This document shows, piece by piece, positions 1-64,000 of a stretch of DNA of 64,000 bases (position 1 is its first letter; every line of letters begins with the position of its first letter). The position numbers and the translations under genes were made by a program. The DNA lies in the NCBI RefSeq assembly GCF_965223285.1, contig NZ_OZ244997.1, positions 3,919,150 to 3,983,149 on the forward strand. Reading direction: 5' to 3'. This DNA is from Candidatus Leptofilum sp. GTDB lineage: Bacteria; Chloroflexota; Anaerolineae; Promineifilales; Promineifilaceae. The notes below the pieces were generated by a model that searched no databases, was not told where the DNA came from, and worked only from the letters and a program-made list of their open reading frames with translations.

Positions 1-1
1 T

Positions 2-697
2 GCAGAAGATGAACGGTGGCTAGGTAAACTGGTCATTGGGGTTTTGGTTTCGCTAGCTTCTTTTTTGATTTTGCCAGGATTTTTGCTATCTGGCTACATG
101 GTGGGGATCACCCGCAATGTGATGAATGGTAAGAAACGGCCGCTTCCCGAATGGGAAGATTTAGGCACACTTTTTATGGATGGACTGTCCATTGTGGTGG
201 CATCCATCGTGTACACATTGCCATTTTGGCTACTCACCTGCATCGCCTTTATCACTACCATCGGCTTTGGCGGCCTCAGCGAAGCCACTCAAATTAGTGA
301 AGATGCTGTGGCGGCGGGCATTTTGGCCACGTGGGGTCTCATTGGCTGCCTCTTTATCATTTTCATGCTGGCCTTCTTCTTTATCAGCCCAGCCATTGTG
401 ATTCAGTACGTGCGCGAAGGCAACCTGAGTGCCTGCTTCCGCTTTGGCGAAGTGCTGGGCATCGTGCGCGACAATTTTGGCGATATTCTCATTGCTGGGC
501 TGACGCCATTTGCTGCCAGCTTGGTGCTTTCTATTGTGGTAACCGCCTTAAACGCGATCATTTGCATAGGGACAGTTATTGGGTTTCTGTTGAGCTTTGT
601 GATGGGTCCCTACCTGGCGGCCGTAACTGGCCATCTCTACGGTCAAATTGCGAGCAAAATTGGCGGCACCCCACCTGCCGAAAAGTTTGCAGCGTAG
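2..697 (+). CDS. DUF4013-like polytopic membrane protein (5' end runs off the window)
   Basis: The frame is open from base 2 (AEDERWLGKLVIG...) and continuous with track ORF 44..697. It has a GYMVGITRNVMNG..RPLPEWEDLG motif plus several hydrophobic helices. The family assignment is from memory only. Confidence 0.55.
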   Translation, partial: AEDERWLGKLVIGVLVSLASFLILPGFLLSGYMVGITRNVMNGKKRPLPEWEDLGTLFMDGLSIVVASIVYTLPFWLLTCIAFITTIGFGGLSEATQISEDAVAAGILATWGLIGCLFIIFMLAFFFISPAIVIQYVREGNLSACFRFGEVLGIVRDNFGDILIAGLTPFAASLVLSIVVTALNAIICIGTVIGFLLSFVMGPYLAAVTGHLYGQIASKIGGTPPAEKFAA

Positions 698-706
698 TGT
701 AAACTT

Positions 707-769
707 AAACTTCAAAAGTCTTATAGATAGCTTGCCCAGTGCTGGCAGTTATCAAGACTTTTGAAGTTT
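707..769. repeat. Perfect 16-bp inverted repeat AAACTTCAAAAGTCTT / AAGACTTTTGAAGTTT (CAAAAGTCT hairpin family)
   Basis: Arms at 707-722 and 754-769, read directly. It lies just 3' of the DUF4013-like gene. Confidence 0.8.
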
Positions 770-782
770 CTGGCAAATAAAA

Positions 783-816
783 GAGAACGGCGCACCTTGG
801 GAGGATGCGCCGTTCT
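783..816 (-). terminator. Intrinsic terminator of the minus-strand ECF operon
   Basis: Stem AGAACGGCGCA (783-793) pairs with TGCGCCGTTCT (806-816). On the minus strand it is followed by CTTTTATTT. Confidence 0.6.
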
Positions 817-845
817 GTTGAGAGGGAAGAGGGACAAAAAACCAG

Positions 846-1916
846 CTATTCAGCTAGGTTTTCTTTATCTGGAAGGGTGTCGAGTACGGCCGTAATCTTA
901 TCCTGATTCAGCGGGGCGGGGGCGGCAACCAATGGGTACTCCCGCGTACCAAATTTTGTGAGTGCCGTCGCGCCCAGTCCCAAGAACACAATCAGCAGCC
1001 AAATCAAGCTCTCGCCAATGACAAATGGAATTGCGCCCAAAAAGCCAATGCCAAATGTAATAGCGGCCGTTCCCAGTGCGGTTGTGATCGCCCGGTTACG
1101 GACGTTCATGTTCAGTCGCCGTGCCAAAAAGCCGCCCACAATGTTGCCTACGGTAAACCAGCCCAAAAAGCCAGCGGCCACCATCGCCAATATCATTACC
1201 CCAATTAGTGGATAGCCAAGCAAGCCTAGCCCACACAACAGAATAAGGGGAATAGAGATTAGGGCAAGCGTCACGGCGACAAACGGCATTGAAAAGGTGG
1301 TAAGCAGGCCAATGGCACCGCTGGCAATGGGCCGTGTGCGCAATGTGTTTTCAATGCGCTGCATCGGTTGTGGTATCAAAGAAGCTGCCGCAAAGGCAAG
1401 CAAACCAAACAATACAGACCGGGCAATTGCTGCGGCCGTTCCGCCCAGGATTCTTTGTAAAAGTGGCGGTTCTTCTATTTCAACTTCAACCATTGGCCCT
1501 GGATTAAACTCCAAATCGCTTAAAAAGTTTTCTAGCTGAACGGGAATTTCTACATTCAAGTTGGTACAGCTCACGCTGCCGTCACCTGTGGAAGCCCCAT
1601 TAAAGAGAACGCAATCGCCGTTGAGAACGGCCGTTTCGCTCATGTGCAAATCCCCGTTAAAGAGGACCACATCTCCGTTAACAGTCCCGGAAATTGTTGC
1701 CGTGCCGTTGAAAAGAACGATGTCTCCATTAACACGGCCGTCTTCATTCAATTCAAAATCTTCATCAAACAGCACCACGTCGCCGTAAACAACATTGTCG
1801 TCATCTACTTCCCGCTGTGCCGATGGCGCAGCCAAGGCCACGCTTGTGGGCACAACCAGAAGCAGCAAAAGAGCAAGAACCCATAAAAGTCGGCGTTGTG
1901 TTTTTACTCGTTGCAT
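846..1916 (-). CDS. Exported protein with bactofilin-like beta-helix repeats and a C-terminal multi-TM anchor
   Basis: Signal peptide (LLWVLALLLLLVVPTSVALA). It carries 4-5 copies of NGD[VIC]VLFNG, then about 5 hydrophobic helices. It starts 2 nt after the anti-sigma gene stop. Confidence 0.6.
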   Translation of the reverse strand: MQRVKTQRRLLWVLALLLLLVVPTSVALAAPSAQREVDDDNVVYGDVVLFDEDFELNEDGRVNGDIVLFNGTATISGTVNGDVVLFNGDLHMSETAVLNGDCVLFNGASTGDGSVSCTNLNVEIPVQLENFLSDLEFNPGPMVEVEIEEPPLLQRILGGTAAAIARSVLFGLLAFAAASLIPQPMQRIENTLRTRPIASGAIGLLTTFSMPFVAVTLALISIPLILLCGLGLLGYPLIGVMILAMVAAGFLGWFTVGNIVGGFLARRLNMNVRNRAITTALGTAAITFGIGFLGAIPFVIGESLIWLLIVFLGLGATALTKFGTREYPLVAAPAPLNQDKITAVLDTLPDKENLAE

Positions 1917-1918
1917 TT

Positions 1919-2566
1919 TTAACTATTACCTCGTACAGAAACGGCCGTTGTTTGGTTAACCAACTGGCGGTAAACACCATTCCAGACAAAAACTGTTCCG
2001 GCCAAAACCAGCAGCCACCCAACAATCGCTGGTTGCTGCACAATCAACTCCCCAAGCCCTTTAAACAAAGCACCAGAAATAACCCCAACCAGTCGCACCG
2101 CCTGCGCCCACACTTGCTGAACAGAGTCAATAAAAGCAGGTTCGCTAATGACGGGTACGATTGTGTTAGCTGCCCAAACCACCAGCAAAATCGGCAATAT
2201 GCCGCTGAACAGCAGCAGCACATAAATAATGCTGATGGCCCAGAGCCGGGCGCGACGGCTCGGCAGCAGAGCGACCGTTCTTTGGGTAAACCCGGCCGCT
2301 GGACTTAGCATTGGGGCTTGCCGAAACAGCGTGTCGATGGCCAAAATGGCGTGCCACTCCTGGCGGCAGGCAGGACACGCCCGCAGGTGAGATTCCAGCT
2401 CAGTTTGTTCCTCAGCTGCAAGCTCACCATCGAGCGCGTCCATCATCAACGTGTGAAATCTTTCGTGTTCCATAATTTGCTCCATCATTCTTGTTTCAGA
2501 TTTTGAATATGCAGGTTCATTTGCCTGCACCGCCAGCCGAAACAACTTGCTGGCGACTATTACCAA
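1919..2566 (-). CDS. Anti-sigma factor, zf-HC2 type
   Basis: HLRACPACRQEW zinc-finger motif followed by TM helices, directly downstream of the ECF sigma gene. The track start is TTG; an alternative ATG start lies at 2488 (MMEQIMEHERF). Confidence 0.7.
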   Translation of the reverse strand: MVIVASKLFRLAVQANEPAYSKSETRMMEQIMEHERFHTLMMDALDGELAAEEQTELESHLRACPACRQEWHAILAIDTLFRQAPMLSPAAGFTQRTVALLPSRRARLWAISIIYVLLLFSGILPILLVVWAANTIVPVISEPAFIDSVQQVWAQAVRLVGVISGALFKGLGELIVQQPAIVGWLLVLAGTVFVWNGVYRQLVNQTTAVSVRGNS

Positions 2567-2571
2567 TACAA

Positions 2572-3267
2572 TTAAGAGGCCAAGGCCCCATCACTTTCCA
2601 GGTGCATCCCTGCGGCAACACCAATCTCTGCTAACTGCTTGCGAGCGCGGAAAAGCCGAGACTTAATTGCGCTCACGGTTGTGTCCATCATTTCCGCGAT
2701 TTCATCATAAGAGAGTTCATGCCAATAGCGCAGCACAACGGCTTCTCTGTATTCAGGTGCCAATTCTGCCAGCAATCTTTGCACCATATCTTCTTGTTGG
2801 CTCTGAACCAATTGCGGCTCTGGCCCAGACGATTTTTCTGACATGAGTGCCGGATGCGGCGGCAGTGGCTCATCAATATTGAGCAAAACAGCTCGCCGCT
2901 TGCGAATCAGGTCGATACAGTAGTTGGACGTAATGGAAAGCAGCCAGGTGCTAAACTTGTGATTTGGATTGTAGCTATCTAGCCGCGTGTAGGCGCGAAT
3001 GAATGCTTCCTGGGCAGCTTCTTCGGCTTCGCCTGAGTTGCTCAGCATTCGGTAAGCCAGGTTGTAAACAGGCCGCTGGTATGCTTCTATAATTTTGCCA
3101 AAGGCGGCTTTGTCGCCGCGCCGCGCCTGATCCAACCAGACCTGTTCTTCGTTCACCACTTTTTTCTCCTGACGCTTGTCAGTACGCAGTATAGCAGGAA
3201 AAGTTTCCTTTGACGCTGGTTGGTTGGCGGTTAGTAAACTACTGTTTTTTAGTGCCATGCTTGACAA
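2572..3267 (-). CDS. ECF (group 4) sigma-70 factor
   Basis: Region 2 (YQRPVYNLAYRMLSNSGEAEEAAQEAFIRAY...TWLLSITSNYCIDLIRKRR) and region 4 (VVLRYWHELSYDEIAEMMDTTVSAIKSRLFRARKQL). Confidence 0.9.
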   Translation of the reverse strand: MSSMALKNSSLLTANQPASKETFPAILRTDKRQEKKVVNEEQVWLDQARRGDKAAFGKIIEAYQRPVYNLAYRMLSNSGEAEEAAQEAFIRAYTRLDSYNPNHKFSTWLLSITSNYCIDLIRKRRAVLLNIDEPLPPHPALMSEKSSGPEPQLVQSQQEDMVQRLLAELAPEYREAVVLRYWHELSYDEIAEMMDTTVSAIKSRLFRARKQLAEIGVAAGMHLESDGALAS

Positions 3268-3539
3268 TGCTGAACCCTCTTTTATAATCGAATATGCTAC
3301 AATTCAATAGGCAATACGTTGATTGGGACGAGTAGTTGCACAAATTGTGCAAGAGAGTGATGGTTAAGCGATTTTTCAGAAAAGATCGTTGAAAAATTGA
3401 CTAGCTGAGAGCCATCATCACAAAAAAGGCAATGAAAACCCCCCATGAGTGATTTTCTGAACGGTCGGGCAAACTTTATTGTTTGCCTATTTAGGGGCAG
3501 ACTTTTGGGTCTGCCCCCCATCTTCTTAAATTTAAGCTT

Positions 3540-3703
3540 AGTAAGAAAATCCGGATGGCTCCGTTAACGGCCGTTATGAGGGTTATCAGTAAACGGTAAT
3601 CAGTAATCAGTTAAACCGATTACGGAATACCGATCACTGATTACCGAATTTGGGTGGAACCGCGACGCCATCGCCCCAAACAGGGTGGTGGCGTTTTTAT
3701 TTT
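3540..3703 (+). promoter_or_regulatory. T-box leader for thrS copy 1, with terminator/antiterminator
   Basis: GGGTGGAACCGCG at 3652-3664 matches the conserved T-box AGGGUGGNACCGCG. The terminator stem CGCCATCGCCC (3666-3676) pairs with GGGTGGTGGCG (3683-3693), including two G-U pairs, and is followed by TTTTTATTTT. TGGG (3650-3653) could pair with CCCA (3675-3678) to form the antiterminator. A candidate ACC specifier sits at 3615-3617 in a hairpin loop. The 5' boundary is uncertain. Confidence 0.7.
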
Positions 3704-3780
3704 GGGAGATTAGTGATCAGGGATTGGAGATTTGAAAACCAATCTCTAATCTCCAATCTCTACAATTTTTTGGAGGAAGC

Positions 3781-5610
3781 ATGTCGCAACAAAACGGCGT
3801 ACCGTACGCCGAATCAGAACTTTACAAAATCCGGCATTCGGCCGCGCATGTGCTGGCGGAAGCCGTATTGGAATTTTACCCAGAAGCCAAGTTGGCCATC
3901 GGCCCGCCTATTGAGGATGGCTACTATTATGATTTCGATCTGGGCAAAGATGAGAATGACAAGCCAATCACATTTTCACCGGAAGACTTAGAGAAAATCG
4001 AAGCCAGAATGAAGCAGCTTTTGAAAAAGAACGCCAAGTTCGAGAAATCTTCCATGACGATTGAGGAAGCCAAGCAATTTTTTGCGGGTCAACCTTACAA
4101 ACTAGAACTAATTGAAGAATTAGCAGCCGGAAAAGTGGATGAAAATGGCAATCCCATTAGCGAGCCAGTGAGTGAAGTGGGCATTTACACGCAGCGCGAA
4201 TTTGTGGATTTGTGTCGTGGCCCGCACGTGGCTTTTACAAAGAAGATTAAAGCCAATGCGGCGAAGTTGTTACGCACGGGTGGGGCATATTGGCGCGGTG
4301 ATGAGAAACGGCCGCAATTACAGCGCATCTACGGCACGGCCTGGCACAACCGAATTGAGTTGGAAGAACATTTGAAGCTGCTGGAAGAAGCCAAAGCGCG
4401 CGACCACCGGCGGCTGGGCAAGCAGTTGGGGCTGTTCCACTTGTCGCAGTTGGTGGGGTCGGGCTTGCCGCTGTGGCTGCCCAAGGGTGCCATTTTGCGC
4501 GAGAATTTGGAGGGCTTTTTGCGCCAGGCACAGCTTGAGCGTGGCTACCTGCCGGTGATTACGCCACACATCGGCAAGCTGGATTTGTACATCACCAGCG
4601 GCCATTATCCATACTACAAAGAGAGCCAGTACACGCCCATTGACGTGGATGATGAAAAGTTCATGCTAAAGCCGATGAACTGCCCGCACCACATCGAAAT
4701 CTACAAGAGTGAGCCGCACAGCTACCGGGATTTGCCGCTGCGCCTGGCGGAGTTTGGCACGGTGTACCGCTATGAGCAAAGCGGTGAGCTAAATGGCCTG
4801 ACGCGGGTGCGCGGCTTTACGGTGGACGATTCACACCTTTTTGTGACGCCAGAGCAGCTAGAAGAGGAGTTCATCGGCGTGGTGGATTTGATTCAGCATG
4901 TGTTTAACACGATGGGCTTTTCTGATTTTCGGGCGCGGCTGGGCACGAACGATGCCGACAGCGACAAATATGCCGGAACGCCGCAGATGTGGCAGCAGGG
5001 CGTTGCCGCTATCAAGCAAGCGGCCGACAAGGTAGGGATGCGCTACACGGTGGAAGAGGGCGAAGCAGCCTTTTATGGCCCGAAGCTGGACTTCATTTTC
5101 CGGGATGTGCTAAAGCGAGAGTGGCAGTTGGGCACGGTGCAGGTGGACTTTTTGCTGCCGGAGCGGTTCGACTTGGAATACATGGGTGAAGATGGGCAGA
5201 AACATCGGCCGGTGATGATTCATCGGGCACCGTTTGGCAGCATGGAGCGGTTTGTGGGCATTTTGATTGAGCATTTCAACGGATCCTTCCCACTGTGGCT
5301 GGCACCGGTGCAGGTGGTGATGGTACCAATTACGGACCGCCATGTGCCATATGCAAACAAGGTGGCGGCAGAGTTGCGGGCGGCCGGGATGCGGGTGGAG
5401 GTTGATGCTAGCAACGGCCGTATGAATGCCAAAATCCGTAATGCCCAGCTGCAAAAAGTGCCGTACATGCTCGTCGTTGGTGACAAGGAAGAGGAAGCCA
5501 ACGCCGTGGCCGTGCGCACGCGCGACAACGAAGATCGCGGCGCGGTTTCCGTCGCCGATTTCAAAACCCAGGCCACTACCTTAATCACTACCAAGTCGAT
5601 GGAATTATGA
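3781..5610 (+). CDS. thrS: Threonine--tRNA ligase, copy 1 (editing + class II catalytic + anticodon-binding domains; no TGS domain)
   Basis: RHSAAHVLAEA (HxxxH), DLCRGPH, AYWRGDEKRPQLQRIYGTAW, KPMNCPHH, VMIHRAPFGSMERF. RBS GGAGGAAGC precedes the ATG. Confidence 0.95.
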   Translation: MSQQNGVPYAESELYKIRHSAAHVLAEAVLEFYPEAKLAIGPPIEDGYYYDFDLGKDENDKPITFSPEDLEKIEARMKQLLKKNAKFEKSSMTIEEAKQFFAGQPYKLELIEELAAGKVDENGNPISEPVSEVGIYTQREFVDLCRGPHVAFTKKIKANAAKLLRTGGAYWRGDEKRPQLQRIYGTAWHNRIELEEHLKLLEEAKARDHRRLGKQLGLFHLSQLVGSGLPLWLPKGAILRENLEGFLRQAQLERGYLPVITPHIGKLDLYITSGHYPYYKESQYTPIDVDDEKFMLKPMNCPHHIEIYKSEPHSYRDLPLRLAEFGTVYRYEQSGELNGLTRVRGFTVDDSHLFVTPEQLEEEFIGVVDLIQHVFNTMGFSDFRARLGTNDADSDKYAGTPQMWQQGVAAIKQAADKVGMRYTVEEGEAAFYGPKLDFIFRDVLKREWQLGTVQVDFLLPERFDLEYMGEDGQKHRPVMIHRAPFGSMERFVGILIEHFNGSFPLWLAPVQVVMVPITDRHVPYANKVAAELRAAGMRVEVDASNGRMNAKIRNAQLQKVPYMLVVGDKEEEANAVAVRTRDNEDRGAVSVADFKTQATTLITTKSMEL

Positions 5611-5654
5611 GCGGACGTTACCGGTAATCGGTATGCAGTAATCAGTTAACAGTG

Positions 5655-5682
5655 AGGCCGCTCGAAAGAGCGGTCTTTTTTG
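5655..5682 (+). terminator. Intrinsic terminator after thrS copy 1
   Basis: AGGCCGCTC GAAA GAGCGGTCT stem-loop followed by a T-run (5676-5681). Confidence 0.75.
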
Positions 5683-5757
5683 TTTGTAGGCGCGCTTTCT
5701 TAGCGCGAAAATGCGAGGATTGGAATCCTCGGCTACAAAACTATCGGAGATAATCTC

Positions 5758-7551
5758 ATGTTTGAACAAGAAAATTATGAACAATCCCATCTGTACAAGC
5801 TGCGGCATACGGCCGCACATGTTTTGGCGCAGGCGGTGCTGGAACTGTACCCACAGGCGAAGCTGGGTATCGGCCCACCGATTGCGGACGGATTTTATTA
5901 TGATTTTGATTTAGGTGTGGATGGAAACGGCCGTTCCCAAACGTTCCACCCCGACGACCTGCCCAAACTAGAAAAGCGGATGCGGCAAATCATCGTCGAA
6001 AAACATCCGCTGGTTTACGAGGAAGTTTCTGCCAAAGAGGTGCGCCAGCGGCTGGCCGACCAGCCGTACAAGCTGGAACTGATCGACGAGCTGGCCGCCA
6101 AAGGCGAGCAAATCAGCCTGTACCGGCACGACAGCTTTGTCGATTTGTGTCGCGGGCCGCACGTGGCCGACACGGGCAAAATTCCTGCCGCTGGGCTCAA
6201 ATTGATGAGCATTGCGGGAGCGTACTGGCGTGGGGATGAGAAACGGCCGCAGCTTCAGCGCATCTACGGCACGGCCTGGCCCAGCAAAAAAGCGCTAAAA
6301 AACCACCTGGCAATGCTGGAAGAAGCTAAAAAGCGCGACCATCGCCGCTTGGGCCGCGAGCTGGAAATCTTCATTTTGGATGAGGATGTTGGCCCTGGCC
6401 TGCCGCTATGGCTGCCCAACGGCAACATTTTGCGCGAGGAGTGCGTGAAGCTGGCCAACGAGATGGAGGATAAAGCGGGCTACGTGCGCGTCGCCACGCC
6501 GCACATTGCCAAAGAGTCACTTTACCTGCAAAGCGGCCATCTGCCCTACTACGAAGACGAAATGTACCCGGTGATGGAGCGGGACGGCAGCAAATATTAT
6601 CTCAAGCCGATGAACTGCCCCTTCCACCACAAAATTTATGCCAGCAAGCCGCGCAGCTACCGCGACCTGCCCTTGCGACTGAGCGAATACGGCATGGTGT
6701 ACCGCTACGAGCAGAGCGGCACACTGATGGGGCTGCTGCGGGTGCGCAGCATCGAACAAAATGATGCCCACATTTACTGCGCCGAAAGCCAGATCGAAGA
6801 CGAATTTATGGGCGTGGTGGATTTGTACCGCAGCTATTTCGATCTGTTTGGCATTGAAAAGTACGTGATGCGCCTGAGCAAACACAGCCCGGACAAGCTG
6901 GGCGTGAAGTACGTGGACAACGGCCGTATGTGGCTCAAAGCCGAGCGCATCATCCGGGAAACGATGTTGAAGTATGATGTGCCATTTGTGGAAGCGGAGG
7001 ACGAAGCTGCGTTCTACGGCCCCAAAATTGACGTGCAGATTTGGAGCGCCATCGGCCGCGAGTTCTCGTTGGCGACGAACCAGCTTGATTTTGGCGTGCC
7101 GCCCCGCTTTGACCTGACGTTTACGAACGCGCAGGGCGAATTGGAGACGCCGTGGTGCATTCATCGCGCGCCACTCGGCGCACATGAACGGTTTATCGGC
7201 TTCTTGATTGAGCATTACGCAGGTAACTTCCCGGTTTGGCTGGCGCCAGAGCAGGTGCGGGTGATTCCAATCACGGACGGGCAAAATGAATATGCCCAGC
7301 AGGTAGCTGCGCAATTAAAAGCAGCTGGCGTGCGCGCCCAGGCAATGTTAGAAAGTGACCGGATGCAGGCCAAAATCCGAGCGGCACAGCAGATGAAGGT
7401 GCCGTACATGCTGATTGTGGGTGAACAAGAGGCGGCGGCTGGTACGGTATCGCTGCGCAAGCGGGATGGCTCGCGGCAAAACGGGCTGTCGCTGTCGGCG
7501 TTTGAGGCTATAGTATTGGATAAAATTGCTCAGCGAGATGCTGTTTTGTAG
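5758..7551 (+). CDS. thrS: Threonine--tRNA ligase, divergent copy 2
   Basis: Same domain order and motifs as copy 1: RHTAAHVLAQA, DLCRGPH, KPMNCPFHH, CIHRAPLGAHERF. By eye it is roughly half identical to copy 1. RBS GGAG lies 8 nt upstream of the ATG. Confidence 0.93.
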   Translation: MFEQENYEQSHLYKLRHTAAHVLAQAVLELYPQAKLGIGPPIADGFYYDFDLGVDGNGRSQTFHPDDLPKLEKRMRQIIVEKHPLVYEEVSAKEVRQRLADQPYKLELIDELAAKGEQISLYRHDSFVDLCRGPHVADTGKIPAAGLKLMSIAGAYWRGDEKRPQLQRIYGTAWPSKKALKNHLAMLEEAKKRDHRRLGRELEIFILDEDVGPGLPLWLPNGNILREECVKLANEMEDKAGYVRVATPHIAKESLYLQSGHLPYYEDEMYPVMERDGSKYYLKPMNCPFHHKIYASKPRSYRDLPLRLSEYGMVYRYEQSGTLMGLLRVRSIEQNDAHIYCAESQIEDEFMGVVDLYRSYFDLFGIEKYVMRLSKHSPDKLGVKYVDNGRMWLKAERIIRETMLKYDVPFVEAEDEAAFYGPKIDVQIWSAIGREFSLATNQLDFGVPPRFDLTFTNAQGELETPWCIHRAPLGAHERFIGFLIEHYAGNFPVWLAPEQVRVIPITDGQNEYAQQVAAQLKAAGVRAQAMLESDRMQAKIRAAQQMKVPYMLIVGEQEAAAGTVSLRKRDGSRQNGLSLSAFEAIVLDKIAQRDAVL

Positions 7552-7564
7552 GATACGGCCGTTG

Positions 7565-7612
7565 TTGACAATGAATCTGTGATAGATGTATACTGCATAC
7601 ATCTAAAGATCG
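7565..7612 (+). promoter_or_regulatory. Sigma70-like promoter with an overlapping palindromic operator for vapBC
   Basis: TTGACA (7565-7570), an 18-nt spacer, then TATACT (7589-7594). A 9-bp inverted repeat TAGATGTAT (7583-7591) / ATACATCTA (7597-7605) overlaps the -10 element. Confidence 0.55.
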
Positions 7613-7638
7613 CCGCAATGGTCAAACGGAGCAAGCAA

Positions 7639-7923
7639 ATGACAGAAAAAATGGTGCGAACACAGGTTTATTTACCGCAAGATATTTACGAAAAGCTAAA
7701 ATCCCGCGCCGATGAGGAAGGCATTACGATGGCTACCCAAATTCGGGAAGCGTTGGCTGAGTATGTGGTGGAGCAGCCAGAAGAGAAGGAGGGACACGTT
7801 CTCACCGAGGATGATCCCATCTGGCAGCTCATCGGCATTGGCAAAGGTGGCCCTCCGGATGGCTCGGTTAACCATGACAAATATATCTACACCAGAGATT
7901 GGGACCCAGAGGATGATGCATGA
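7639..7923 (+). CDS. vapB: Ribbon-helix-helix (CopG/VapB-type) antitoxin
   Basis: MVRTQVYLPQDIYEKLKSRADEEGITMATQIREALAEYV. GGAG lies 7 nt before the ATG at 7639; alternative starts are 7579, 7618 and 7651. There is a 4-nt ATGA overlap with the PIN gene. Confidence 0.8.
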   Translation: MTEKMVRTQVYLPQDIYEKLKSRADEEGITMATQIREALAEYVVEQPEEKEGHVLTEDDPIWQLIGIGKGGPPDGSVNHDKYIYTRDWDPEDDA

Positions 7924-8333
7924 ATCTTTTTGTAGACAGCAGCGGTTGGATAGCACTCTTTGGTGATAGAGATAAGTTTCATCAGCGCGCTGTGGACGCC
8001 TACCGGAGCTTAAAAAACCAGCGGCTAAATTTGCTAACTACCGATTACGTTTTTGATGAGACCGTTACCTTTTTACAGAAACATTATGGCACCGTGGTGG
8101 CCCAAAAGTGCGGGGAAGCGATTTTGAACACACCCTATATCAATCTCTTGTATCTTGACAATGAGGTTTGGCAGGCTGCTTGGGAGATGTTTCAAGCGTA
8201 TGCAGATAAGCAGTGGGCGTTTACGGACTGTACGAGCTTTATCGTGATGCAGCAACAGCTCATTTGGCAAGCGTTTAGCTTTGATCAACATTTTGTGCAA
8301 GCAGGATTTCAGCTTTGGCCAGGTAACGAGTAA
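7920..8333 (+). CDS. vapC: PIN-domain ribonuclease toxin
   Basis: N-terminal LFVDSSGW (acidic D6), DETVTF, and FTDCTS acidic residues typical of the PIN fold. Translationally coupled to the RHH gene. Confidence 0.85.
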   Translation: MNLFVDSSGWIALFGDRDKFHQRAVDAYRSLKNQRLNLLTTDYVFDETVTFLQKHYGTVVAQKCGEAILNTPYINLLYLDNEVWQAAWEMFQAYADKQWAFTDCTSFIVMQQQLIWQAFSFDQHFVQAGFQLWPGNE

Positions 8334-8356
8334 ATATCCTAGGAAGGGGTCGGACG

Positions 8357-9349
8357 ATGGATAGCGAGATCAAACAGAAAATCAGTGAGCTAAAGGAGCA
8401 ATTTAGCGATCGGCGTACCCAGGTTTGTGAGATTGAGGCGGTGGAAAAAGACGGCCGAACCCACATCATTGGCACCGTTTTGGATGAAGCAACAAAAACG
8501 GCCGTGCATAATAAGTTCCTTAATGCTCAAACCGAGCTAAACGTTTTGCGGATGCAAACCCCCACTTGGCTGGCTGTTAGCACCACCTTGACTGGACTGT
8601 ACAATAAGCCCGGTTTTGGTTCTGGGCTGGACAGCGAGTTGAAAAACGGTCAAATGGTAGAACTGCTGCGTGTTGAGGAGAGTTGGGCTTATGTGCGGCA
8701 ACCAGACGGCTATCTAGGTTGGGTATACAGACCTTATTTGGCAACCAACCCAGAGACTGAGCCCACCCATCTGGTGAGTGATCCCGTCGCCCCGCTGCAC
8801 TTAGCACCGGATGCTGCTGCGCCGTTGGTGAGCCGGGTTTTGGGCGGTACGGCCGTTACCATCACCGAAGAACAACATGGCTGGGCTTGCCTAAAGTTGG
8901 TAGGAGAACTGGCTGGCTGGTTGCCTGCCCACACGCTACGGCCGTTGCCCTTGCCCACACTGCCAGAAGCCCAACTACGCCAGCGGTTGGTGGCTGATGC
9001 GTATAGCTTTACCGGTGTGCCGTACCTGTGGGGGGGCAGTTCTGCCTACGGCATTGATTGTTCCGGTTTTGCCCAGATCGTGCACCGCCTATCTGGTATT
9101 CAGCTACCCCGTGATGCCGATATGCAGTTTGATAACGGCCGTTCTGTTGAACCACCCTTCCAACCCGGCGATCTGCTCTTTTTTGCCAGCCCCAACGGCC
9201 ACCGGCGCATCACGCATGTGGGTGTCAGCCTGGGGGATTGGCAGCTCATTCACTCTTCCCGCAGCCACAACGGCGTGTACGTAGACAACGTGCAGGAAGT
9301 GAAACATCTCCGCGAAACCTTTGTCGGGGCGCGAACTTTTATTGCCTAG
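8357..9349 (+). CDS. NlpC/P60 (C40) peptidoglycan peptidase with SH3-like N-terminal domains
   Basis: YLWGGSSAYGIDCSGFAQIVHRLSGIQLPRDADMQ ... GDLLFF ... ITHVGVSLG catalytic Cys/His signature. Confidence 0.85.
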   Translation: MDSEIKQKISELKEQFSDRRTQVCEIEAVEKDGRTHIIGTVLDEATKTAVHNKFLNAQTELNVLRMQTPTWLAVSTTLTGLYNKPGFGSGLDSELKNGQMVELLRVEESWAYVRQPDGYLGWVYRPYLATNPETEPTHLVSDPVAPLHLAPDAAAPLVSRVLGGTAVTITEEQHGWACLKLVGELAGWLPAHTLRPLPLPTLPEAQLRQRLVADAYSFTGVPYLWGGSSAYGIDCSGFAQIVHRLSGIQLPRDADMQFDNGRSVEPPFQPGDLLFFASPNGHRRITHVGVSLGDWQLIHSSRSHNGVYVDNVQEVKHLRETFVGARTFIA

Positions 9350-9452
9350 GAGCAAAGTAGCTAGCAGTTGAGAAAAGGCGGCGCGGCGGGACGCCGAGGC
9401 CGCAGCCGGGTGCGGTTTTGCGCTCGCCGAAGATCGCGCCGCAGCAGGAGTT

Positions 9453-10433
9453 TTATTTCAGGTGGGGGTTCATGGCGCGGTTGAGACCGTCGCCGAGCAG
9501 GTTCCAGCCGAGGCCAAAGAGGGTGATGGCGGTGGCGATAGGCAAGAAAGTCCACCAATAAATGAACGGATTACCGCCTAACCCCAGGGCAAAATCGCGG
9601 GAGCCAACCAGCACAATCGCCCAGGCCACTTCGCCACCAAAGCCAATGAAGATGAAGGCTGCGGCCCAAATGACCATGCCGCCCACATCTTTGGCCATAA
9701 GAACGATGGTAGGGGCGATGGCGTTGGGCAGCAGGTGGCGGAACAGAATGCGCGGACCAGTTGCGCCCATGGAGCGTGCGGCCGTTACAAATTCAGATTG
9801 ACGCAGTTGAGCAATGCTGCTGTTGGTGAGCCGGGCGTAGGGCATCCAGGAGAATAGAATCAGGCCCAGCATGATTGGGCTGACTTTGAAATTGTACAGG
9901 AACAGTTCCCACCAGCGCAGGGTTTCTGGCTCTAAAAATGGGTTGAAAACGGCCGTAAACAACGTCCGCTGAATAATCCAAATAGCCCCCAACACGGGAA
10001 ACGCCAGAAACGCATCGGTGATGGCCATCAGCAGCCGCTCGACCCAGCCACCCGTGTACGCGCCGACGGAACCGACGATGATGCCAAAAACGGCCGTCAG
10101 CACCGTCACCACCAGCCCAAATTGCAGCGCTGAACGCGTGCCCCAGATGAGCGTAAAGAACACATCCCAGTTGTAAAAAGCATCCTGCCCTGGCGCAATG
10201 CCAAATTGCGGCAAATTTTCGATTTGCGGCACGGTGCCCAGTGGATGTTCCGCAGAGGGCGGCTCGGGCAGTCTGGTAAATGTTTGCCCAACCGACTTGA
10301 AAGGTACGCGGCTTTCGGGATCGTTTGGTGGGGCGATGATGGGGGCAGCAACGGCCGTGCCCACAAACAGCCCGATGAGCAGCAGCGCCAACCAATTTTG
10401 CCGCTGCCGGAAGAACGCACGCCAGCGAATCAT
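9453..10433 (-). CDS. ABC transporter permease, DppC/OppC-like (second pair)
   Basis: Binding-protein-dependent transport signature, about 6 TM helices, and a 4-nt overlap with the upstream permease gene. Confidence 0.85.
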   Translation of the reverse strand: MIRWRAFFRQRQNWLALLLIGLFVGTAVAAPIIAPPNDPESRVPFKSVGQTFTRLPEPPSAEHPLGTVPQIENLPQFGIAPGQDAFYNWDVFFTLIWGTRSALQFGLVVTVLTAVFGIIVGSVGAYTGGWVERLLMAITDAFLAFPVLGAIWIIQRTLFTAVFNPFLEPETLRWWELFLYNFKVSPIMLGLILFSWMPYARLTNSSIAQLRQSEFVTAARSMGATGPRILFRHLLPNAIAPTIVLMAKDVGGMVIWAAAFIFIGFGGEVAWAIVLVGSRDFALGLGGNPFIYWWTFLPIATAITLFGLGWNLLGDGLNRAMNPHLK

Positions 10434-11530
10434 GGGCTAGCCTCCGTGTCATCGTCGGCCTTACGCACGCGCGGGTCTACCAGTCCTTTCAACAGGTCCA
10501 GAAGCAGCATAATGGGAAGCACCAGCAGCACGCTGTAGATGGCAAATCCCATCGCCAACGCCGCGTCGGGAGCCGTGTCGCGTAGGCTGCGGGTTACCAG
10601 TTCAGACAAGCCTTTGTAGTCGAACACGACCTCAACCACAAACACGCCGGTGATGAGTGACGCGGCCGAAAGCGAACTGCTGGTAAGCACGGGTAGCAGT
10701 ACGTTGCGAAAAACGTGCCGCCACACAATTTGGCGTTGCAGCAGACCCCGCGCCCTGGCGGCCATCACGTACGATTGGCTGGCTTCGTTAATGACGGCCA
10801 CTCGAGTAACGCGCCCTAGCGTGGCCCACTGCGCCAGCCCCAAAGTGAAGACAGGGAGTGCCAGGTGGCGTAGGGCGTCTTTTGTTACATCGAGACGGCC
10901 GTTTAGCAAGCCATCAATCGTCAAGAAGCCCGTAATTGTCTGGAACGAAGAGGTAGAAGCGCGTAAGGTTAGCTCGATAAGGCCCGTGCGCCCCGGCGGG
11001 AACCAGCCCAGCCCCACATAAAAAATGGAAAGCAGAAACATTCCCAAAATGAACGGCGGGATGGAAGTGGCAATGAAGGCGGCTGTGCGAAAGCTGCTGT
11101 CTTGTCTGCTGCCGGGTCGCCATCCGGCAACCACTCCGCTGATGATTCCCAGCGGAATGAGAGTGAGCAGGGCATAAAAAGCAAGTTCCAGGGTGACGGC
11201 CGTTCGCCGTTGCAGCAAATCCAAAACAGGCGCATTAAACGAGGGACTGTACCCCCAATCTCCACTGAGCAAGCCGCTGGCCCAACGGCCGTACTGCTGC
11301 AAAAACGGATCGTTTAAGCCATTTTCCTCGATGATGCGGTTGGTCAGATTTTCCAGCTTCTCGGCGGACATGATGCGGGGCTGGTTGGGAGGCATGTAAA
11401 GTGCGGCGCGCTCCTCGGCAGGGACGGACATGAAAAAGCTGTAAAGCACTATCGTGACCGCCAGCAGCGTCACCGGGATGATGAGCAGTCGGCGCAAAAC
11501 GTAGGTGAGGACGGACAGGGTGGGTTTCAT
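10430..11530 (-). CDS. ABC transporter permease, DppB/OppB-like (second pair)
   Basis: N-terminal YVLRRLLIIPVTLLAVTIVLYSF and an ARARGL..R..VWRHVFRN EAA-loop region. Confidence 0.85.
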   Translation of the reverse strand: MKPTLSVLTYVLRRLLIIPVTLLAVTIVLYSFFMSVPAEERAALYMPPNQPRIMSAEKLENLTNRIIEENGLNDPFLQQYGRWASGLLSGDWGYSPSFNAPVLDLLQRRTAVTLELAFYALLTLIPLGIISGVVAGWRPGSRQDSSFRTAAFIATSIPPFILGMFLLSIFYVGLGWFPPGRTGLIELTLRASTSSFQTITGFLTIDGLLNGRLDVTKDALRHLALPVFTLGLAQWATLGRVTRVAVINEASQSYVMAARARGLLQRQIVWRHVFRNVLLPVLTSSSLSAASLITGVFVVEVVFDYKGLSELVTRSLRDTAPDAALAMGFAIYSVLLVLPIMLLLDLLKGLVDPRVRKADDDTEASP

Positions 11531-11586
11531 TTGGCTAGCTGGTAATCAGGCAATTTTGTAATTGAGTAACTGCCAATCTCCATGCT

Positions 11587-12762
11587 CTAATCGTTAATCT
11601 CTGCCACTTCACAAGAAACAAGCTGAACCATTTCTGATCCTTCTAGTTGGCAGGTGATCTGGCTATTTTGGTCTGTAACGGCCTGGATGATGACGAAACG
11701 GCCGTGTTGCGCCACGCGCTCCCAGACTGGTGATTCTTCAAACAGGGTGGCTCGTTCTTGCAGCCAATTTTGCCAGGTGGCGTCGGCCGTCACCCCACAG
11801 CGGCGACAGTCGTCATCCAGAACATTGCCGAGCATGAGGCGGTTCATCCCGTCAGAGAATGGAATCCCGGCATCAAAACAAAAGCTAAAGTAGGTCGCCC
11901 GTTCCTGTGAAATAATCACTCGGCAGTTGACCCAGGCACCACTCTCAAAATGGGCGGTGATCACGGCATTGCTCCACGCTTCGTCTACCTCATTTACCAG
12001 CAGTGTGTATGGCCCATCCAGTTGATCGGCCACGCTGTCCAGCGCACTGTAGTTAAAATCGGTATCCAGCGAGAGCTGGAACAGGTCTCCATCGTATTCT
12101 CGCACGCGCTGAATCGCCTGATCGGTAACCTGCAACGCTTCTCGTGGGGCACTGGTGGTCAGATCGGGGAACAGTGCGCCTATGAATCCAGCTAGCAGAG
12201 CCGGTAGCAGCAATCGGAACGCGACTTGTTTGTTTAAGCGACGCCCATGTACCAGCTCTTGATGTGCCTGTACCAGATTTGTGTTTTGCACGATGGCCAG
12301 GAAAGGCAACACAACGAGCAGCAAAAATCCGGCGATTACATAAGACCACCAAAACAGATGCGTAGGCGATTGAACGACGGGAAGCCCAGAAAAACGGTCA
12401 TCTGCTAACCAGACCGTCCAATTTTGCCCGATGGGTGGCAGCATCCCCAAGCTAACGCAGATGAGAACGGCTGCACCTAACCAAACCAGCATTGCCAAGA
12501 GCGGTTGACGCAAGTAGCTGGCAAGCCAGCCTGTGATGCCGCCCAGCAGCAACACAGCCAGTCCGCTCACAATGGCCCCGCCATAGGGGAACCAAACCGG
12601 CAACCGCGACATCACCATCATTTTGGGAAGCCAAAATCCAATAGCGATGGCTAACCCGATAAGTAAGCCTTGCACCAGCCCCAGACGGCGGAAGCTGGGC
12701 AGCGATTCATGATCTAGTTCCTGCGGTAACTCCAGCAGCCTGTGCGGCCGTTCCGCGTTCAT
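11587..12762 (-). CDS. Polytopic membrane protein with a Cys-containing C-terminal soluble domain, unknown function
   Basis: About 6-7 hydrophobic helices followed by a ~200-aa domain. I trimmed the start to the ATG at 12762, which gives an ATGA overlap with the cytochrome gene stop (plus-strand TCAT at 12759-12762). Confidence 0.55.
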   Translation of the reverse strand: MNAERPHRLLELPQELDHESLPSFRRLGLVQGLLIGLAIAIGFWLPKMMVMSRLPVWFPYGGAIVSGLAVLLLGGITGWLASYLRQPLLAMLVWLGAAVLICVSLGMLPPIGQNWTVWLADDRFSGLPVVQSPTHLFWWSYVIAGFLLLVVLPFLAIVQNTNLVQAHQELVHGRRLNKQVAFRLLLPALLAGFIGALFPDLTTSAPREALQVTDQAIQRVREYDGDLFQLSLDTDFNYSALDSVADQLDGPYTLLVNEVDEAWSNAVITAHFESGAWVNCRVIISQERATYFSFCFDAGIPFSDGMNRLMLGNVLDDDCRRCGVTADATWQNWLQERATLFEESPVWERVAQHGRFVIIQAVTDQNSQITCQLEGSEMVQLVSCEVAEIND

Positions 12763-13481
12763 CCTGTTTGTTTGCGCCATAATACCCCTCCCATAACAAG
12801 TAGCAGCAACAAAGCCATGCCGCTTACCAATAACCAATTGATTTCATTTGCATTTTCCGATGAGGGTGTAGTGGGAACGGCCGTTGCCAGCGATGTTGGC
12901 GTGGGTTCAACAACGGCGGTAGGCTGTGGTTGGGGCGTGTTCAAGATGATCTGCTCGGCAGAAACGGCCGAGATTGGTTCCCCATTCCACACCCCATGCG
13001 CCTGACCTAAAAAGGCAACAATGGCCAGATATTCCTCATCTGTCAACGACCCAGGCACCTGGCGCGGCATTGATGCCCGAATGTAACTGTACAAATCCGC
13101 CGCCGTACCAAACTGGCTCAAGCTGTTTCCGCCAATGATGGCTGGTACTTGCTTGGGGAGCGTGAACCCTTCTTCATACGGCCGTGCGCCGTGGCAGCCA
13201 GAATTCCAGCAATATTGATCCTCTTCCGGGTATTGCGCCCGCCAATCGTCGTCGGGCGCGTCGGTGAGTCCTTGCCCCACATCCCCATGGCAGGGCTGGC
13301 AGTGTAGCCAATAAAGTTGGGCACCCTCATCCGCCTGGGTGGGTGCAGGAACGGTGGGTGGCGCGGCCAGCCGATCTGGCGTAGGTGTCGCATCCTGCGC
13401 CAGCGTCTGGGTACTTGTTACAAAGAGGCAGATGAGTAGGGAAACGGCCGTGGCCCCCACAAAAAACACACGCTTCATCAT
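12759..13481 (-). CDS. Membrane-anchored c-type cytochrome
   Basis: Signal peptide, CQPCH haem-binding motif (CxxCH), a second CWNSGCH-like site, a Pro/Thr-rich linker and a C-terminal TM helix. Confidence 0.8.
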   Translation of the reverse strand: MMKRVFFVGATAVSLLICLFVTSTQTLAQDATPTPDRLAAPPTVPAPTQADEGAQLYWLHCQPCHGDVGQGLTDAPDDDWRAQYPEEDQYCWNSGCHGARPYEEGFTLPKQVPAIIGGNSLSQFGTAADLYSYIRASMPRQVPGSLTDEEYLAIVAFLGQAHGVWNGEPISAVSAEQIILNTPQPQPTAVVEPTPTSLATAVPTTPSSENANEINWLLVSGMALLLLLVMGGVLWRKQTG

Positions 13482-13552
13482 CTAAAATTAAAAATGAGCG
13501 AGCCACTTTACGCGACCCGCTCATTCAACCACCTGATTACTTGAATACTTAA

Positions 13553-14587
13553 TTATCCCTTACGCAGTTTCGGGTCCAAAATATCGCGTAAGGCATCCCC
13601 CAGCAAATTCCAGCCTAGCCCATACAGCAGCAACGCCAGCCCAGGGAACAACACAATATACCAATGGGTATCCAGCGTCAAAATCCAGTCGCGGGCAAAG
13701 CTCACAATTTGACCCCAATCAGCATATCCCGGCTGCACACCAACGCCCAGAAAACTTAGCGCAGCAAATGAAAGCACGATGGCTCCCATGTCTAAGGACA
13801 GGAAAACCAATGTCGGAAAGATGGCATTGGGCAACACATGCTTCAAAATAATGTGAATATCTCTGGCGCCGCTTGCTTGTGCGGCTAATACATAATCCCG
13901 CTCTTTATTAGAAAGAATATCACCGCGCAGCAGGCGCGCATATCCCATCCAGCCAAACACACTTAATGCAATCATGGCAGGCCACAAGCTTTGTCCGAAA
14001 ATAGGCACCAAAATTGAAGAAAGTACCAATACAGCTACTAGGCCGGGAAACACAATAAATATCTCCACAATGCGCATCATGATTTCATCAACCCAACCAC
14101 CGAAGTAGCCAGCTATTGAGCCAACCAATATGCCAAACAGAGCCGAAACGGCCACAACGGCCGTTCCTGCCAGCAATGCCGTCCGTGACCCCCAGACAAT
14201 GCCATACCAAATATCATATTGTTGACTGGTGGTTCCCAACATATGCACCCACGTTTCATTGCCCGTAACTAAACGATACCAACCAGGTACAGTACCAGGA
14301 GTATTTTGGTTCCAGGGTGTGCCAGGGGGAAGCGGTTCCGGCTTATACCCATCTTGCGGAATGGTATAGGGGTCCCAGTTTTCGGTGGGGGCAGGTGCCA
14401 GAATCGGTGCAAAAGAGGCCATCAAAATAAACAAAGCAACGATAATGAGACCCGTTACAGAAAGCGGATTGGTAGCAATGCCCTTGAGGAGTCGGTACCA
14501 TTCTGGCCCAACCAATTGCTCCAGGCGATTTTGATCACCTAAATCTTCATTTAAATCTAGCCCAGCTACTACGTCAGGTGTTGTCAT
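13553..14587 (-). CDS. ABC transporter permease, DppC/OppC-like (first pair)
   Basis: BPD-transport signature. I prefer the start at 14587 (GGAAGGA RBS) because the longer track N-terminus is encoded by a perfect hairpin. The alternative start is 14650. Confidence 0.8.
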   Translation of the reverse strand: MTTPDVVAGLDLNEDLGDQNRLEQLVGPEWYRLLKGIATNPLSVTGLIIVALFILMASFAPILAPAPTENWDPYTIPQDGYKPEPLPPGTPWNQNTPGTVPGWYRLVTGNETWVHMLGTTSQQYDIWYGIVWGSRTALLAGTAVVAVSALFGILVGSIAGYFGGWVDEIMMRIVEIFIVFPGLVAVLVLSSILVPIFGQSLWPAMIALSVFGWMGYARLLRGDILSNKERDYVLAAQASGARDIHIILKHVLPNAIFPTLVFLSLDMGAIVLSFAALSFLGVGVQPGYADWGQIVSFARDWILTLDTHWYIVLFPGLALLLYGLGWNLLGDALRDILDPKLRKG

Positions 14588-14600
14588 CAGCTTTTCCTTC

Positions 14601-14643
14601 CTCAAACATACGATTTCTCCAAGAATGAAGTCGTATGTTTGAG
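14601..14643. repeat. Intercistronic perfect 13-bp inverted repeat
   Basis: CTCAAACATACGA (14601-14613) / TCGTATGTTTGAG (14631-14643), between the two permease genes. Confidence 0.7.
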
Positions 14644-14659
14644 TCGCCATAAAGGTAAT

Positions 14660-15721
14660 TTATGAGAGTCGAATGCGGGGATCAATTACCACATACATAA
14701 TATCTACAATCAAATAGGCAAAGATAAAAAGAATGCCATTAAACAAAGCGAAGCCCAACATCGTCAGTACATCAAGCTGAACGGCCGCAGCGGCCGCCAT
14801 TTGCCCTAACCCTGGATAGTTAAAAATCACCTCGGTAACCACCACGCCATTCATAAGCCCGGCTAACGTGCCGCCCGCAATGGTGATGACTGGAATAAGA
14901 GCGTTGCGCCGAATGTGCCGATTAACCACCGTTTTTTCATACAAACCTTTGGCACGAGCAGTCCGTACATAATCTTGCCGCATCTCCTCCAGCATCGAAG
15001 ACCTTGTGACCCGCAATAGCAAGGCCCACTGCACCACGGCTAAGGTAACAACTGGCAATACCAAATGCCGCAGCGCGTCCACAAAAACATCAAACCGCAA
15101 ATTCAGCAAGCTATCAATTGTCATCATGCCCGTGTACTGCGTAAAGCCAGGGCGACTCACCAACAGCGTATATTCAGTAGAAAGTCGGCCTATCTGTAGC
15201 CAATCTAACCTGACGGCAATAAGCAATAGTAGTAACGCAAAAACAAAAGTGGGAAACGACCAGCCTATGGTTGCAAACACCCGCACAACCTGATCGAATA
15301 GTTTATTGTGATTGAGCGCGGCTTTTATACCCATCCAAATGCCCCCGGCAATAATTGGAATCATCGCCCACAGGGCAAGCTCCAGTGTCGCCGGGAAGCG
15401 TCTTTTAAGCATATCAATAACTGGTTCCCGCCCTGTGCGCGAAAAACCGAGATCTCCCCGCAAAACCCCCCCAATACGCTCCCCGGTTTCAGGATCAATC
15501 TGACCGGTCATCCAATTCCAATATTGCACATGGATAGGCTCATCTAGCCCATAGCGGCGAATAATGGCATCGACCTGTGATTGGGTTTTGGGAATATCAC
15601 GCACGTACAGGGCAGAGCGTTCCACAGGCCCCAAAATTTGGAGCATACTAAAAATAAGTATCGTCACCCCAAACATAATGAGTGGCATAATGAGCAAACG
15701 GCGGATGATGTAAGCAGTCAT
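14660..15721 (-). CDS. ABC transporter permease, DppB/OppB-like (first pair)
   Basis: MTAYIIRRLLIMPLIMFGVTILIFSML and a TARAKGL...VNRHIRRNALIP EAA-loop. Confidence 0.88.
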   Translation of the reverse strand: MTAYIIRRLLIMPLIMFGVTILIFSMLQILGPVERSALYVRDIPKTQSQVDAIIRRYGLDEPIHVQYWNWMTGQIDPETGERIGGVLRGDLGFSRTGREPVIDMLKRRFPATLELALWAMIPIIAGGIWMGIKAALNHNKLFDQVVRVFATIGWSFPTFVFALLLLLIAVRLDWLQIGRLSTEYTLLVSRPGFTQYTGMMTIDSLLNLRFDVFVDALRHLVLPVVTLAVVQWALLLRVTRSSMLEEMRQDYVRTARAKGLYEKTVVNRHIRRNALIPVITIAGGTLAGLMNGVVVTEVIFNYPGLGQMAAAAAVQLDVLTMLGFALFNGILFIFAYLIVDIMYVVIDPRIRLS

Positions 15722-15826
15722 AAAAGCCTCTTGTTTTTTCTAGGATTTGCTTCCATTCCATTAAAACAATTCTGCTGAAGAGTTGTGATCATCTACAAAT
15801 CTACACCAGGCTTGCTTTAATCATTA

Positions 15827-15856
15827 TGTAGGGGCGGTTCGCGAACCGCCCCTACA
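15827..15856. repeat. 30-bp perfect palindrome between the substrate-binding-protein and permease genes
   Basis: TGTAGGGGCGGTTCG|CGAACCGCCCCTACA. Its position suggests an mRNA-stabilising or attenuating stem-loop 3' of the binding-protein gene. Confidence 0.75.
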
Positions 15857-15873
15857 AAGGTTATGCTAAGCGA

Positions 15874-17958
15874 TTATTCGCTAGCTAGACTCAGTGCATA
15901 GAAGTAGGTACCAGATGTGATTGGGTTGTAGTACCAATTTTCTACCCAACGTTGCTCATAACGGGCACCTGTGCCTTGGGACAAGGTAATCTGAATAGCC
16001 AGATCATGGTGCAGTTGCTGCAATTCAAAGTAGATCTGCTCACGTTCTGCTGGATCTGCAGTTTCTACACCAGCGTTTACTAATGCAGTAAACTGGTCCA
16101 AGATTTCTTGCGGTAACTGTTGGCGACCAGCATAGGTGCCGACCGTAAAGGGCTGTACCCAGTTGTGCGGGTCATGGATGTCTTCCAACCAGCCACTAGC
16201 AATCATCGGTACCTGAGAGGCACGGAAGGAGCGTAAGAATGTGGGCCACGGCAGGCCAACGATCTCAACTTGATACAGTGGGTTGATGGAGCGCAGGTTG
16301 GCTTGCAGAATCGCACCGGCGGTCTGGCGGGAAACGTTACCTGTATTGTAGGCAATCTGGAAGCGGAAGCCCGTTTCTGGTAAGACGCCGCCCCAGGCTT
16401 GTTCCAGTTCAGCAGCGCAAGCATCTAGGTCAGTTTCGTACATTGGGCCGTCGGGATTGTAGCCCAACATATCAAGGATGATTGGCCCATTGTTGCGCAC
16501 GCCTTCACCATTTTGTGCGTCGGTGATGTACGCTTCGTAGTCGAAGCAGTAGTTCATTGCGCGACGGACGTTGATGTCGCTGAAGAAGTTCGGCGGAATG
16601 CCGTTGCCGTCTAGCTCACCACTACCAATGTAGGGGGAATCCTCGCCAACATCAAAGGTCATAAAGACGTCAGTACGAGATACCTGCGGCAGGTCACCCC
16701 ATTTCCGCAGAGGTCCATTGGGATTCTCTGGGTTGGGTTCACATTCACCTGTGCGGAAGTCACAGAATTCACCAACAAATTGATCGGCCTGTGGACGATT
16801 CGCTTGCGGTACAGCGGCGTTTTCGATGTCGCCAGCCTGCAGGGCTGCAAAACGGGTACCCCATTCATCAACTTGCCGTTGGACGATGGTGCCGATAGCT
16901 GGCTGCCCAGCGGGGCCACCTTCCCAAACGGGTTGGTCATCACCACGCCAGTAGTTTTCGTTAGCAACCAAGACCCAGCCTTCACCAGGTGTCCAGCTTT
17001 CCAGACGATACGGGCCGGTGCCGTTCATAACGGCCGTTAACTCGGAATTCTCAGAACCAGGTGCGTAGAAGTTCTGCCAAGTGTCGCAGCTACCATCCCA
17101 GGCACCTTGCTCAATAGCCCATTCCATATCCAGAATTGAACCCCAAGCCGGAGCGATACTAGCCAGGAAAGGTCCCCAAGGCTGCGCGAGGTTAAACGTA
17201 ACCGTGCTTGCATCATTGTCAGCAACCACAGCAGCCTGTACTTTTTCACAAACAGCGACTAATTCTTCCGCGGAAGCATTGGCAACCAGACCTTCGGGAT
17301 CACCTGCGTAGGCACCTTCAGCAATTTCTTCGGTGATGTCAAACGTTTGGTTATAGCCCATAATCGGTTCCAAAAGCAGCCATTGGGCACTGTTTGGATC
17401 AGATTGCAGCAGCCCACGCTGGAAGGTATATGCTACGTCGCTAGCCTCTAGCGTGCCACCCTCATGGAAAGTAACACCTTCACGAATGTTGAACGTGTAG
17501 GACAGGCCGTCTTCAGAAATCAGCCCATTTTCGGTGCTCGGAACTTCCACCGCCAGGGCGGGAACGAAAGTTGTCGGGTCTGCACCGTTGTAGGTGATGA
17601 GAGGCTCCATGACATTCAAAGCCAATGTACCACTGGCGGTGTCATAGATTAAGTTAGGATCCATTGTGTCAATGTCACCAAAGGTCATGTAGGTGTAGAT
17701 GGAAGGATCAGGAGCACCAGTTGGGCCAGCTTCTTCGCCCCCAGCTTCAACCTCAACTGTCTCAATGACAGTTTCGGTAACAACACGGGTGACTTCTACC
17801 TCAACCGCTTCACCTTCTACAACCTCTGTGACCGTTTCTGTAATGACACGGGTGACCTCGACGGGTACCTCAACAGTTTGTGGGGAACATGCGACAACAA
17901 TGATGGCAAACATGGCCATCATTGCCGCAAATAACCCAATTCGTTTTTTTGTGTTCAT
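15874..17958 (-). CDS. ABC substrate-binding lipoprotein, family 5 (peptide/nickel)
   Basis: Lipobox (IVVACS), a repetitive VEVTRV(I/V)TETV linker, then a long family-5 SBP body. Confidence 0.85.
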   Translation of the reverse strand: MNTKKRIGLFAAMMAMFAIIVVACSPQTVEVPVEVTRVITETVTEVVEGEAVEVEVTRVVTETVIETVEVEAGGEEAGPTGAPDPSIYTYMTFGDIDTMDPNLIYDTASGTLALNVMEPLITYNGADPTTFVPALAVEVPSTENGLISEDGLSYTFNIREGVTFHEGGTLEASDVAYTFQRGLLQSDPNSAQWLLLEPIMGYNQTFDITEEIAEGAYAGDPEGLVANASAEELVAVCEKVQAAVVADNDASTVTFNLAQPWGPFLASIAPAWGSILDMEWAIEQGAWDGSCDTWQNFYAPGSENSELTAVMNGTGPYRLESWTPGEGWVLVANENYWRGDDQPVWEGGPAGQPAIGTIVQRQVDEWGTRFAALQAGDIENAAVPQANRPQADQFVGEFCDFRTGECEPNPENPNGPLRKWGDLPQVSRTDVFMTFDVGEDSPYIGSGELDGNGIPPNFFSDINVRRAMNYCFDYEAYITDAQNGEGVRNNGPIILDMLGYNPDGPMYETDLDACAAELEQAWGGVLPETGFRFQIAYNTGNVSRQTAGAILQANLRSINPLYQVEIVGLPWPTFLRSFRASQVPMIASGWLEDIHDPHNWVQPFTVGTYAGRQQLPQEILDQFTALVNAGVETADPAEREQIYFELQQLHHDLAIQITLSQGTGARYEQRWVENWYYNPITSGTYFYALSLASE

Positions 17959-18233
17959 TGTTTGTATATTCCTCCTCTGAATATCACAATTGTTTGCAAA
18001 AAAATGGTTCTAGTGTTTGAACTTTTCTATATCTACAACCTCCTTTCCAATTGCTGTTGATCACACAATCTTCAAACTCTTCACAAATTTGCAAAGGTTA
18101 GTGGAGAAAACGAGTTTTCGGAAACTGAATCGTTCCAAATTTCCCTTCTTTTCTCTTGAAAGTAAGCCGCATCATTTACCAGAAGTTCTCTTTTTGAGGG
18201 GCGTGTGCGGTTTACTTAATTGGCAATGACATA

Positions 18234-19253
18234 CTATAAAAAGTTTTCGGCGTGGTGACAGGCTACCATGTGCACATGCTCGGACTTGCCCAACGGCCGA
18301 AAAACTGGGTCTTCTTTGCGGCAAATATCAGTGGCATGTATGCAGCGTGGGTGAAAGCGACAACCAGCGGGTGGATTATCCGGGCTAGGGACATCCCCCT
18401 CCAAAATGATGCGTTGTCGTTTCTCTTCTTTGTCAGGATCAGGTAAGGGAATCGCGGAGAGAAGGGCTTGTGTGTAAGGATGAAGGGGATGATCGTACAC
18501 ATCATTCCGGTCGCCCAGCTCCACAATTTTGCCTAAATACATAACTGCTACGCGATCGCTGATGTATCGCACCATCGATAAATCATGGGCAATAAACAGA
18601 TACGTCAAACCAAGTTCTTGCTTGAGATCATCTAGCAGGTTAACTACCTGGGCTTGAATGGAAACATCCAAGGCAGAAATAGGCTCATCGGCCACAATAA
18701 AAGAGGGATTTGTCGCTAAGGCGCGGGCAATGCCTATACGCTGACGCTGCCCGCCGGAAAATTCGTGCGGGTAACGGCTGATAAAATACGGATTTAGACC
18801 TACTAATGCAAGCAGTTCCTCTACACGTGCTTTGCGGCTCTTGGAGTCGCCGATACCGTGAATAGCTAATGGTTCGCTGACAATGTTGCCTACAGTCATG
18901 CGTGGGTTGAGCGAAGCATAGGGGTCTTGGAAAATCATCTGCATGTGGCGGCGGGCGCGGCGCATTTGCTCACGGTTTAATTCCGTTAAAGATTTCCTTT
19001 CATAAAATACGGAACCTTCTGTGGGTTCGTACAGCTGTAAAATAGTGCGGCCAGCGGTAGATTTACCACAGCCACTTTCACCTACAAGCCCCAAGGTTTC
19101 GCCTTTGTAAATTTCAAAGGAAATGCCGTCCACGGCACGAATGGCCCCAACTTGCCTTTTTAGAACGCCCCGCCGTATGGGGAAATGCTTTTTTAGATCA
19201 TTTACTTCAATGAGAACTTCACGATTGTGACGGCCGTTTTCTGATTCTGTCAT
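18234..19253 (-). CDS. ABC ATP-binding protein, OppF/DppF-like
   Basis: Walker [10 protein letters not shown], signature [15 protein letters not shown], Walker B FIVADEP, and the C-terminal oligopeptide-type extension. Confidence 0.92.
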
Positions 19254-20257
19254 GCAGTTGCTCCAACTAAGCTTTGTTCACGAACTTCTTCCCAACGCCA
19301 ACACGCTACCGAATGATTTGGTGCCACCGGTTTGAGCGGCGGATTTTCCTGAAGGCATTTGTCTATGACGAAAGGGCAACGCGGGGCAAAAGGACAGCTA
19401 TTTGGCTCCTGAAGCAAATCGGGGGGTAACCCTTTGATAGTGTACAGTCTTGTTTTTTCTTTTTCGTCAATTTTGGGGATTGATTCCAGCAAACCGAGCG
19501 TGTAAGGGTGGCTGGTTTTTTTGTAGACATCATGCACTGGACCTTGTTCAATAATGAATCCAGCATACATGACTGAAACCTTATCTACCATGCCAGCCAC
19601 GATGCCTAAGTCGTGTGTGATCCAAATGATAGCCATGCCAAGCTCATCTTGCAGCCGCTTGACCAAATCTACAATTTGAGCCTGAATAGTGACATCCAGG
19701 GCCGTTGTAGGCTCATCTGCAATCAAAATAGAGGGATTGCAGCTAAGAGCCATGGCAATCATAATGCGCTGCCGCTGACCACCAGAAAATTGATGGGGAA
19801 AATCTTTTAGTCGATCGGCTGAATCGGGAATACCTACAATTCTGAGCAGCTCGGCAGCACGCTCGTTGGCTTTTTCTTCATCCATAGCCAGGTGAAGACG
19901 GAGGGCTTCGGTAAGTTGTTGACCTACAGTAAGGACCGGGTTGAGGGAGGTCATGGGGTCCTGGAAGATCATGGCCAGGTCACGCCCACGTATCTGACGC
20001 ATTTCACCAGCAGATAGCTTAAGCAGATCACGGCCGTTGTACAGGACTTCGCCAGCTTCCACTTTTCCAGGCGGGTCTGGAATGAGTCCCATAATGGAGA
20101 GGACACCGACAGATTTGCCAGAACCGCTTTCCCCAACAATTGCCATCGACTCCCCTTCTTTTAGGGTATAGCTGATGCCATTGACTGCATGAACAATGCC
20201 GTCTTCGGTGTAAAACCGAGTTACCAGGTCAGATACTTCAAGTATGGGTGTGGTCAT
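19250..20257 (-). CDS. ABC ATP-binding protein, OppD/DppD-like
   Basis: Walker A GESGSGKS, signature [15 protein letters not shown], Walker [13 protein letters not shown]. 4-nt overlap with the next gene. Confidence 0.92.
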
Positions 20258-20590
20258 AGATTTTTAACTACCGATTTGGTGAAAGAAGATTTTTGAGTTG
20301 AGTAGATGCAGGCTACTTTTTGATTACTCATCTTCCTATAATAATAAAAGAGTGTACATCCTGCTTGGCAAATGAGCAAGCTGAAAACAGAAAAATCGGT
20401 ATCTTTTTGGCGTCATTATGGTGACCTATTGGTACTATAACGGGGTTTTGGGTGCAATGCAAGTCCTAATTTGGCAACGGCCGTACATGCCTCGCCGATT
20501 TTACTGTACCATCTGCGCAAAACGGAGAAATTGACGGGCTGGTGGTTTGGCTCAAAGGCAAAAAAGTGCATGAGAAACCGGGTACGCGTA

Positions 20591-21061
20591 ATGAAATTGC
20601 TATTATTATTGTTGATGCTTTGTTTGGGGGGAACGGCCGTCATCTTGCTAACTGCCCGTATCTTTTGGGGTGGGGTGCTGCAAGAGCCAACATCGGTTGA
20701 TGTACAGCTAGATGCACCAGCCCAAGTGGTGCTTGGCGAGCCTTTTGAGGTGACCCTGCATCTGACGAACTTGATTACCGCCAGCCAAACCTTGCACAGC
20801 ATTGATATTGCTACGGGCTATTTGGACAATGTGCCGTTGAATCGCTCCGAACCTGCATACACTGAGCTGAAAACACTGCCCTTGTCTCGCTTTACAATGG
20901 TTACATTTGAGCAGGAAATTCCTGTCGATGGTTCAACGACAGTTACTTTGCAATTTGTGGGGGAAGCTGTTGGTACGTTTGAGGGGATATTAGATGTGTG
21001 CCTGCAGGATGGCACGCTTTGCCTGGCCGTGCCTTTGGAAACGGCCGTTGTTGAAAGGTAG
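20591..21061 (+). CDS. Hypothetical membrane-anchored protein (Ig-like beta domain?)
   Basis: MKLLLLLLMLCLGGTAVILL anchor. Start chosen at the ATG at 20591; the track ORF begins at 20471. Confidence 0.5.
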   Translation: MKLLLLLLMLCLGGTAVILLTARIFWGGVLQEPTSVDVQLDAPAQVVLGEPFEVTLHLTNLITASQTLHSIDIATGYLDNVPLNRSEPAYTELKTLPLSRFTMVTFEQEIPVDGSTTVTLQFVGEAVGTFEGILDVCLQDGTLCLAVPLETAVVER

Positions 21062-21097
21062 AGACGCTGCATTGCAACGCCTCTACCTGGAGATGAA

Positions 21098-22336
21098 TTA
21101 CATATTGTCTACAATTGCTTGCGCAAACTCGGAGCATTTCAGCTTGGTGGCCCCTTCAATTTGGCGGTGCAAGTCGTAGGTCACCGTCTTGTTCTGAATC
21201 GTTTTGGTCATTGCTTCCACAATCATTTCACCAGCTTCGATCCAGCCCATATACTCCAGCATCATTACGCCGCTTAGGATGAGGCTGCCAGGATTCACCT
21301 GGTCTTTGCCAGCGTACTTGGGTGCCGTGCCGTGCGTTGCCTCAAACAGGGCCACGCCATCACCAATATTGCCGCCGGGGGCCATGCCCAAACCGCCTAC
21401 CTGGGCCGCAGCCGCATCGCTCATGTAGTCGCCATTGAGGTTGAGGGTAGCGATCACGTCATAATCTTTGGTGCGGGTGAGTAGCTGTTGCAGCATGTTG
21501 TCAGCAATCACATCCTTGATGACGATCTCTTTGCCCGTGTTGGGGTTCTTCATGATGTGCCAGGGGCCGCCTTCCCAGGGCTCGGCACCAAACTCATCAC
21601 GCGCCAGCTCGTAGCCCCAATCGCGGAAAGCCCCTTCAGTGAACTTCATAATATTGCCTTTGTGGACCAGGCTTACAGAGCTGCGGTCGTGGTCGATGGC
21701 ATATTGCATTGCCTGGCGAACCAGTCGCTTGGTGCCAAATTCGCTCACTGGCTTGATGCCGATTGCAGATGCGTCGCGTACGGTTTTGCCCAATTCATCC
21801 CGCAAGAAAGCAATGAGCTTGTTGGCTTCATTAGAGTTGGCCACAAATTCCACGCCAGAATATACGTCTTCTGTATTTTCGCGGAAGAGGACGATGTCCA
21901 TTAGCTCTGGGCGTGCCATTGGGCTGGGGGTGCCGGGGATGTAGCGTACGGGGCGAACGCAGGCGTATAGATCAAGTACTTGGCGCAAGGTCACATTCAG
22001 GCTGCGGAAGCCACCGCCGACCGGAGTGGTAAGGGGGCCTTTGATGCCGACAACGAATTCGCGCATGGCGTCGAAGGTTTCTTCTGGCATGTAGTTGCCA
22101 TCGTACAGGCTGGCTGCTTTTTCACCGGAGTAGATTTCCATCCAGGCAATTTTGCGCTTGCCGCCGTACGCTTTTTCTACGGCCGAATTCCACACGTGCA
22201 GCGAAGCGGGGGTGATGTCTACGCCAATGCCATCGCCTTCGATGTAAGCAACGATAGGATTGTCGGGGACGTTTAGCTGGCCGTTGGCGTAGGTGATTTT
22301 TTCACCATTGGGTACTTTAATATTGAGATAGCTCAT
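21098..22336 (-). CDS. icd: NADP-dependent isocitrate dehydrogenase
   Basis: Prokaryotic homodimeric IDH pattern: [43 protein letters not shown]. Confidence 0.93.
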
Positions 22337-22583
22337 GGTTTGGTTCTCCTTGGTCTCTTGTCACGGCATCTTTTAAGATGGCTTGTTTCCGTGAAATATC
22401 TGAGGTGAATCCATACAAAACAAGCCAGCAAATAGGCTGTTTGCATGTCTATGGGTATGAATTCTGTTAAGTCTGAACTTGGTTTGGGTTCCAGCTTGAT
22501 TATACGCGATTGGGAAGAATGGGAAAGTGGGAAACGGCCGTATCCGGGAAGTTGGGGTGGGATACGGCCGCTTGGCAGTTTGT

Positions 22584-24113
22584 TTATCGTTCAGGCAAAC
22601 GAATGCGAACATTGGCGGGGGCATCGTGCTGAGCCGCAACTGGCATATGCATGATGCCAGCAGGTGCACCTGCTGGCACGGGCACCATCACATCTTCAAT
22701 TTTGGCTTCTTTAACACGGCACCACATGTCAGTGTGAATGGTATGTTTTTGAGCACGTACTTGGTTCCCTATGGCTTGGCCAAACGTATTGAATTCTGGC
22801 GGATCGCGAAACAAACCAACCAAATCGAGTCCGCCTGAGTCGTTGCGGTTTACTGACATCCATTGAATATCAAAATGCTGATTGCCAACTTCCAATGCCT
22901 GGCGCGCTTCCCAAGTGACCAGTCGTGTCATGTTTGCTACGCTATGAAAAACAGGAGGTGGTAATTCTCTATCAACCTGCCCCACAAACTGCTTGACAGC
23001 AGCCATGCCAATGAAAACCGCAACAAGGGTTGGGATTCCCACACTAACTCCCCACACAGTCAGAAAGCCTAAATTAGCAACAAGATCGCCCTTCAAACCT
23101 TCAATTGCATTTTTACGTGCCTCTGTTATGGCGTCTAATTCTGCAGTGCGTCGCACTTGAATAGCAGTTTCACTTTCAGCTTGAATTTGTTCCAGAGCAG
23201 TTTCTGATGCAACCACTGTATCAGCTAGCCTATCAGATAATGTATCAATTTCTGCTTCCACTGAAGGCAAATCTTCGCTGGGTAGCTCATCTAGCAAATC
23301 TTGCATCTGTCCGGCTATATCGGCGAACTCATCTTGAGTAGCATCTATTTGCTGATTTACAGACAGGGAGACGGCCGTTGCTGCCTCATCAACTTCACTT
23401 TCCGGGGAATCTTGGGCAAGTTCCAGAAATATGCGGAAGGATGTAGGGGCTAATGAAAAAAATATAATTGGGAAAACAATCGTAAATAAGAAAATAAGAA
23501 TACCACCTCGTATCCAAAGTTCGGTTTCCTTGCTTCTTCTTTTGGGAAGCACTTTTTTCACGTGTTGGTTTTCCCGTAAGCCACTCCATTCACGAGTCAG
23601 CTCCCAAATGGTGCCAAAAATGGCTGCTGGTATTGCTACCAAAAGAACAGCAGCTTTGCCCAGGTGAATATCCATAAAGAAAATCAAGGTCAAAGCGAGT
23701 GCGACAAAAGACCACAACACATAGTTAGCCAGACGCACTACCGGGAAGCGCTGCTGCATGCCCTGATTATTGGTCTGGAGTAACGCGAGCCAATTGCGAT
23801 TATCGGCACCGCAGCGGGGGCAGTTGACGGCATACGGCGTAAATTCAAAGGGTTGCTGTTCGTTGATGCGGCCCGGCAGCTGCTGCGCCTGACGCGGCGT
23901 TGGTACCACCGGACGTTGCTGTCGCTGCGGCTCATAGTATAGATTAACAGTGTTGGGCACGTTGGGTAGCACCCGCCAATCACCACTGCCCCCTTCAGTA
24001 ACGGCAAACTTCTCTTTGCAGCTTACACAGGTGATGTGTCGGGTGGTGTAGACATTGGGGAAATTTGGACGTTCGAACACGGTACACCTCTTGGATGATG
24101 ACGGCCGTTTCAT
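22584..24113 (-). CDS. Hypothetical zinc-ribbon / 4-TM / acidic coiled-coil membrane protein
   Basis: CVSC...CPRC pairs at the N-terminus, three TM helices, a ~100-aa acidic helical segment, a fourth TM helix, and a ~130-aa C-terminal domain. I recognise no family. Confidence 0.55.
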   Translation of the reverse strand: MKRPSSSKRCTVFERPNFPNVYTTRHITCVSCKEKFAVTEGGSGDWRVLPNVPNTVNLYYEPQRQQRPVVPTPRQAQQLPGRINEQQPFEFTPYAVNCPRCGADNRNWLALLQTNNQGMQQRFPVVRLANYVLWSFVALALTLIFFMDIHLGKAAVLLVAIPAAIFGTIWELTREWSGLRENQHVKKVLPKRRSKETELWIRGGILIFLFTIVFPIIFFSLAPTSFRIFLELAQDSPESEVDEAATAVSLSVNQQIDATQDEFADIAGQMQDLLDELPSEDLPSVEAEIDTLSDRLADTVVASETALEQIQAESETAIQVRRTAELDAITEARKNAIEGLKGDLVANLGFLTVWGVSVGIPTLVAVFIGMAAVKQFVGQVDRELPPPVFHSVANMTRLVTWEARQALEVGNQHFDIQWMSVNRNDSGGLDLVGLFRDPPEFNTFGQAIGNQVRAQKHTIHTDMWCRVKEAKIEDVMVPVPAGAPAGIMHMPVAAQHDAPANVRIRLPER

Positions 24114-24539
24114 TGTTACTGCTATGGAACCACCATCACAAGCCCTCCACTGGCTGGAGGATACAGATACAAATGGACAGACAATACGGAACTAACAACC
24201 GTGACGCAGCATAGAAAATCTAAGGGTAAGGAACCTTTGCCCCAAAAATTCAATAGATACTACGACAAAATTTCATTACAACTATCCTGAATAGATGCCA
24301 AAAATGAGCGACCAATGGCAATTACACGGGTAGCATACAAAAAGTAACAAGAGCTGGCAAGGGTACTGTTTAATTTGGGTGCGATAAAAAGTTGTGTATA
24401 GCTCGGTCTTATGCCGACAGGATTCATTTTGCGCTCTCGTGATCATACACAGAAATTAATCGCCCCCGTTTAATTTTGGCCTGAAATCTACAGGAAAAAG
24501 TCTAAGGTGCCCGTTCATACAAATATACGCATTCCTGTC

Positions 24540-24566
24540 TTGACCTGCTGCAATTAGCTGTATAAT
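24540..24566 (+). promoter_or_regulatory. Candidate promoter of the protease gene
   Basis: TTGACC (24540-24545) and consensus TATAAT (24561-24566). The spacer is only 15 nt, so this is tentative. Confidence 0.4.
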
Positions 24567-24608
24567 GGCTCCATTCCATTGGAGTGCCGCAAAAAAAGGA
24601 GTAATCCC

Positions 24609-25730
24609 ATGACAACGTTTAGCCCTGAACAAATGGCGCAAGCAACGGCCGTACTTAATTCTGTTCGTGAAGATTGGTTAGCGCGTGAAGGCGTAACGGC
24701 CGTTGATCTTGGCTTCAAATGGTCACAAGGATTAATGACTGGCAGGCTCTCTATCCGAGTGCATGTCTCCCAAAAACGGCCAGAGGCTGATCTGACCGAA
24801 GCTGAATTATTCCCAGAAGAAATTGAGGGCATTCCAGTGGACGTGATCCAGGCGGAGTATGGCCTTCAATTGCTGCCCGGCAGTTCCCAACTAGAGGCTG
24901 CCCCTGAAGCCCGCAAGGCCCGCTACGATCCCATTCCGTTAGGTGTCAGTGCTGGGAATCCGCGCATCACGGCGGGTACGCTTGGTGCCAAAGTGTACGA
25001 TGCCACTACGCTAGTGCCAATGGCTTTGAGCAACTGGCACGTTTTTGCCGGATCGCCGGGTGCGGCCGTGGGTGAACCCATTTGGCAACCAGGGGCATTA
25101 GACGGCGGCAACAGTGGCGATACCTTTGCCACGTTGAGCCGCTTTGAGCTAGGGCCATATGATGCAGCCGTCGCTCAACTGACCAACGCACGCGACCTGC
25201 TCGGCGCAACGGTGGATGACGATGCCATTGAAGATGTAACGACACCCATTTTGGGCATGTTGGTTTGGAAAAGCGGCCGTACCACCGAACATACCAAAGG
25301 CTTCATTGATGGTGTGCAAATGACAACTTCCATCAACTATGGTGCGGCAGGCGTACGCCTTATTCAGGATGTTGTGCGCATTGTGCCTCGCCTTGGGGCA
25401 GGCAATGTAGAAATTAGCATGGGGGGCGATTCAGGCTCCATTTGGGTGGATGAGGACAGCGGCAAGGCGATTGGGCTGCATTTTGCGGGAGAGGTGGGCA
25501 ATGCCCCGGAACATGCACTCGCTTGCGAACTGCAACCGGTGCTTAGTCGGCTGAATGTGCTCATGCCAGCACAACGGCCGTCTCCACCAGACCCAACGCC
25601 AACGCCAGACCCTATCGAACCACCATCGCCCCCGCCAGATGATGATTCGTTCCCGCCACCGCCCCAACCTAACCTTTTCCAACGCCTCTTGCACAGTTGG
25701 CGCAGCTTTTGGCGCAATCTTTTTGGGTAA
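24609..25730 (+). CDS. Trypsin/chymotrypsin-fold serine protease with a Pro-rich tail and a C-terminal amphipathic helix
   Basis: SNWHV (His), YDAAVAQL (Asp), GGDSGS (Ser). There is no signal peptide. AAGGAG lies 7 nt before the ATG at 24609. Confidence 0.7.
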   Translation: MTTFSPEQMAQATAVLNSVREDWLAREGVTAVDLGFKWSQGLMTGRLSIRVHVSQKRPEADLTEAELFPEEIEGIPVDVIQAEYGLQLLPGSSQLEAAPEARKARYDPIPLGVSAGNPRITAGTLGAKVYDATTLVPMALSNWHVFAGSPGAAVGEPIWQPGALDGGNSGDTFATLSRFELGPYDAAVAQLTNARDLLGATVDDDAIEDVTTPILGMLVWKSGRTTEHTKGFIDGVQMTTSINYGAAGVRLIQDVVRIVPRLGAGNVEISMGGDSGSIWVDEDSGKAIGLHFAGEVGNAPEHALACELQPVLSRLNVLMPAQRPSPPDPTPTPDPIEPPSPPPDDDSFPPPPQPNLFQRLLHSWRSFWRNLFG

Positions 25731-25863
25731 AAGCGGGTAATTTTTACTGCGTTTCTTAATAATTTCTGAGCATAAACCGAATTGAGGAACGGCCGTTCCG
25801 GCCACTCGTTAAAATTAGAGATGGTATGTAAAAAACGTTTTCACATTGCGTAATGGGTTTGTA

Positions 25864-27606
25864 ATGGCAAAGAAGTTTGTGATTTTGATTAGTCTAGGTG
25901 TCTTTCTGCTGCTGGTTGGCTGTGCCGGGGCGGGTGCGGCTACCCCCGAGGTGCTGCCACCAACGGCCGTTCCCAGCACCCATACTCCCGCTTTGGATAC
26001 AGCCGTTCCCACCATTGCCATTCCCCCAACGAATACAGCCCCCCCACCACCACCGACTGAAACGGCCGCGCCCCCTGAAGCAGACCTCTCAATCGAGGCC
26101 GACGATATTTTTCTGTACCCTGTGCCAGAACTTTTTGCCGGGGATCGCGTCACCTTCCAAATTTTGGCGCACGTGCCGAGCAATGTGAACCCACAATCTG
26201 TCACTGTGCATGTGCTGGTAAATTACCAGGACGTTGCCAAGGGGACGCTCAGTGCCCGAAATTTGGCCGGAGATTCTGTAGGGCTTTTTGAATGGGCCTG
26301 GGACACCACCGGTGAAATAGGCGACCAGCTTGTGCATATCATTCTGGACCGATATGATGAAATTAGTGAGGGGGATGAAAACCGGGATAACAATGAAGTC
26401 GTGCTCACCGTTCCGGTGCGCGATCCGCAAAACTTACCCCCAAACGAACGGGGTGCCACCTGGGTGACGGCCGAAACCAACTGCTGCAATGTGCATGTGG
26501 TTAGCGGCACGGCCGCTTACCGGGATTTGCCTGAAATATTAATGACAGTAGAAACGGCCGTTGCCCAAGCTGCCGCTCGTTTAGAAGAAGTGCCCGGCCG
26601 CAAACTGGATGTCTACCTGATTGATCGGGTGATTGGGCAAGGTGGGTATGCCGGCAATGCCATGGTCGTTTCCTACCTGGATCGGCATTACGCCAGCCAG
26701 GGCTTTGAGCAAATATTGGTGCATGAAGCCGTCCATATCCTCGACCGCCAATTTGCCCCTGAGCGCATCCCGTTCTTGGCCGAAGGAATGGCCGTTTGGG
26801 GCACGGGAGGGCATTACAAAACAGAGAATATTCACCAACGCTCAGCCGCTTTGGTGGCACTGGATCAATACGTTCCCCTGGCACAGCTTATCGACAATTT
26901 TTATCCGGTACAGCACGAAATAGGCTATTTGGAAGCTGCCGGATTTGTCGCCTACCTCGTTGACACCTATGGTTTTCCTCAATTCAAAGCATTTTATGCT
27001 GACGTAACCGCCGAAGATGCAAACACTTTGTCCCAAGCAGTTGATCTCAATTTACAGCAATATTATGACCTGACGCTGGCCGAGGCCGAGGCGAACTGGC
27101 TCGCCTTCCTGGCCAATCTGCCCGAAAATCGTGCCGAGTTAATCGATCTTCAAACCACAGTTCGCTACTTTAACGTCATGCGTCGCTATCAACGCTTTTA
27201 TGATCCAACAGCATATTTTCTAACCGCCTGGTTGCCGTACCCGGGCGCACTGCAAACCGAGGGCAATCCAGCTGATCTGACGCGCCATCCTCAAGCAGAG
27301 ATCAATGTGACTTTAGAAGTCATGCTGCAAGCTGCCGATGCTGCTTTACGCATGGGGGATTACAACAAAGCCAATGTGCTGCTAGACAGCATCACCCGTG
27401 TGCTAGACAACGATGGCGTGTTTATTGATCCGTTAGCTGCCAGCCACCTGAGTCTAGTGCGCTCCCTCACTGAACAGGGGTATGAAGTGCAGTCGGTTAG
27501 TCTGGAGGGTGAGTATGCGGAAGTACAGGTGACTGGTTGGGGAACGGCCGTACTTACCCAACTATCCCTCACCTTATCTGGCCAAAACTGGATACTTTCC
27601 AACTAG
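25864..27606 (+). CDS. Lipoprotein with a CARDB-like domain and an HExxH (peptidase MA-like) domain
   Basis: Lipobox LLLVGCAG, a Pro/Thr linker, and ILVHEAVHILD. Confidence 0.65.
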   Translation: MAKKFVILISLGVFLLLVGCAGAGAATPEVLPPTAVPSTHTPALDTAVPTIAIPPTNTAPPPPPTETAAPPEADLSIEADDIFLYPVPELFAGDRVTFQILAHVPSNVNPQSVTVHVLVNYQDVAKGTLSARNLAGDSVGLFEWAWDTTGEIGDQLVHIILDRYDEISEGDENRDNNEVVLTVPVRDPQNLPPNERGATWVTAETNCCNVHVVSGTAAYRDLPEILMTVETAVAQAAARLEEVPGRKLDVYLIDRVIGQGGYAGNAMVVSYLDRHYASQGFEQILVHEAVHILDRQFAPERIPFLAEGMAVWGTGGHYKTENIHQRSAALVALDQYVPLAQLIDNFYPVQHEIGYLEAAGFVAYLVDTYGFPQFKAFYADVTAEDANTLSQAVDLNLQQYYDLTLAEAEANWLAFLANLPENRAELIDLQTTVRYFNVMRRYQRFYDPTAYFLTAWLPYPGALQTEGNPADLTRHPQAEINVTLEVMLQAADAALRMGDYNKANVLLDSITRVLDNDGVFIDPLAASHLSLVRSLTEQGYEVQSVSLEGEYAEVQVTGWGTAVLTQLSLTLSGQNWILSN

Positions 27607-27767
27607 CCAATCGCCAGCTTTTTTGCCTGTGGCAGCATGGATAAATTTTTACTTTATGCTACAATGCCATACAGTTGAACAGTACAGAAATCACTGTTCT
27701 TACGAAGTTTCAGGCACTTGTCATCAACCAGCAAAACACCGACACGTGCCCCCGAAAGAGGAAAAAC

Positions 27768-28277
27768 ATGATCGAAGTTGTCGTAGACAGCATCCGCATT
27801 AGCCTTGTTTCCCAACATCGCATCGTGGTGCTCAAAGAAACTGATAGTGAACGCCAACTGCCCATCTGGATTGGCCCCTACGAAGCGGATGCCATCACCA
27901 TTGAGTTACAAGACGTAGAAATGGCCCGCCCTGTTACCCATGATTTGCTGAAAAATGTTATCTCTGAAATGGGCGGCAAAGTGTCCCACGTGCTAATTAA
28001 AGCATTGAATGAAGGCGTATTCTACGCCAGTCTTTTTATTGATGTGAACGGCGAGATGAAAGAGATCGACAGCCGTTCCTCTGATGCCATTGCCCTGGCC
28101 GTGCGCGTAAAAGTGCCCGTCTTTGTAAACCAGGACGTGATGGACGAAGTCGGCGTCTTGCCAGAGCCAGACATTTTGCAAGAAGAATCTTCTAGTGGCG
28201 AAGCACCCGATGGCGAAACGCTTGACATTTTTACAGACTTCGTTGATACACTCGATTTTGAAGACTTCGACGAATAG
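27768..28277 (+). CDS. Bifunctional nuclease family protein (DUF151)
   Basis: VLKE....LPIWIG..EA.AI.....V...RP.THDLL ... DSR.SDAIALAVR pattern. RBS AAGAGGAAAAAC precedes the ATG. Confidence 0.8.
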   Translation: MIEVVVDSIRISLVSQHRIVVLKETDSERQLPIWIGPYEADAITIELQDVEMARPVTHDLLKNVISEMGGKVSHVLIKALNEGVFYASLFIDVNGEMKEIDSRSSDAIALAVRVKVPVFVNQDVMDEVGVLPEPDILQEESSSGEAPDGETLDIFTDFVDTLDFEDFDE

Positions 28278-28318
28278 TTTTTGGTAACCAAGCAAACAAT
28301 CAAAACCACAACTTTTAG

Positions 28319-28356
28319 ACGTGAAATGCGCCAAACGTGCATTTCACGTTTTTATT
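28319..28356 (+). terminator. Intrinsic terminator after the DUF151 gene
   Basis: ACGTGAAATGC (28319-28329) / GCATTTCACGT (28339-28349), followed by TTTTATT. Confidence 0.8.
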
Positions 28357-28441
28357 CACACAATTTTTCTGCCAGCTACAGAGAAGCAGAGAACTTGAGA
28401 CCCTCAAAATCCTCTGTGTTCTCTGTGGCCAAAACAAGTCC

Positions 28442-29782
28442 ATGAGTACAGTTGAACGCTTGCCCCCCCACAGTTTGGAAGCTGAAGAAGCCGTCCTTGG
28501 CTCGCTGCTCATCGACCCAGATGCGCTGTTTGAAGTTTCCAACTTCTTGCGTCCTGAGGCGTTCTATCGCACGGCCAACAAATGGATATATGAAGCCATT
28601 CTCGGTCTGAGTGAACGGCGAGAGCCATTGGATTTTGTGACGCTCACTGAAGAGTTGCGGCGGCGCGAACAGCTTGAAGAAGTGGGCGGCGAGGCGTATG
28701 TAATCAGCCTCATCAATGCGGTGCCAACGGCGATTAATGCGCGTAACTACGGCAAGCTGGTAGAAGCGGCCGCTTTGCGGCGTAAGCTCATCGGCGCGGC
28801 TGGCACCATTGCTAACCTGGCCTATGACGAAGCAGAAGACATCAATGTCGTCATAGACCGCGCTGAGACGGCCCTGTTTAGCATTAGCGAGCAGCGAACT
28901 ACGCGGGATTTAGTGCCGGTTAAGCAAATTGCAGGCGAATATTTGGATCGCGTTCAGAGGCTGATGGAGCAGGGGGACGACGTTATTGGCGTGCCTACCG
29001 GCTTTACTGACCTGGATCGGTTGCTGGGTGGCCTGAATCGCTCCGACCTGCTCATTTTAGCGGCGCGGCCCGGTATGGGGAAGACCAGTTTGCAAAACGC
29101 CATCGCGCTAACGGCCGCGATGCGGTACGGCAAGCGGGTAGCTATGTTCAACCTGGAAATGTCCGGAGAGCAGCTTGTGCAGCGCATGATTGCTTCCGAA
29201 ACACGTATCGACTCGCAGCGGCTGCGGCGCGGCCAACTGCATGAGCATGAACTGCCTATTTTTATGGAGGCGATCGGCCGTTTGTCTGAAACGCGCATTT
29301 TTATTGATGATACGCCCTCAATTACGCCTAACCAGCTCCGTACCAAGTGCCGCCGCCTCTATGCAGAACATGGCCTGGACCTGGTTATTATTGATTATTT
29401 GCAATTAATGACGGCCGAACATACCAGCAACAACCGCGTCATGGAAATTAGCGAGATTTCACGCAGCCTCAAAGGGCTGGCGCGTGAGCTGGACGTACCG
29501 GTGCTGGCTGCGGCTCAGCTCAGCCGTGCCGTGGAGCAACGGCAAGATAAGCACCCCCAACTTTCTGACCTTCGTGACTCCGGCAGTATTGAGCAGGATG
29601 CAGACATTGTGATGTTTATTTATCGGGATGAATATTACAATCCAGATACCACAGAACGGCCGAATATCGCTGAGCTCGCCATTGCCAAACACCGCAACGG
29701 CCCCACCGGAGTAGTAGACCTCTACTGGCACAGCAAACTCGCCACCTTCCGCAACCTGCAACGCCAAGAAATTAATTTGTAA
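28442..29782 (+). CDS. dnaB: Replicative DNA helicase DnaB
   Basis: [17 protein letters not shown]-terminus, Walker [26 protein letters not shown], and the [11 protein letters not shown]-terminus. The track ORF's upstream extension overlaps the terminator, so the start is set at 28442. Confidence 0.93.
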
Positions 29783-29812
29783 TTGGGTGGCTTCATCAAG
29801 TGTTACAAACAA

Positions 29813-30340
29813 ATGAAACTTATCATCATTTATGGATCGGAAGCGACCGGAAAACTAACAATTGCGAGAGAACTCGCCAAAGTGACTGGATTCTGTTTGT
29901 TTCACAACCATGTTAGTGTGGATGTAGCCAAAACATTCTTTGACTTCGGCATGGTTGAATTTGGTGATCTTGTCTGGGATGTACGTATTCTGGCATTAGA
30001 GCATGCAGCCAAAGGGAATATCTCTGGCGTAATCTTCACCTGGGCTTATTCACATCCTGACTTTCAGCCATATTTGTACAGGTTGAGGGAATTGTGTAAA
30101 AAGCATGATGTTGAGACTTGGTATGTTCATGTTTTTTGCTCAAGAGAAGAACTCAAGAAGCGAGTACTCCAAAATGATCGGAAAGCTGTTGGAAAAATTA
30201 ATACAATCGAAGCATTGGAGCGGCAATTGGCACAGAAGAATCATCAAGTGATACCTGATACTGACTCCCTGATCATTGATAATACAACACTATCTCCGCA
30301 AGATGCTGCTAGAATAATATTAGAACATTTTGAAATCTGA
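29813..30340 (+). CDS. Small P-loop kinase-like protein (AAA_33 / shikimate-kinase-like fold), low-GC insert
   Basis: MKLIIIYGSEATGKLT is a degenerate Walker A. The gene is visibly AT-richer than its neighbours. Confidence 0.55.
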   Translation: MKLIIIYGSEATGKLTIARELAKVTGFCLFHNHVSVDVAKTFFDFGMVEFGDLVWDVRILALEHAAKGNISGVIFTWAYSHPDFQPYLYRLRELCKKHDVETWYVHVFCSREELKKRVLQNDRKAVGKINTIEALERQLAQKNHQVIPDTDSLIIDNTTLSPQDAARIILEHFEI

Positions 30341-30481
30341 GAATTATATTACTCAATCTCACCCTTGGATGTTGCTACAAAATTACTTGACGTAGTGCTT
30401 CCCAAAATCAGGGCAAGGTTATGAGAGATGTTAGTTAGCGCACATTGACAATTAACCATTAACAATTAACAATTAACCATT

Positions 30482-31189
30482 ATGAAAGGTTTCCCCGGCT
30501 TCCCAGATGGAAAATTGCGCACTACCATCGTGCCAAACCTTTTTTTTAGCGACTTGCTGCCCCACATCGATAACATCGCGGAACTAAAGGTGACGCTGTA
30601 TGCGTTTTGGGCGATGGGTCAGAAAGATGGCAAGGTGCGCTACCTGCGCCTGACCGACTTTTTGAACGATACGGAGTTTGTGAAGGGGCTAGGGGCAACC
30701 ACCGCCATCGCCACCGAAGCGTTGATGGACGGCATCGAGCGGGCGGTGGCGCGGGGTACCTTTTTACACGTCAACATCGAGAGTGCCGATGGCAAAATGG
30801 ACCTCTACTTTTTCAACACAGAAAAAGGGCGGGCGGCTTTTGAGGGCATTACCAAAGGGGAGTGGCGGCCCAACCCAGATGAAGATGAGCCAATTACGCT
30901 GCTGGTGGAACGGCCGAATATCTTCATCCTCTACGAACAAAACATTGGACCCCTCACGCCGATGGTGGCCGACGAACTGCGCGACGCCGAGCAGACCTAC
31001 CCCGTCCGGTGGATAGAGGAAGCAATCGAAACGGCCGTTGCTAACAACGTCCGCAAGTGGCGCTACATCATTGCCATTTTAGAAAGATGGCGACAGGAAG
31101 GAAAGAAAGATGGAATCGGCCGGCGAGATACTCAAAAAGAGCTACGCCAATCAGTCCCAGATGAATATCGTGACATCATCAAGCGGTGA
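30482..31189 (+). CDS. DnaD / DnaB_2-domain replication initiation (helicase-loading) protein
   Basis: C-terminal YEQNIGPLTPMVADELRDAEQTYPVRWIEEAIETAVANNVRKWRYIIAILERWRQEG matches the DnaD-like domain pattern. Confidence 0.7.
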   Translation: MKGFPGFPDGKLRTTIVPNLFFSDLLPHIDNIAELKVTLYAFWAMGQKDGKVRYLRLTDFLNDTEFVKGLGATTAIATEALMDGIERAVARGTFLHVNIESADGKMDLYFFNTEKGRAAFEGITKGEWRPNPDEDEPITLLVERPNIFILYEQNIGPLTPMVADELRDAEQTYPVRWIEEAIETAVANNVRKWRYIIAILERWRQEGKKDGIGRRDTQKELRQSVPDEYRDIIKR

Positions 31190-32522
31190 TGCTCCCGATG
31201 ATTCCGCAGCGGCAGGTGGCCTGGGGCAACCAGATTGCCCCCACTGCGGTGGCCTAGGGTACGTGATTCCCGATGTGCCGCCAGTGGATCCCCGCTTCGG
31301 ACGGGCGGTGGCCTGTAGCTGCCGCGCCGCCGAGCGCGAAATGGCTCGCATTGATAGCTTGCTCAAGTTGAGCCAACTGGGTGCCTTGCAAGATTGCACC
31401 TTTGATGCCTTCCTACCCGATGGGCATGGCCTTACCCCCGGCAAGCAACTTAACCTGAAGTTAGCTTACGACCGCACACTCGCTTATGCTAAAAATCCGG
31501 AAGGGTGGCTGGTACTAAAGGGCGGTTATGGTTGCGGTAAAACACATTTGGCAGCAGCCATTGCCAACCAACGTATTGCGATGGGGCATCCTGCTCTTTT
31601 TGTGAACACGCCAGATTTGCTAGATCATTTGCGAGCCACCTTTAGCCCCAATTCCCCAACAGGGTACGATGAACGATTTGAGCAAATTCGCAACACGCCC
31701 CTGCTCATCCTGGATGATTTGGGGGCGCAAAGCAACAGCGACTGGGCGCAAGAAAAACTGTATCAGATATTCAACCACCGCTACAACAGCCGCCTGGCGA
31801 CGGTCGTCACCACAAATTTAGAGCTTGAAGCAATTGAAATTCGCATACGCTCGCGCATGGTAGATCCTAGCCTGGTGCAGATCATTCACATTGCCGCGCC
31901 AGACTTCCGCCGGGCAGGGGTTGATCAGGAACAGTCAGAACTGTCTACCCTGAGCTTGCACCACGACAAAACGTTTGATAATTTTGATTTGCGGGAGCGG
32001 GAACTGCCTCGCGGCCAGGCAAGCAACCTACGCAACGCGCTGGAAACCGCCCGCGATTTTGCTGAAGCACCAACAGATTGGCTGGTGCTTAATAGCGTTG
32101 CCTTTGGCAACGGCAAAACCCATCTGGCCGCTGCTATTGCCAACGAGATGCAAAAGAAGGGCGAGCCGGTGCTTTTTATTTTGGTACCGGATTTGCTGGA
32201 TCATTTGCGGGCAACGTTTAATCCGGCGAGCGGCATGCGCTACGACAAGCGGTTTGACGAGGTAAAAACAGCCCCGCTGCTGATTTTGGATGATTTGGGG
32301 ACGGAAAGTGCCACGTCTTGGGCGCGTGAGAAGCTATACCAGCTTTTTAATTACCGCTACAATGCCCGGCTGCCCACAGTCATTACCACGGCCACACCCA
32401 TTGATGAAATTGATCCACGCCTGGCGACGCGCATGCTGGACGGCAGCCGCTGCACCTTCTTTTTGCTGGAAGTGCCTAGCTATCGCGGTGGCGTAAAACC
32501 CAAACGTGGCCGGAAACGGTAG
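31161..32522 (+). CDS. Tandem-duplicated DnaC/DnaI-like AAA+ helicase loader with an N-terminal CxxCxGxG zinc motif
   Basis: Two complete modules: GGYGCGKTHLAAAIAN...PDLLDHLRATF...LLILDDLG...VVTTN, then FGNGKTHLAAAIAN...PDLLDHLRATF...LLILDDLG...VITT. N-terminal CPHCGGLGY...CSC. The start is uncertain (31110 or 31161). Confidence 0.8.
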   Translation: MNIVTSSSGDAPDDSAAAGGLGQPDCPHCGGLGYVIPDVPPVDPRFGRAVACSCRAAEREMARIDSLLKLSQLGALQDCTFDAFLPDGHGLTPGKQLNLKLAYDRTLAYAKNPEGWLVLKGGYGCGKTHLAAAIANQRIAMGHPALFVNTPDLLDHLRATFSPNSPTGYDERFEQIRNTPLLILDDLGAQSNSDWAQEKLYQIFNHRYNSRLATVVTTNLELEAIEIRIRSRMVDPSLVQIIHIAAPDFRRAGVDQEQSELSTLSLHHDKTFDNFDLRERELPRGQASNLRNALETARDFAEAPTDWLVLNSVAFGNGKTHLAAAIANEMQKKGEPVLFILVPDLLDHLRATFNPASGMRYDKRFDEVKTAPLLILDDLGTESATSWAREKLYQLFNYRYNARLPTVITTATPIDEIDPRLATRMLDGSRCTFFLLEVPSYRGGVKPKRGRKR

Positions 32523-32563
32523 GTTAGCGATCCACATTCGGTATCAGCTTTGAACAGAACTGA

Positions 32564-33169
32564 TTACTGCCCTTCTGGGATTGTCAGCTTTGTGCCCGCA
32601 GTGACCCGGTCTGGATTGCTGATTTGGTTGGCTTCAACGATGGCCTGGACGGTGACGCCATAATGCCGGGCAATCGCGGTGAGGGTTTCACCGGGTTGGA
32701 CGGTATGCGTTTGGGCAGGTACGGCCGTTGGGAAATCTTCCGGGTTAACAGGGTCCTCACTTGCTTCTGCATCGTCTTCATTCGCCTCTTCTGCATCTGA
32801 CTCAGCTTCTTCAACGGTTTCTGCTTCACCAGCGGCTGCTTCATTTTCTTCTTCTACTTCTGGCTTCAGTGTTTCAGCTTCAGCTTCTGTGTTGATGATG
32901 GTGGCGGCGGGCTGAGCTTCGCCCAAAATGGCGGGGATAACTTTGCCAAAGATGTACGGCCGTAATAACCCAATAATCAGCGCGGCCCCCAACAGTACAA
33001 CTGCCAAAAGCGCAAACTTAATGAGTTCACTCTGCCTCTCATTTTCTGGTTCGTCATCCACCAAAATCAGATCTGGTTCGTTTGCCACGGCTGATTGTTC
33101 TTCAATTTCTTCGTTTTCGTTGTGAGTAACATCTGCTTCGCTCATGGGACCACTCCTCCAATCACGCAT
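32564..33169 (-). CDS. LysM-domain membrane protein with an acidic linker
   Basis: C-terminal [44 protein letters not shown], one TM helix, and a Glu/Ala-rich spacer. Confidence 0.8.
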
Positions 33170-33267
33170 AAAACATTATGACAAATGGTGCCACAGATTA
33201 GCAGGCTTGCCCAGTTTGGTCAAGCAGCGTCAAATTCTGCTAAAATCTGCTCCATCTTGGAGAGACT

Positions 33268-33984
33268 ATGATACATTTCAAACGATTGAGCATGCCATTG
33301 TTGCTGCTTTTGACGATGATAGTGATGGTAAACGGCCGTTCTCAACTTGCGAATGCTGGTGAAAATGAAACCGTATATCTGCCCTTGATTTTACATCCCT
33401 CGTTAGGGCCAAATTTGCTACCAAACGGCTCGTTTGAGCAAGGTTGGTACCACATAGACAATGTGCCAGAATTGCAAATTCCTGAAGGATGGCAGTTTGC
33501 CTATGCTGAAGGCGAGAATGAACTGGACCCAGACCCTTGGAATGTGTGGGTAAGGCCAGAGATGCGGGTGCTGTCTTCGGCGTTTTTGCCGCCTGAGGAA
33601 CACGATTTGTTCATTTGGGATGGCGATCAGACGGTGAAGGTTTTCAAGGGGTTTGGGGCCGTTCAGTTTGAGTTGACAACTGAGATGTTCCTGCAACCTG
33701 GCACCTACATCCTCGTTATCCACGTGTTCCCCGATTTGGTAGTGGGGTATGACAATGGCCAAAAAATCTGGGCACCAGACCCGCTTTCCGGCGAGGTGAA
33801 GCTGATTGCGGGCAACGGCACGACTGGCTGGCTGCTGCCCCAATTTGGCCAGAAAAACCGTGTTCAGACGACATTTACCATTACCAGCCCCCAAACTGTT
33901 GAAATCGGTGCTGCCATGCGCGGCCGTTGGGCCATCGAAAACAATGGCTGGTTTCTGGATGATTGGGGACTCTACAAACCGTAA
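33268..33984 (+). CDS. Secreted hypothetical protein (jelly-roll / CBM-like?)
   Basis: Signal peptide ending in ANA. The LLPNGSFEQGWYH opening is typical of CBM4/9-like beta-sandwich modules. Weak call. Confidence 0.45.
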   Translation: MIHFKRLSMPLLLLLTMIVMVNGRSQLANAGENETVYLPLILHPSLGPNLLPNGSFEQGWYHIDNVPELQIPEGWQFAYAEGENELDPDPWNVWVRPEMRVLSSAFLPPEEHDLFIWDGDQTVKVFKGFGAVQFELTTEMFLQPGTYILVIHVFPDLVVGYDNGQKIWAPDPLSGEVKLIAGNGTTGWLLPQFGQKNRVQTTFTITSPQTVEIGAAMRGRWAIENNGWFLDDWGLYKP

Positions 33985-33990
33985 AAAAAT

Positions 33991-34062
33991 ATCCACAGAT
34001 TTCGCAGATTCCCGCAGATCAAAAAAGAAATCTGTGAAAATCCGCGAAATCCGTGGCTAAAA
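33991..34062. repeat. ~70-nt hairpin element whose arms are 3 tandem 9-nt words (CCACAGATT TCGCAGATT CCCGCAGAT / AATCTGTGA AAATCCGCG AAATCCGTGG)
   Basis: Read directly. It ends ..GTGGCTAAA, 4 nt before the next start codon. Confidence 0.8.
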
Positions 34063-34065
34063 TCT

Positions 34066-34746
34066 ATGAACAAGATCGGAACATTGGCTGAAAAATCGCT
34101 ACATGCGGGCATCAAGGCGTGGTACGGCCGTGCCACCGACCAGTTTGAAGTAAAGGTAGATGGTTTTGTCATTGACATTGTGCGCGGCGAGCAGCTCGTT
34201 GAGATTCAGACGCGCCACTTTGGGGCCATGAAGCGCAAGCTGGCACGCCTGCTGGACAATCATCCGGTGCTGCTGCTGCATCCCATTGCCCAGGAGAAGT
34301 GGATTGTGCGGGAAACGGCCGTTGGCCAGCCAATCAGCCGCCGCAAATCACCTAAAAAAGGGCAACTGCTGGACATCTTCTCCGAACTAATGCGCATTCC
34401 GCACCTGTTGCCACATCCTAACTTAGTGGTTGGCGCGGTGCTGACCCAGCAAGAAGAAATTTGGCGTGACGATGGCCAGGGAAGCTGGCGGCGCAAAGGG
34501 TGGAGCCTGCACGATCATCGGCTGCTGGACGTGATGGGAATGCACACCTTCGCCACGTCCACCGACCTGCTTACCCTGCTGCCGCCCGATTTGCCCCAGC
34601 CATTTACCAACAAGCAGCTTGCTAAACTCGCCAAGATTCGCCTCAACATGGCTCAGCGCATTACGTACACACTGGCCCGATGTGATGTTGTTGAACAAGT
34701 TGGCAAGGACGGCCGTTCAAACCTCTACAGGATATTATCGTCTTAA
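34066..34746 (+). CDS. Hypothetical protein, possible PD-(D/E)xK nuclease fold plus a C-terminal wHTH
   Basis: EKSLHAGIKAWY...EVKVDGFVIDIVRGEQLVEIQT...KRKL..LL..HPVLLLHPI resembles a D...ExQ/K nuclease core. From memory only. Confidence 0.4.
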   Translation: MNKIGTLAEKSLHAGIKAWYGRATDQFEVKVDGFVIDIVRGEQLVEIQTRHFGAMKRKLARLLDNHPVLLLHPIAQEKWIVRETAVGQPISRRKSPKKGQLLDIFSELMRIPHLLPHPNLVVGAVLTQQEEIWRDDGQGSWRRKGWSLHDHRLLDVMGMHTFATSTDLLTLLPPDLPQPFTNKQLAKLAKIRLNMAQRITYTLARCDVVEQVGKDGRSNLYRILSS

Positions 34747-34848
34747 CGAAACGCTTGTGGTTTATACAAGAAAATATCATGCGAAGGCGCAAAGGTTCTA
34801 AGAACATCCTTTGCGGCTTTGCGTGAGACTTATTGATGCTAGGTGAAG

Positions 34849-35643
34849 TTAGGGCAATAGCACAAAAATGGAGCCGAAGCGGCCGGTTTTGCCTTTTTCG
34901 GCGCGGTGAGAGAAGAAGAGGTCGGTGCGATTGGCGGTGCAGAGGCCAGGCATCTCGATTTGGCGAACACCTGCTGCCAGCAATCGCTGGCGGTTCGCTT
35001 CAGGGAGATCGTAATGGTAACGGCCGTTTCCCTTCCCCTCCGGTTTTCGCAACAACAATTCCCACTCAGGAAAAGCAGCTTTTACTTCACTAACGAGCGG
35101 CTCAGCCACCTCATAATTCTCCCAGCTAATGCAGGGGCCAATCCCCGTCAGCAAATCGGCCGGATGGCTGCCAAACTGCTGCTGCATGGCCCGCACCATC
35201 GCGCCGGGTAAATCAACCACGGTGCCTTTCCAGCCTGCGTGGCCCAGCCCAATGGCGTGCTGTACCGGATCGACCAGCATGATGGGGGTGCAGTCGGCAA
35301 AGTTCATCGTCAAGCCACAGCCTGGCTGGTTAGTGATGATGGCATCGACATGCTCCATCCAGGTGCCGTTGTTGGCCTGCGTTACGCAGGCGACGTCGCT
35401 GCCGTGCACCAGGTGGGCGTGGACGACCGTATTGTTTTGCCGCCCAAACAGCCCAAACGCTTTGGCCCGATTGGCATAGACGGCCGTTTTCGCATCCGGT
35501 ACGCTTACGCTCAAATTCAACGAATCGTGTGGCGGTTGGCTAACCCCGCCTTGCCGAGAGAAGATGGCGTGCTGAATACGGCCATACGCCCCGAAGCTCT
35601 CAAACTCAAAATAAACAATCCCCGCATCTTCTTTCTGCAACAT
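34849..35643 (-). CDS. pgeF: Peptidoglycan editing factor PgeF / YfiH (DUF152, laccase-domain) protein
   Basis: VHAHLVHG..V, DAIIT, ADCTPI, GLGHAGWKGT, IGPCI, and FFSHR...GRFGSIF at the C-terminus. The start is trimmed to 35643 because the longer N-terminus is encoded by a repeat element. Confidence 0.85.
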   Translation of the reverse strand: MLQKEDAGIVYFEFESFGAYGRIQHAIFSRQGGVSQPPHDSLNLSVSVPDAKTAVYANRAKAFGLFGRQNNTVVHAHLVHGSDVACVTQANNGTWMEHVDAIITNQPGCGLTMNFADCTPIMLVDPVQHAIGLGHAGWKGTVVDLPGAMVRAMQQQFGSHPADLLTGIGPCISWENYEVAEPLVSEVKAAFPEWELLLRKPEGKGNGRYHYDLPEANRQRLLAAGVRQIEMPGLCTANRTDLFFSHRAEKGKTGRFGSIFVLLP

Positions 35644-35654
35644 ATTTTTAGAAT

Positions 35655-35728
35655 GGGACACAGATTGACACTGATTTGCACAGATAAGAAAGCAATCCGT
35701 AAAATCCGCGTTCATCTGTGGCCAAAAA
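35655..35728. repeat. Second full copy of the CACAGAT / ATCTGTGG stutter hairpin
   Basis: CACAGATTGACACTGATTTGCACAGAT ... AATCCGTAAAATCCGCGTTCATCTGTGGCCAAAAA. Confidence 0.7.
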
Positions 35729-35730
35729 TT

Positions 35731-36735
35731 TTATTCAGATGTGCGATTATGCCACTTTTGCAGCAATTCGGCTTCCTGCTCACGCTTTAATCCGGCACGC
35801 CATTCGTGGTCTGTGGGGCGGGTGGCTTGCCAGGTCAGGGTGTCGCGGATGGTTTCGGCCAACGGCCGTATCGCCAACCCATCGGCAAAGGCTTTGTCAC
35901 AATTTACCAGATTAAACCCCGGCAGCTCACTGCCCACCCACAGCGGTAAATCCGTCCACGTTGAGACCTCATGTTCGGTTAAAAATGGCTCGTCCACCCA
36001 GGTAAAGGTGGCATCACTGCCAGAGATGTCCCGGCTTGTAGTCAGCACATCGCCCAGCGTCACCGCCCCCGCCTGTCCGGTCACGTTGTAATCGCCACAT
36101 TTTTGCTGCTCAATCATGTGCAAAATCCACAAAGCCAAATCGCGGACATCAATGAACTGCGTCGGGTAATCTGGCGAGTCCGGGACCAGCAGTTCGCCAC
36201 CTTGGGCCACGCGATGGGGCCAATAGGTAAACCGGTCCGATTGGTCGTGCGGCCCCACGATGAGCCCGGCACGCACGTTCAAAACGCGCCCCGGCATGGC
36301 GGCTTCGGCCGCTCGCTCGCACAATGCTTTCAGCGGCCCATACGTCTCGCCGTTGACTTCTTCTACTGTTTCATCTTTCATGGTGCCAACGGCCGTATCC
36401 TCCGCCAAACCCGGTTCACGCATAGATTCGAATGGGTAGACCGAAATGCTGGAGATAAAGACATACTGTTTCACGGCATCAGCGAGCAAGGTAGCTGAAT
36501 CACGCACCAGCCGGGGGACGTAGCCACAGGTATCAATGACGGCATCCCAGGAACGGCCGTTCAGCACAGCCAGTCCCCCATCTCGATCCCCAACCAGCGT
36601 TTCCACCTGTCCGGAGTACAAACTTGGGTTGCTCTGACCTCGATTAAATAGCGTGATCTCATACCCCTTTGTCAAAGCCGCATCCACAATGGCTCTTCCC
36701 AAAAATCGCGTTCCGCCAATGACCAACAATTTCAT
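35731..36735 (-). CDS. NAD(P)-dependent epimerase/dehydratase (SDR) family protein
   Basis: MKLLVIGGTRFLGRAIV Rossmann motif. AAGGAG RBS lies before the ATG at 36735. Confidence 0.8.
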   Translation of the reverse strand: MKLLVIGGTRFLGRAIVDAALTKGYEITLFNRGQSNPSLYSGQVETLVGDRDGGLAVLNGRSWDAVIDTCGYVPRLVRDSATLLADAVKQYVFISSISVYPFESMREPGLAEDTAVGTMKDETVEEVNGETYGPLKALCERAAEAAMPGRVLNVRAGLIVGPHDQSDRFTYWPHRVAQGGELLVPDSPDYPTQFIDVRDLALWILHMIEQQKCGDYNVTGQAGAVTLGDVLTTSRDISGSDATFTWVDEPFLTEHEVSTWTDLPLWVGSELPGFNLVNCDKAFADGLAIRPLAETIRDTLTWQATRPTDHEWRAGLKREQEAELLQKWHNRTSE

Positions 36736-36908
36736 GATTAACTCCTTAAACAGTGGCAAAATGTGCCAACTTGACTTACGCTTGCTTCAATAAAGATGAT
36801 TGTTAAGAAAGATGATTGTAAAGGATAACAAAGATTAGATAACTGTCTACTGTTTTGCCGGATGGCACGATACAATTTTGCATCAAAATTTTCCCAAAGG
36901 AGCAGCAA

Positions 36909-38405
36909 ATGGAGATAAAAATTCAGCAAGGTGAAATCCAAACCAGCGAGGTGGAAACCCTCATCGTGAACCTGTTTGATGACGTGACAACGCCCAGCGG
37001 CGCAACAGGCGCAGTAGACCGAGCTTTAGGTGGCGCAATTAGCGAACTGATTGCCAGCGGCGACCTAACGGGCAAGGCAGGCGAAGTTAGCGTACTGTAC
37101 CCGCGAGGGGCGATGGCGGCGACGCGCGTTTTGGTCGTGGGTTTGGGCAAGCGTGATGACTTCAATCTGGAAGGCGTGCGGCAGGCGGCGGCGCACGGCA
37201 TTAAGCAGGCACACAAGCTCAAGGCCAAAAACGTCGCCACGATTGTACATGGCGCGGGCATCGGCGGTTTAGATGTGACGGTCGCAGCGCAGGCGACGGT
37301 GGAAGGCAGTTTATTGGCTACCTACCGCTTTGCCGCCACCAAACAAGAGCCAGAACCACCGCACGAGGTTGAGTCGCTAACGGTTGTGGAGTTTGACGGC
37401 AGTAAAGTGGCCGCTATCGAAGCGGGCAGCACCCAGGCACAGGCAATTGTGGCCGGGGTGACGATTGCCCGCGATTTGGTCAACATGCCGCCCAATGTGG
37501 CCACCCCGACTAAAATGGCAGATACGGCCGTTTCCATTGCCAATGATCACAACCTCAAACTCATCGTTGGGGATCGTGCCTGGGCTGCCGAGCGCAAGAT
37601 GGGGGGCTTTTTGGCGGTGGCCAAAGGGGCAGGCGAACCGCCCAAATTCATCGTGCTGGAACATAACGCCGAGCGAGAAGATTTGGATACGATTGTGCTG
37701 GTAGGCAAGGGCATCACCTTCGATACAGGCGGCATTTCGATTAAGCCCTCGGCCAATATGGGGTTGATGAAATCTGATATGGGGGGCGCAGCGGCCGTTT
37801 TGGGTGCAATGAAAGCTGTGGGCGCGATGGACCTACCGCTGCGCGTTATCGGCATTGCACCGTGCACCGAGAACATGCCAGATGCCAACGCTTACCGCCC
37901 GGCGGACGTGATCACCGCCAGCAACGGTACCACCATCGAAATCATCTCCACAGATGCCGAAGGGCGCATGGTGTTGGCCGATGGGCTGGTCTACGCCACG
38001 CGCTACAACCCCAAAGCGGTTATTGATTTGGCAACGCTGACGGGTTCGTGTGTGGTGGCTTTAGGCAAGGGAATGGCGGCTGGTTTGTTTAGCACAGATG
38101 ATAAATTGCGGGATAAGTTGGTAATGGCAGGAACGGCCGTACACGAGCGCGTCTGGCCCCTGCCCCTGTGGGACGATTACAAAGAAGCGATCAAATCTGA
38201 TGTAGCTGATATTAAGAACAGCGGCGGCCGTTTTGGCGGCGTGGCGACCTCTGCCATGTTCCTCAAACAGTTTACTGATTATCCCTGGGTGCATCTGGAT
38301 ATTGCCGGAATGGCTTTTAGTGACAAAGGCAACGCCTACACGCCGGGCGGTGGCACTGGCTACGGCGTGCGCTTACTCGTCGAATTTTTGCGAAATTGGG
38401 CATGA
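36909..38405 (+). CDS. pepA: Leucyl aminopeptidase (M17)
   Basis: VGKGITFDTGGISIKP, NTDAEGR-type STDAEGRMVLADGL, DLATLTG. RBS AAGGAGCAGCAA precedes the ATG. Confidence 0.92.
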   Translation: MEIKIQQGEIQTSEVETLIVNLFDDVTTPSGATGAVDRALGGAISELIASGDLTGKAGEVSVLYPRGAMAATRVLVVGLGKRDDFNLEGVRQAAAHGIKQAHKLKAKNVATIVHGAGIGGLDVTVAAQATVEGSLLATYRFAATKQEPEPPHEVESLTVVEFDGSKVAAIEAGSTQAQAIVAGVTIARDLVNMPPNVATPTKMADTAVSIANDHNLKLIVGDRAWAAERKMGGFLAVAKGAGEPPKFIVLEHNAEREDLDTIVLVGKGITFDTGGISIKPSANMGLMKSDMGGAAAVLGAMKAVGAMDLPLRVIGIAPCTENMPDANAYRPADVITASNGTTIEIISTDAEGRMVLADGLVYATRYNPKAVIDLATLTGSCVVALGKGMAAGLFSTDDKLRDKLVMAGTAVHERVWPLPLWDDYKEAIKSDVADIKNSGGRFGGVATSAMFLKQFTDYPWVHLDIAGMAFSDKGNAYTPGGGTGYGVRLLVEFLRNWA

Positions 38406-38549
38406 ATATTGCAGGTGGCAAGTTGCAAGTATGGAAGTCTTTACTGCCACCTGCAACTTGCACCACTTGCCTACTTTTCCCGACTCACTTTATAATCCAC
38501 TCAGTAACTCGCACATACGTAATTGTGTCCACAAAATTAGGAGAAAAAA

Positions 38550-39704
38550 ATGTCTGTACCCACCCCACCTCTTACCATGGGAATTGAGGAAGAGTATCAA
38601 ATTATCGATCCCAAAACCCGTAATCTCCACGCGTACATCTCGGAATTTTTGTCGCAGGATCGGCAGCGAGAAGTGAGTCTTGGTTTAATGCCAGAATTGA
38701 TGCAGTCGCAGGTGGAAGTTGGTAGCAATGTTTGCCAGAACATTGGCGAAATCCGGCAAGAAGTTGTGCGGCTGCGGCGGGCCGTGTGTGAGTTGGCAAA
38801 GCAAAACGGCTTGGCAATTGTGGCTGCGTCCACGCATCCGTTTGCGCGATGGGATGAGCAATCAATTACGGAAGGGGTACGGTACAAGGAACTGTTGGAC
38901 GACATGCAGGGGGTTGCCAAGCGGCTGCTTATTTTTGGGATGCACGTGCATGTGGGATTTGGTAACGATTTGGAATCCAAAAATCTGATGATGGAGATTA
39001 TGAACCAAGCACGCTACTTTATCCCACATCTGTTGGCACTTTCTACCAGTTCGCCATTTTGGCACGGCCGTAACACCGGCTTGCGCTCCTACCGCAGCGT
39101 AGTCTTTGAATCGCTGCCGCGCACGGGCATTCCCCACTCATTTAACTCCTGGGGCGAGTACCAAAGCTATGAGCGCACTCTGGGTATGGTGGGAGCCTTT
39201 GGCAAAGATGATACGCGCGCTAAAATTTGGTGGGATATACGGCCGCACCCTGTCTTCGACACGCTAGAGTTTCGCATTACCGACATTTGTACAAAAGTGG
39301 ATGAAGCTGTGTGCATTGCCGCCCTCTTCCAGGCAATCTGTGCCAAGCTGATCAAGCTGCGCCGCCAAAATATGTCTTGGCGGCAATATCGCCACATGCA
39401 CATTACAGAAAACAAGTGGCGTGCCGTGCGCTACGGCATCAACGATGAATTGATAGATTTCGGCATTCAGGAGTCGGTTGCCTTCCCGAAACTGATGGAT
39501 GAGCTACTAGATTTCCTGGATGATGTGGTTGATGATTTGGGCAGTCGGCAAGAGGTCGAATATGTGCGGACGATCCTCAAAAATGGCACCAGTGCCGATC
39601 GGCAGATTGCTACCTACAATGCCAACGGCGGCGACGAAAACCGGGAAGATGCACTCAAAGCAGTTGTAGATCAGCTCGTTCGGGAAACCCGCGAGGGACT
39701 TTAA
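38550..39704 (+). CDS. Carboxylate-amine ligase, glutamate-cysteine ligase family 2 (YbdK-like)
   Basis: MGIEEEYQIIDP, ELMQSQVEV, GMHVHVG, RSYR..VFE..PRTG. Confidence 0.85.
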   Translation: MSVPTPPLTMGIEEEYQIIDPKTRNLHAYISEFLSQDRQREVSLGLMPELMQSQVEVGSNVCQNIGEIRQEVVRLRRAVCELAKQNGLAIVAASTHPFARWDEQSITEGVRYKELLDDMQGVAKRLLIFGMHVHVGFGNDLESKNLMMEIMNQARYFIPHLLALSTSSPFWHGRNTGLRSYRSVVFESLPRTGIPHSFNSWGEYQSYERTLGMVGAFGKDDTRAKIWWDIRPHPVFDTLEFRITDICTKVDEAVCIAALFQAICAKLIKLRRQNMSWRQYRHMHITENKWRAVRYGINDELIDFGIQESVAFPKLMDELLDFLDDVVDDLGSRQEVEYVRTILKNGTSADRQIATYNANGGDENREDALKAVVDQLVRETREGL

Positions 39705-39767
39705 TTTTTCGGCATGGTTCACATCAACACAACTTTCCTTTGCAAATTTGTTGCCGCAGTGACCGCC

Positions 39768-39934
39768 CGCACGAGGGTGCTTCGCACCCCGTGCGGGGAA
39801 ACTTTTGGGGTTTTTTCACTTTTTGGGGGTGTCTCACCCCCAAAAAGTGAAAAACCACCCTATCCAGCGTCGCCAGGCGCGAAGCGCCGAGGCGACGCCC
39901 CCGATTGCGGCTGAACTTTACAAAATTTGTAAAG
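39768..39934. terminator. Four consecutive strong hairpins/palindromes in a convergent intergenic region
   Basis: A: 39768-39795 (CGCACG A GGGTGC TTC GCACCC CGTGCG). B: 39812-39854 (18-bp perfect stem). C: 39868-39897 (nested GC stems). D: 39916-39934 (CTTTACAAA A TTTGTAAAG). Confidence 0.6.
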
Positions 39935-39968
39935 ATGATTTTATCCAAAATGAACCATGTCAATTTTT

Positions 39969-40637
39969 CTATTGTGTCGGCAGCACGTGGAGCAGTACGG
40001 CAAAGAAGTGGCAGGTTGAGCCGCCCAGCACAAACAGATGCCAGATGGCGTGGTTGTACGGTAGCTTTTCCCAAGCGTAAAACAGCACGCCAACCGTGTA
40101 AATCAGGCCGCCCACAACCATCCAAACAATGCCACCGGGCGGCACAGACACCAGCATTTGCTTAAAGGCAATTACCACCAGCCAGCCCATCAACACATAA
40201 GCAACTGTTGCCCACTTCTCATACTTGCCAATAAACACGGTTTTGAAGGCGATGCCAATTAAAGCCAATCCCCACACCACGCTAAAGAGCGACCAGCCCC
40301 AGGGGCCGCGCATACTCACCAGCGTAAATGGTGTGTACGTTCCGGCAATCAGTAAGTAAATAGCGGAATGGTCAAAAATACGCAGAACGCGCTTCACTTT
40401 GGGGTGCTGAATGCTGTGGTAAAGCGTGGAGCAAAGATAAAGTAGCACCAGGCTGCCGCCGTAAATGCTAAAGCTCACCACGCGCCACACGTCGCCATAA
40501 ATGACGGCCAACGACACGAGCAAGGTTAGGCCAGCAATGCTGAGGGCGGCACCAATGCCATGCGTAATGCTGTTGGCAATTTCCTCGCCAATGGTGTAGC
40601 CCATCACATTCGTTGGTAAACTCTTTTTTCTGTTCAT
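39969..40637 (-). CDS. Hemolysin III / PAQR family channel protein
   Basis: EIANSITHGIG, STLYHS, DHSAIYLLIAGTYTPF, HAIWHLFVLGGSTCHF, and 7 TM helices. Confidence 0.88.
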   Translation of the reverse strand: MNRKKSLPTNVMGYTIGEEIANSITHGIGAALSIAGLTLLVSLAVIYGDVWRVVSFSIYGGSLVLLYLCSTLYHSIQHPKVKRVLRIFDHSAIYLLIAGTYTPFTLVSMRGPWGWSLFSVVWGLALIGIAFKTVFIGKYEKWATVAYVLMGWLVVIAFKQMLVSVPPGGIVWMVVGGLIYTVGVLFYAWEKLPYNHAIWHLFVLGGSTCHFFAVLLHVLPTQ

Positions 40638-40759
40638 TGGCTGTCTTCCTGCTCCATAAATGTTCCACAGCAATGCTGCATGGTTCGTAGCGTATCACAA
40701 ATTATATGGGGTTCAAACGGCCGTTTCCTATCTTTTAACTATCAATAAGGAATCAATAT

Positions 40760-41419
40760 ATGAGCGGAAAATTGATTGACGTGAGCCACATCGTAAAACA
40801 GGGCGTGGTTACCTACAAAGGGTTGCCCGCGCCAATAATCTGCGATTTTATTAGCCGAGAAGCGTCGCGAGAACATTATGCAGAAGGCACAGAGTTCCAT
40901 ATTGGCAAAATTGAGATGGTAGCCAACACGGGCACCTACGTGGATGCACCTTTCCATCGGTACGCCGACGGCAAGGATTTGTCCGAATTGCCGCTCAGTT
41001 CGCTGGCAAATTTGGATTGTGTGGTAATTCGCGTGCCAGAGGGCTACGGCCGTTCCCTCCACCCCGATCTGCTGCCAGGAACAAATTTACAGGGGAAAGC
41101 CGTCCTATTTCACACCGGCTGGTCGCAGCATTGGAACAGTGAGCAATATTTTGAGGGGCACTCCTTTTTGACGGCGGAAACGGCCGTTACACTGCAAAAA
41201 GCCGGGGTCGCAATGGTGGGTATCGACTCCTACAACATCGACGATACGGACGACGGCACGCGTCCTGTCCATTCCACGCTGCTGCACCACGACATCCCCA
41301 TTGCTGAGCATCTCACCAACCTCTATGCTCTCCCCGACGACAACTTCCGCTTTTTTGCGGTGCCGGTGAAGGTGAAAGCGTTTGGTACTTTCCCCGTCCG
41401 TGCGTTTGGCCTTGTGTAA
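40760..41419 (+). CDS. Cyclase family protein (kynurenine formamidase-like)
   Basis: GTYVDAPFHRY, VLFHTGW, VGIDSYNIDD, PVHSTLL. Confidence 0.8.
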   Translation: MSGKLIDVSHIVKQGVVTYKGLPAPIICDFISREASREHYAEGTEFHIGKIEMVANTGTYVDAPFHRYADGKDLSELPLSSLANLDCVVIRVPEGYGRSLHPDLLPGTNLQGKAVLFHTGWSQHWNSEQYFEGHSFLTAETAVTLQKAGVAMVGIDSYNIDDTDDGTRPVHSTLLHHDIPIAEHLTNLYALPDDNFRFFAVPVKVKAFGTFPVRAFGLV

Positions 41420-41493
41420 ATGGAAGTGTGGGGTAAAATTCAGCACAGATGTTCTTTTGCAAGAGATTTTTTGACTCTTTGAGATTTCAGGGG

Positions 41494-41553
41494 ATTCGCA
41501 TCTAATTTACGCAAATTTCGTGTTAATTCGCGCAAATTCGGCGCAATAATCAG
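41494..41553. repeat. Tandem ~9-10-nt stutter tract (AATTYRCGY words)
   Basis: GATTCGCATCT AATTTACGC AAATTTCGTG TTAATTCGCGC AAATTCGGCGC AATAATCAG. Confidence 0.7.
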
Positions 41554-41613
41554 TTGGACCCCGCCAGCTCCTGAAAACCTGATTTTCTTATGCAATCCGC
41601 TTGGAGGTGAAAG

Positions 41614-42282
41614 ATGACCCAAACTGCTGAACAATTGATCAGGAAGCTGATTGAGGCGATGGGTGGTGAGGAAACGGCCGTTGCCATCCAGTCGATCCAC
41701 GCCATTGCCAATTGCACCTCACCACACGGCAATTACACCACAGAAATTCGGTCAGCCCGTGGGCAGCGATTGCATTTTGAGCAAACGTGGCCCGGCAACC
41801 CGCCCTTTCGTGCCATCATCAATGGCGAATATGCCTGGGGTGCTGATCCCCAAACTGGCGATTTACGCCGCCTTGCAAAGGCCAGCATCGCCATGCTGCG
41901 CGGCCATGAATTTCAGATGATGCCCCTCACTTTGCCAGAACGTTTTGATCAAATGGCGGTTGGCACAGCAGCCAGCTTTGCCGGAAAGCAGTGTGCTACC
42001 ATTCAAGCCATCGACGAACTGGAGAAGCCCTGCACCCTCTACTTTGACTTGACCACAGGCTTAATGGCTGGTTTTGTCATCGTCAATCCAAATGGTGAGG
42101 CAGGGGAGACGGTACAAACCGTCTTCAACGAGTGGCAAATGGTTGACGGCATCCAGCTGCCCCGCAAGGTCACCGCCACAGACAGCAGCGGCGATTTTGT
42201 GCTAGATTTTCACACCATTACCTTGAACAAGGTAGATGGAACATTATTTACCGTGCCGGAAGCGATTGCCGCTGGTGAATGA
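41614..42282 (+). CDS. Hypothetical protein
   Basis: GGAGGTGAAAG RBS before the ATG and coding-like composition. No recognised motif. Confidence 0.5.
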   Translation: MTQTAEQLIRKLIEAMGGEETAVAIQSIHAIANCTSPHGNYTTEIRSARGQRLHFEQTWPGNPPFRAIINGEYAWGADPQTGDLRRLAKASIAMLRGHEFQMMPLTLPERFDQMAVGTAASFAGKQCATIQAIDELEKPCTLYFDLTTGLMAGFVIVNPNGEAGETVQTVFNEWQMVDGIQLPRKVTATDSSGDFVLDFHTITLNKVDGTLFTVPEAIAAGE

Positions 42283-42322
42283 ACACGTCTTTGCTTAACC
42301 ACAGACAACGGAGGATTTTCCG

Positions 42323-42709
42323 ATGGCAAAATTGGATTTATTTGGACTGGTTGTAAAAGATATGGCTGCGTCGCTGCAATTTTATCGGCTGCTGGGGCTG
42401 GACATACCGGCGGAGATGGATAGTGAGGGGCATGTGGAAATCACGCTGTCCGGCGGCCTGCGGCTGGCTTGGGACACGCTGGACGTGATTTTGAGCTTTA
42501 ACGATGCGTGGGAAACGCCAGTTGGCCACCGCATGGGCCTCGCCTTTTTATGCGACAGCCCGGCCGAGGTAGACAAACTGCATACAGACGTGGTCACGGC
42601 GGGCTACGGTAGCCACAAACCGCCCTGGGATGCCTTTTGGGGCCAGCGTTACGCCCAAGTCAAAGACCCCGACGACAATATCGTGGATCTGTTTGCCCCA
42701 CTCACGTAG
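42323..42709 (+). CDS. VOC (glyoxalase / bleomycin-resistance) family protein
   Basis: The size and the FYRLLGL...HVEI...L...D pattern fit the VOC fold. Confidence 0.7.
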   Translation: MAKLDLFGLVVKDMAASLQFYRLLGLDIPAEMDSEGHVEITLSGGLRLAWDTLDVILSFNDAWETPVGHRMGLAFLCDSPAEVDKLHTDVVTAGYGSHKPPWDAFWGQRYAQVKDPDDNIVDLFAPLT

Positions 42710-42750
42710 CCGCGGATTCGTTCCGCGCTATGAGAAACTACGGCTACGGT

Positions 42751-44781
42751 TTATTCATGGCGCAAAGCCGCTACCGGGTCCAGCTTGGCGGCGCGGGCGG
42801 CGGGATACAGTCCGGCCACAATGCCAATGAAGGTGGCGAACGCCATCGCGCCGATGGCCAACCACCACGGCACGACGGAAAGTTGGCCAATACCGGTGAT
42901 GCCTTCAGCTATGAGGAAGCGGTGGCCAATCCAGTCAACCAGCCGCCCCAGCAGCGTGCCGAAAATAAGGCCAAAGAAGCCGCCCAGCAGCCCCAGCATG
43001 GCTGCTTCCACCGTGAACAAGGCTCGAATCTCCCGCGCTGATGCCCCCAATGCCTTGAGTACGCCAATCTCGCGGGTGCGCTCGTAGATGGCCATCATCA
43101 TGGTGTTAGCCACGCCGAGGGCAGCAACTAGCAGGGCCAGCCCACCCACAGAGCCAAGCAATGCCTGCATCAGCCCCAGCACCTGGTTGGCTACGTTCAA
43201 AATCGCTTCCAGCGATTGGGTTTGTAGGCCTAGCTCTTCGATTTCGGTGGATACGGCCGTAATCGCCCCCAAATCCGTCGTTTGCACAATCAAGCCATTG
43301 TATCCTTCCGTTTGTAAGATATTTGGCTCGTTGAACCACCAGGCCAAAATCGCTTCCCGCTCGGCCAGTCCCAGCTCGATGATGCTGCCGCCAAAACCAT
43401 CGCGAACCCCCATGATCTCGCTGGTGAACGTTTCCGTCTCGCCGCGCGGCAGTTGCACCGTCAAAATAATTTCCTCACCGATCAGGCTGTCATACGATTC
43501 GCCCTCAGCCAGCAGCGAATCGGCTAAGCCATTCACCAGCACCGTTCCCTCAGAGGCGCGATCATCCAAAAAAGAGCCAGCCAACGGTTCCGGGTCAGTG
43601 CCAAAGCTGAACTCTGGTTCATTGCCGTCAGTTACACGGATGGGTAGTGAGGTGTCTCCGTAGGTGAGGGCGATGTCAATACTGAACGGCAGCTGTAGCT
43701 CAGGCGTCACATTCACAACGTCTGGGATTTGCTCAATTTGGGCCACAAGTTCGGGCGTAATTGGTGACTCCGGTTCCGGCTCAGCGAACGGATCAAAGGC
43801 GTCGGGTTCCTCATAAATGGGGCGGACGAACAGGTTTTCCAGGCCAATGCTCTCGAAGTTGCGCTGCACCTCGCGCTGCACGCCCACGCCAAAGGAAACC
43901 ATCGCCACCAGGGTGACAATGCCAATGAGGACGCCGCCAGCCGTCAGCACGTTGCGCACCGGGCGGCGGCGCAGGTTGCTGAGTGCTTGGCGGATGATGT
44001 CGCTAAATTGCAGGCCTGCTCCGACTGGTCTCCTGACCGTGCCGGATTGTGGCTCGGTGGGGACACCGGCCACAGCGGGGTTCGAAGATCGGCCGGAGCC
44101 AGCCACTTCTTCCACAATGTCCCCGTCGCGCAGCTTGACGATGCGGTCGGCGTAGGCGGCCACCTCTTCGTCGTGGGTAACGACGATGAGGGTGATGCCT
44201 TGCTCGCGGTTCAGTTCTTGCAGCAGAGCCATCACCTCTTCGCCCGTTTTGGAATCGAGGTTGCCGGTGGGTTCGTCCGCCAGGATGAGGCTGGGGTTGT
44301 GGATGAGAGCGCGGGCAACGGCCGTTCGCTGCTGCTCACCCCCGGAAAGTTCAGTGGGGTAATGGTCCAGCCGATGGCCAAGCCCTACTTTTTTCAGCAA
44401 TGCTTTGGCGCGTGCTTCCCGCTCATCTACGCCAACGCCAGAGAGCATGAGGGGAATAGCTACATTTTCAACGGCCGTTAGCCGAGGCAGCAGGTTAAAG
44501 CTCTGGAAAATAAAGCCGATGCGCTGGCGACGGTGCAGGGTGCGGTCGGCTTCGGTGGCGGTGTGCAGGGCGGTGCCGTTAAGCCACAGCTCTCCCGCCG
44601 AGGCACGGTCTAGCCCGCCCAGCAGGTTGAGCAAGGTCGATTTGCCAGAACCGGAGGGGCCAACCAGGGCCACAAATTCACCCGGTTCAATCGACAAATC
44701 GACGCCGCGCAGTGCCTGCACATCCATGCCGCCGCGCTCAAATTGGCGGGCGAGATTAGTGAGTTTGATTGGATCGGTCAT
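42751..44781 (-). CDS. MacB-like fused ABC ATPase + FtsX permease
   Basis: GPSGSGKSTLLN, LSGGEQQRTAVARAL, LILADEPTGNLD, then 4 TM helices with a large extracytoplasmic loop. Confidence 0.88.
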   Translation of the reverse strand: MTDPIKLTNLARQFERGGMDVQALRGVDLSIEPGEFVALVGPSGSGKSTLLNLLGGLDRASAGELWLNGTALHTATEADRTLHRRQRIGFIFQSFNLLPRLTAVENVAIPLMLSGVGVDEREARAKALLKKVGLGHRLDHYPTELSGGEQQRTAVARALIHNPSLILADEPTGNLDSKTGEEVMALLQELNREQGITLIVVTHDEEVAAYADRIVKLRDGDIVEEVAGSGRSSNPAVAGVPTEPQSGTVRRPVGAGLQFSDIIRQALSNLRRRPVRNVLTAGGVLIGIVTLVAMVSFGVGVQREVQRNFESIGLENLFVRPIYEEPDAFDPFAEPEPESPITPELVAQIEQIPDVVNVTPELQLPFSIDIALTYGDTSLPIRVTDGNEPEFSFGTDPEPLAGSFLDDRASEGTVLVNGLADSLLAEGESYDSLIGEEIILTVQLPRGETETFTSEIMGVRDGFGGSIIELGLAEREAILAWWFNEPNILQTEGYNGLIVQTTDLGAITAVSTEIEELGLQTQSLEAILNVANQVLGLMQALLGSVGGLALLVAALGVANTMMMAIYERTREIGVLKALGASAREIRALFTVEAAMLGLLGGFFGLIFGTLLGRLVDWIGHRFLIAEGITGIGQLSVVPWWLAIGAMAFATFIGIVAGLYPAARAAKLDPVAALRHE

Positions 44782-44801
44782 AGGGATCGGTATTCGGTGG
44801 T

Positions 44802-44845
44802 CAGTATTCAGTAATCAGTTTGAACGTACCGATTACTGAATACTG
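44802..44845. repeat. Perfect 15-bp hairpin of the GTAATCAGT word family
   Basis: CAGTATTCAGTAATC (44802-44816) / GATTACTGAATACTG (44831-44845), between two co-oriented genes. Confidence 0.8.
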
Positions 44846-44854
44846 TTTACTGAC

Positions 44855-46021
44855 TTACTGGAGCGATTCCGCAATCGCTAACGCCTCTTCCCCGGTCAGG
44901 TCGCCGCCAATCCAGTATTGGATGTCGCCTTCGGACCAGTTGAGCAACGTACGGCCGTCCTCTGCATCGGTGTACAACATGCCGTCCACGCCACGCACGG
45001 TGACGGTTTCACCACCCTCATCGGGAGTGAGGTTCACATCGGTACGACCCTGGGCAATGGTGAAGGAACGGCCGTTTGGCAAACCATACCGCTCCACAAT
45101 TGCGCCGCGCACATTCGTGGTTTCGCGCAGGGTGGCCTCACCGGGCAGACGGGTCGGAGCCAATAGCTCAAAGTCTGGCTCGACGGCAGCAGCCTCTTCC
45201 AGTTCATCATAATCTGGCAGCTCAATTTCGGCCGCGTCAATCACCGTTGCTCCCTCAGGAATGGTGAAGGTGAAAACGGAATCGTCGATCCCCTGGTTGA
45301 GTTCCAGAAAGGTGGCACGCGCCACGCCAGAACCGAGGGCACTGTCTACATACTCAATGCCCACCGGCGCACTGTCGCCGTCACGCAGCCAAACGTTAAG
45401 CAGACCACCTGCCGCACGCACTTCTTCTGGCATTTGCTCTGGGATGGGAATGAGGCGGATGGTGTTTACGTCTGAGTTACCAACCACATCCGAACCAGCC
45501 CGTTCCGCCGTAAAATATTCCAGCAACATGGTGACCGCTTCTTCTGGCGTTTCTGGAATCGCTTCCTCGTCAAATTCGCCTTCATACCCATCCAGATCAT
45601 GGTCAAATTCCTGTCCGGCCATTTCTGCGGCGAAGCGTTCGTACAGTTCTTCAAACTGGCCCACCAGCACTACGTTTTCGGTAGGGTTCCACACCCAGAA
45701 CTGGGTGCCGTCGCTCACGGCGATGGTGCCGATGAGGTCGGCTTCATTGGCCGTGAGCACTTCAACGCGGAAGGCTGGCTCGCCGTTGGGGCCAGCGTCC
45801 AGGCGGCCCCATGCTTCCACGGTGCCGCTCATTTCCTGGTCAGGAATGTCTACTGACAGTTCAACAATGGCGTGACCATCGGTGATGGTTTGGCTGGTTT
45901 CCAGCGACTGCACCAGCAAATCCTCGGCGGAGGGAATGACAAACGCGCCAATGGCAACGGCCGTTCCGGCCAGCACCACCAACGCCAGTAAAATACTTAA
46001 TAATCGTTTGCGTGATTGCAT
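44855..46021 (-). CDS. Secreted LolA-like / DUF4367-domain protein
   Basis: Signal/anchor LLSILLALVVLAGTAVAIGA. The C-terminal LNWSEGDIQYWIGGDLTGEEALAIAESL resembles the C-terminus of the anti-sigma protein at 50326..51078. Confidence 0.6.
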   Translation of the reverse strand: MQSRKRLLSILLALVVLAGTAVAIGAFVIPSAEDLLVQSLETSQTITDGHAIVELSVDIPDQEMSGTVEAWGRLDAGPNGEPAFRVEVLTANEADLIGTIAVSDGTQFWVWNPTENVVLVGQFEELYERFAAEMAGQEFDHDLDGYEGEFDEEAIPETPEEAVTMLLEYFTAERAGSDVVGNSDVNTIRLIPIPEQMPEEVRAAGGLLNVWLRDGDSAPVGIEYVDSALGSGVARATFLELNQGIDDSVFTFTIPEGATVIDAAEIELPDYDELEEAAAVEPDFELLAPTRLPGEATLRETTNVRGAIVERYGLPNGRSFTIAQGRTDVNLTPDEGGETVTVRGVDGMLYTDAEDGRTLLNWSEGDIQYWIGGDLTGEEALAIAESLQ

Positions 46022-46228
46022 AATTAACTCCCAATTTAGTCATGGTTTTGCGTCATCAATCCTCTAAACACCATGCCTACCTTGATTGTGACATGGAATA
46101 CGGCCGTTGTGACCAACCCCGTTCTCGCTCTCATGCACCACTCAGGTTGGATTCTCTTACAAAGGGTGGTTGCCTGAGATGACTCCCTGCGTCACAATTG
46201 CGGCATCAACAATTGGGAGAGTTGCCAC

Positions 46229-47029
46229 ATGGACATTTTAGAGAGCATCAATCAACACCGCTCGATTCGCGCTTACAAACCAGACCCTGTGCCAGATGAT
46301 TTGCTCAACGAAATTTTGGCCGCTGGCATTCGCGCCTCCTCATCGGGCAATATGCAAACGTATTCGATTATCGTCACCCGCGACAGAGCGTTGCGCGAGC
46401 GGCTTTACAAACCGCATATGGAACAAAGCATGGTGCTGGATGCCCCCGTGCTGCTCACCTTTTGCGCCGATTTTCACCGAATGCGTCGCTGGCTCAAGCT
46501 AAATGACGCACCGGATAATTTTGACAACTTCATGAGCTTCATGATTGCCACCATTGACACCGTGCTGGTGTCGCAAAATGTGGCCCTGGCGGCCGAGGCG
46601 CGGGGGCTGGGCATTTGCTACATGGGCAGCACGCTGGCCAACTGCGACGAGATCGGCCGGATTTTGCAGGTGCCGCCCAACGTGGTGCCAGTGGCGGGTT
46701 TCTCGCTGGGCTACCCAGCAGAAGACCCGGCCCCGCGTGACCGTCTGCCGCTGGCAGGGCTGGTGCATCAGGAGACGTACCGCGCCGAGAGCGATGACGA
46801 CATTGCCCAGATTTACGAAGAGCGCAACGTCAAAGGGTGGGAACGGTACATGACCTTCCCGCGTCTGCGGCGGATGGTAGAAGAGTCTGGCGTGGAAAAT
46901 TTGGCGCAGATTTATACGGTGGTGAAGTACACAAAAGCATCATACCAGGAATTTTCGCAAAAAGTGTTAGCCTATCTGCAAGCCCAATCGTTTATGAATA
47001 ATGAGGTTATTGAAAAAGCCATAGATTAA
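46229..47029 (+). CDS. Nitroreductase family protein (NfsA-like)
   Basis: HRSIRAYKPDPVPDDLLNEILAAGIRASSSGNMQ. Confidence 0.85.
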   Translation: MDILESINQHRSIRAYKPDPVPDDLLNEILAAGIRASSSGNMQTYSIIVTRDRALRERLYKPHMEQSMVLDAPVLLTFCADFHRMRRWLKLNDAPDNFDNFMSFMIATIDTVLVSQNVALAAEARGLGICYMGSTLANCDEIGRILQVPPNVVPVAGFSLGYPAEDPAPRDRLPLAGLVHQETYRAESDDDIAQIYEERNVKGWERYMTFPRLRRMVEESGVENLAQIYTVVKYTKASYQEFSQKVLAYLQAQSFMNNEVIEKAID

Positions 47030-47073
47030 CGCAGATTTTCAACATAATTGGACACCGGAATGACAAACACATT

Positions 47074-48294
47074 GTGCAAGATTTAGAAATTATTTGGCAG
47101 GAAATTGAAGCAACGGCCGTTTCCGCCGGACTCGATCCCACCAAGTTTACAGACACGCACCGAGAAATCTTGAGCCAGATCATCTCGTTTTTGCAAACGC
47201 CCCGGCCAGCGGTGGAACATGAACCAAATGGCTGGCGTAAATGGCTGCCTCTGGACAAAAATGGGGGTGCAAAACGGCCGTCCGCAATCACACCACCTGC
47301 CCCCATCATCATCTGCGGTGAACCCGGCACGGGCAAAACCACCTTCCTCAACGTGTTAGATTTGGTGCTGCGCCGCACCTTCAACTTGCCAGACAACATC
47401 CAGCCAGTCATGCACAAAGGTGCGCATGAATATTATGTGACCAAGCGACTGCTGAACGGCCGTGCCATCAGCCTGCTCTCCGTAAAAAAGTGGACCGATC
47501 TGCTGCACTTTTACACCTGGGATCGGGCAACCCACGGGCTGGTTGCGGCAGACCGCACGGCGTTTGTGCAAGAAACGCTGCTGCCCATGCGGCTCATCTT
47601 TGCCGATGAGGTGGAGATGACTGGCTACTCGCCCACGCTGCCCATTTTGGCGCAGCACGGCTTACTGGTCATTGGTACCTCGAACCAAAGCCGCTTTGCC
47701 CAGCTCGAAGAGCGGCAGGTGCCACCACACGTTTACACCTTTGCAGGCATTGATTTACGGGCAGGCACGCCTGCCGAGGCCGTGGTGCAGCCAGAAGACC
47801 CTGCCTGGGCTATTTTTGATCACCTGCAAGCGCAGCCTGTGGCACAGTTTGAGCAACTTGCCTACCAACAGCAGCAAATTGGGGAGGTGCTTTTTGTGAG
47901 AATGGCGTTTGATACGGCCGTCCGCGCCCCGCTGCTAGAAAATGAGTGGGCTACTTTCCTGCAAACGTTACCTCGCCAACCAGGTACGCCGATTGTTTTT
48001 TTGTTGGATGATTTTTCGCTGGAGATTTTGCGCACCGATTACAACGCCACCATCCGCTTTGTCTCTCTGTTTGATCTCATTGAGCAGCAGGGGATTGGCG
48101 TGCTGGTGCGCAACCAGGCTGGTCTGGCAGAACTGTCCCGCGAGGCGTTGAGCCATATGAAGATTACGATTCATGCTGCACGGGGCGTGCCAGAAACGAT
48201 TAAGGTGAAAACGGCCGTTGGCATCGATCGCGCCACCTCCCGCATTGGCCAGGCCGGGCATATGGGACATCGTCTTCTTAAACAAGCTGCCTGA
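47074..48294 (+). CDS. Divergent P-loop ATPase, AFG1/ZapE-like layout
   Basis: Walker A GEPGTGKTT, Walker B LIFADEVEM, GTSNQ. GTG start with a weak RBS. Confidence 0.55.
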   Translation: MQDLEIIWQEIEATAVSAGLDPTKFTDTHREILSQIISFLQTPRPAVEHEPNGWRKWLPLDKNGGAKRPSAITPPAPIIICGEPGTGKTTFLNVLDLVLRRTFNLPDNIQPVMHKGAHEYYVTKRLLNGRAISLLSVKKWTDLLHFYTWDRATHGLVAADRTAFVQETLLPMRLIFADEVEMTGYSPTLPILAQHGLLVIGTSNQSRFAQLEERQVPPHVYTFAGIDLRAGTPAEAVVQPEDPAWAIFDHLQAQPVAQFEQLAYQQQQIGEVLFVRMAFDTAVRAPLLENEWATFLQTLPRQPGTPIVFLLDDFSLEILRTDYNATIRFVSLFDLIEQQGIGVLVRNQAGLAELSREALSHMKITIHAARGVPETIKVKTAVGIDRATSRIGQAGHMGHRLLKQAA

Positions 48295-49498
48295 GCGTAG
48301 ACCACGCCTCTGGCACATGCCCCAATTCAATCTGTTTTGCCCCCAAAAATTTAGCCAGAGAGGTGACAGCTTGGCCAATTTCGCGCACCGTCTTCTTGAA
48401 TTTGGGTGCGTTTGGCTCGGCGTAGACGTTATGAATGTGCAGCGTGTTGCTTTTGCGATCCATTTTGGGGTTAATGCGACCAATGAGCTTGTCCCCGTAC
48501 AAAATAGGCAACACGTAGTAACCGTACTCCCGCTTGGCAGCTGGCACGTAAATTTCAATGCGGAAGTAAAAGTCCCACAACGCTTCGGTGCGGTCACGGT
48601 CACAGATGAGGTTGTCAAAGGGGGAAAGTAGGGTTGTGCGGGGCTGCCAATCCCCATTTTGGAGCTGGCGCAGCAGCGGCAGGTCGTCGGCGTGCAGGTA
48701 GTAATCATCGCCAAGATCAGCGACCGTGACGGGGATGAGAATGTCTTCTTTGATAAGTTGGTTGAGGACGGCCGTTAACCCTGGATACATTCCGCGCGTG
48801 TAATGCACCTTGATCTGCTTGGCCGTCGCTGCACCCAGGGCGCGGATTGCTTTTTGGGCGGCGGAGCGACAGGTTTGTTCGGCCGTCCATTCTTCTTGAG
48901 GCGTTCCCGCTGGCAGCCACTCCGGTAGCAAGCCCCACCGTCGCTGGTTGCCCACCCGCTCAGTCACGGTGATCGCCCCGTTGGTCCACAAATAGTCGAG
49001 GATAAAGCCCACGAAACGGCCGCTTGACCAGCGAGACTCATAGCGCAGCTCATCCCCGGTTTCAATGTCGCGCGAAAAAAGCGGCCCTTCCCGACGTAAT
49101 CTGTTCAGAATGTGGTCTTTGAGTTCGTACAGGCCAGGATGCTTGTCGAACCATTTTTGATATCTTGTGGCGCGACGTTTGTCTTCCCGCCGCTGGCGCA
49201 TCCCCCAGTTAAACACCCGGTATTCTTCGGTTAGCACCATCGAGGCGGCGTGTGCCCAATATTCAAACAGAGCTTTCTCTTGCCAGCGCAGCTTTTCTAA
49301 CTCGGCCTCCTCAAAATTACCCAGGCGGCTCCACAGCACCAGCAAATGAGTGCGCTCCACGGCGCGAATGGGGTCTAGCTGTACGCAGCCCAAATCGCGG
49401 ATCACGTCTAGCATGGTGGGAGGCTTCTGCTTGGTAAGGTGCTGGCGACTGATGGCTACTCTGCGCAGTTCCTGTCGGGTGAGGGTGAGTTGGGGCAT
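48278..49498 (-). CDS. Winged-helix DNA glycosylase, YcaQ/AlkZ family
   Basis: ISRQHL....PTMLDVIRDLGCVQLDPIRAVERTHLLVLWSRL, FEYWAHAAS. Confidence 0.85.
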   Translation of the reverse strand: MPQLTLTRQELRRVAISRQHLTKQKPPTMLDVIRDLGCVQLDPIRAVERTHLLVLWSRLGNFEEAELEKLRWQEKALFEYWAHAASMVLTEEYRVFNWGMRQRREDKRRATRYQKWFDKHPGLYELKDHILNRLRREGPLFSRDIETGDELRYESRWSSGRFVGFILDYLWTNGAITVTERVGNQRRWGLLPEWLPAGTPQEEWTAEQTCRSAAQKAIRALGAATAKQIKVHYTRGMYPGLTAVLNQLIKEDILIPVTVADLGDDYYLHADDLPLLRQLQNGDWQPRTTLLSPFDNLICDRDRTEALWDFYFRIEIYVPAAKREYGYYVLPILYGDKLIGRINPKMDRKSNTLHIHNVYAEPNAPKFKKTVREIGQAVTSLAKFLGAKQIELGHVPEAWSTLRQLV

Positions 49499-49731
49499 GA
49501 GATTCTCCTTTTTTTGCCACAGAGAACACAGAGAAAAAGAAGGGGTTGGGCAAGCGGATGGTGCTTTTTGTCTGTCTGTCGATTATACGCGGGAGGTTGA
49601 TTCGGAACAAATGTTCGCAAGGTTAATCGCAAATCTGACGAATGTAAAGGGGTGATTTGTGTTATTCGCCTATTCGTGGCATTTGTGTTTAAAAATGGAA
49701 CCGATGGGGGAGAACGGTGTATTGTAGATAG

Positions 49732-50307
49732 ATGGCACGTTCTGGAACGATGGAGACCGCCAACAAAACGTTAATTCAGCAAGCTCGCCAGGGCGATACG
49801 GCCGCTTGGGAATTGTTGGTTCGCCAGCATCAAGAGGCTGTGTTCCGGTTGGCATATTTGCTGCTGCACAATGCTGCCGATGCGGAAGATGTGGCCCAGG
49901 AGACGTTTGTGCGGGCGTTTTTATCGTTAGAGCGGTTTGATGCGGAACGGCCGTTGCGCCCCTGGTTGCTACAAATCAGCCGCAATTTGTCCAAGAATCG
50001 GCTGCGCAGTTTGTCTCGATATTGGTCAATGGTGACGCGGTACTGGCAGCAGCAGGAACCTGTGGCTATACCAGACTCGGTGAACGGAAATGAGTCGGCC
50101 CGGCTTTGGCGGGCGGTGCAACAATTGCGCCCCAACGCGCAAGAGGTGATTTATTTGCGCTACTTTTTGGAACTGTCTGAGGCGGAAACGGCCGTGGCCC
50201 TCAACATTCCGCCTGGCACGGTGAAATCCCGTCTGCACCGTGCCTTGAGGCAGTTGAAGGGTGTGATTGAGGCGGATTTTGTTGATTTGAAGGAAGTAAT
50301 TGAGTAA
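49732..50307 (+). CDS. ECF sigma-70 factor
   Basis: LVRQHQEAVFRLAYLLLHNAADAEDVAQETFVRAF; region 4 EVIYLRYFLELSEAETAVALNIPPGTVKSRLHRAL. Confidence 0.9.
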   Translation: MARSGTMETANKTLIQQARQGDTAAWELLVRQHQEAVFRLAYLLLHNAADAEDVAQETFVRAFLSLERFDAERPLRPWLLQISRNLSKNRLRSLSRYWSMVTRYWQQQEPVAIPDSVNGNESARLWRAVQQLRPNAQEVIYLRYFLELSEAETAVALNIPPGTVKSRLHRALRQLKGVIEADFVDLKEVIE

Positions 50308-50325
50308 CTGAGCAATTGGTAATTA

Positions 50326-51078
50326 ATGAACGAGACAAACAGTTCTTACGAAAAGCAGATTAAGCAGTGGGCAGTAAGGTTTGATTACCCACCGACGCCG
50401 GACATTGCTGGCCGGGTACGGCCGTGGCTCACCAATCCGCCAGCGAACGCCCGACAATCCAGGCGGGTTGCCTGGGCATTGGCGGGGCTGCTGCTGGTGG
50501 CCAGCTTGTTGGCCGTGCCCAGCGTGCGTGCTGCCTTGGTGCAAATTTTGCGGGCTGGGGGGATGACGATTTTGGTGGGTGAAGAAACGGCCGTTGACCA
50601 AATACCGCCGCTGCTGAACGAGCAACTTCCCGCGTTTACCGTTCCCATTACGCTGGATGAGGCGATGGCGCGGTTCTCCAATTTGGTATTGCCCACCGAG
50701 TTGCCACCACCGGATGATGTGTTGCTGCATGAAGAGCCGGTGTGGGATACGGCCGTTATCTTCCTCTGGCGCGACGAGGCAGACCCGCAGCAAATTGGGC
50801 TGAGTTTGTACCAAATCTTCGTGCCGGAGTATGCGTACAAAGGGAGCGAGATGCTGGAAATGACGGTAGTGAACGGCAGCCAGGCATTTTGGCTCGATGG
50901 GCCGCACTACTTCCGTTTGCAGGATAGTGCGCTGACGGCTGGCGCGGTTGAAGAATGGCTGTTTGTGGAAGGGAGCGTGCTGATTTGGTGGGAAGGCAAC
51001 GTGACTTACCGCTTGGAAGGTGCAGATTCGCTGGAAGACGCTTTGCGGATTGCTGAATCACTAAAAATTGTTGAATAA
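50326..51078 (+). CDS. Anti-sigma factor with an extracytoplasmic DUF4367-like domain
   Basis: One TM helix (VAWALAGLLLVASLLAV). The C-terminal VLIWWEGNVTYRLEGADSLEDALRIAESL matches the protein at 44855..46021. Adjacent to the sigma gene. Confidence 0.7.
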   Translation: MNETNSSYEKQIKQWAVRFDYPPTPDIAGRVRPWLTNPPANARQSRRVAWALAGLLLVASLLAVPSVRAALVQILRAGGMTILVGEETAVDQIPPLLNEQLPAFTVPITLDEAMARFSNLVLPTELPPPDDVLLHEEPVWDTAVIFLWRDEADPQQIGLSLYQIFVPEYAYKGSEMLEMTVVNGSQAFWLDGPHYFRLQDSALTAGAVEEWLFVEGSVLIWWEGNVTYRLEGADSLEDALRIAESLKIVE

Positions 51079-51167
51079 GCCGTAGCCGCAGATTCTTTCT
51101 GCGCCGCCAAAACTACAGGAAGGAGTTTTGTGATGCGTAAAAAATTGATGATGACCTGGGTTTATTT

Positions 51168-52001
51168 TTGCTGATTGGTTTGTTTGCCTGGGCAGATGCG
51201 GCGCGGGCCGGGGGCTGGGCGACGTTGACCTTGTCTGAATTGCCGGAAGAAGTGGTGGCGGAACGGCCGTTCACTGTTGAATTTCTTTTGTTGCAGCATG
51301 GTCAAACGCCAGTTGTGGGCAGTGATCTGTTTACGGAGGTGCGGGCAGTGCATTCGGCCAGCGGCGAACAAGTCGCTGTAAAGGCTGAACCGATGAAGCG
51401 GCCTGGTTATTACACGGCAACCCTGGTTTTACCGATGGCAGGGGCATGGCAGTGGGAGATTGAAGCGTTTACGGCCGTTTACCCCATGCCGCCATTAACC
51501 GTCAATGGCGTTGCCGGTGTGATGGAAGAAGTGGGGAGTGGAACGGCCGTTCCCTGGAATCTTGTGCTGGGTTGGTCGGCAGCCGCAGCGGCAATTGTTT
51601 GTTTTTACGGCTGGACGCGCCAGCCGAAGCGGCAACGGCTGGTAGTGGCAGCTTTTTTAGGCACCATGAGCCTCATTGGGTTTGTGCTGCACGCCCAAAT
51701 GCCCCAGGCAGCGTTGGCCGAAAGTGCAACCACACCTGTGCCCGCCATTGCGCCAGAGATGATGGGCGAAGCGTTGTTTGTGGCCAAAGGGTGCATCCAG
51801 TGCCACACCAATGAAAATGTGGCACTGGCTGAAAATTTACTCGAGATTGGGCCAGACTTAACCTTTGTCAAACGTTCGCCCGAATATGTGGCCCTCTGGT
51901 TAGCAAACCCCTCTGACCTCAAAGCAGACACGACTATGCCGAACCTGCACCTCAGCGAAACAGAGATTGATGCGCTTGTTGCCTTTCTATACCAGGATTG
52001 A
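51168..52001 (+). CDS. Membrane-associated c-type cytochrome (YtkA/FixH-like N-domain + class I haem domain); apparent frameshift near the start
   Basis: CIQCH plus a distal TTMPNL Met ligand. The AGGAG RBS and ATG at 51133 are in another frame and stop at 51172-51174 (see finding). Confidence 0.7.
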   Translation: MLIGLFAWADAARAGGWATLTLSELPEEVVAERPFTVEFLLLQHGQTPVVGSDLFTEVRAVHSASGEQVAVKAEPMKRPGYYTATLVLPMAGAWQWEIEAFTAVYPMPPLTVNGVAGVMEEVGSGTAVPWNLVLGWSAAAAAIVCFYGWTRQPKRQRLVVAAFLGTMSLIGFVLHAQMPQAALAESATTPVPAIAPEMMGEALFVAKGCIQCHTNENVALAENLLEIGPDLTFVKRSPEYVALWLANPSDLKADTTMPNLHLSETEIDALVAFLYQD

Positions 52002-52024
52002 TTTCTCAATGGCAGCAAGGATTT

Positions 52025-52090
52025 ATCCACAGAGTTCGCACGCAGATTAAAAACAAATAATCTGCGAAATCCGCGAAATCTGTGGCTAAA
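52025..52090. repeat. Third full copy of the CACAGA / ATCTGTGG 9-nt-word hairpin element
   Basis: CCACAGAGTTCGCACGCAGATT ... AATCTGCGAAATCCGCGAAATCTGTGGCTAAA. It abuts the stop codon of the next gene. Confidence 0.8.
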
Positions 52091-52909
52091 TTACAATTCT
52101 TCAGGCCATTCGGCGTGGGGGCGCTGCTTGCGGCAAATTTCCAGCAGGCTATCTAGCTTATCATGCCTCTCGCAGTAGAGGATGATCTCTTTTGCCAGTT
52201 CTGGCTTGGTGGCGTTGGGCAGGTTGTCCTTATCAATGCCCAGGTCAAAGCAGAGGTCTTCTAGCTCTTCCTTGTTGAAGTAGCGCACCATGAGCTCTTT
52301 CAAGCGGATGCGGTTTTGCAGCAAGGTGTCGGCCTGTTCTTCGTGGAGAACGGCCGTATAAAATTCCGCTACCGCCAGTTTCCGGGTAGAAATATTGTTG
52401 CGCTGCTCCATCGTCATTTGGGCCAGCGTGCGGTTGTGGCCATTGGGGATGAAGATGGCATCCCAGCCAAAAATGTGGCTACCGCGCGGCTCTGGGGCGA
52501 TGGTTCCTGGCAGCGTACCGGTAAACACCCGCACACGGCCGTCTGGGGCATGGTAGGCTAGTTTGGTAACGGCCGTCGCCGTGCGGTCTACAAAAGGTTC
52601 CAGCATCTTGCAAATGCCATCTGCCCCCACGTTGCCCATAAACAGCCCCGTCACATTTCCGGGCAAATTGCGCCAGGCCCGGATGTTCAGGTTGGTTTGC
52701 TCCACCAAAAATGGCGTGTAGGGCAGCATAGTCGCCACCTCCCCCACCTTGCGCCGAATGAGAATATCAATGTCATCAGTGACAATATCCTTCACGTTGT
52801 AGCGGAACAAAAATAGATTGGCATATTTACCCAGCAAAAATTGATAATCGTTGAACTTGTCATCCCAGGATGAGACGAAGTAGAGGCGGTCGAGGCGTTC
52901 TTTTGGCAT
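52091..52909 (-). CDS. Ham1/ITPase-like (RdgB-fold) NTP pyrophosphatase fused to a C-terminal effector-associated (death-like) domain
   Basis: It aligns by eye to RdgB: VSSWDDKFNDY (TGNxGKxxE), LVEQTNL (ADDSGL), LPGNVTG (PGxYS), FGWDAIF (FGYDPIF), ISTR (SHR). The C-terminal LKELMVRYFNKEELEDLCFDLGIDKDNLPNATKPELAKEIILYCERHDKLDSLLEICRKQRP matches the EAD pattern. Start set at the ATG at 52909. Confidence 0.65.
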   Translation of the reverse strand: MPKERLDRLYFVSSWDDKFNDYQFLLGKYANLFLFRYNVKDIVTDDIDILIRRKVGEVATMLPYTPFLVEQTNLNIRAWRNLPGNVTGLFMGNVGADGICKMLEPFVDRTATAVTKLAYHAPDGRVRVFTGTLPGTIAPEPRGSHIFGWDAIFIPNGHNRTLAQMTMEQRNNISTRKLAVAEFYTAVLHEEQADTLLQNRIRLKELMVRYFNKEELEDLCFDLGIDKDNLPNATKPELAKEIILYCERHDKLDSLLEICRKQRPHAEWPEEL

Positions 52910-52985
52910 GGAAATATTGTAAACAGAATGCCCCTGATTTGGAAGACTCAATCTGGGGCGGGGTGCGGTCAAAAGTTTTGTAGGA

Positions 52986-53043
52986 GATTACAAAAGTCTT
53001 CACGTCTGCACCAGCAGCTTTGCAAGGCCAGACTTTTGTAATC
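52986..53043. repeat. Perfect 14-bp inverted repeat GATTACAAAAGTCT / AGACTTTTGTAATC
   Basis: Arms at 52986-52999 and 53030-53043. Confidence 0.85.
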
Positions 53044-53101
53044 TTGTGTGGTAAACAACAAGTAAATGCACCCTCTGAGTCTAAAATACGTAAGAAAATT
53101 T

Positions 53102-53150
53102 TCACGCAAAGTCGCAAAGTATATTCTCATTGCTTTGCGACTTTGCGTGA
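53102..53150. repeat. Perfect 18-bp inverted repeat TCACGCAAAGTCGCAAAG / CTTTGCGACTTTGCGTGA
   Basis: Arms at 53102-53119 and 53133-53150. The CTTTGCGTGAG word recurs at 34818-34828. Confidence 0.85.
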
Positions 53151-53173
53151 GCCTATAAAAATATGCCAAGCTA

Positions 53174-54589
53174 TCAGGGCAACGATAACGTAGGTTGCCC
53201 TGCGTTGCTTAAAATCATGACCGGGTCGCCGCCGTTGGCCGGGAGCTGCATGATGTGGCGTTGAGGGGTGTATGCTTGCAGCCTGTCTGGATTGCCTTCC
53301 ACGACCTGGGCGGCGGCAAACAACGGCCGTTCATTTTCTACCCACACAAAGATGAGGTCGCCAACGGCCGTTTCGCGTACCTGAGCATAGGCATGATCAT
53401 CTTCTCCAAATAGCAATCGTTCTTCGCCAGAGCCATCCGACTGGATGCGCCACAGTGCCGATTCGTAAAACGCAAAATACAGTCCCTGGCTGTCCAAGGA
53501 TTCCCGCCCTAGGGGATTGCGCTCTGTGTAATAAATTGTGCCACTGGTTTGGCCGATGAAAATCAGCTCCACTTTGGCAGTTGTGGGAATTACTGTAACT
53601 TCTGTGGAGTCTGGCGTGCCGGTAACCAACTGATTACTCTCTAAATCATCCCGACTCCAGGCGTTACCGGTGACGGCATACCAGCGGTCTTCGCTGGCGT
53701 TTAGCACCAAATTGCGCAAAGGTCGGTCAAACCCCGGTAGTTCGGTGCCAGTGGTCATATCAAAACGGCCGATGCCGATATTGGTACAGTCGACAGTGTA
53801 AAGCAGAATATTCTGCGCGGTCCACTCGGTAACGCCCATCAGGTAACCGTAAGAGGTGCCACCCTCGTTTTCATAAAGCACTTCGCTGAGCGAACGGCCG
53901 CCGCCGCCACAGCCACCCCCAGGCATTTGCCTAGTTCCTTCTAATTGGGGCGTGCCCAGGCTGCCATCTTCGGCAACAGGCATGGTCCAAACTTCAAACA
54001 GCCAACTGCCCAGCGGGTCAAAATCCGATGGCTCAATGAAGGTATCGGTTTGTTTTATGTAGGCAATGGCACGGCCGTCTGGCGACCAATCACCGGGGCG
54101 AATAAACCCGACATCATCGATGATTTGTACCTTGCCCTGCCGGTCGCTCAGGCGCAGACTGCTGCTTTCGCCATTGTAATAGGTGTAGAGTAAAAACTGC
54201 CCGTCGGGCGACCACTTGAGGTAATTCAGAGAGCAGTAGCTGCCTTCCGGGCATGGCTCGGTATACACTGGTACGATGTCGCTATCGGGCAAGGTGCGTA
54301 TGAAAAGCTGTTTGTTCTGCACGTAGGCGATGGCATTGGCGGATACGGCCGTCAGACTGTCTACCATTTCTCGTTGTGGCGGTATTGGCAGGCTTGTTTT
54401 GGTGGGAACGGCCGTTGGTGAGGGGGCGTCTGTGGGTGGGGGCAACGGGGAGGGGAGGGTTGTTGCTGTAGGAGCGGCCGTTTCGGTAGGCTGAACACGA
54501 ATAGCTGCAACCGTCACCGGTTCTGAAGCACTTTCAGGCAAACAGCCCACTAAAACCAAGCAAAACACGACAATCAACAAACGCTTCAC
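53174..54589 (-). CDS. Lipoprotein with TolB-like beta-propeller repeats
   Basis: Lipobox VLVGCL, a Pro/Thr linker, and WSPDGQFLLY / WSPDGRAIAY repeats. A GTG start at 54589 is preceded by AAGGAG. Confidence 0.65.
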   Translation of the reverse strand: MKRLLIVVFCLVLVGCLPESASEPVTVAAIRVQPTETAAPTATTLPSPLPPPTDAPSPTAVPTKTSLPIPPQREMVDSLTAVSANAIAYVQNKQLFIRTLPDSDIVPVYTEPCPEGSYCSLNYLKWSPDGQFLLYTYYNGESSSLRLSDRQGKVQIIDDVGFIRPGDWSPDGRAIAYIKQTDTFIEPSDFDPLGSWLFEVWTMPVAEDGSLGTPQLEGTRQMPGGGCGGGGRSLSEVLYENEGGTSYGYLMGVTEWTAQNILLYTVDCTNIGIGRFDMTTGTELPGFDRPLRNLVLNASEDRWYAVTGNAWSRDDLESNQLVTGTPDSTEVTVIPTTAKVELIFIGQTSGTIYYTERNPLGRESLDSQGLYFAFYESALWRIQSDGSGEERLLFGEDDHAYAQVRETAVGDLIFVWVENERPLFAAAQVVEGNPDRLQAYTPQRHIMQLPANGGDPVMILSNAGQPTLSLP

Positions 54590-54709
54590 ACTATCTGCTC
54601 CTTTTGAGCCAGATGAAGAAGATAATGGCTCAATCCAAAGCAAGCATACCGAAAACAAGATGGTTGAGTTGGACGATTGGGCTACGAGAGAGGTACCGCA
54701 AGCAAATGG

Positions 54710-57010
54710 TTAACGGTTTAATCTCCAGTCGAGGGCGGTGTGGCGTTGGGTGGTTTTGTCGTTTTTGACGGCGATGCGGATCGCTTTGCGGGTGCCGACG
54801 AGGATGACCAGCTTTTTGGCACGAGTAACGGCCGTATACAATAAATTCCGCTGCAACATGAGGTAGTGCTGGGTGGCCACCGGCATGACTACACACGGGT
54901 ACTCTGCCCCCTGGCTTTTATGCACGGAGATAGCGTAGGCGTGAACCAGCTCATCCACCTCCAAAAAGTCGTACACGACTGGCGCACCATCAATACTGAC
55001 GGTTAGATTTTGCTGCAAAATGTCCATCGCCGTGACGCGGCCGATGTCGCCGTTGTAGACGTTTTTGTCATAGTTGTTCACCGTCTGCATCACCTTGTCG
55101 CCCACGCGGAACAGCCGCCCACCCAGCTTGCGCTCCGCTTTGCGCTTGGCCCCTGGATTAAGCGCGGCTTGCAGCAGCAGATTCAAATTGTTCACACCCA
55201 CCGCACCGTTGTACATTGGTGCCAGCACTTGAATATCGTCCAGCGGATCGAGCTTGAACTTGAGCGGCACCCGGTTTCTAACTACATCTACGAGCAGTTC
55301 GGCCGCTTCGGCGGAGTCTTCCTTCACAAAAATGAAGAAGTCGTTGGCCTCTGGACTGGTTTGCGGCATTTTGCCTTCGTTGATCAGGTGGGCGTTGCTG
55401 ATGATGAGCGAATCGGACGCCTGACGAAAGATGGTTTGCAGGCGAACAACGGCCGTTTTCCCCGAATCGATCAAATCCCCCAGTATGTCCCCCGCGCCCA
55501 CGCTGGGAAGCTGATCCACATCCCCTACCAGCAGCAAATGGCTGTCTGGCGAAATCGCTTTGAGCAGGTTGTGCGTCAGCAGCAAATCCAGCATCGAGGC
55601 TTCGTCAATAATCACCATATCAGCGTCGAGCGGATTGCTTTCGGAACGGCCGAATCCTTCCCCCGGCTTGAACTCCAGCAAGCGATGGACCGTTTTGGCT
55701 TCACGCCCGGTTGCCTCCGCCAGCCGCTTGGCCGCGCGGCCCGTGGGGGAGGCGAGTGCGTAAGTGAGGCGATGCCTGTCTAGCAAATCCAACAAAGCCC
55801 GCATGGTGGTGGTTTTGCCCGTGCCTGGGCCGCCGGTGAGAATGGTGACTTTGTGGGTAACGGCCGTTTGGATGGCGTGGAGCTGCTGAGGAGCCAACTG
55901 GATTTCTGATTTTCGATTTTGGATTTTCGATTGATGGCCGGCATTTTGATTCCGCAGAGTAGCCAATCGACTGGTAGGATGGTCTAGCAAGCGCTGGATG
56001 CGCTGCGTAACCCCCACTTCAGAATAGTAAAACGGCGTCAGGTAGACTGCCCGCTCTTCCCGCACCGCTGGTGTTCCCGCATTGTAAATTGGCTTCTCTT
56101 CACCGATTACTGAATACTGACCACTGTTTACTGCTGACGGTTCACCGCTCACCGGATATCGCAGCGTCTCCCGTTTGATAAAATCGCTCGTTTCTAAATG
56201 ATCGATAACGGCCGTTACCTTCTCCGCCGCCAATCCCAAAATTTCGGCCGCTTCTGGTTCCAACTCTTCCTGCGGCATGTAAACGTGGCCATCCTCCGCC
56301 ATGCGGTTGAGCGTGTAGGCGATGCCCGCCTCAATGCGGCCTGGATCGTCGGCAGCTAACCCCAACGCCTGGGCAATTTTATCGGCCGTTTTGAAGCCAA
56401 TGCCGTACACGTCCTGCACCAACTTGTACGGCGTGTTTTGCACAATGGCCAGGGAGGTGTCGCCATATTTTTTGTATATTTTGGTCGCCAGATTGGTAGA
56501 AACGCCGTGCGACTGCAAAAAGATCATCACGTCCTTGATGGCCCGCTGCTCCTCCCACGCCTTCATAATTTGCCCCACGCGCTTGCGGCCAATGCCTAGC
56601 ACCGTTTGCAATCGCTCCGGCTCGTATTCGATGACGTCCAACGTCTCTTCGCCAAAGTGCTGCACGATGCGTTCGGCCATCACCTTGCCTACGCCGCGAA
56701 TCATGCCCGAGCCAAGATACCGCTTGATGCCCTCGATGGTGGCGGGCAGCGACTGTTCGCAAAATTCGGCCAGAAATTGACGGCCGTGTTTGGGATGATT
56801 GCCCCATTTGCCCGTCAGCTTCAGCCATTCGCCCGGCTGCACCTCTGGCAAATTGCCTACCACAGTGATGAGTGCCTCTCGTCCGCTGGCATAGCGAAAG
56901 GGCAACATTCCCCGCGAGTCGGGCTTAAGCCGCAGCACGGTGTACCCATTTTCCTCGTTATAGTAGGTAATGCGCTCCACAGAGCCAGCGATCTGAACTT
57001 GCTCGGACAT
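54710..57010 (-). CDS. recD2: RecD2-type SF1B DNA helicase
   Basis: N-terminal GSVERITYYNEENGYTVLRL, HhH region, GGPGTGKTT, IIDEASMLD, LVGDVDQLPSVG, and C-terminal ISVHKSQGAEYP...LLYTAVTRAK. Confidence 0.92.
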   Translation of the reverse strand: MSEQVQIAGSVERITYYNEENGYTVLRLKPDSRGMLPFRYASGREALITVVGNLPEVQPGEWLKLTGKWGNHPKHGRQFLAEFCEQSLPATIEGIKRYLGSGMIRGVGKVMAERIVQHFGEETLDVIEYEPERLQTVLGIGRKRVGQIMKAWEEQRAIKDVMIFLQSHGVSTNLATKIYKKYGDTSLAIVQNTPYKLVQDVYGIGFKTADKIAQALGLAADDPGRIEAGIAYTLNRMAEDGHVYMPQEELEPEAAEILGLAAEKVTAVIDHLETSDFIKRETLRYPVSGEPSAVNSGQYSVIGEEKPIYNAGTPAVREERAVYLTPFYYSEVGVTQRIQRLLDHPTSRLATLRNQNAGHQSKIQNRKSEIQLAPQQLHAIQTAVTHKVTILTGGPGTGKTTTMRALLDLLDRHRLTYALASPTGRAAKRLAEATGREAKTVHRLLEFKPGEGFGRSESNPLDADMVIIDEASMLDLLLTHNLLKAISPDSHLLLVGDVDQLPSVGAGDILGDLIDSGKTAVVRLQTIFRQASDSLIISNAHLINEGKMPQTSPEANDFFIFVKEDSAEAAELLVDVVRNRVPLKFKLDPLDDIQVLAPMYNGAVGVNNLNLLLQAALNPGAKRKAERKLGGRLFRVGDKVMQTVNNYDKNVYNGDIGRVTAMDILQQNLTVSIDGAPVVYDFLEVDELVHAYAISVHKSQGAEYPCVVMPVATQHYLMLQRNLLYTAVTRAKKLVILVGTRKAIRIAVKNDKTTQRHTALDWRLNR

Positions 57011-57067
57011 GGCGTAATTGTATTGGGTAATTGGGCAATTGAGTAATTTGTTGGCTCATTTCCACAA

Positions 57068-57098
57068 GAATACAAAAGTCTCGCAGACTTTTGTATTC
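57068..57098. repeat. Perfect 14-bp hairpin GAATACAAAAGTCT CGC AGACTTTTGTATTC
   Basis: Arms at 57068-57081 and 57085-57098, in the divergent intergenic region upstream of recD2. Confidence 0.85.
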
Positions 57099-57121
57099 TG
57101 ACAATTGGGAAGCTATTCTGT

Positions 57122-57150
57122 TTGACAAAGTTAAAAATAGATCGTATATT
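57122..57150 (+). promoter_or_regulatory. Near-consensus sigma70 promoter
   Basis: TTGACA (57122-57127), a 17-nt spacer, then TATATT (57145-57150), in an AT-rich block. Confidence 0.55.
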
Positions 57151-57219
57151 TCAATTAGATAATTATTAAATTAAATAATCAAGAAATGATTTTGAAAACT
57201 TCAAAGCAAGAGGTTGACC

Positions 57220-57474
57220 ATGTCTATGAAAGCATATGAGGAAATATTTGCGTCAGATTTGTCTGAGGCCGACAAAATTGCCAAAGGATTTCACCACATC
57301 ATTAGCACCATCATTACCCACAGCCAGAACGAGATTGAGCTGCTCAAGGCGATGAACGACCGGGAACATCTGATCAAAGAGCAGATCAAATTGAGCACAA
57401 TCCAACACGCCAAGAGCATTTTTGAGATGGCCTACCAGCGGGCTACCGGCAAAAGGAGTCAAAGCAGTGAGTAA
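57220..57474 (+). CDS. Small helical hypothetical protein
   Basis: AGAGG RBS 7 nt before the ATG. Its stop overlaps the GTG start of the ArsR gene (GTGAGTAA). Confidence 0.5.
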   Translation: MSMKAYEEIFASDLSEADKIAKGFHHIISTIITHSQNEIELLKAMNDREHLIKEQIKLSTIQHAKSIFEMAYQRATGKRSQSSE

Positions 57475-58036
57475 ATCAACGGCCGAGCTCAATCTGGAAG
57501 AACGCGCCCAACTGTTCAAAGCGTTGGGCCATCCGGCGCGGCTGCTGATGATGAACCTCATCCAGCAAAAACCGCGTCATGGCGAAGAGCTGGCCGCGAT
57601 TTTGAACCTGAAGCCTGCCACCGTCTCCCATCACCTCAGTAAACTGGCAGAAGCTGGCCTGCTGACGTCTACCAAGGACCAGTATTACCAGATTTATTCG
57701 TTGGTGGGGGATGTGCTCAAGAAGCCGCTGGGGGAAGTAATTCGTTTGTCTCAGCTCAGTCTAACGGCCAAAGTTCAAACCGATGCTTATAAGCAAAAGG
57801 TGCTCAACACCTTCTTTAAGCGGGGCCGACTGATTCGCTTGCCTGCCCAGCTTAAAAAGCTCCAGGTCATTCTGGAACTCATCGTGCAGGAGTTTGAGCC
57901 AGATCGGGAATACACAGAAAAAGAGGTCAACTTCATCCTGCTCGACTTTCACGAAGATGTGGCCACCCTGCGCCGCTCCCTCATCGATCATAGCCTGATG
58001 ACCCGCAGCGGTGGTATCTACCGTCGTCTGGACTAA
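57467..58036 (+). CDS. ArsR-family HTH regulator fused to DUF2087
   Basis: LFKALGHPARLLMMNLI....HGEELAAILNLKPATVSHHLSKLAEAGLL, then the C-terminal FKRGRLIRLPAQLKK...EYTEKEVNFIL...DVATLRRSLID. Confidence 0.8.
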   Translation: MSKSTAELNLEERAQLFKALGHPARLLMMNLIQQKPRHGEELAAILNLKPATVSHHLSKLAEAGLLTSTKDQYYQIYSLVGDVLKKPLGEVIRLSQLSLTAKVQTDAYKQKVLNTFFKRGRLIRLPAQLKKLQVILELIVQEFEPDREYTEKEVNFILLDFHEDVATLRRSLIDHSLMTRSGGIYRRLD

Positions 58037-58071
58037 GAAAGAGGTTCAACTTCTGGCAAAAGTTGAACTTC

Positions 58072-58566
58072 TTAAAATGGCAGTTCGGTACCCTGCGCCG
58101 GGCTGGTTTTCCGGCGTACCAGGGCAATGATGCCCGCGCCCAGGCCAATGAGCAGCAAGATGGGCGCGACGACAAACCAACCCAGCAGCGGCACCAATCC
58201 TCCAGCGATGAGCAGCACGGCCGTTTTCAACCCCACCTTCACCCCCTCATCCTTCGGATACAGACGGGTTTGGACGATCTGATTAATAGCTGATAGGCCA
58301 ACGGCCGTAACCGCCAGCAGCAGCAGAAAAATGATCGCCGCAATGAGGCCACCCAACTCCCCACCCTGAGAAAAGATCGCAATCAATACACCAAAAAAGA
58401 GGAAGTTCACCAGCCCAATGACAAACGAACGCCCCGGACTGTTCTTTGCCACCTGCTGCGCCCGCGCTACGCGCCCTGGCAGCAAAGCAGGCAGCAGCAC
58501 CAGCAGCGCAGCCAGCGTCCCCCAGCTAAACAAAACGATGATTGTAAGTTGTAGCCCTTCAGCCAT
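58072..58566 (-). CDS. Small polytopic membrane protein, third gene of an ECF operon
   Basis: Four hydrophobic helices, downstream of the sigma/anti-sigma pair on the same strand. Confidence 0.55.
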   Translation of the reverse strand: MAEGLQLTIIVLFSWGTLAALLVLLPALLPGRVARAQQVAKNSPGRSFVIGLVNFLFFGVLIAIFSQGGELGGLIAAIIFLLLLAVTAVGLSAINQIVQTRLYPKDEGVKVGLKTAVLLIAGGLVPLLGWFVVAPILLLIGLGAGIIALVRRKTSPAQGTELPF

Positions 58567-58671
58567 GTGAACCTCCCGTGGGACGGTAATGTCGCAGAGC
58601 GACCGCTTCGCGACCAGTAATCGGTAAGTCAGTAATCAGTAAAATCTCTTTAATCTCTTTGACCTCTGTGG

Positions 58672-59214
58672 CTAATCAGATGTAAACATGAGGCGGTTGC
58701 CTGCTAGCCAAACGACGAGTGCCAGGCCGAACAGCAACGCCCACTGTGCGGTGGGCAAATCAAAGATGAGATTGGGCAAGGCAGGCTGCTGCCAAACGGC
58801 CGTTACCCCCGCCCAAAATTCATTCAACCAACTCAGTGTGGACAGTTGCAAGGTAGCAAACCAATCTATGGCGATGGCACGGCCGTTTCCCCACCAAGCC
58901 AGCAGCGACGACCACACATTCCCTAGCAAAAGCAGGGCAATGGCTACCTGCCCCAGCATCAAGCCCCACAGCCAGCGCGGCAGTCGAGCAACGGCCGTTT
59001 CTTGCCCAATTTCTGCCACCACCCGCGCTGATAAATCAGTTGCCAGCGGCAGCTCCGGCAGGGCATCCAGGTCGCTAAACAACGCTTCCAGCTCGGCTAG
59101 CCGCGCCCGCGCCTCTGGCGAATTAGCCAGATGGGCTTCAATAGCCTGCCGAGTTTGCTCATCCAGCGTGCCATCTAGATATTCATGCAGTAAATCTTCG
59201 TCAAACTCTTTCAT
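58672..59214 (-). CDS. Anti-sigma factor (no Cys zinc finger)
   Basis: LLHEYLDGTLDEQTRQAIEAHLANSPEARARLAELE followed by TM helices. It starts 2 nt after the sigma gene stop. Confidence 0.7.
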   Translation of the reverse strand: MKEFDEDLLHEYLDGTLDEQTRQAIEAHLANSPEARARLAELEALFSDLDALPELPLATDLSARVVAEIGQETAVARLPRWLWGLMLGQVAIALLLLGNVWSSLLAWWGNGRAIAIDWFATLQLSTLSWLNEFWAGVTAVWQQPALPNLIFDLPTAQWALLFGLALVVWLAGNRLMFTSD

Positions 59215-59216
59215 GG

Positions 59217-59798
59217 TTAAGCACTCTCTTTCATCTTCTCTGCCAGCATCTTTCTTGCCCGAAACAGATCGCTTTTGACGCTGCTGAGCGGCCGTTCCAT
59301 CATCGCAGCCATTTCATCATAGCTCAGCTCCTGAAAATGGCGCAGCTCAATGGCGACACGATAGCGCGGCGGCAGAGCCAAAATCGCCTGATGCAACTGG
59401 GTCGATTGTTCGGCGCGAACCAACGTTTGTTCTGGCGATGGGGCTGATTGCGCCCAATCATCCAGGCTCACGGGCTGGTCATTCCGCGACATATCGGCGG
59501 CCAATAACTGCGTTTTGGCTCTGGATGATTCCAGCCAGTTTAAACATAAATTGGTGGTGATGCGCTTGATCCAAGGGGCAAACGGCCGTCCCAATTCAAA
59601 CCTGTCCAACGCCCGATACGCCCGCAAAAACGCTTCCTGGGCAGCATCCTCCGCCTCTACCCGTCGACCCAACAGACGATACGCGGTGTTGAACACGGCC
59701 GTTTGGTAACGACGCACCAGCTCTCCATACGCGGCAGCGCTGGTTTCGTCTTTCTGCCTGGCCTGTTGCAGCAGGTGCTGCTCATCTGTCAGCGTCAT
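59217..59798 (-). CDS. ECF sigma-70 factor
   Basis: LVRRYQTAVFNTAYRLLGRRVEAEDAAQEAFLRAY and IELRHFQELSYDEMAAMMERPLSSVKSDLFRARK. Start set at the ATG at 59798 (the track start is 59846). Confidence 0.88.
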   Translation of the reverse strand: MTLTDEQHLLQQARQKDETSAAAYGELVRRYQTAVFNTAYRLLGRRVEAEDAAQEAFLRAYRALDRFELGRPFAPWIKRITTNLCLNWLESSRAKTQLLAADMSRNDQPVSLDDWAQSAPSPEQTLVRAEQSTQLHQAILALPPRYRVAIELRHFQELSYDEMAAMMERPLSSVKSDLFRARKMLAEKMKESA

Positions 59799-60009
59799 GG
59801 TTTGCGTCCTACCAGAGTGTACCGGAAACTGCCCAAAAAGTTGCAAAGCGCAAGAAAGTACCAGAATTTATACGAAGGCACGAAGAATGAAAGGAACGAA
59901 GCGTCTGTTTATCAGGCCTCCTTTGTTTCTCTGTTCCTTCGTTTCTTCGTCTAAAATATTTTACCTTTTCATGCTTCACCAAACGGCCGTTCCCCGGTAC
60001 AATTCCTGC

Positions 60010-60747
60010 ATGTTCACCTATCTAAACCCAGCGTCCCGTATTTGGCTTATCGCCTTGCTCATCATGTGGGCTGCGCTGCTGTTTGGTGGGTTCCTGTTTG
60101 GTTCCGCCGATTCCAGCCAACGAATGCCCAAATGGGCCCGACTCAGTTCCTCTGCCGTACTGGTGCTGGCTGGCTGGAGCTGGTTTTTCATTACCCGCCA
60201 AAACGAGGTCAACAGCTTTGTGCTGTGGCTGGCCATCGGCATGACCTTTGGCTTTCTGGGCGATCTGTTTATGGCAGGCGTCCTGCCCGGCGGCCGGAAC
60301 GTGTTGGGCGGCATGGCCGCCTTTGGCCTCGGCCACGTTGCCTACATCATCGGCATTTGGCGGTTTGGCAACCAGATTGGTTTAACCGACGGTACGACCC
60401 GCTGGGGCAGCCTCATTGTTTGGTGGATGATTGGGGCTGCCGCCTGGTATTTTGTCGTTTATCGTGGCCAGCAGCCCACCACGCTGCACCAAGCCACGCT
60501 GCCCTATGCGCTGCTGCTGGCCAGCACGGCGGGCGTAGCGACCAGCCTGGCAATTCAGCAAGGTCAATTTACTTGGCTGGCCATCGGAGCTGCCCTCTTC
60601 CTCATCAGCGATTTGATCATTGCCACTCAACTGTTTAACGGCACCAGCTTTTACTTAATTGGGGATGTGATTTGGCTTACTTATGGTCCTGGTCAGATGC
60701 TGATTGTGTTCAGTGCGGCAACGGCCGTTTCCCTCTTCGGCCAATAA
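60010..60747 (+). CDS. YhhN / lysoplasmalogenase-family membrane protein
   Basis: About 8 TM helices with FGFLGDLFM and AFGLGHVAYI motifs. The start is trimmed to the ATG at 60010. Confidence 0.7.
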   Translation: MFTYLNPASRIWLIALLIMWAALLFGGFLFGSADSSQRMPKWARLSSSAVLVLAGWSWFFITRQNEVNSFVLWLAIGMTFGFLGDLFMAGVLPGGRNVLGGMAAFGLGHVAYIIGIWRFGNQIGLTDGTTRWGSLIVWWMIGAAAWYFVVYRGQQPTTLHQATLPYALLLASTAGVATSLAIQQGQFTWLAIGAALFLISDLIIATQLFNGTSFYLIGDVIWLTYGPGQMLIVFSAATAVSLFGQ

Positions 60748-60827
60748 ACAAGTAAGAACCCACATACATACCCCATCTAAAGTACATGCAGGAAAAATTG
60801 ACGCGAGTCCGTTTATCTTTTTCTAAC

Positions 60828-60855
60828 TTGACTCGCGCAATCGCTTTGCTATACT
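60828..60855 (+). promoter_or_regulatory. Promoter of the cysteine operon leader
   Basis: TTGACT (60828-60833), a 16-nt spacer, then an extended -10 TGCTATACT (60847-60855). Confidence 0.6.
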
Positions 60856-60970
60856 CGCAAATGATTCAACAGTAAGCTAGTTGCGCCTGACCCGAACAAT
60901 GCCCAATTGCGGCGCAGCTTGCCAACAAAAGTGTGATAATGATGATTGGACAATATTGCAGGTGTATTGA

Positions 60971-61121
60971 GCGAGGGTGCTAACCACCGTTTGAGAACCT
61001 GAAAAAGTTTCTACAAGCGCATTCATGCGCAAACGGTCGGTAGCTACCCTCGCGAAGCAACAATGAGCATTGTTTTGCTCTCCTTGTTGTCTCGCCAGCT
61101 AATTAGCTGCGACCGTTTTTT
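60971..61121 (+). promoter_or_regulatory. Structured 5' leader ending in an intrinsic terminator (candidate riboswitch/attenuator) upstream of cysM
   Basis: Long-range stem GCGAGGGTGCTA (60971-60982) / TAGCTACCCTCGC (61041-61053). Inner stem CCGTTTG (60987-60993) / CAAACGG (61030-61036). Local hairpins. Terminator at 61092-61112 followed by TTTTTT (61116-61121). Confidence 0.5.
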
Positions 61122-61178
61122 GTTGGGTAGTAATCTGCTACCCCTGTATTAGAAACAATTTCAGGAACACCTACAATT

Positions 61179-62129
61179 ATGTTGTCAACAATAGAAAACA
61201 CACGTCCCCTTTCATCCGTCACCACGTCTGCCAATCGTTTAGAAGATCAGGTTGGGAACACGCCGCTGATTCGCTTGTGGAATACGGCCGTTGCTCACCA
61301 CATCCCCAATACCGTTGCCATCTATGCTAAAGCAGAATGGTTTAACCCCAGCGGCTCCGTCAAAGACCGGGCTGCTCTCAATATCATCCGCACAGCCGAA
61401 GAAAATGGACAGCTAAAGCCTGGCATGACCTTGCTAGACTCAACCTCTGGCAACATGGGCATTGCTTACGCCATGCTCGGCGCGGCGCGCGGCTACCAAA
61501 TCAAGCTCACCTTACCCAGCAACGCCAGCCCCGAGCGCATCGCCATCCTCAAAGCGTACGGTGCAGAACTCATTCTTACTGATCCGCTAGAAGGTTCCGA
61601 CGGGGCGATTTTGGTAGCCCGGGAATTGGCTGCTGCCGATCCCACACTCTACTACGCGAACCAATACAACAATTCAGCTAACTGGCAGGCGCACACCAAA
61701 ACCACTGCCCCAGAAATTTGGCAGCAAACAGACGGCCAAATCACTCATTTTGTGGCCGGTTTAGGCACCAGCGGCACTTTCACTGGTACCACCCGTCGCT
61801 TGAAGCAGTTTAATCCGAACATTAGCACGGTGGCCATGCAGCCGGATGGCCCTTTTCATGGCCTTGAAGGGCTAAAGCATATGCCTTCTGCGCTCAAGCC
61901 AGGTATTTATGACGAGGGCGTGCCAGACGAGCAGGTAACTGTTCGTACCGAAGACGCTCACAAAATGGCACACTTTTTGGCGCGTAATGAAGGACTGTTT
62001 GTGGGCATTTCTGCCGCCGCGGCCGTGGTTGCCAGCCTGAACGTGGCCAAAACGTTAGATGAAGGCGTTGTCGTGACCATCTTGCCCGACAATGGCTTCA
62101 AATATTTGAGCGATACTTTGTGGCAATAA
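61179..62129 (+). CDS. cysM: CysM-type cysteine synthase (PLP-dependent)
   Basis: GNTPLIRL, NPSGSVKDRAA (PLP Lys), DSTSGNMGIA, GLGTSGTFTG. Confidence 0.9.
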   Translation: MLSTIENTRPLSSVTTSANRLEDQVGNTPLIRLWNTAVAHHIPNTVAIYAKAEWFNPSGSVKDRAALNIIRTAEENGQLKPGMTLLDSTSGNMGIAYAMLGAARGYQIKLTLPSNASPERIAILKAYGAELILTDPLEGSDGAILVARELAAADPTLYYANQYNNSANWQAHTKTTAPEIWQQTDGQITHFVAGLGTSGTFTGTTRRLKQFNPNISTVAMQPDGPFHGLEGLKHMPSALKPGIYDEGVPDEQVTVRTEDAHKMAHFLARNEGLFVGISAAAAVVASLNVAKTLDEGVVVTILPDNGFKYLSDTLWQ

Positions 62130-62162
62130 GAATATCTGCGAAATCTGTGGTTAGAAGAAAAT

Positions 62163-62597
62163 ATGCTGACATTAAGTAAGGAGCTTCACGAGGCAATTAA
62201 AGCGCACGGGCAGGCATCCTATCCGTTTGAGGGTTGTGGCTTGTTGCTGGGGCAGGCTGGGCCAGGCAAAAATGTGGTGCAGCAGATTCGCCCAATGGAG
62301 AATGTGTGGCCCGACGAAGCTGAAAAACCGATTCGCTTCAGCATCGACCCCAATGCGTGGCAGCAGGTGGAGCTAGAAGCAATGATGGCTGGTCTGGACG
62401 TGATTGGCATTTTCCACAGCCACCCAGATGATGTGCCGGTGGCTTCGCCGCGTGATTTAGCTTGGGCTAGCTGGCCGGGCTATTCCTATTTGATTACCCA
62501 GGTGTTAAAAGGCGAACCGACCTACAGCCAGTCATGGCAGCTGGCAGCAGATCGGTCTGGCTTTTTTGAAGAAGAGATTGTTGAAACTGATAACTAA
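62163..62597 (+). CDS. mec: JAMM/MPN+ metalloprotease (Mec+-like)
   Basis: E..G ... HSHPDDVPVASPRD (HxHx7Sx2D). Confidence 0.85.
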   Translation: MLTLSKELHEAIKAHGQASYPFEGCGLLLGQAGPGKNVVQQIRPMENVWPDEAEKPIRFSIDPNAWQQVELEAMMAGLDVIGIFHSHPDDVPVASPRDLAWASWPGYSYLITQVLKGEPTYSQSWQLAADRSGFFEEEIVETDN

Positions 62598-62610
62598 AGG
62601 AGAGTAAACC

Positions 62611-62886
62611 ATGCCTACCATTCGTATTCCTACCCCGCTACGGCCGTATTCTGGCAACAACGCTACCGTCACAGTCAATGGCAATGATGTGAGCAGTGCC
62701 CTAAATGACCTGACACAGCAGTTCCCAGACCTGCGCCAACATCTGTTTGAGGCAGATGAGCTACGCAGCTTTGTCAACATCTACCTGAATCAGGAAGATG
62801 TGCGTTACTTAGATGGCCCAGAAACGGCCGTTGCCGACAACGACACCTTAATGATTATTCCCTCCATTGCCGGTGGCCAAGGTTAA
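62611..62886 (+). CDS. cysO: ThiS/MoaD-fold sulfur carrier CysO, with a GG-QG C-terminus
   Basis: IRIPTPLRPYSG....V...G..V...L..L......L......LR.FVNIYLNQEDVRYL........D.D.L.IIPSIAGGQG resembles mycobacterial CysO. Confidence 0.85.
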   Translation: MPTIRIPTPLRPYSGNNATVTVNGNDVSSALNDLTQQFPDLRQHLFEADELRSFVNIYLNQEDVRYLDGPETAVADNDTLMIIPSIAGGQG

Positions 62887-62904
62887 AGGGATGGAGAAAA
62901 CGAG

Positions 62905-63360
62905 ATGAGCACTCCGAAAGAACGAAAAGTAGATCACTCGGCTTTGCGAGTGAATCAGGCATTTATTATTAGCTTAAGCATTCTGGCGTTCGTGCTGGAC
63001 GCGGTTTGGCTGGCGGCGTTTGTAGGGTTGGTGATGCTGGTGGGAACGGCCGTTCCCCGCCTATCTCTCTTCAAACGCATTTATCAACACGGGCTGCGCC
63101 CCACCGGGCTGGTAAAGCCAGACGTGATTGTTGATAACCCGGAACCGCATCGCTTTGCTCAGGGCTTCGGTGGCGTCGTGGTCGCCCTGGCGGTAATTGC
63201 GCTGGCGGCTGGATTGCCCCTGCTTGGCTGGGGATTGGTCTGGCTGGTGGTTACGCTGGCGGCTCTCAACCTGTTCCTTGGCTTCTGCGCTGGCTGCTTT
63301 GTTTACTACCAACTGAACAAGCTGGGCTTGCCCGGCTTTCGGGTGAAACCGATTCGGTAA
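62905..63360 (+). CDS. DUF4395-like membrane protein
   Basis: VNQAFII...LVGTAVP.LSLFKRIY...FAQGFG....CAGCFVYYQL pattern and 4 TM helices. Confidence 0.6.
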   Translation: MSTPKERKVDHSALRVNQAFIISLSILAFVLDAVWLAAFVGLVMLVGTAVPRLSLFKRIYQHGLRPTGLVKPDVIVDNPEPHRFAQGFGGVVVALAVIALAAGLPLLGWGLVWLVVTLAALNLFLGFCAGCFVYYQLNKLGLPGFRVKPIR

Positions 63361-63427
63361 TCAGTGAGCCAGTAATCACTGTTCAGTTTACTGACCTACT
63401 GAAAACTGATCTCTGAATACTTCAAAA

Positions 63428-63835
63428 ATGATAGAAAGATTACTCATCACAACGATACTCATCATGCTTGGCACGACCGCCTACGCTACCTTTAAGCGGC
63501 GGCATGTGCGGGTGTTGGGCGATATGGAAACGGCTACTTTGGCAGGCTCAGCGCAAGCTATGCCCCAAACGCCCACTATCCTTTACTTTGCCAGCGATAG
63601 CTGCGCCGCCTGCCCCAGCCAGGCACGCTATTTGGAACAACTTTTAGCCGAGTGGCATAATGAGTTGGTCGTGCAAAAAATTGATACCGAGTTGGAACCG
63701 GAAACGGCCGAAAAATACGGCGTTTTCACCTTGCCCACCACGATTCTTATTGACCAGCAAGGCGACGTGCGTGAGATCAATTACGGTCTTACCCATACGC
63801 ACAAACTCACGCAGCAAGTTGCCAACCTGGCCTAA
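63428..63835 (+). CDS. Membrane-anchored thioredoxin-like protein
   Basis: N-terminal TM helix, FASDSCAACPSQ (CxxC), and the PTTILID thioredoxin-fold cis-Pro region. Confidence 0.75.
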   Translation: MIERLLITTILIMLGTTAYATFKRRHVRVLGDMETATLAGSAQAMPQTPTILYFASDSCAACPSQARYLEQLLAEWHNELVVQKIDTELEPETAEKYGVFTLPTTILIDQQGDVREINYGLTHTHKLTQQVANLA

Positions 63836-64000
63836 AATTACATGATTAACACAAATGCTCTTGAAAACATTCAAGCAAAGATTGTAAGACTTACGCACTC
63901 GCCCTAACCAGACTACAAAAGTCTTGGGTCTAATGATGTTAATCCTTGAGAGAATAAGCGTTTTGTAGTCTTCACTGCGTAAGTCCTAGATTAAAAAGGT

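Follow-up and report, generated by a model that had tools for sequence, protein, structure and literature searches.

The question raised by this locus is why a single 8-letter palindrome, ACGGCCGT, recurs throughout it, and what is kept constant at each copy. The window, a 64-kb stretch of DNA from a Promineifilaceae bacterium (Chloroflexota), contains exactly 106 copies, in agreement with the count of about 105 in the initial annotation. The copies are spaced at approximately one per 600 bases, which is roughly 100 times more than expected by chance. The GC content is 52.6% rather than the previously assumed value of about 55%. In 100 dinucleotide-preserving shuffles of the window, the palindrome is expected 0.86 times (standard deviation 0.89, maximum 4), and Markov models of orders 0, 1, 2 and 3 predict 1.2, 1.0, 1.9 and 4.0 copies, respectively. 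The runner-up palindromic 8-mer reaches 5 copies, compared with 106 for ACGGCCGT. In pooled relatives (431.6 kb), 602 copies are observed against 7.3 expected (order 3, motif sites masked), an 83-fold excess.

A maximal-order Markov model had been proposed as a test that could refute the excess. At order 6, the expected number rises to 94 and the observed/expected ratio is only 1.12, because the embedded 7-mers ACGGCCG (131 copies) and CGGCCGT (123 copies) also hold the signal. When all sub-words are part of the signal word, a maximal-order model is blind to it, and the test is therefore invalid for words of this kind.

The palindrome is found in genes of either strand, in all three reading frames and between genes, as previously noted, but the three frames are used unequally: 62 sites are read as T-A-V, 24 as x-G-R and 12 as R-P, and 8 are intergenic. 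The palindrome encodes 59 of 60 Thr-Ala-Val tripeptides, and this tripeptide is enriched 7.6-fold. The pressure on ACGGCCGT acts at the level of DNA, not protein, as the initial annotation had proposed. No strand is assigned to any site. Below, sites in genes are T-A-V unless another frame is given, and a length in brackets is that of a longer palindrome at the site.

On the minus strand, ORF 846-1916 contains sites 886..893 (10 bp), 1627..1634 (10 bp) and 1734..1741 (x-G-R); the last is absent from the earlier position list, which is correct for the copies that it gives. The following minus-strand ORFs contain 1941..1948 (10 bp; ORF 1919-2566); 9949..9956, 10090..10097 and 10351..10358 (9453-10433); 10895..10902 (x-G-R), 11196..11203 and 11285..11292 (x-G-R) (10430-11530); 11698..11705 (x-G-R; 11587-12837); 12877..12884 (10 bp), 13178..13185 (R-P) and 13444..13451 (12759-13481); 14157..14164 (10 bp; 13553-14650); 17030..17037 (12 bp; 15874-17958); 19230..19237 (x-G-R; 18234-19253); 20030..20037 (x-G-R; 19250-20257); 23371..23378 and 24101..24108 (R-P) (22584-24113); 32721..32728 and 32956..32963 (R-P, 10 bp) (32564-33169); 35020..35027 (x-G-R, 10 bp) and 35480..35487 (34849-35715); and 35862..35869 (R-P), 36389..36396 and 36553..36560 (x-G-R, 12 bp) (35731-36759). 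Farther along this strand are 43253..43260, 44318..44325 and 44471..44478 (each 10 bp; 42751-44781); 44951..44958 (x-G-R), 45068..45075 (x-G-R, 10 bp) and 45957..45964 (10 bp) (44855-46021); 48768..48775 (48278-49498); 52350..52357, 52535..52542 (x-G-R) and 52569..52576 (52091-52972); and 53323..53330 (R-P, 10 bp), 53364..53371 (10 bp), 54071..54078 (x-G-R), 54345..54352 and 54408..54415 (10 bp) (53174-54658). The recD2 gene (54710-57010) carries 54828..54835, 55449..55456 (10 bp), 55860..55867 (10 bp), 56208..56215 (12 bp) and 56780..56787 (x-G-R), and is followed by 58217..58224 and 58301..58308 (58072-58566); 58796..58803 (10 bp), 58879..58886 (x-G-R) and 58991..58998 (10 bp) (58672-59214); and 59582..59589 (R-P) and 59695..59702 (59217-59846).

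The plus strand contains, besides two thrS copies, ORFs with sites 8498..8505, 8849..8856, 8938..8945 (R-P) and 9135..9142 (x-G-R, 10 bp) (ORF 8357-9349); 20477..20484, 20633..20640 and 21041..21048 (10 bp) (20471-21061); 24645..24652, 24696..24703 (10 bp) and 25574..25581 (R-P) (24579-25730); and 25963..25970 (10 bp), 26554..26561 (10 bp) and 27544..27551 (25846-27606). The longest gap free of ACGGCCGT in the window, 3487 bp, lies after site 27544..27551. Further sites are 31031..31038 (10 bp; 30482-31189); 33332..33339 (x-G-R, 10 bp; 33268-33984); 34124..34131 (x-G-R), 34315..34322 (10 bp) and 34709..34716 (x-G-R) (34066-34746); 37524..37531 and 38133..38140 in pepA (36855-38405); 39064..39071 (x-G-R; 38550-39704); 41046..41053 (x-G-R) and 41180..41187 (10 bp) (40760-41419); 41674..41681 (10 bp; 41614-42282); 47113..47120 (10 bp), 47274..47281 (R-P), 47456..47463 (x-G-R), 47914..47921 and 48211..48218 (10 bp) (47074-48294); 49947..49954 (R-P, 10 bp) and 50188..50195 (49732-50307); 50418..50425 (R-P), 50587..50594 (10 bp) and 50749..50756 (50326-51078); 51263..51270 (R-P, 12 bp), 51471..51478 and 51543..51550 (14 bp) (51168-52001); 59983..59990 and 60721..60728 (each 10 bp; 59797-60747); 61284..61291 (61179-62129); and 63046..63053 (16 bp; 62905-63360). 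The intergenic sites are 3567..3574 (12 bp), 7555..7562, 22534..22541, 25789..25796 (14 bp), 40717..40724 (12 bp), 46100..46107, 62640..62647 (10 bp) and 62824..62831 (10 bp).

Copies in such numbers could in principle derive from one dispersed repeat element, a source that the initial annotation had named as incompatible with its reading. The 56 nucleotides flanking each ACGGCCGT are 30% identical between sites, compared with 29% at random positions, and the information content is approximately zero further out than position -2. The copies are independent sites without flank homology, and a dispersed-repeat origin is ruled out. The previously described extended palindromes were located: the 14-bp GGAACGGCCGTTCC at 25786-25799 and 51540-51553, with sites 25789..25796 and 51543..51550 as its cores, and the 16-bp GGGAACGGCCGTTCCC at 63042-63057 around 63046..63053. 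AACGGCCGTT occurs in 43 copies in the window.

The extent of the constrained unit is indicated by incomplete sites. One-mismatch enrichment is confined to the two outer positions, and internal variants are present in 0-2 copies each. The enriched variants are GCGGCCGT (13 copies; first bases of the 8-mers at 617, 1063, 1432, 9778, 12744, 25062, 25273, 33920, 37791, 38224, 54474, 59288 and 62019), ACGGCCGC (13 copies; 136, 4308, 5809, 6243, 14781, 22564, 26062, 26509, 29111, 39239, 49016, 49798 and 53894), ACGGCCGA (12 copies; 8451, 12964, 18293, 22179, 26467, 29411, 29656, 30910, 53765, 55646, 57479 and 63704) and TCGGCCGT (4 copies; 11783, 29274, 48879 and 56382). These 42 half-flanked sites (136..63711, unstranded) have ACGGCCG on one strand only. 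Conservation of sites between related genomes, a check that had been suggested at the outset, is far above control. Half-flanked sites (ACGGCCGN / NCGGCCGT) are conserved between species in 67% and 42% of cases, compared with about 28.5% and 12.8% for control hexamers, and just 3-5% of them have a full site as their orthologue. Thus, contrary to the earlier suggestion, they do not consist mainly of nascent or decaying copies, and conservation applies to the 7-mer ACGGCCG as a unit. Because they are conserved across species like full sites, the 42 half-flanked sites belong to the feature. Conservation does not extend to the hexamer alone: where CGGCCG lacks both preferred flanks, the values are 25% and 19%, against the same controls of 28.5% and 12.8%. 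The 23 such hexamers in the window (2292..60297, unstranded; 8-mer first bases at 2292, 3838, 5020, 5205, 5380, 7052, 10662, 14790, 26594, 28766, 31116, 34879, 35156, 36305, 42560, 44089, 45228, 46589, 46653, 55037, 55299, 56244 and 60290) probably lie outside the constrained feature, since their conservation is no better than that of control hexamers.

Individual sites in the thrS copies, all read as N-G-R, are shared to different extents. Site 5414..5421 of copy 1 (3781-5610, plus strand) is common to 8 of 26 species; in copy 2 (5758-7551, plus strand), site 5927..5934 is present in 13 of 14 species and site 6920..6927 in 3 of 14. A hyper-abundant CGGCCG core is found in every close relative sampled, with lineage-specific flanks: most relatives have ACGGCCGT, one clade has GCGGCCGC (the NotI site), and the flanks are looser in basal lineages. 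Phage contigs carry ACGGCCGT inside terminase, portal and capsid genes. The palindrome is a trait of a whole family of Chloroflexota and of their phages, with lineage-specific flank 'dialects'.

To our knowledge, highly iterated palindromes are still without an explanation, and the earlier statement that ACGGCCGT has no described function holds. The most likely mechanism would be a sequence-specific enzyme pair that traps sites after their formation, probably a putative solitary CGGCCG methyltransferase and a flank-sensitive reader; a gene for either was not found in the DNA examined. No earlier account of the Chloroflexota palindrome was found; it represents a second case of highly iterated palindromes, apparently undescribed so far and outside cyanobacteria. 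The initial reading of a HIP1-like highly iterated palindrome was borne out by every test run, as was the comparison of its density with those of HIP1 and DNA uptake sequences. In all respects that could be tested, ACGGCCGT behaves like the HIP1 of cyanobacteria; its core is different, and so is the phylum in which it occurs.

The palindromic 8-mer ACGGCCGT, which is built on the core CGGCCG, occurs 106 times in the 64,000 bases of the window, equivalent to 1.66 sites per kb or 1,656 per Mb. The initial annotation, which had proposed a highly iterated palindrome (HIP) similar to cyanobacterial HIP1, counted ∼105 copies, and its coordinates are correct except for a missed copy at position 1734; the three long palindromes that it named are all in place. 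The GC content is 52.6%, rather than the ∼55% assumed there. The accompanying chance estimate was one to two copies; 0.86 copies (maximum of 4) are obtained from 100 dinucleotide-preserving shuffles, and 1.2–4.0 copies are expected under Markov models of orders 0–3. The observed-to-expected (O/E) ratio of ACGGCCGT is ∼123 with the shuffles, 27–106 with the Markov models of orders 0–3 and 83 in 431.6 kb of pooled relatives, in which 602 copies are observed versus 7.3 expected from an order-3 Markov model with all CGGCCG sites masked beforehand. ACGGCCGT is the commonest 8-mer of any kind in the window, the 8-mers that follow in rank all overlap it, and the runner-up palindromic 8-mer has 5 copies. 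HIPs are GC-rich palindromes with ∼500–2,500 sites per Mb and a tens- to hundreds-fold excess, and the abundance of ACGGCCGT lies in this range. Under the maximal-order Markov model suggested in the initial annotation, 94 copies are expected and the O/E ratio falls to 1.12. Formally, this is the ratio near 1 that had been designated as a refutation, but it is invalid as a refutation of ACGGCCGT because both embedded 7-mers, ACGGCCG (131 copies in the window) and CGGCCGT (123 copies), hold the same signal.

The hexamer CGGCCG is found 171 times in the window; of these, 106 belong to ACGGCCGT, 42 are flanked by the preferred base on one side only and 23 on neither side. One-base variants of ACGGCCGT number 4–13 copies each when the change is at an outer position and 0–2 copies (background) when it is internal. 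In the pooled data, the outer-base variants with a G flank and a T flank exhibit O/E ratios of 5.3 and 7.6, respectively. Outer-base deviations combined with 7-mers almost as frequent as the 8-mer, which are typical of the HIP class, are therefore both present in ACGGCCGT. The outward extension of the 8-mer is weak, with A at position −1 in 65% of sites and T at position +8 in 61%, and the extended 10-mer AACGGCCGTT occurs 43 times in the window. The information at positions −1 and −2 is graded (74% and 58%, respectively), and the information content of the aligned sites is ∼0 past position −2. The second commonest palindromic hexamer in the window is TGGCCA (47 copies versus ∼17 expected from a composition estimate), whose excess could be codon-driven (CTG-GCC-A) or tied to decay of the CGGCCG core.

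The ACGGCCGT copies are independent point sites located in both coding and non-coding DNA, as in the HIP class. The 56-nt flanks are 30% identical versus 29% for random positions (maximum of 57%), and because they are no more alike than random, the copies do not form a dispersed element, an outcome that the initial annotation had named as a refutation. The sites lie in frame within conserved genes without indels. The REP/BIME/MITE class comprises extragenic, imperfect hairpin palindromes of 20–40 nt or more with homologous flanks; here, 92% of the sites are in ORFs, 97 of the 106 palindromes are only 8–10 bp long and flank homology is absent. A terminator or hairpin role also appears to be ruled out on sequence alone, given that the palindrome is 8–10 bp, loopless and mainly intragenic. 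It is exceedingly improbable that the copies represent a REP/MITE-type dispersed or miniature mobile element or a by-product of base, codon or amino-acid composition. Such an origin can draw on the raw count and on the maximal-order O/E ratio of 1.12, the latter being an artefact of the embedded 7-mers, and it is already refuted by the flank, frame, codon and expectation tests: the flanks are unrelated and carry no information past position −2, the in-frame sites lack indels, codon usage predicts that 14% of Thr-Ala-Val (T-A-V) tripeptides are spelled with the word while 98% are found so spelled, and 0.86 to 4 copies are expected by chance.

The gaps between the 8-mers in the window are Poisson-like (CV 0.98), and the CV of 0.91 for the 7-mer units (n = 148) does not differ significantly from this pattern; no regular spacing or periodicity of sites was seen in the 64 kb. 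The longest gap between ACGGCCGT copies is 3,487 bp, which is not significant (P = 0.25). The motif-poor segment at 27.5–31.0 kb, in the dnaB region, was considered as a foreign island and rejected on the basis of this P value and of five half-flanked 7-mer sites inside it. A short-range exclusion is observed when the window is pooled with the other loci that have A and T flanks (A-type loci). Gaps of <50 bp are depleted ∼2-fold, with 21 observed versus 40 expected for the 8-mers and 37 versus 80 for the 7-mer units, and the depletion is confined to gaps under 50–100 bp. A protein footprint, the instability of closely spaced repeats or an effect of repair tracts could account for this exclusion.

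The force that maintains the word acts at the DNA level, overrides codon usage and has reshaped protein sequence. The initial annotation had argued for a constraint on DNA rather than on protein from copies on both strands, in all frames and in intergenic DNA, and the distribution bears this out: 98 sites are coding and 8 are intergenic, with densities of 1.67 per kb in ORFs and 1.52 per kb between them, and the two gene strands are alike. All three reading frames that it described are used, with 62 sites read as ACG-GCC-GTn (T-A-V), 24 as nAC-GGC-CGT (x-G-R) and 12 as CGG-CCG (R-P), in a tally that takes in two further ORFs. The window encodes 60 T-A-V tripeptides versus 7.9 expected from composition, whereas the five permutations of this tripeptide occur 6–16 times each, and 59 of the 60 are spelled ACG-GCC-GTn. 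Similarly, 24 of the 28 [N/D/H/Y]-G-R tripeptides use the word, even though CGT is one of the less used Arg codons. Among near-cognates in the pooled data, the synonymous ones (ACHGCCGT) reach only 0.23–0.44 of their expected frequency, and the non-synonymous ones remain at ∼1. Given this word usage and near-cognate depletion, almost all cheap opportunities are filled, and the amino-acid sequence has been pulled towards the word. Replacements of this kind are visible in the thrS alignments, where T-A-V replaced N-A-V or G-A-V in thrS of L018 (Ca. Hadersleviella danica) and Q-A-V and M-G-V in the second thrS of the relative L011, and N-G-R replaced S-N-R, N-A-R or S-E-R in an eight-species group that includes the window. 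In a sister clade with G and C flanks (G-type), the word is the NotI site GCGGCCGC and the dominant frame is GCG-GCC-GCn; A-A-A is found 65 times versus 13 expected, and 56 of the 65 are spelled GCGGCCGC. The change of flank thus inflates a different tripeptide (A-A-A versus T-A-V), which confirms the direction of causation.

Conservation between species was analyzed in 857 reciprocal-best orthologue pairs from the window and 26 loci, with codons threaded onto protein alignments. Expressed as pair counts between species, which are phylogenetically non-independent, the effects are large. At a protein identity of at least 70%, the identical 8-mer is found in 71–77% of A-type orthologous sites versus 13–25% for all 8-mers, as obtained in the between-genome check that the initial annotation had called for; below 70% identity, 37% are identical versus 6% for control 8-mers. 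Of 445 conserved T-A-V tripeptides, 434 also retain the word; for comparison, both third positions are unchanged in 20–35% of adjacent four-fold codon pairs whose amino acids are conserved. The tripeptides encoded by the motif are also conserved more often than average (0.82 versus 0.57). Conservation of ACGGCCGT thus goes beyond the control and beyond codon and amino-acid conservation, as in the HIP class, and an existing site outlasts other sequence by far. At non-conserved sites, the two orthologous 8-mers have on average 3.1 mismatches versus 1.8–2.3 for controls, and states with one or two mismatches are rare. Such an all-or-none pattern would be expected of short-lived near-cognates.

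The conservation of the hexamer CGGCCG depends on its flanks. Full sites, with both preferred flanks, keep it in 77%/55% of cases, half-flanked sites in 67%/42% and sites lacking either flank in 25%/19%, and control hexamers are conserved at 28.5%/12.8%. This gradation identifies ACGGCCG, a 7-mer that may lie on either strand, as the unit under constraint and indicates that the bare EagI hexamer is unprotected. The palindromic 8-mer consists of two overlapping 7-mer units. The one-mismatch variants that the initial annotation had regarded as nascent or decaying copies have a full site as their orthologue in only 3–5% of cases; the half-flanked sites are stable states.

The genes of the window are ordinary housekeeping genes, including two tandem thrS genes, dnaB, recD2, pepA, icd, ABC transporters and ECF sigma factors; no tRNA genes were found in the window. 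The two full-length threonine-tRNA ligase genes (3781-5610 (+) and 5758-7551 (+)) both exceed the TIGR00418 cut-off, and the second copy is found in only about half of the relatives. Directly 3′ of this second copy, a ribbon-helix-helix and PIN-domain pair (7579-7923 (+) and 7920-8333 (+)) looks like a toxin–antitoxin module and is present at the same place only in the relatives L007, L021 and L023. Three ECF-type sigma factor genes are located at 2572-3267/1919-2566 (−), 59217-59846/58672-59214 (−) and 49732-50307 (+), and a zf-HC2 anti-sigma gene adjoins two of the three. The gene at 52091-52972 (−) combines a Ham1-family (ITPase-like) domain with Effector-associated domain 7 (EAD7) in a fusion, an unusual arrangement for a house-cleaning enzyme, and an AlkZ-like DNA glycosylase gene is located at 48278-49498 (−).

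Relatives were collected by a ThrS scan with one genome per GTDB species, which placed the window in Promineifilaceae (Chloroflexota). The nearest ThrS match, with 94% amino-acid identity, is from a Candidatus Leptofilum MAG. The NCBI class for Promineifilaceae is Ardenticatenia, and many of the matching MAGs are labelled Anaerolineae. Long-read assemblies among the relatives include JADJXK01 (Ca. Leptofilum proximum), JADJUV01 (Ca. Trichofilum aggregatum), JADJSZ01 (Ca. Hadersleviella danica) and the CBDCW* MAGs. CGGCCG is hyper-abundant (1.4–5.3 per kb) in all 26 loci with a ThrS identity of at least 80% and in none of the loci with a ThrS identity below 80%. Promineifilaceae genomes therefore carry a short palindromic watermark on a CGGCCG core, which in the window takes the form (A)ACGGCCGT(T).

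The flanks of the core differ between lineages of the family as dialects. Twenty of the 26 loci are A-type, (A)A-CGGCCG-T(T). The G-type dialect, (C)G-CGGCCG-C(G), is found in the monophyletic loci L016 (Ca. Trichofilum aggregatum), L017 and L027, which contain 28–49 copies of GCGGCCGC per 21 kb and 0–1 copies of ACGGCCGT. Looser flanks are observed in L019 (W-type, with A or T), L010 (R-type, with A or G) and L018 (D-type, with any base but C), and a 5′ C is disfavoured in every lineage examined. Outer-base specificity has thus shifted during the history of Promineifilaceae. Conversion of one dialect into another in place was considered and rejected: orthologous ACGGCCGT positions are not GCGGCCGC in the G-type species, nor the reverse, in the few genes that are shared. 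The A-type and G-type words lie at different positions, so the two site sets look independently accumulated, on thin data. The lone ACGGCCGT of L017, which has 28 copies of GCGGCCGC, is in thrS at alignment column 375, where the other species have no site.

In ∼20-kb loci from several unrelated bacteria, CGGCCG is wholly absent, the opposite of the situation in Promineifilaceae. These are L022, an Aggregatilineales MAG with 60.5% GC and 0 copies versus ∼17 expected, the Ca. Electronema cable bacteria L049, L050, L056, L059 and L060, and the Armatimonadota/Fervidibacter loci L053 and L061–L064. The absence looks like avoidance of an EagI-type restriction target. An active restriction–modification target would be avoided in both hosts and phages, whereas the word is hyper-abundant in both here; the sites in Promineifilaceae cannot be active restriction targets in these cells, unless they are fully protected.

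Phages share the ACGGCCGT mark. A scan of IMG/VR for two AACGGCCGTT words 60–150 bp apart yielded contigs in which ACGGCCGT is by far the dominant palindrome (1.2–3.7 per kb), including one contig with only 46% GC. At least 14 viral contigs carry the word at ∼2 per kb. In 14 such loci (121 kb), there are 260 ACGGCCGT sites, a density biased upwards because the loci were chosen for at least two sites, and 104 of the 108 viral T-A-V tripeptides use the word. According to PHROGs assignments of the hallmark genes, the word lies inside the terminase and portal genes of L103 and L237, the terminase and capsid-protease genes of L116, the portal and capsid-protease genes of L091, the portal and protease genes of L248, the tape measure gene of L242, and the terminase and ParB-fused methyltransferase genes of L244. 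The last of these contigs (IMGVR_UViG_3300030606_000015) has the highest density seen, with 105 CGGCCG copies in 13.4 kb (7.8 per kb), and its flanks are A (112) and G (64), a dialect that resembles that of the host locus L010. In a scan for G-type phages with three GCGGCCGC words, high-GC phages dominate among the matches listed. The presence of the word in phage genes indicates that the maintaining force also acts on phage DNA or that phages exploit it, and it argues against both an uptake-driven origin and a live restriction target.

Other dominant palindromes were seen in viral contigs, namely CGCCGGCG in L154 (50 copies in 14.5 kb, GC 73.6%), CCCATGGG in L194 (11 copies in 1.6 kb) and GTTATAAC in L241 (13 copies in 9.1 kb), which may be further iterated palindromes in other host–phage systems.

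The phage data bear most directly on the possibility that the word is a DNA uptake sequence, spread by molecular drive through competence preference, with dialects that track a co-evolving receptor as for the Neisseria DUS and the Pasteurellaceae USS. The density of ∼1–2 per kb, the occupation of all frames with an effect on peptide composition and the lineage-specific variants are all as in uptake sequences, and HIP1 has lately been proposed to be one (10.64898/2026.06.24.733823). This explanation is nevertheless improbable. Phage contigs carry the word at full density, structural genes included, and phage DNA bypasses the uptake-and-recombination route; known uptake sequences are not perfect palindromes, as this word is; and competence is not known in the clade, with no competence genes in the window.

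ACGGCCGT is very probably a HIP-type DNA watermark that is read by a protein, in that a 7-mer unit within a 10-bp symmetric context implies a sequence-specific protein. A ratchet of methylation plus repair may maintain the word, a proposal that we advance tentatively and at just short of even confidence. In such a ratchet, a sequence-specific enzyme system would recognize the word. The writer would most likely be a solitary (restriction-less) DNA methyltransferase of the CGGCCG family that marks the core, and the reader would repair or nick DNA and would require the 5′ flank base as well. Site loss would then be far rarer than chance creation, making the word an absorbing state in which sequences that mutate into it by ordinary mutation become trapped, and with time all cheap (synonymous or conservative) opportunities would fill. 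An altered flank specificity of the reader or the writer would generate a new dialect, such as A..T, G..C, W..W or R..Y. The proposed ratchet would be of the methylation-guided repair type that Elhai suggested for HIP1.

CGGCCG is a plausible methylation target, as judged from motifs in MAGs and from its avoidance in unrelated loci. It is methylated in environmental MAGs, as a 4mC and as a 5mC motif (Nanomotif supplement). In the part of that supplement examined, neither ACGGCCGT nor GCGGCCGC is listed as a motif and Chloroflexota are not represented, and its CGGCCG MAGs are unrelated to the family. No methyltransferase, restriction enzyme or Vsr/MutH-like gene was found in the 64-kb window. 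Sequence-pattern scans of ∼580 kb of host loci (∼20 kb per relative) for C5 (PCQ...ENV), N4/N6 (D/N/S-PP-Y/F/W) and approximate Vsr-like (FVHGCFWH-type, not a validated diagnostic) patterns revealed no methyltransferase or Vsr-like host candidate. The host matches at window positions 41614-42282, in L010 and in L046 are not methyltransferases by Pfam, the one in L046 being a glycoside hydrolase. In the phage loci, the same patterns matched only two ParB-fused N4/N6 methyltransferases. These two genes (phrog_498) lie near the terminase at L103:10196-11488 (−) and L244:9824-11098 (−), and their products are 28% identical; the L103 gene does not contain ACGGCCGT.

A repair bias in which very-short-patch (VSP) repair of the Vsr/Dcm type converts T:G to C:G in a methylated context, as proposed for CCWGG-related words in E. 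coli, is highly improbable as the source of the excess, even though cytosine methylation of the core is plausible. Near-cognates are depleted whichever of the three other bases stands at position 3/6 (0.44, 0.23 and 0.34), and no substitution at positions 2 and 4 has this effect. Transitions do not differ from transversions at any position, and the depletion of T/A neighbours that characterizes Vsr-type repair is not observed; the lack of a transition-specific signature excludes a simple Vsr-type T:G bias. VSP repair is credited with modest effects on word frequency, far below an enrichment of ∼80–120-fold. The approximate Vsr-like pattern, which is not a validated diagnostic, also has no match in the host and phage loci scanned.

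The main rival to the ratchet is purifying selection, which predicts the same conservation, and comparative data alone do not separate the two. The word could constitute a selected array of binding sites for a dimeric DNA-binding protein, maintained without a repair ratchet and copied by phages for their own benefit, although we consider this rather unlikely. Such an array might help to structure the nucleoid or chromosome, act as a Chi-like signal in recombination or against degradation, or label DNA as 'self'. Strong between-species conservation of the sites is in line with selection, which Xu et al. favoured over biased repair for HIP1 from similar conservation data (PMC5861425), and a methylation-dependent, Chi-like or uptake-like effect of HIP1 on transformation has been measured (10.1101/2024.09.10.611283). 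The graded information over the 10-bp palindrome speaks for selected binding and against the ratchet, in that the profile at positions −1 and −2 resembles binding affinity more than a discrete methyltransferase specificity. The ∼2-fold exclusion below 50 bp fits a footprint or diminishing returns, and the density of the word in phages is similar to or above that in hosts, as mimicry predicts. On the other side, saturation (59 of 60 for T-A-V and 24 of 28 for x-G-R) is hard to achieve by weak per-site selection on thousands of redundant sites, the spacing beyond 50 bp is Poisson-like with no evenness (CV 0.98), and there is no known candidate binding protein. Near-saturation and Poisson spacing favour a per-site ratchet, whereas the sub-50-bp exclusion and phage mimicry favour a function.

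Since 1995, it has been an open question what HIP1 does and how it arose, and the evidence so far has come from one phylum. It is possible, at somewhat less than even confidence, that HIPs represent a recurrent, convergently evolved genome-wide system, with an independent origin in Chloroflexota, in which 7-mer machinery marks both host and phage DNA, rewrites proteomes and shifts its dialect. If so, the dialect switches within one family are a natural experiment for finding the writer and reader genes by phylogenetic co-variation, a route that, to our knowledge, has not been possible for HIP1 in 30 years. A second system with an unrelated core that lacks GATC would imply that the phenomenon is independent of Dam-type methylation and of cyanobacterial biology. 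It would also offer clean outer-base switches to pair with changes in methyltransferase or reader specificity domains, and it would demonstrate a force able to inflate given tripeptides 5–8-fold in a proteome. The sharing of the word with phages would constrain the mechanism, making uptake-driven models unlikely. Promineifilaceae are abundant filamentous bacteria of activated sludge, and in practical terms, the word would be a near-diagnostic watermark for binning their contigs and for linking phages to hosts in wastewater metagenomes.

Several known systems resemble the ACGGCCGT system in part. The exact recognition sequences of two restriction enzymes coincide with it, the EagI site being the CGGCCG core and the NotI site GCGGCCGC being the G-type dialect. 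The Dam GATC/MutH and Dcm–Vsr systems of E. coli serve as models of the mechanism, each pairing a solitary methyltransferase with a site-specific repair nuclease, both of which read a short palindrome genome-wide; however, they yield no 100-fold excess of an 8-mer, and neither the transition footprint nor such genes were found here in the DNA searched. DUS and USS share with ACGGCCGT a density of approximately one per kb, dialects, the use of all frames and a measurable effect on the proteome. DUS dialects are reportedly treated by Frye et al. (2013), and USS and proteomes are said to be treated by Findlay and Redfield (2009). Uptake sequences are asymmetric words of 9–12 nt in one orientation and are driven by transformation, whereas ACGGCCGT is a palindrome whose flank preferences are symmetric; the 7-mer under constraint is itself asymmetric, yet it is equal on both strands by construction. 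DUS and USS are poor in prophages and islands, whereas the phages examined here carry ACGGCCGT at ∼2 per kb, including in terminase, portal, capsid and tape-measure genes.

The closest counterpart is cyanobacterial HIP1 (GCGATCGC; Robinson et al. 1995; Elhai 2015, PMC4390886; Xu et al. 2018, PMC5861425). The likeness to HIP1 noted in the initial annotation holds for abundance, independence of sites, outer-base variants, the 7-mer unit, the 10-mer extension, conservation and lineage variants, and the density match that it drew with HIP1 and uptake sequences is sound (1,656 per Mb versus 500–2,500 per Mb for HIPs and approximately one per kb for DUS and USS). Both words are 8-bp GC-rich palindromes that occur as point sites, between genes and in every frame within them, with variants at the first or last base, an effective 7-mer, a weak 10-mer extension, above-control conservation and a central hexamer that is a classic methylation or restriction target; the fold excess is 80–120 for ACGGCCGT and 15–300 for HIP1. 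The one-base variants of HIP1 are likewise enriched at outer positions, Elhai's ratchet model rests on embedded 7-mers, and every high-frequency cyanobacterial palindrome has a putative cognate methyltransferase (PMC4390886). In the strict sense, the word is not HIP1: the window has a single copy of GCGATCGC and 6 of CGATCG, and the organism belongs to Chloroflexota. The HIP1 core is CGATCG in cyanobacteria, versus CGGCCG here, which has no GATC/Dam site. HIP1 exhibits a density periodicity of 10–90 kb (PMC5861425), whereas the spacing here is Poisson-like within 64 kb, which is shorter than one or two such periods. Phage co-marking was found for ACGGCCGT, whereas no mention of phages was found in the HIP1 literature searched. 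In a non-exhaustive full-text literature search, no report of a CGGCCG-type iterated palindrome or of such a feature in Chloroflexota was found, and no CGGCCG-type HIP is listed by Elhai (PMC4390886). The alternate cyanobacterial HIPs are TCGATCGA, GGGATCCC, GGCGCC, rCCGGy and GCsGC (Elhai 2015, PMC4390886), among which a clade-restricted swap of the outer base, GCGATCGC versus TCGATCGA, directly parallels ACGGCCGT versus GCGGCCGC. Unlike the alternate HIPs, the swap described here takes place within one Chloroflexota family with loose-flank intermediates (W, R or D flanks), and its two variants inflate different tripeptides, T-A-V and A-A-A.
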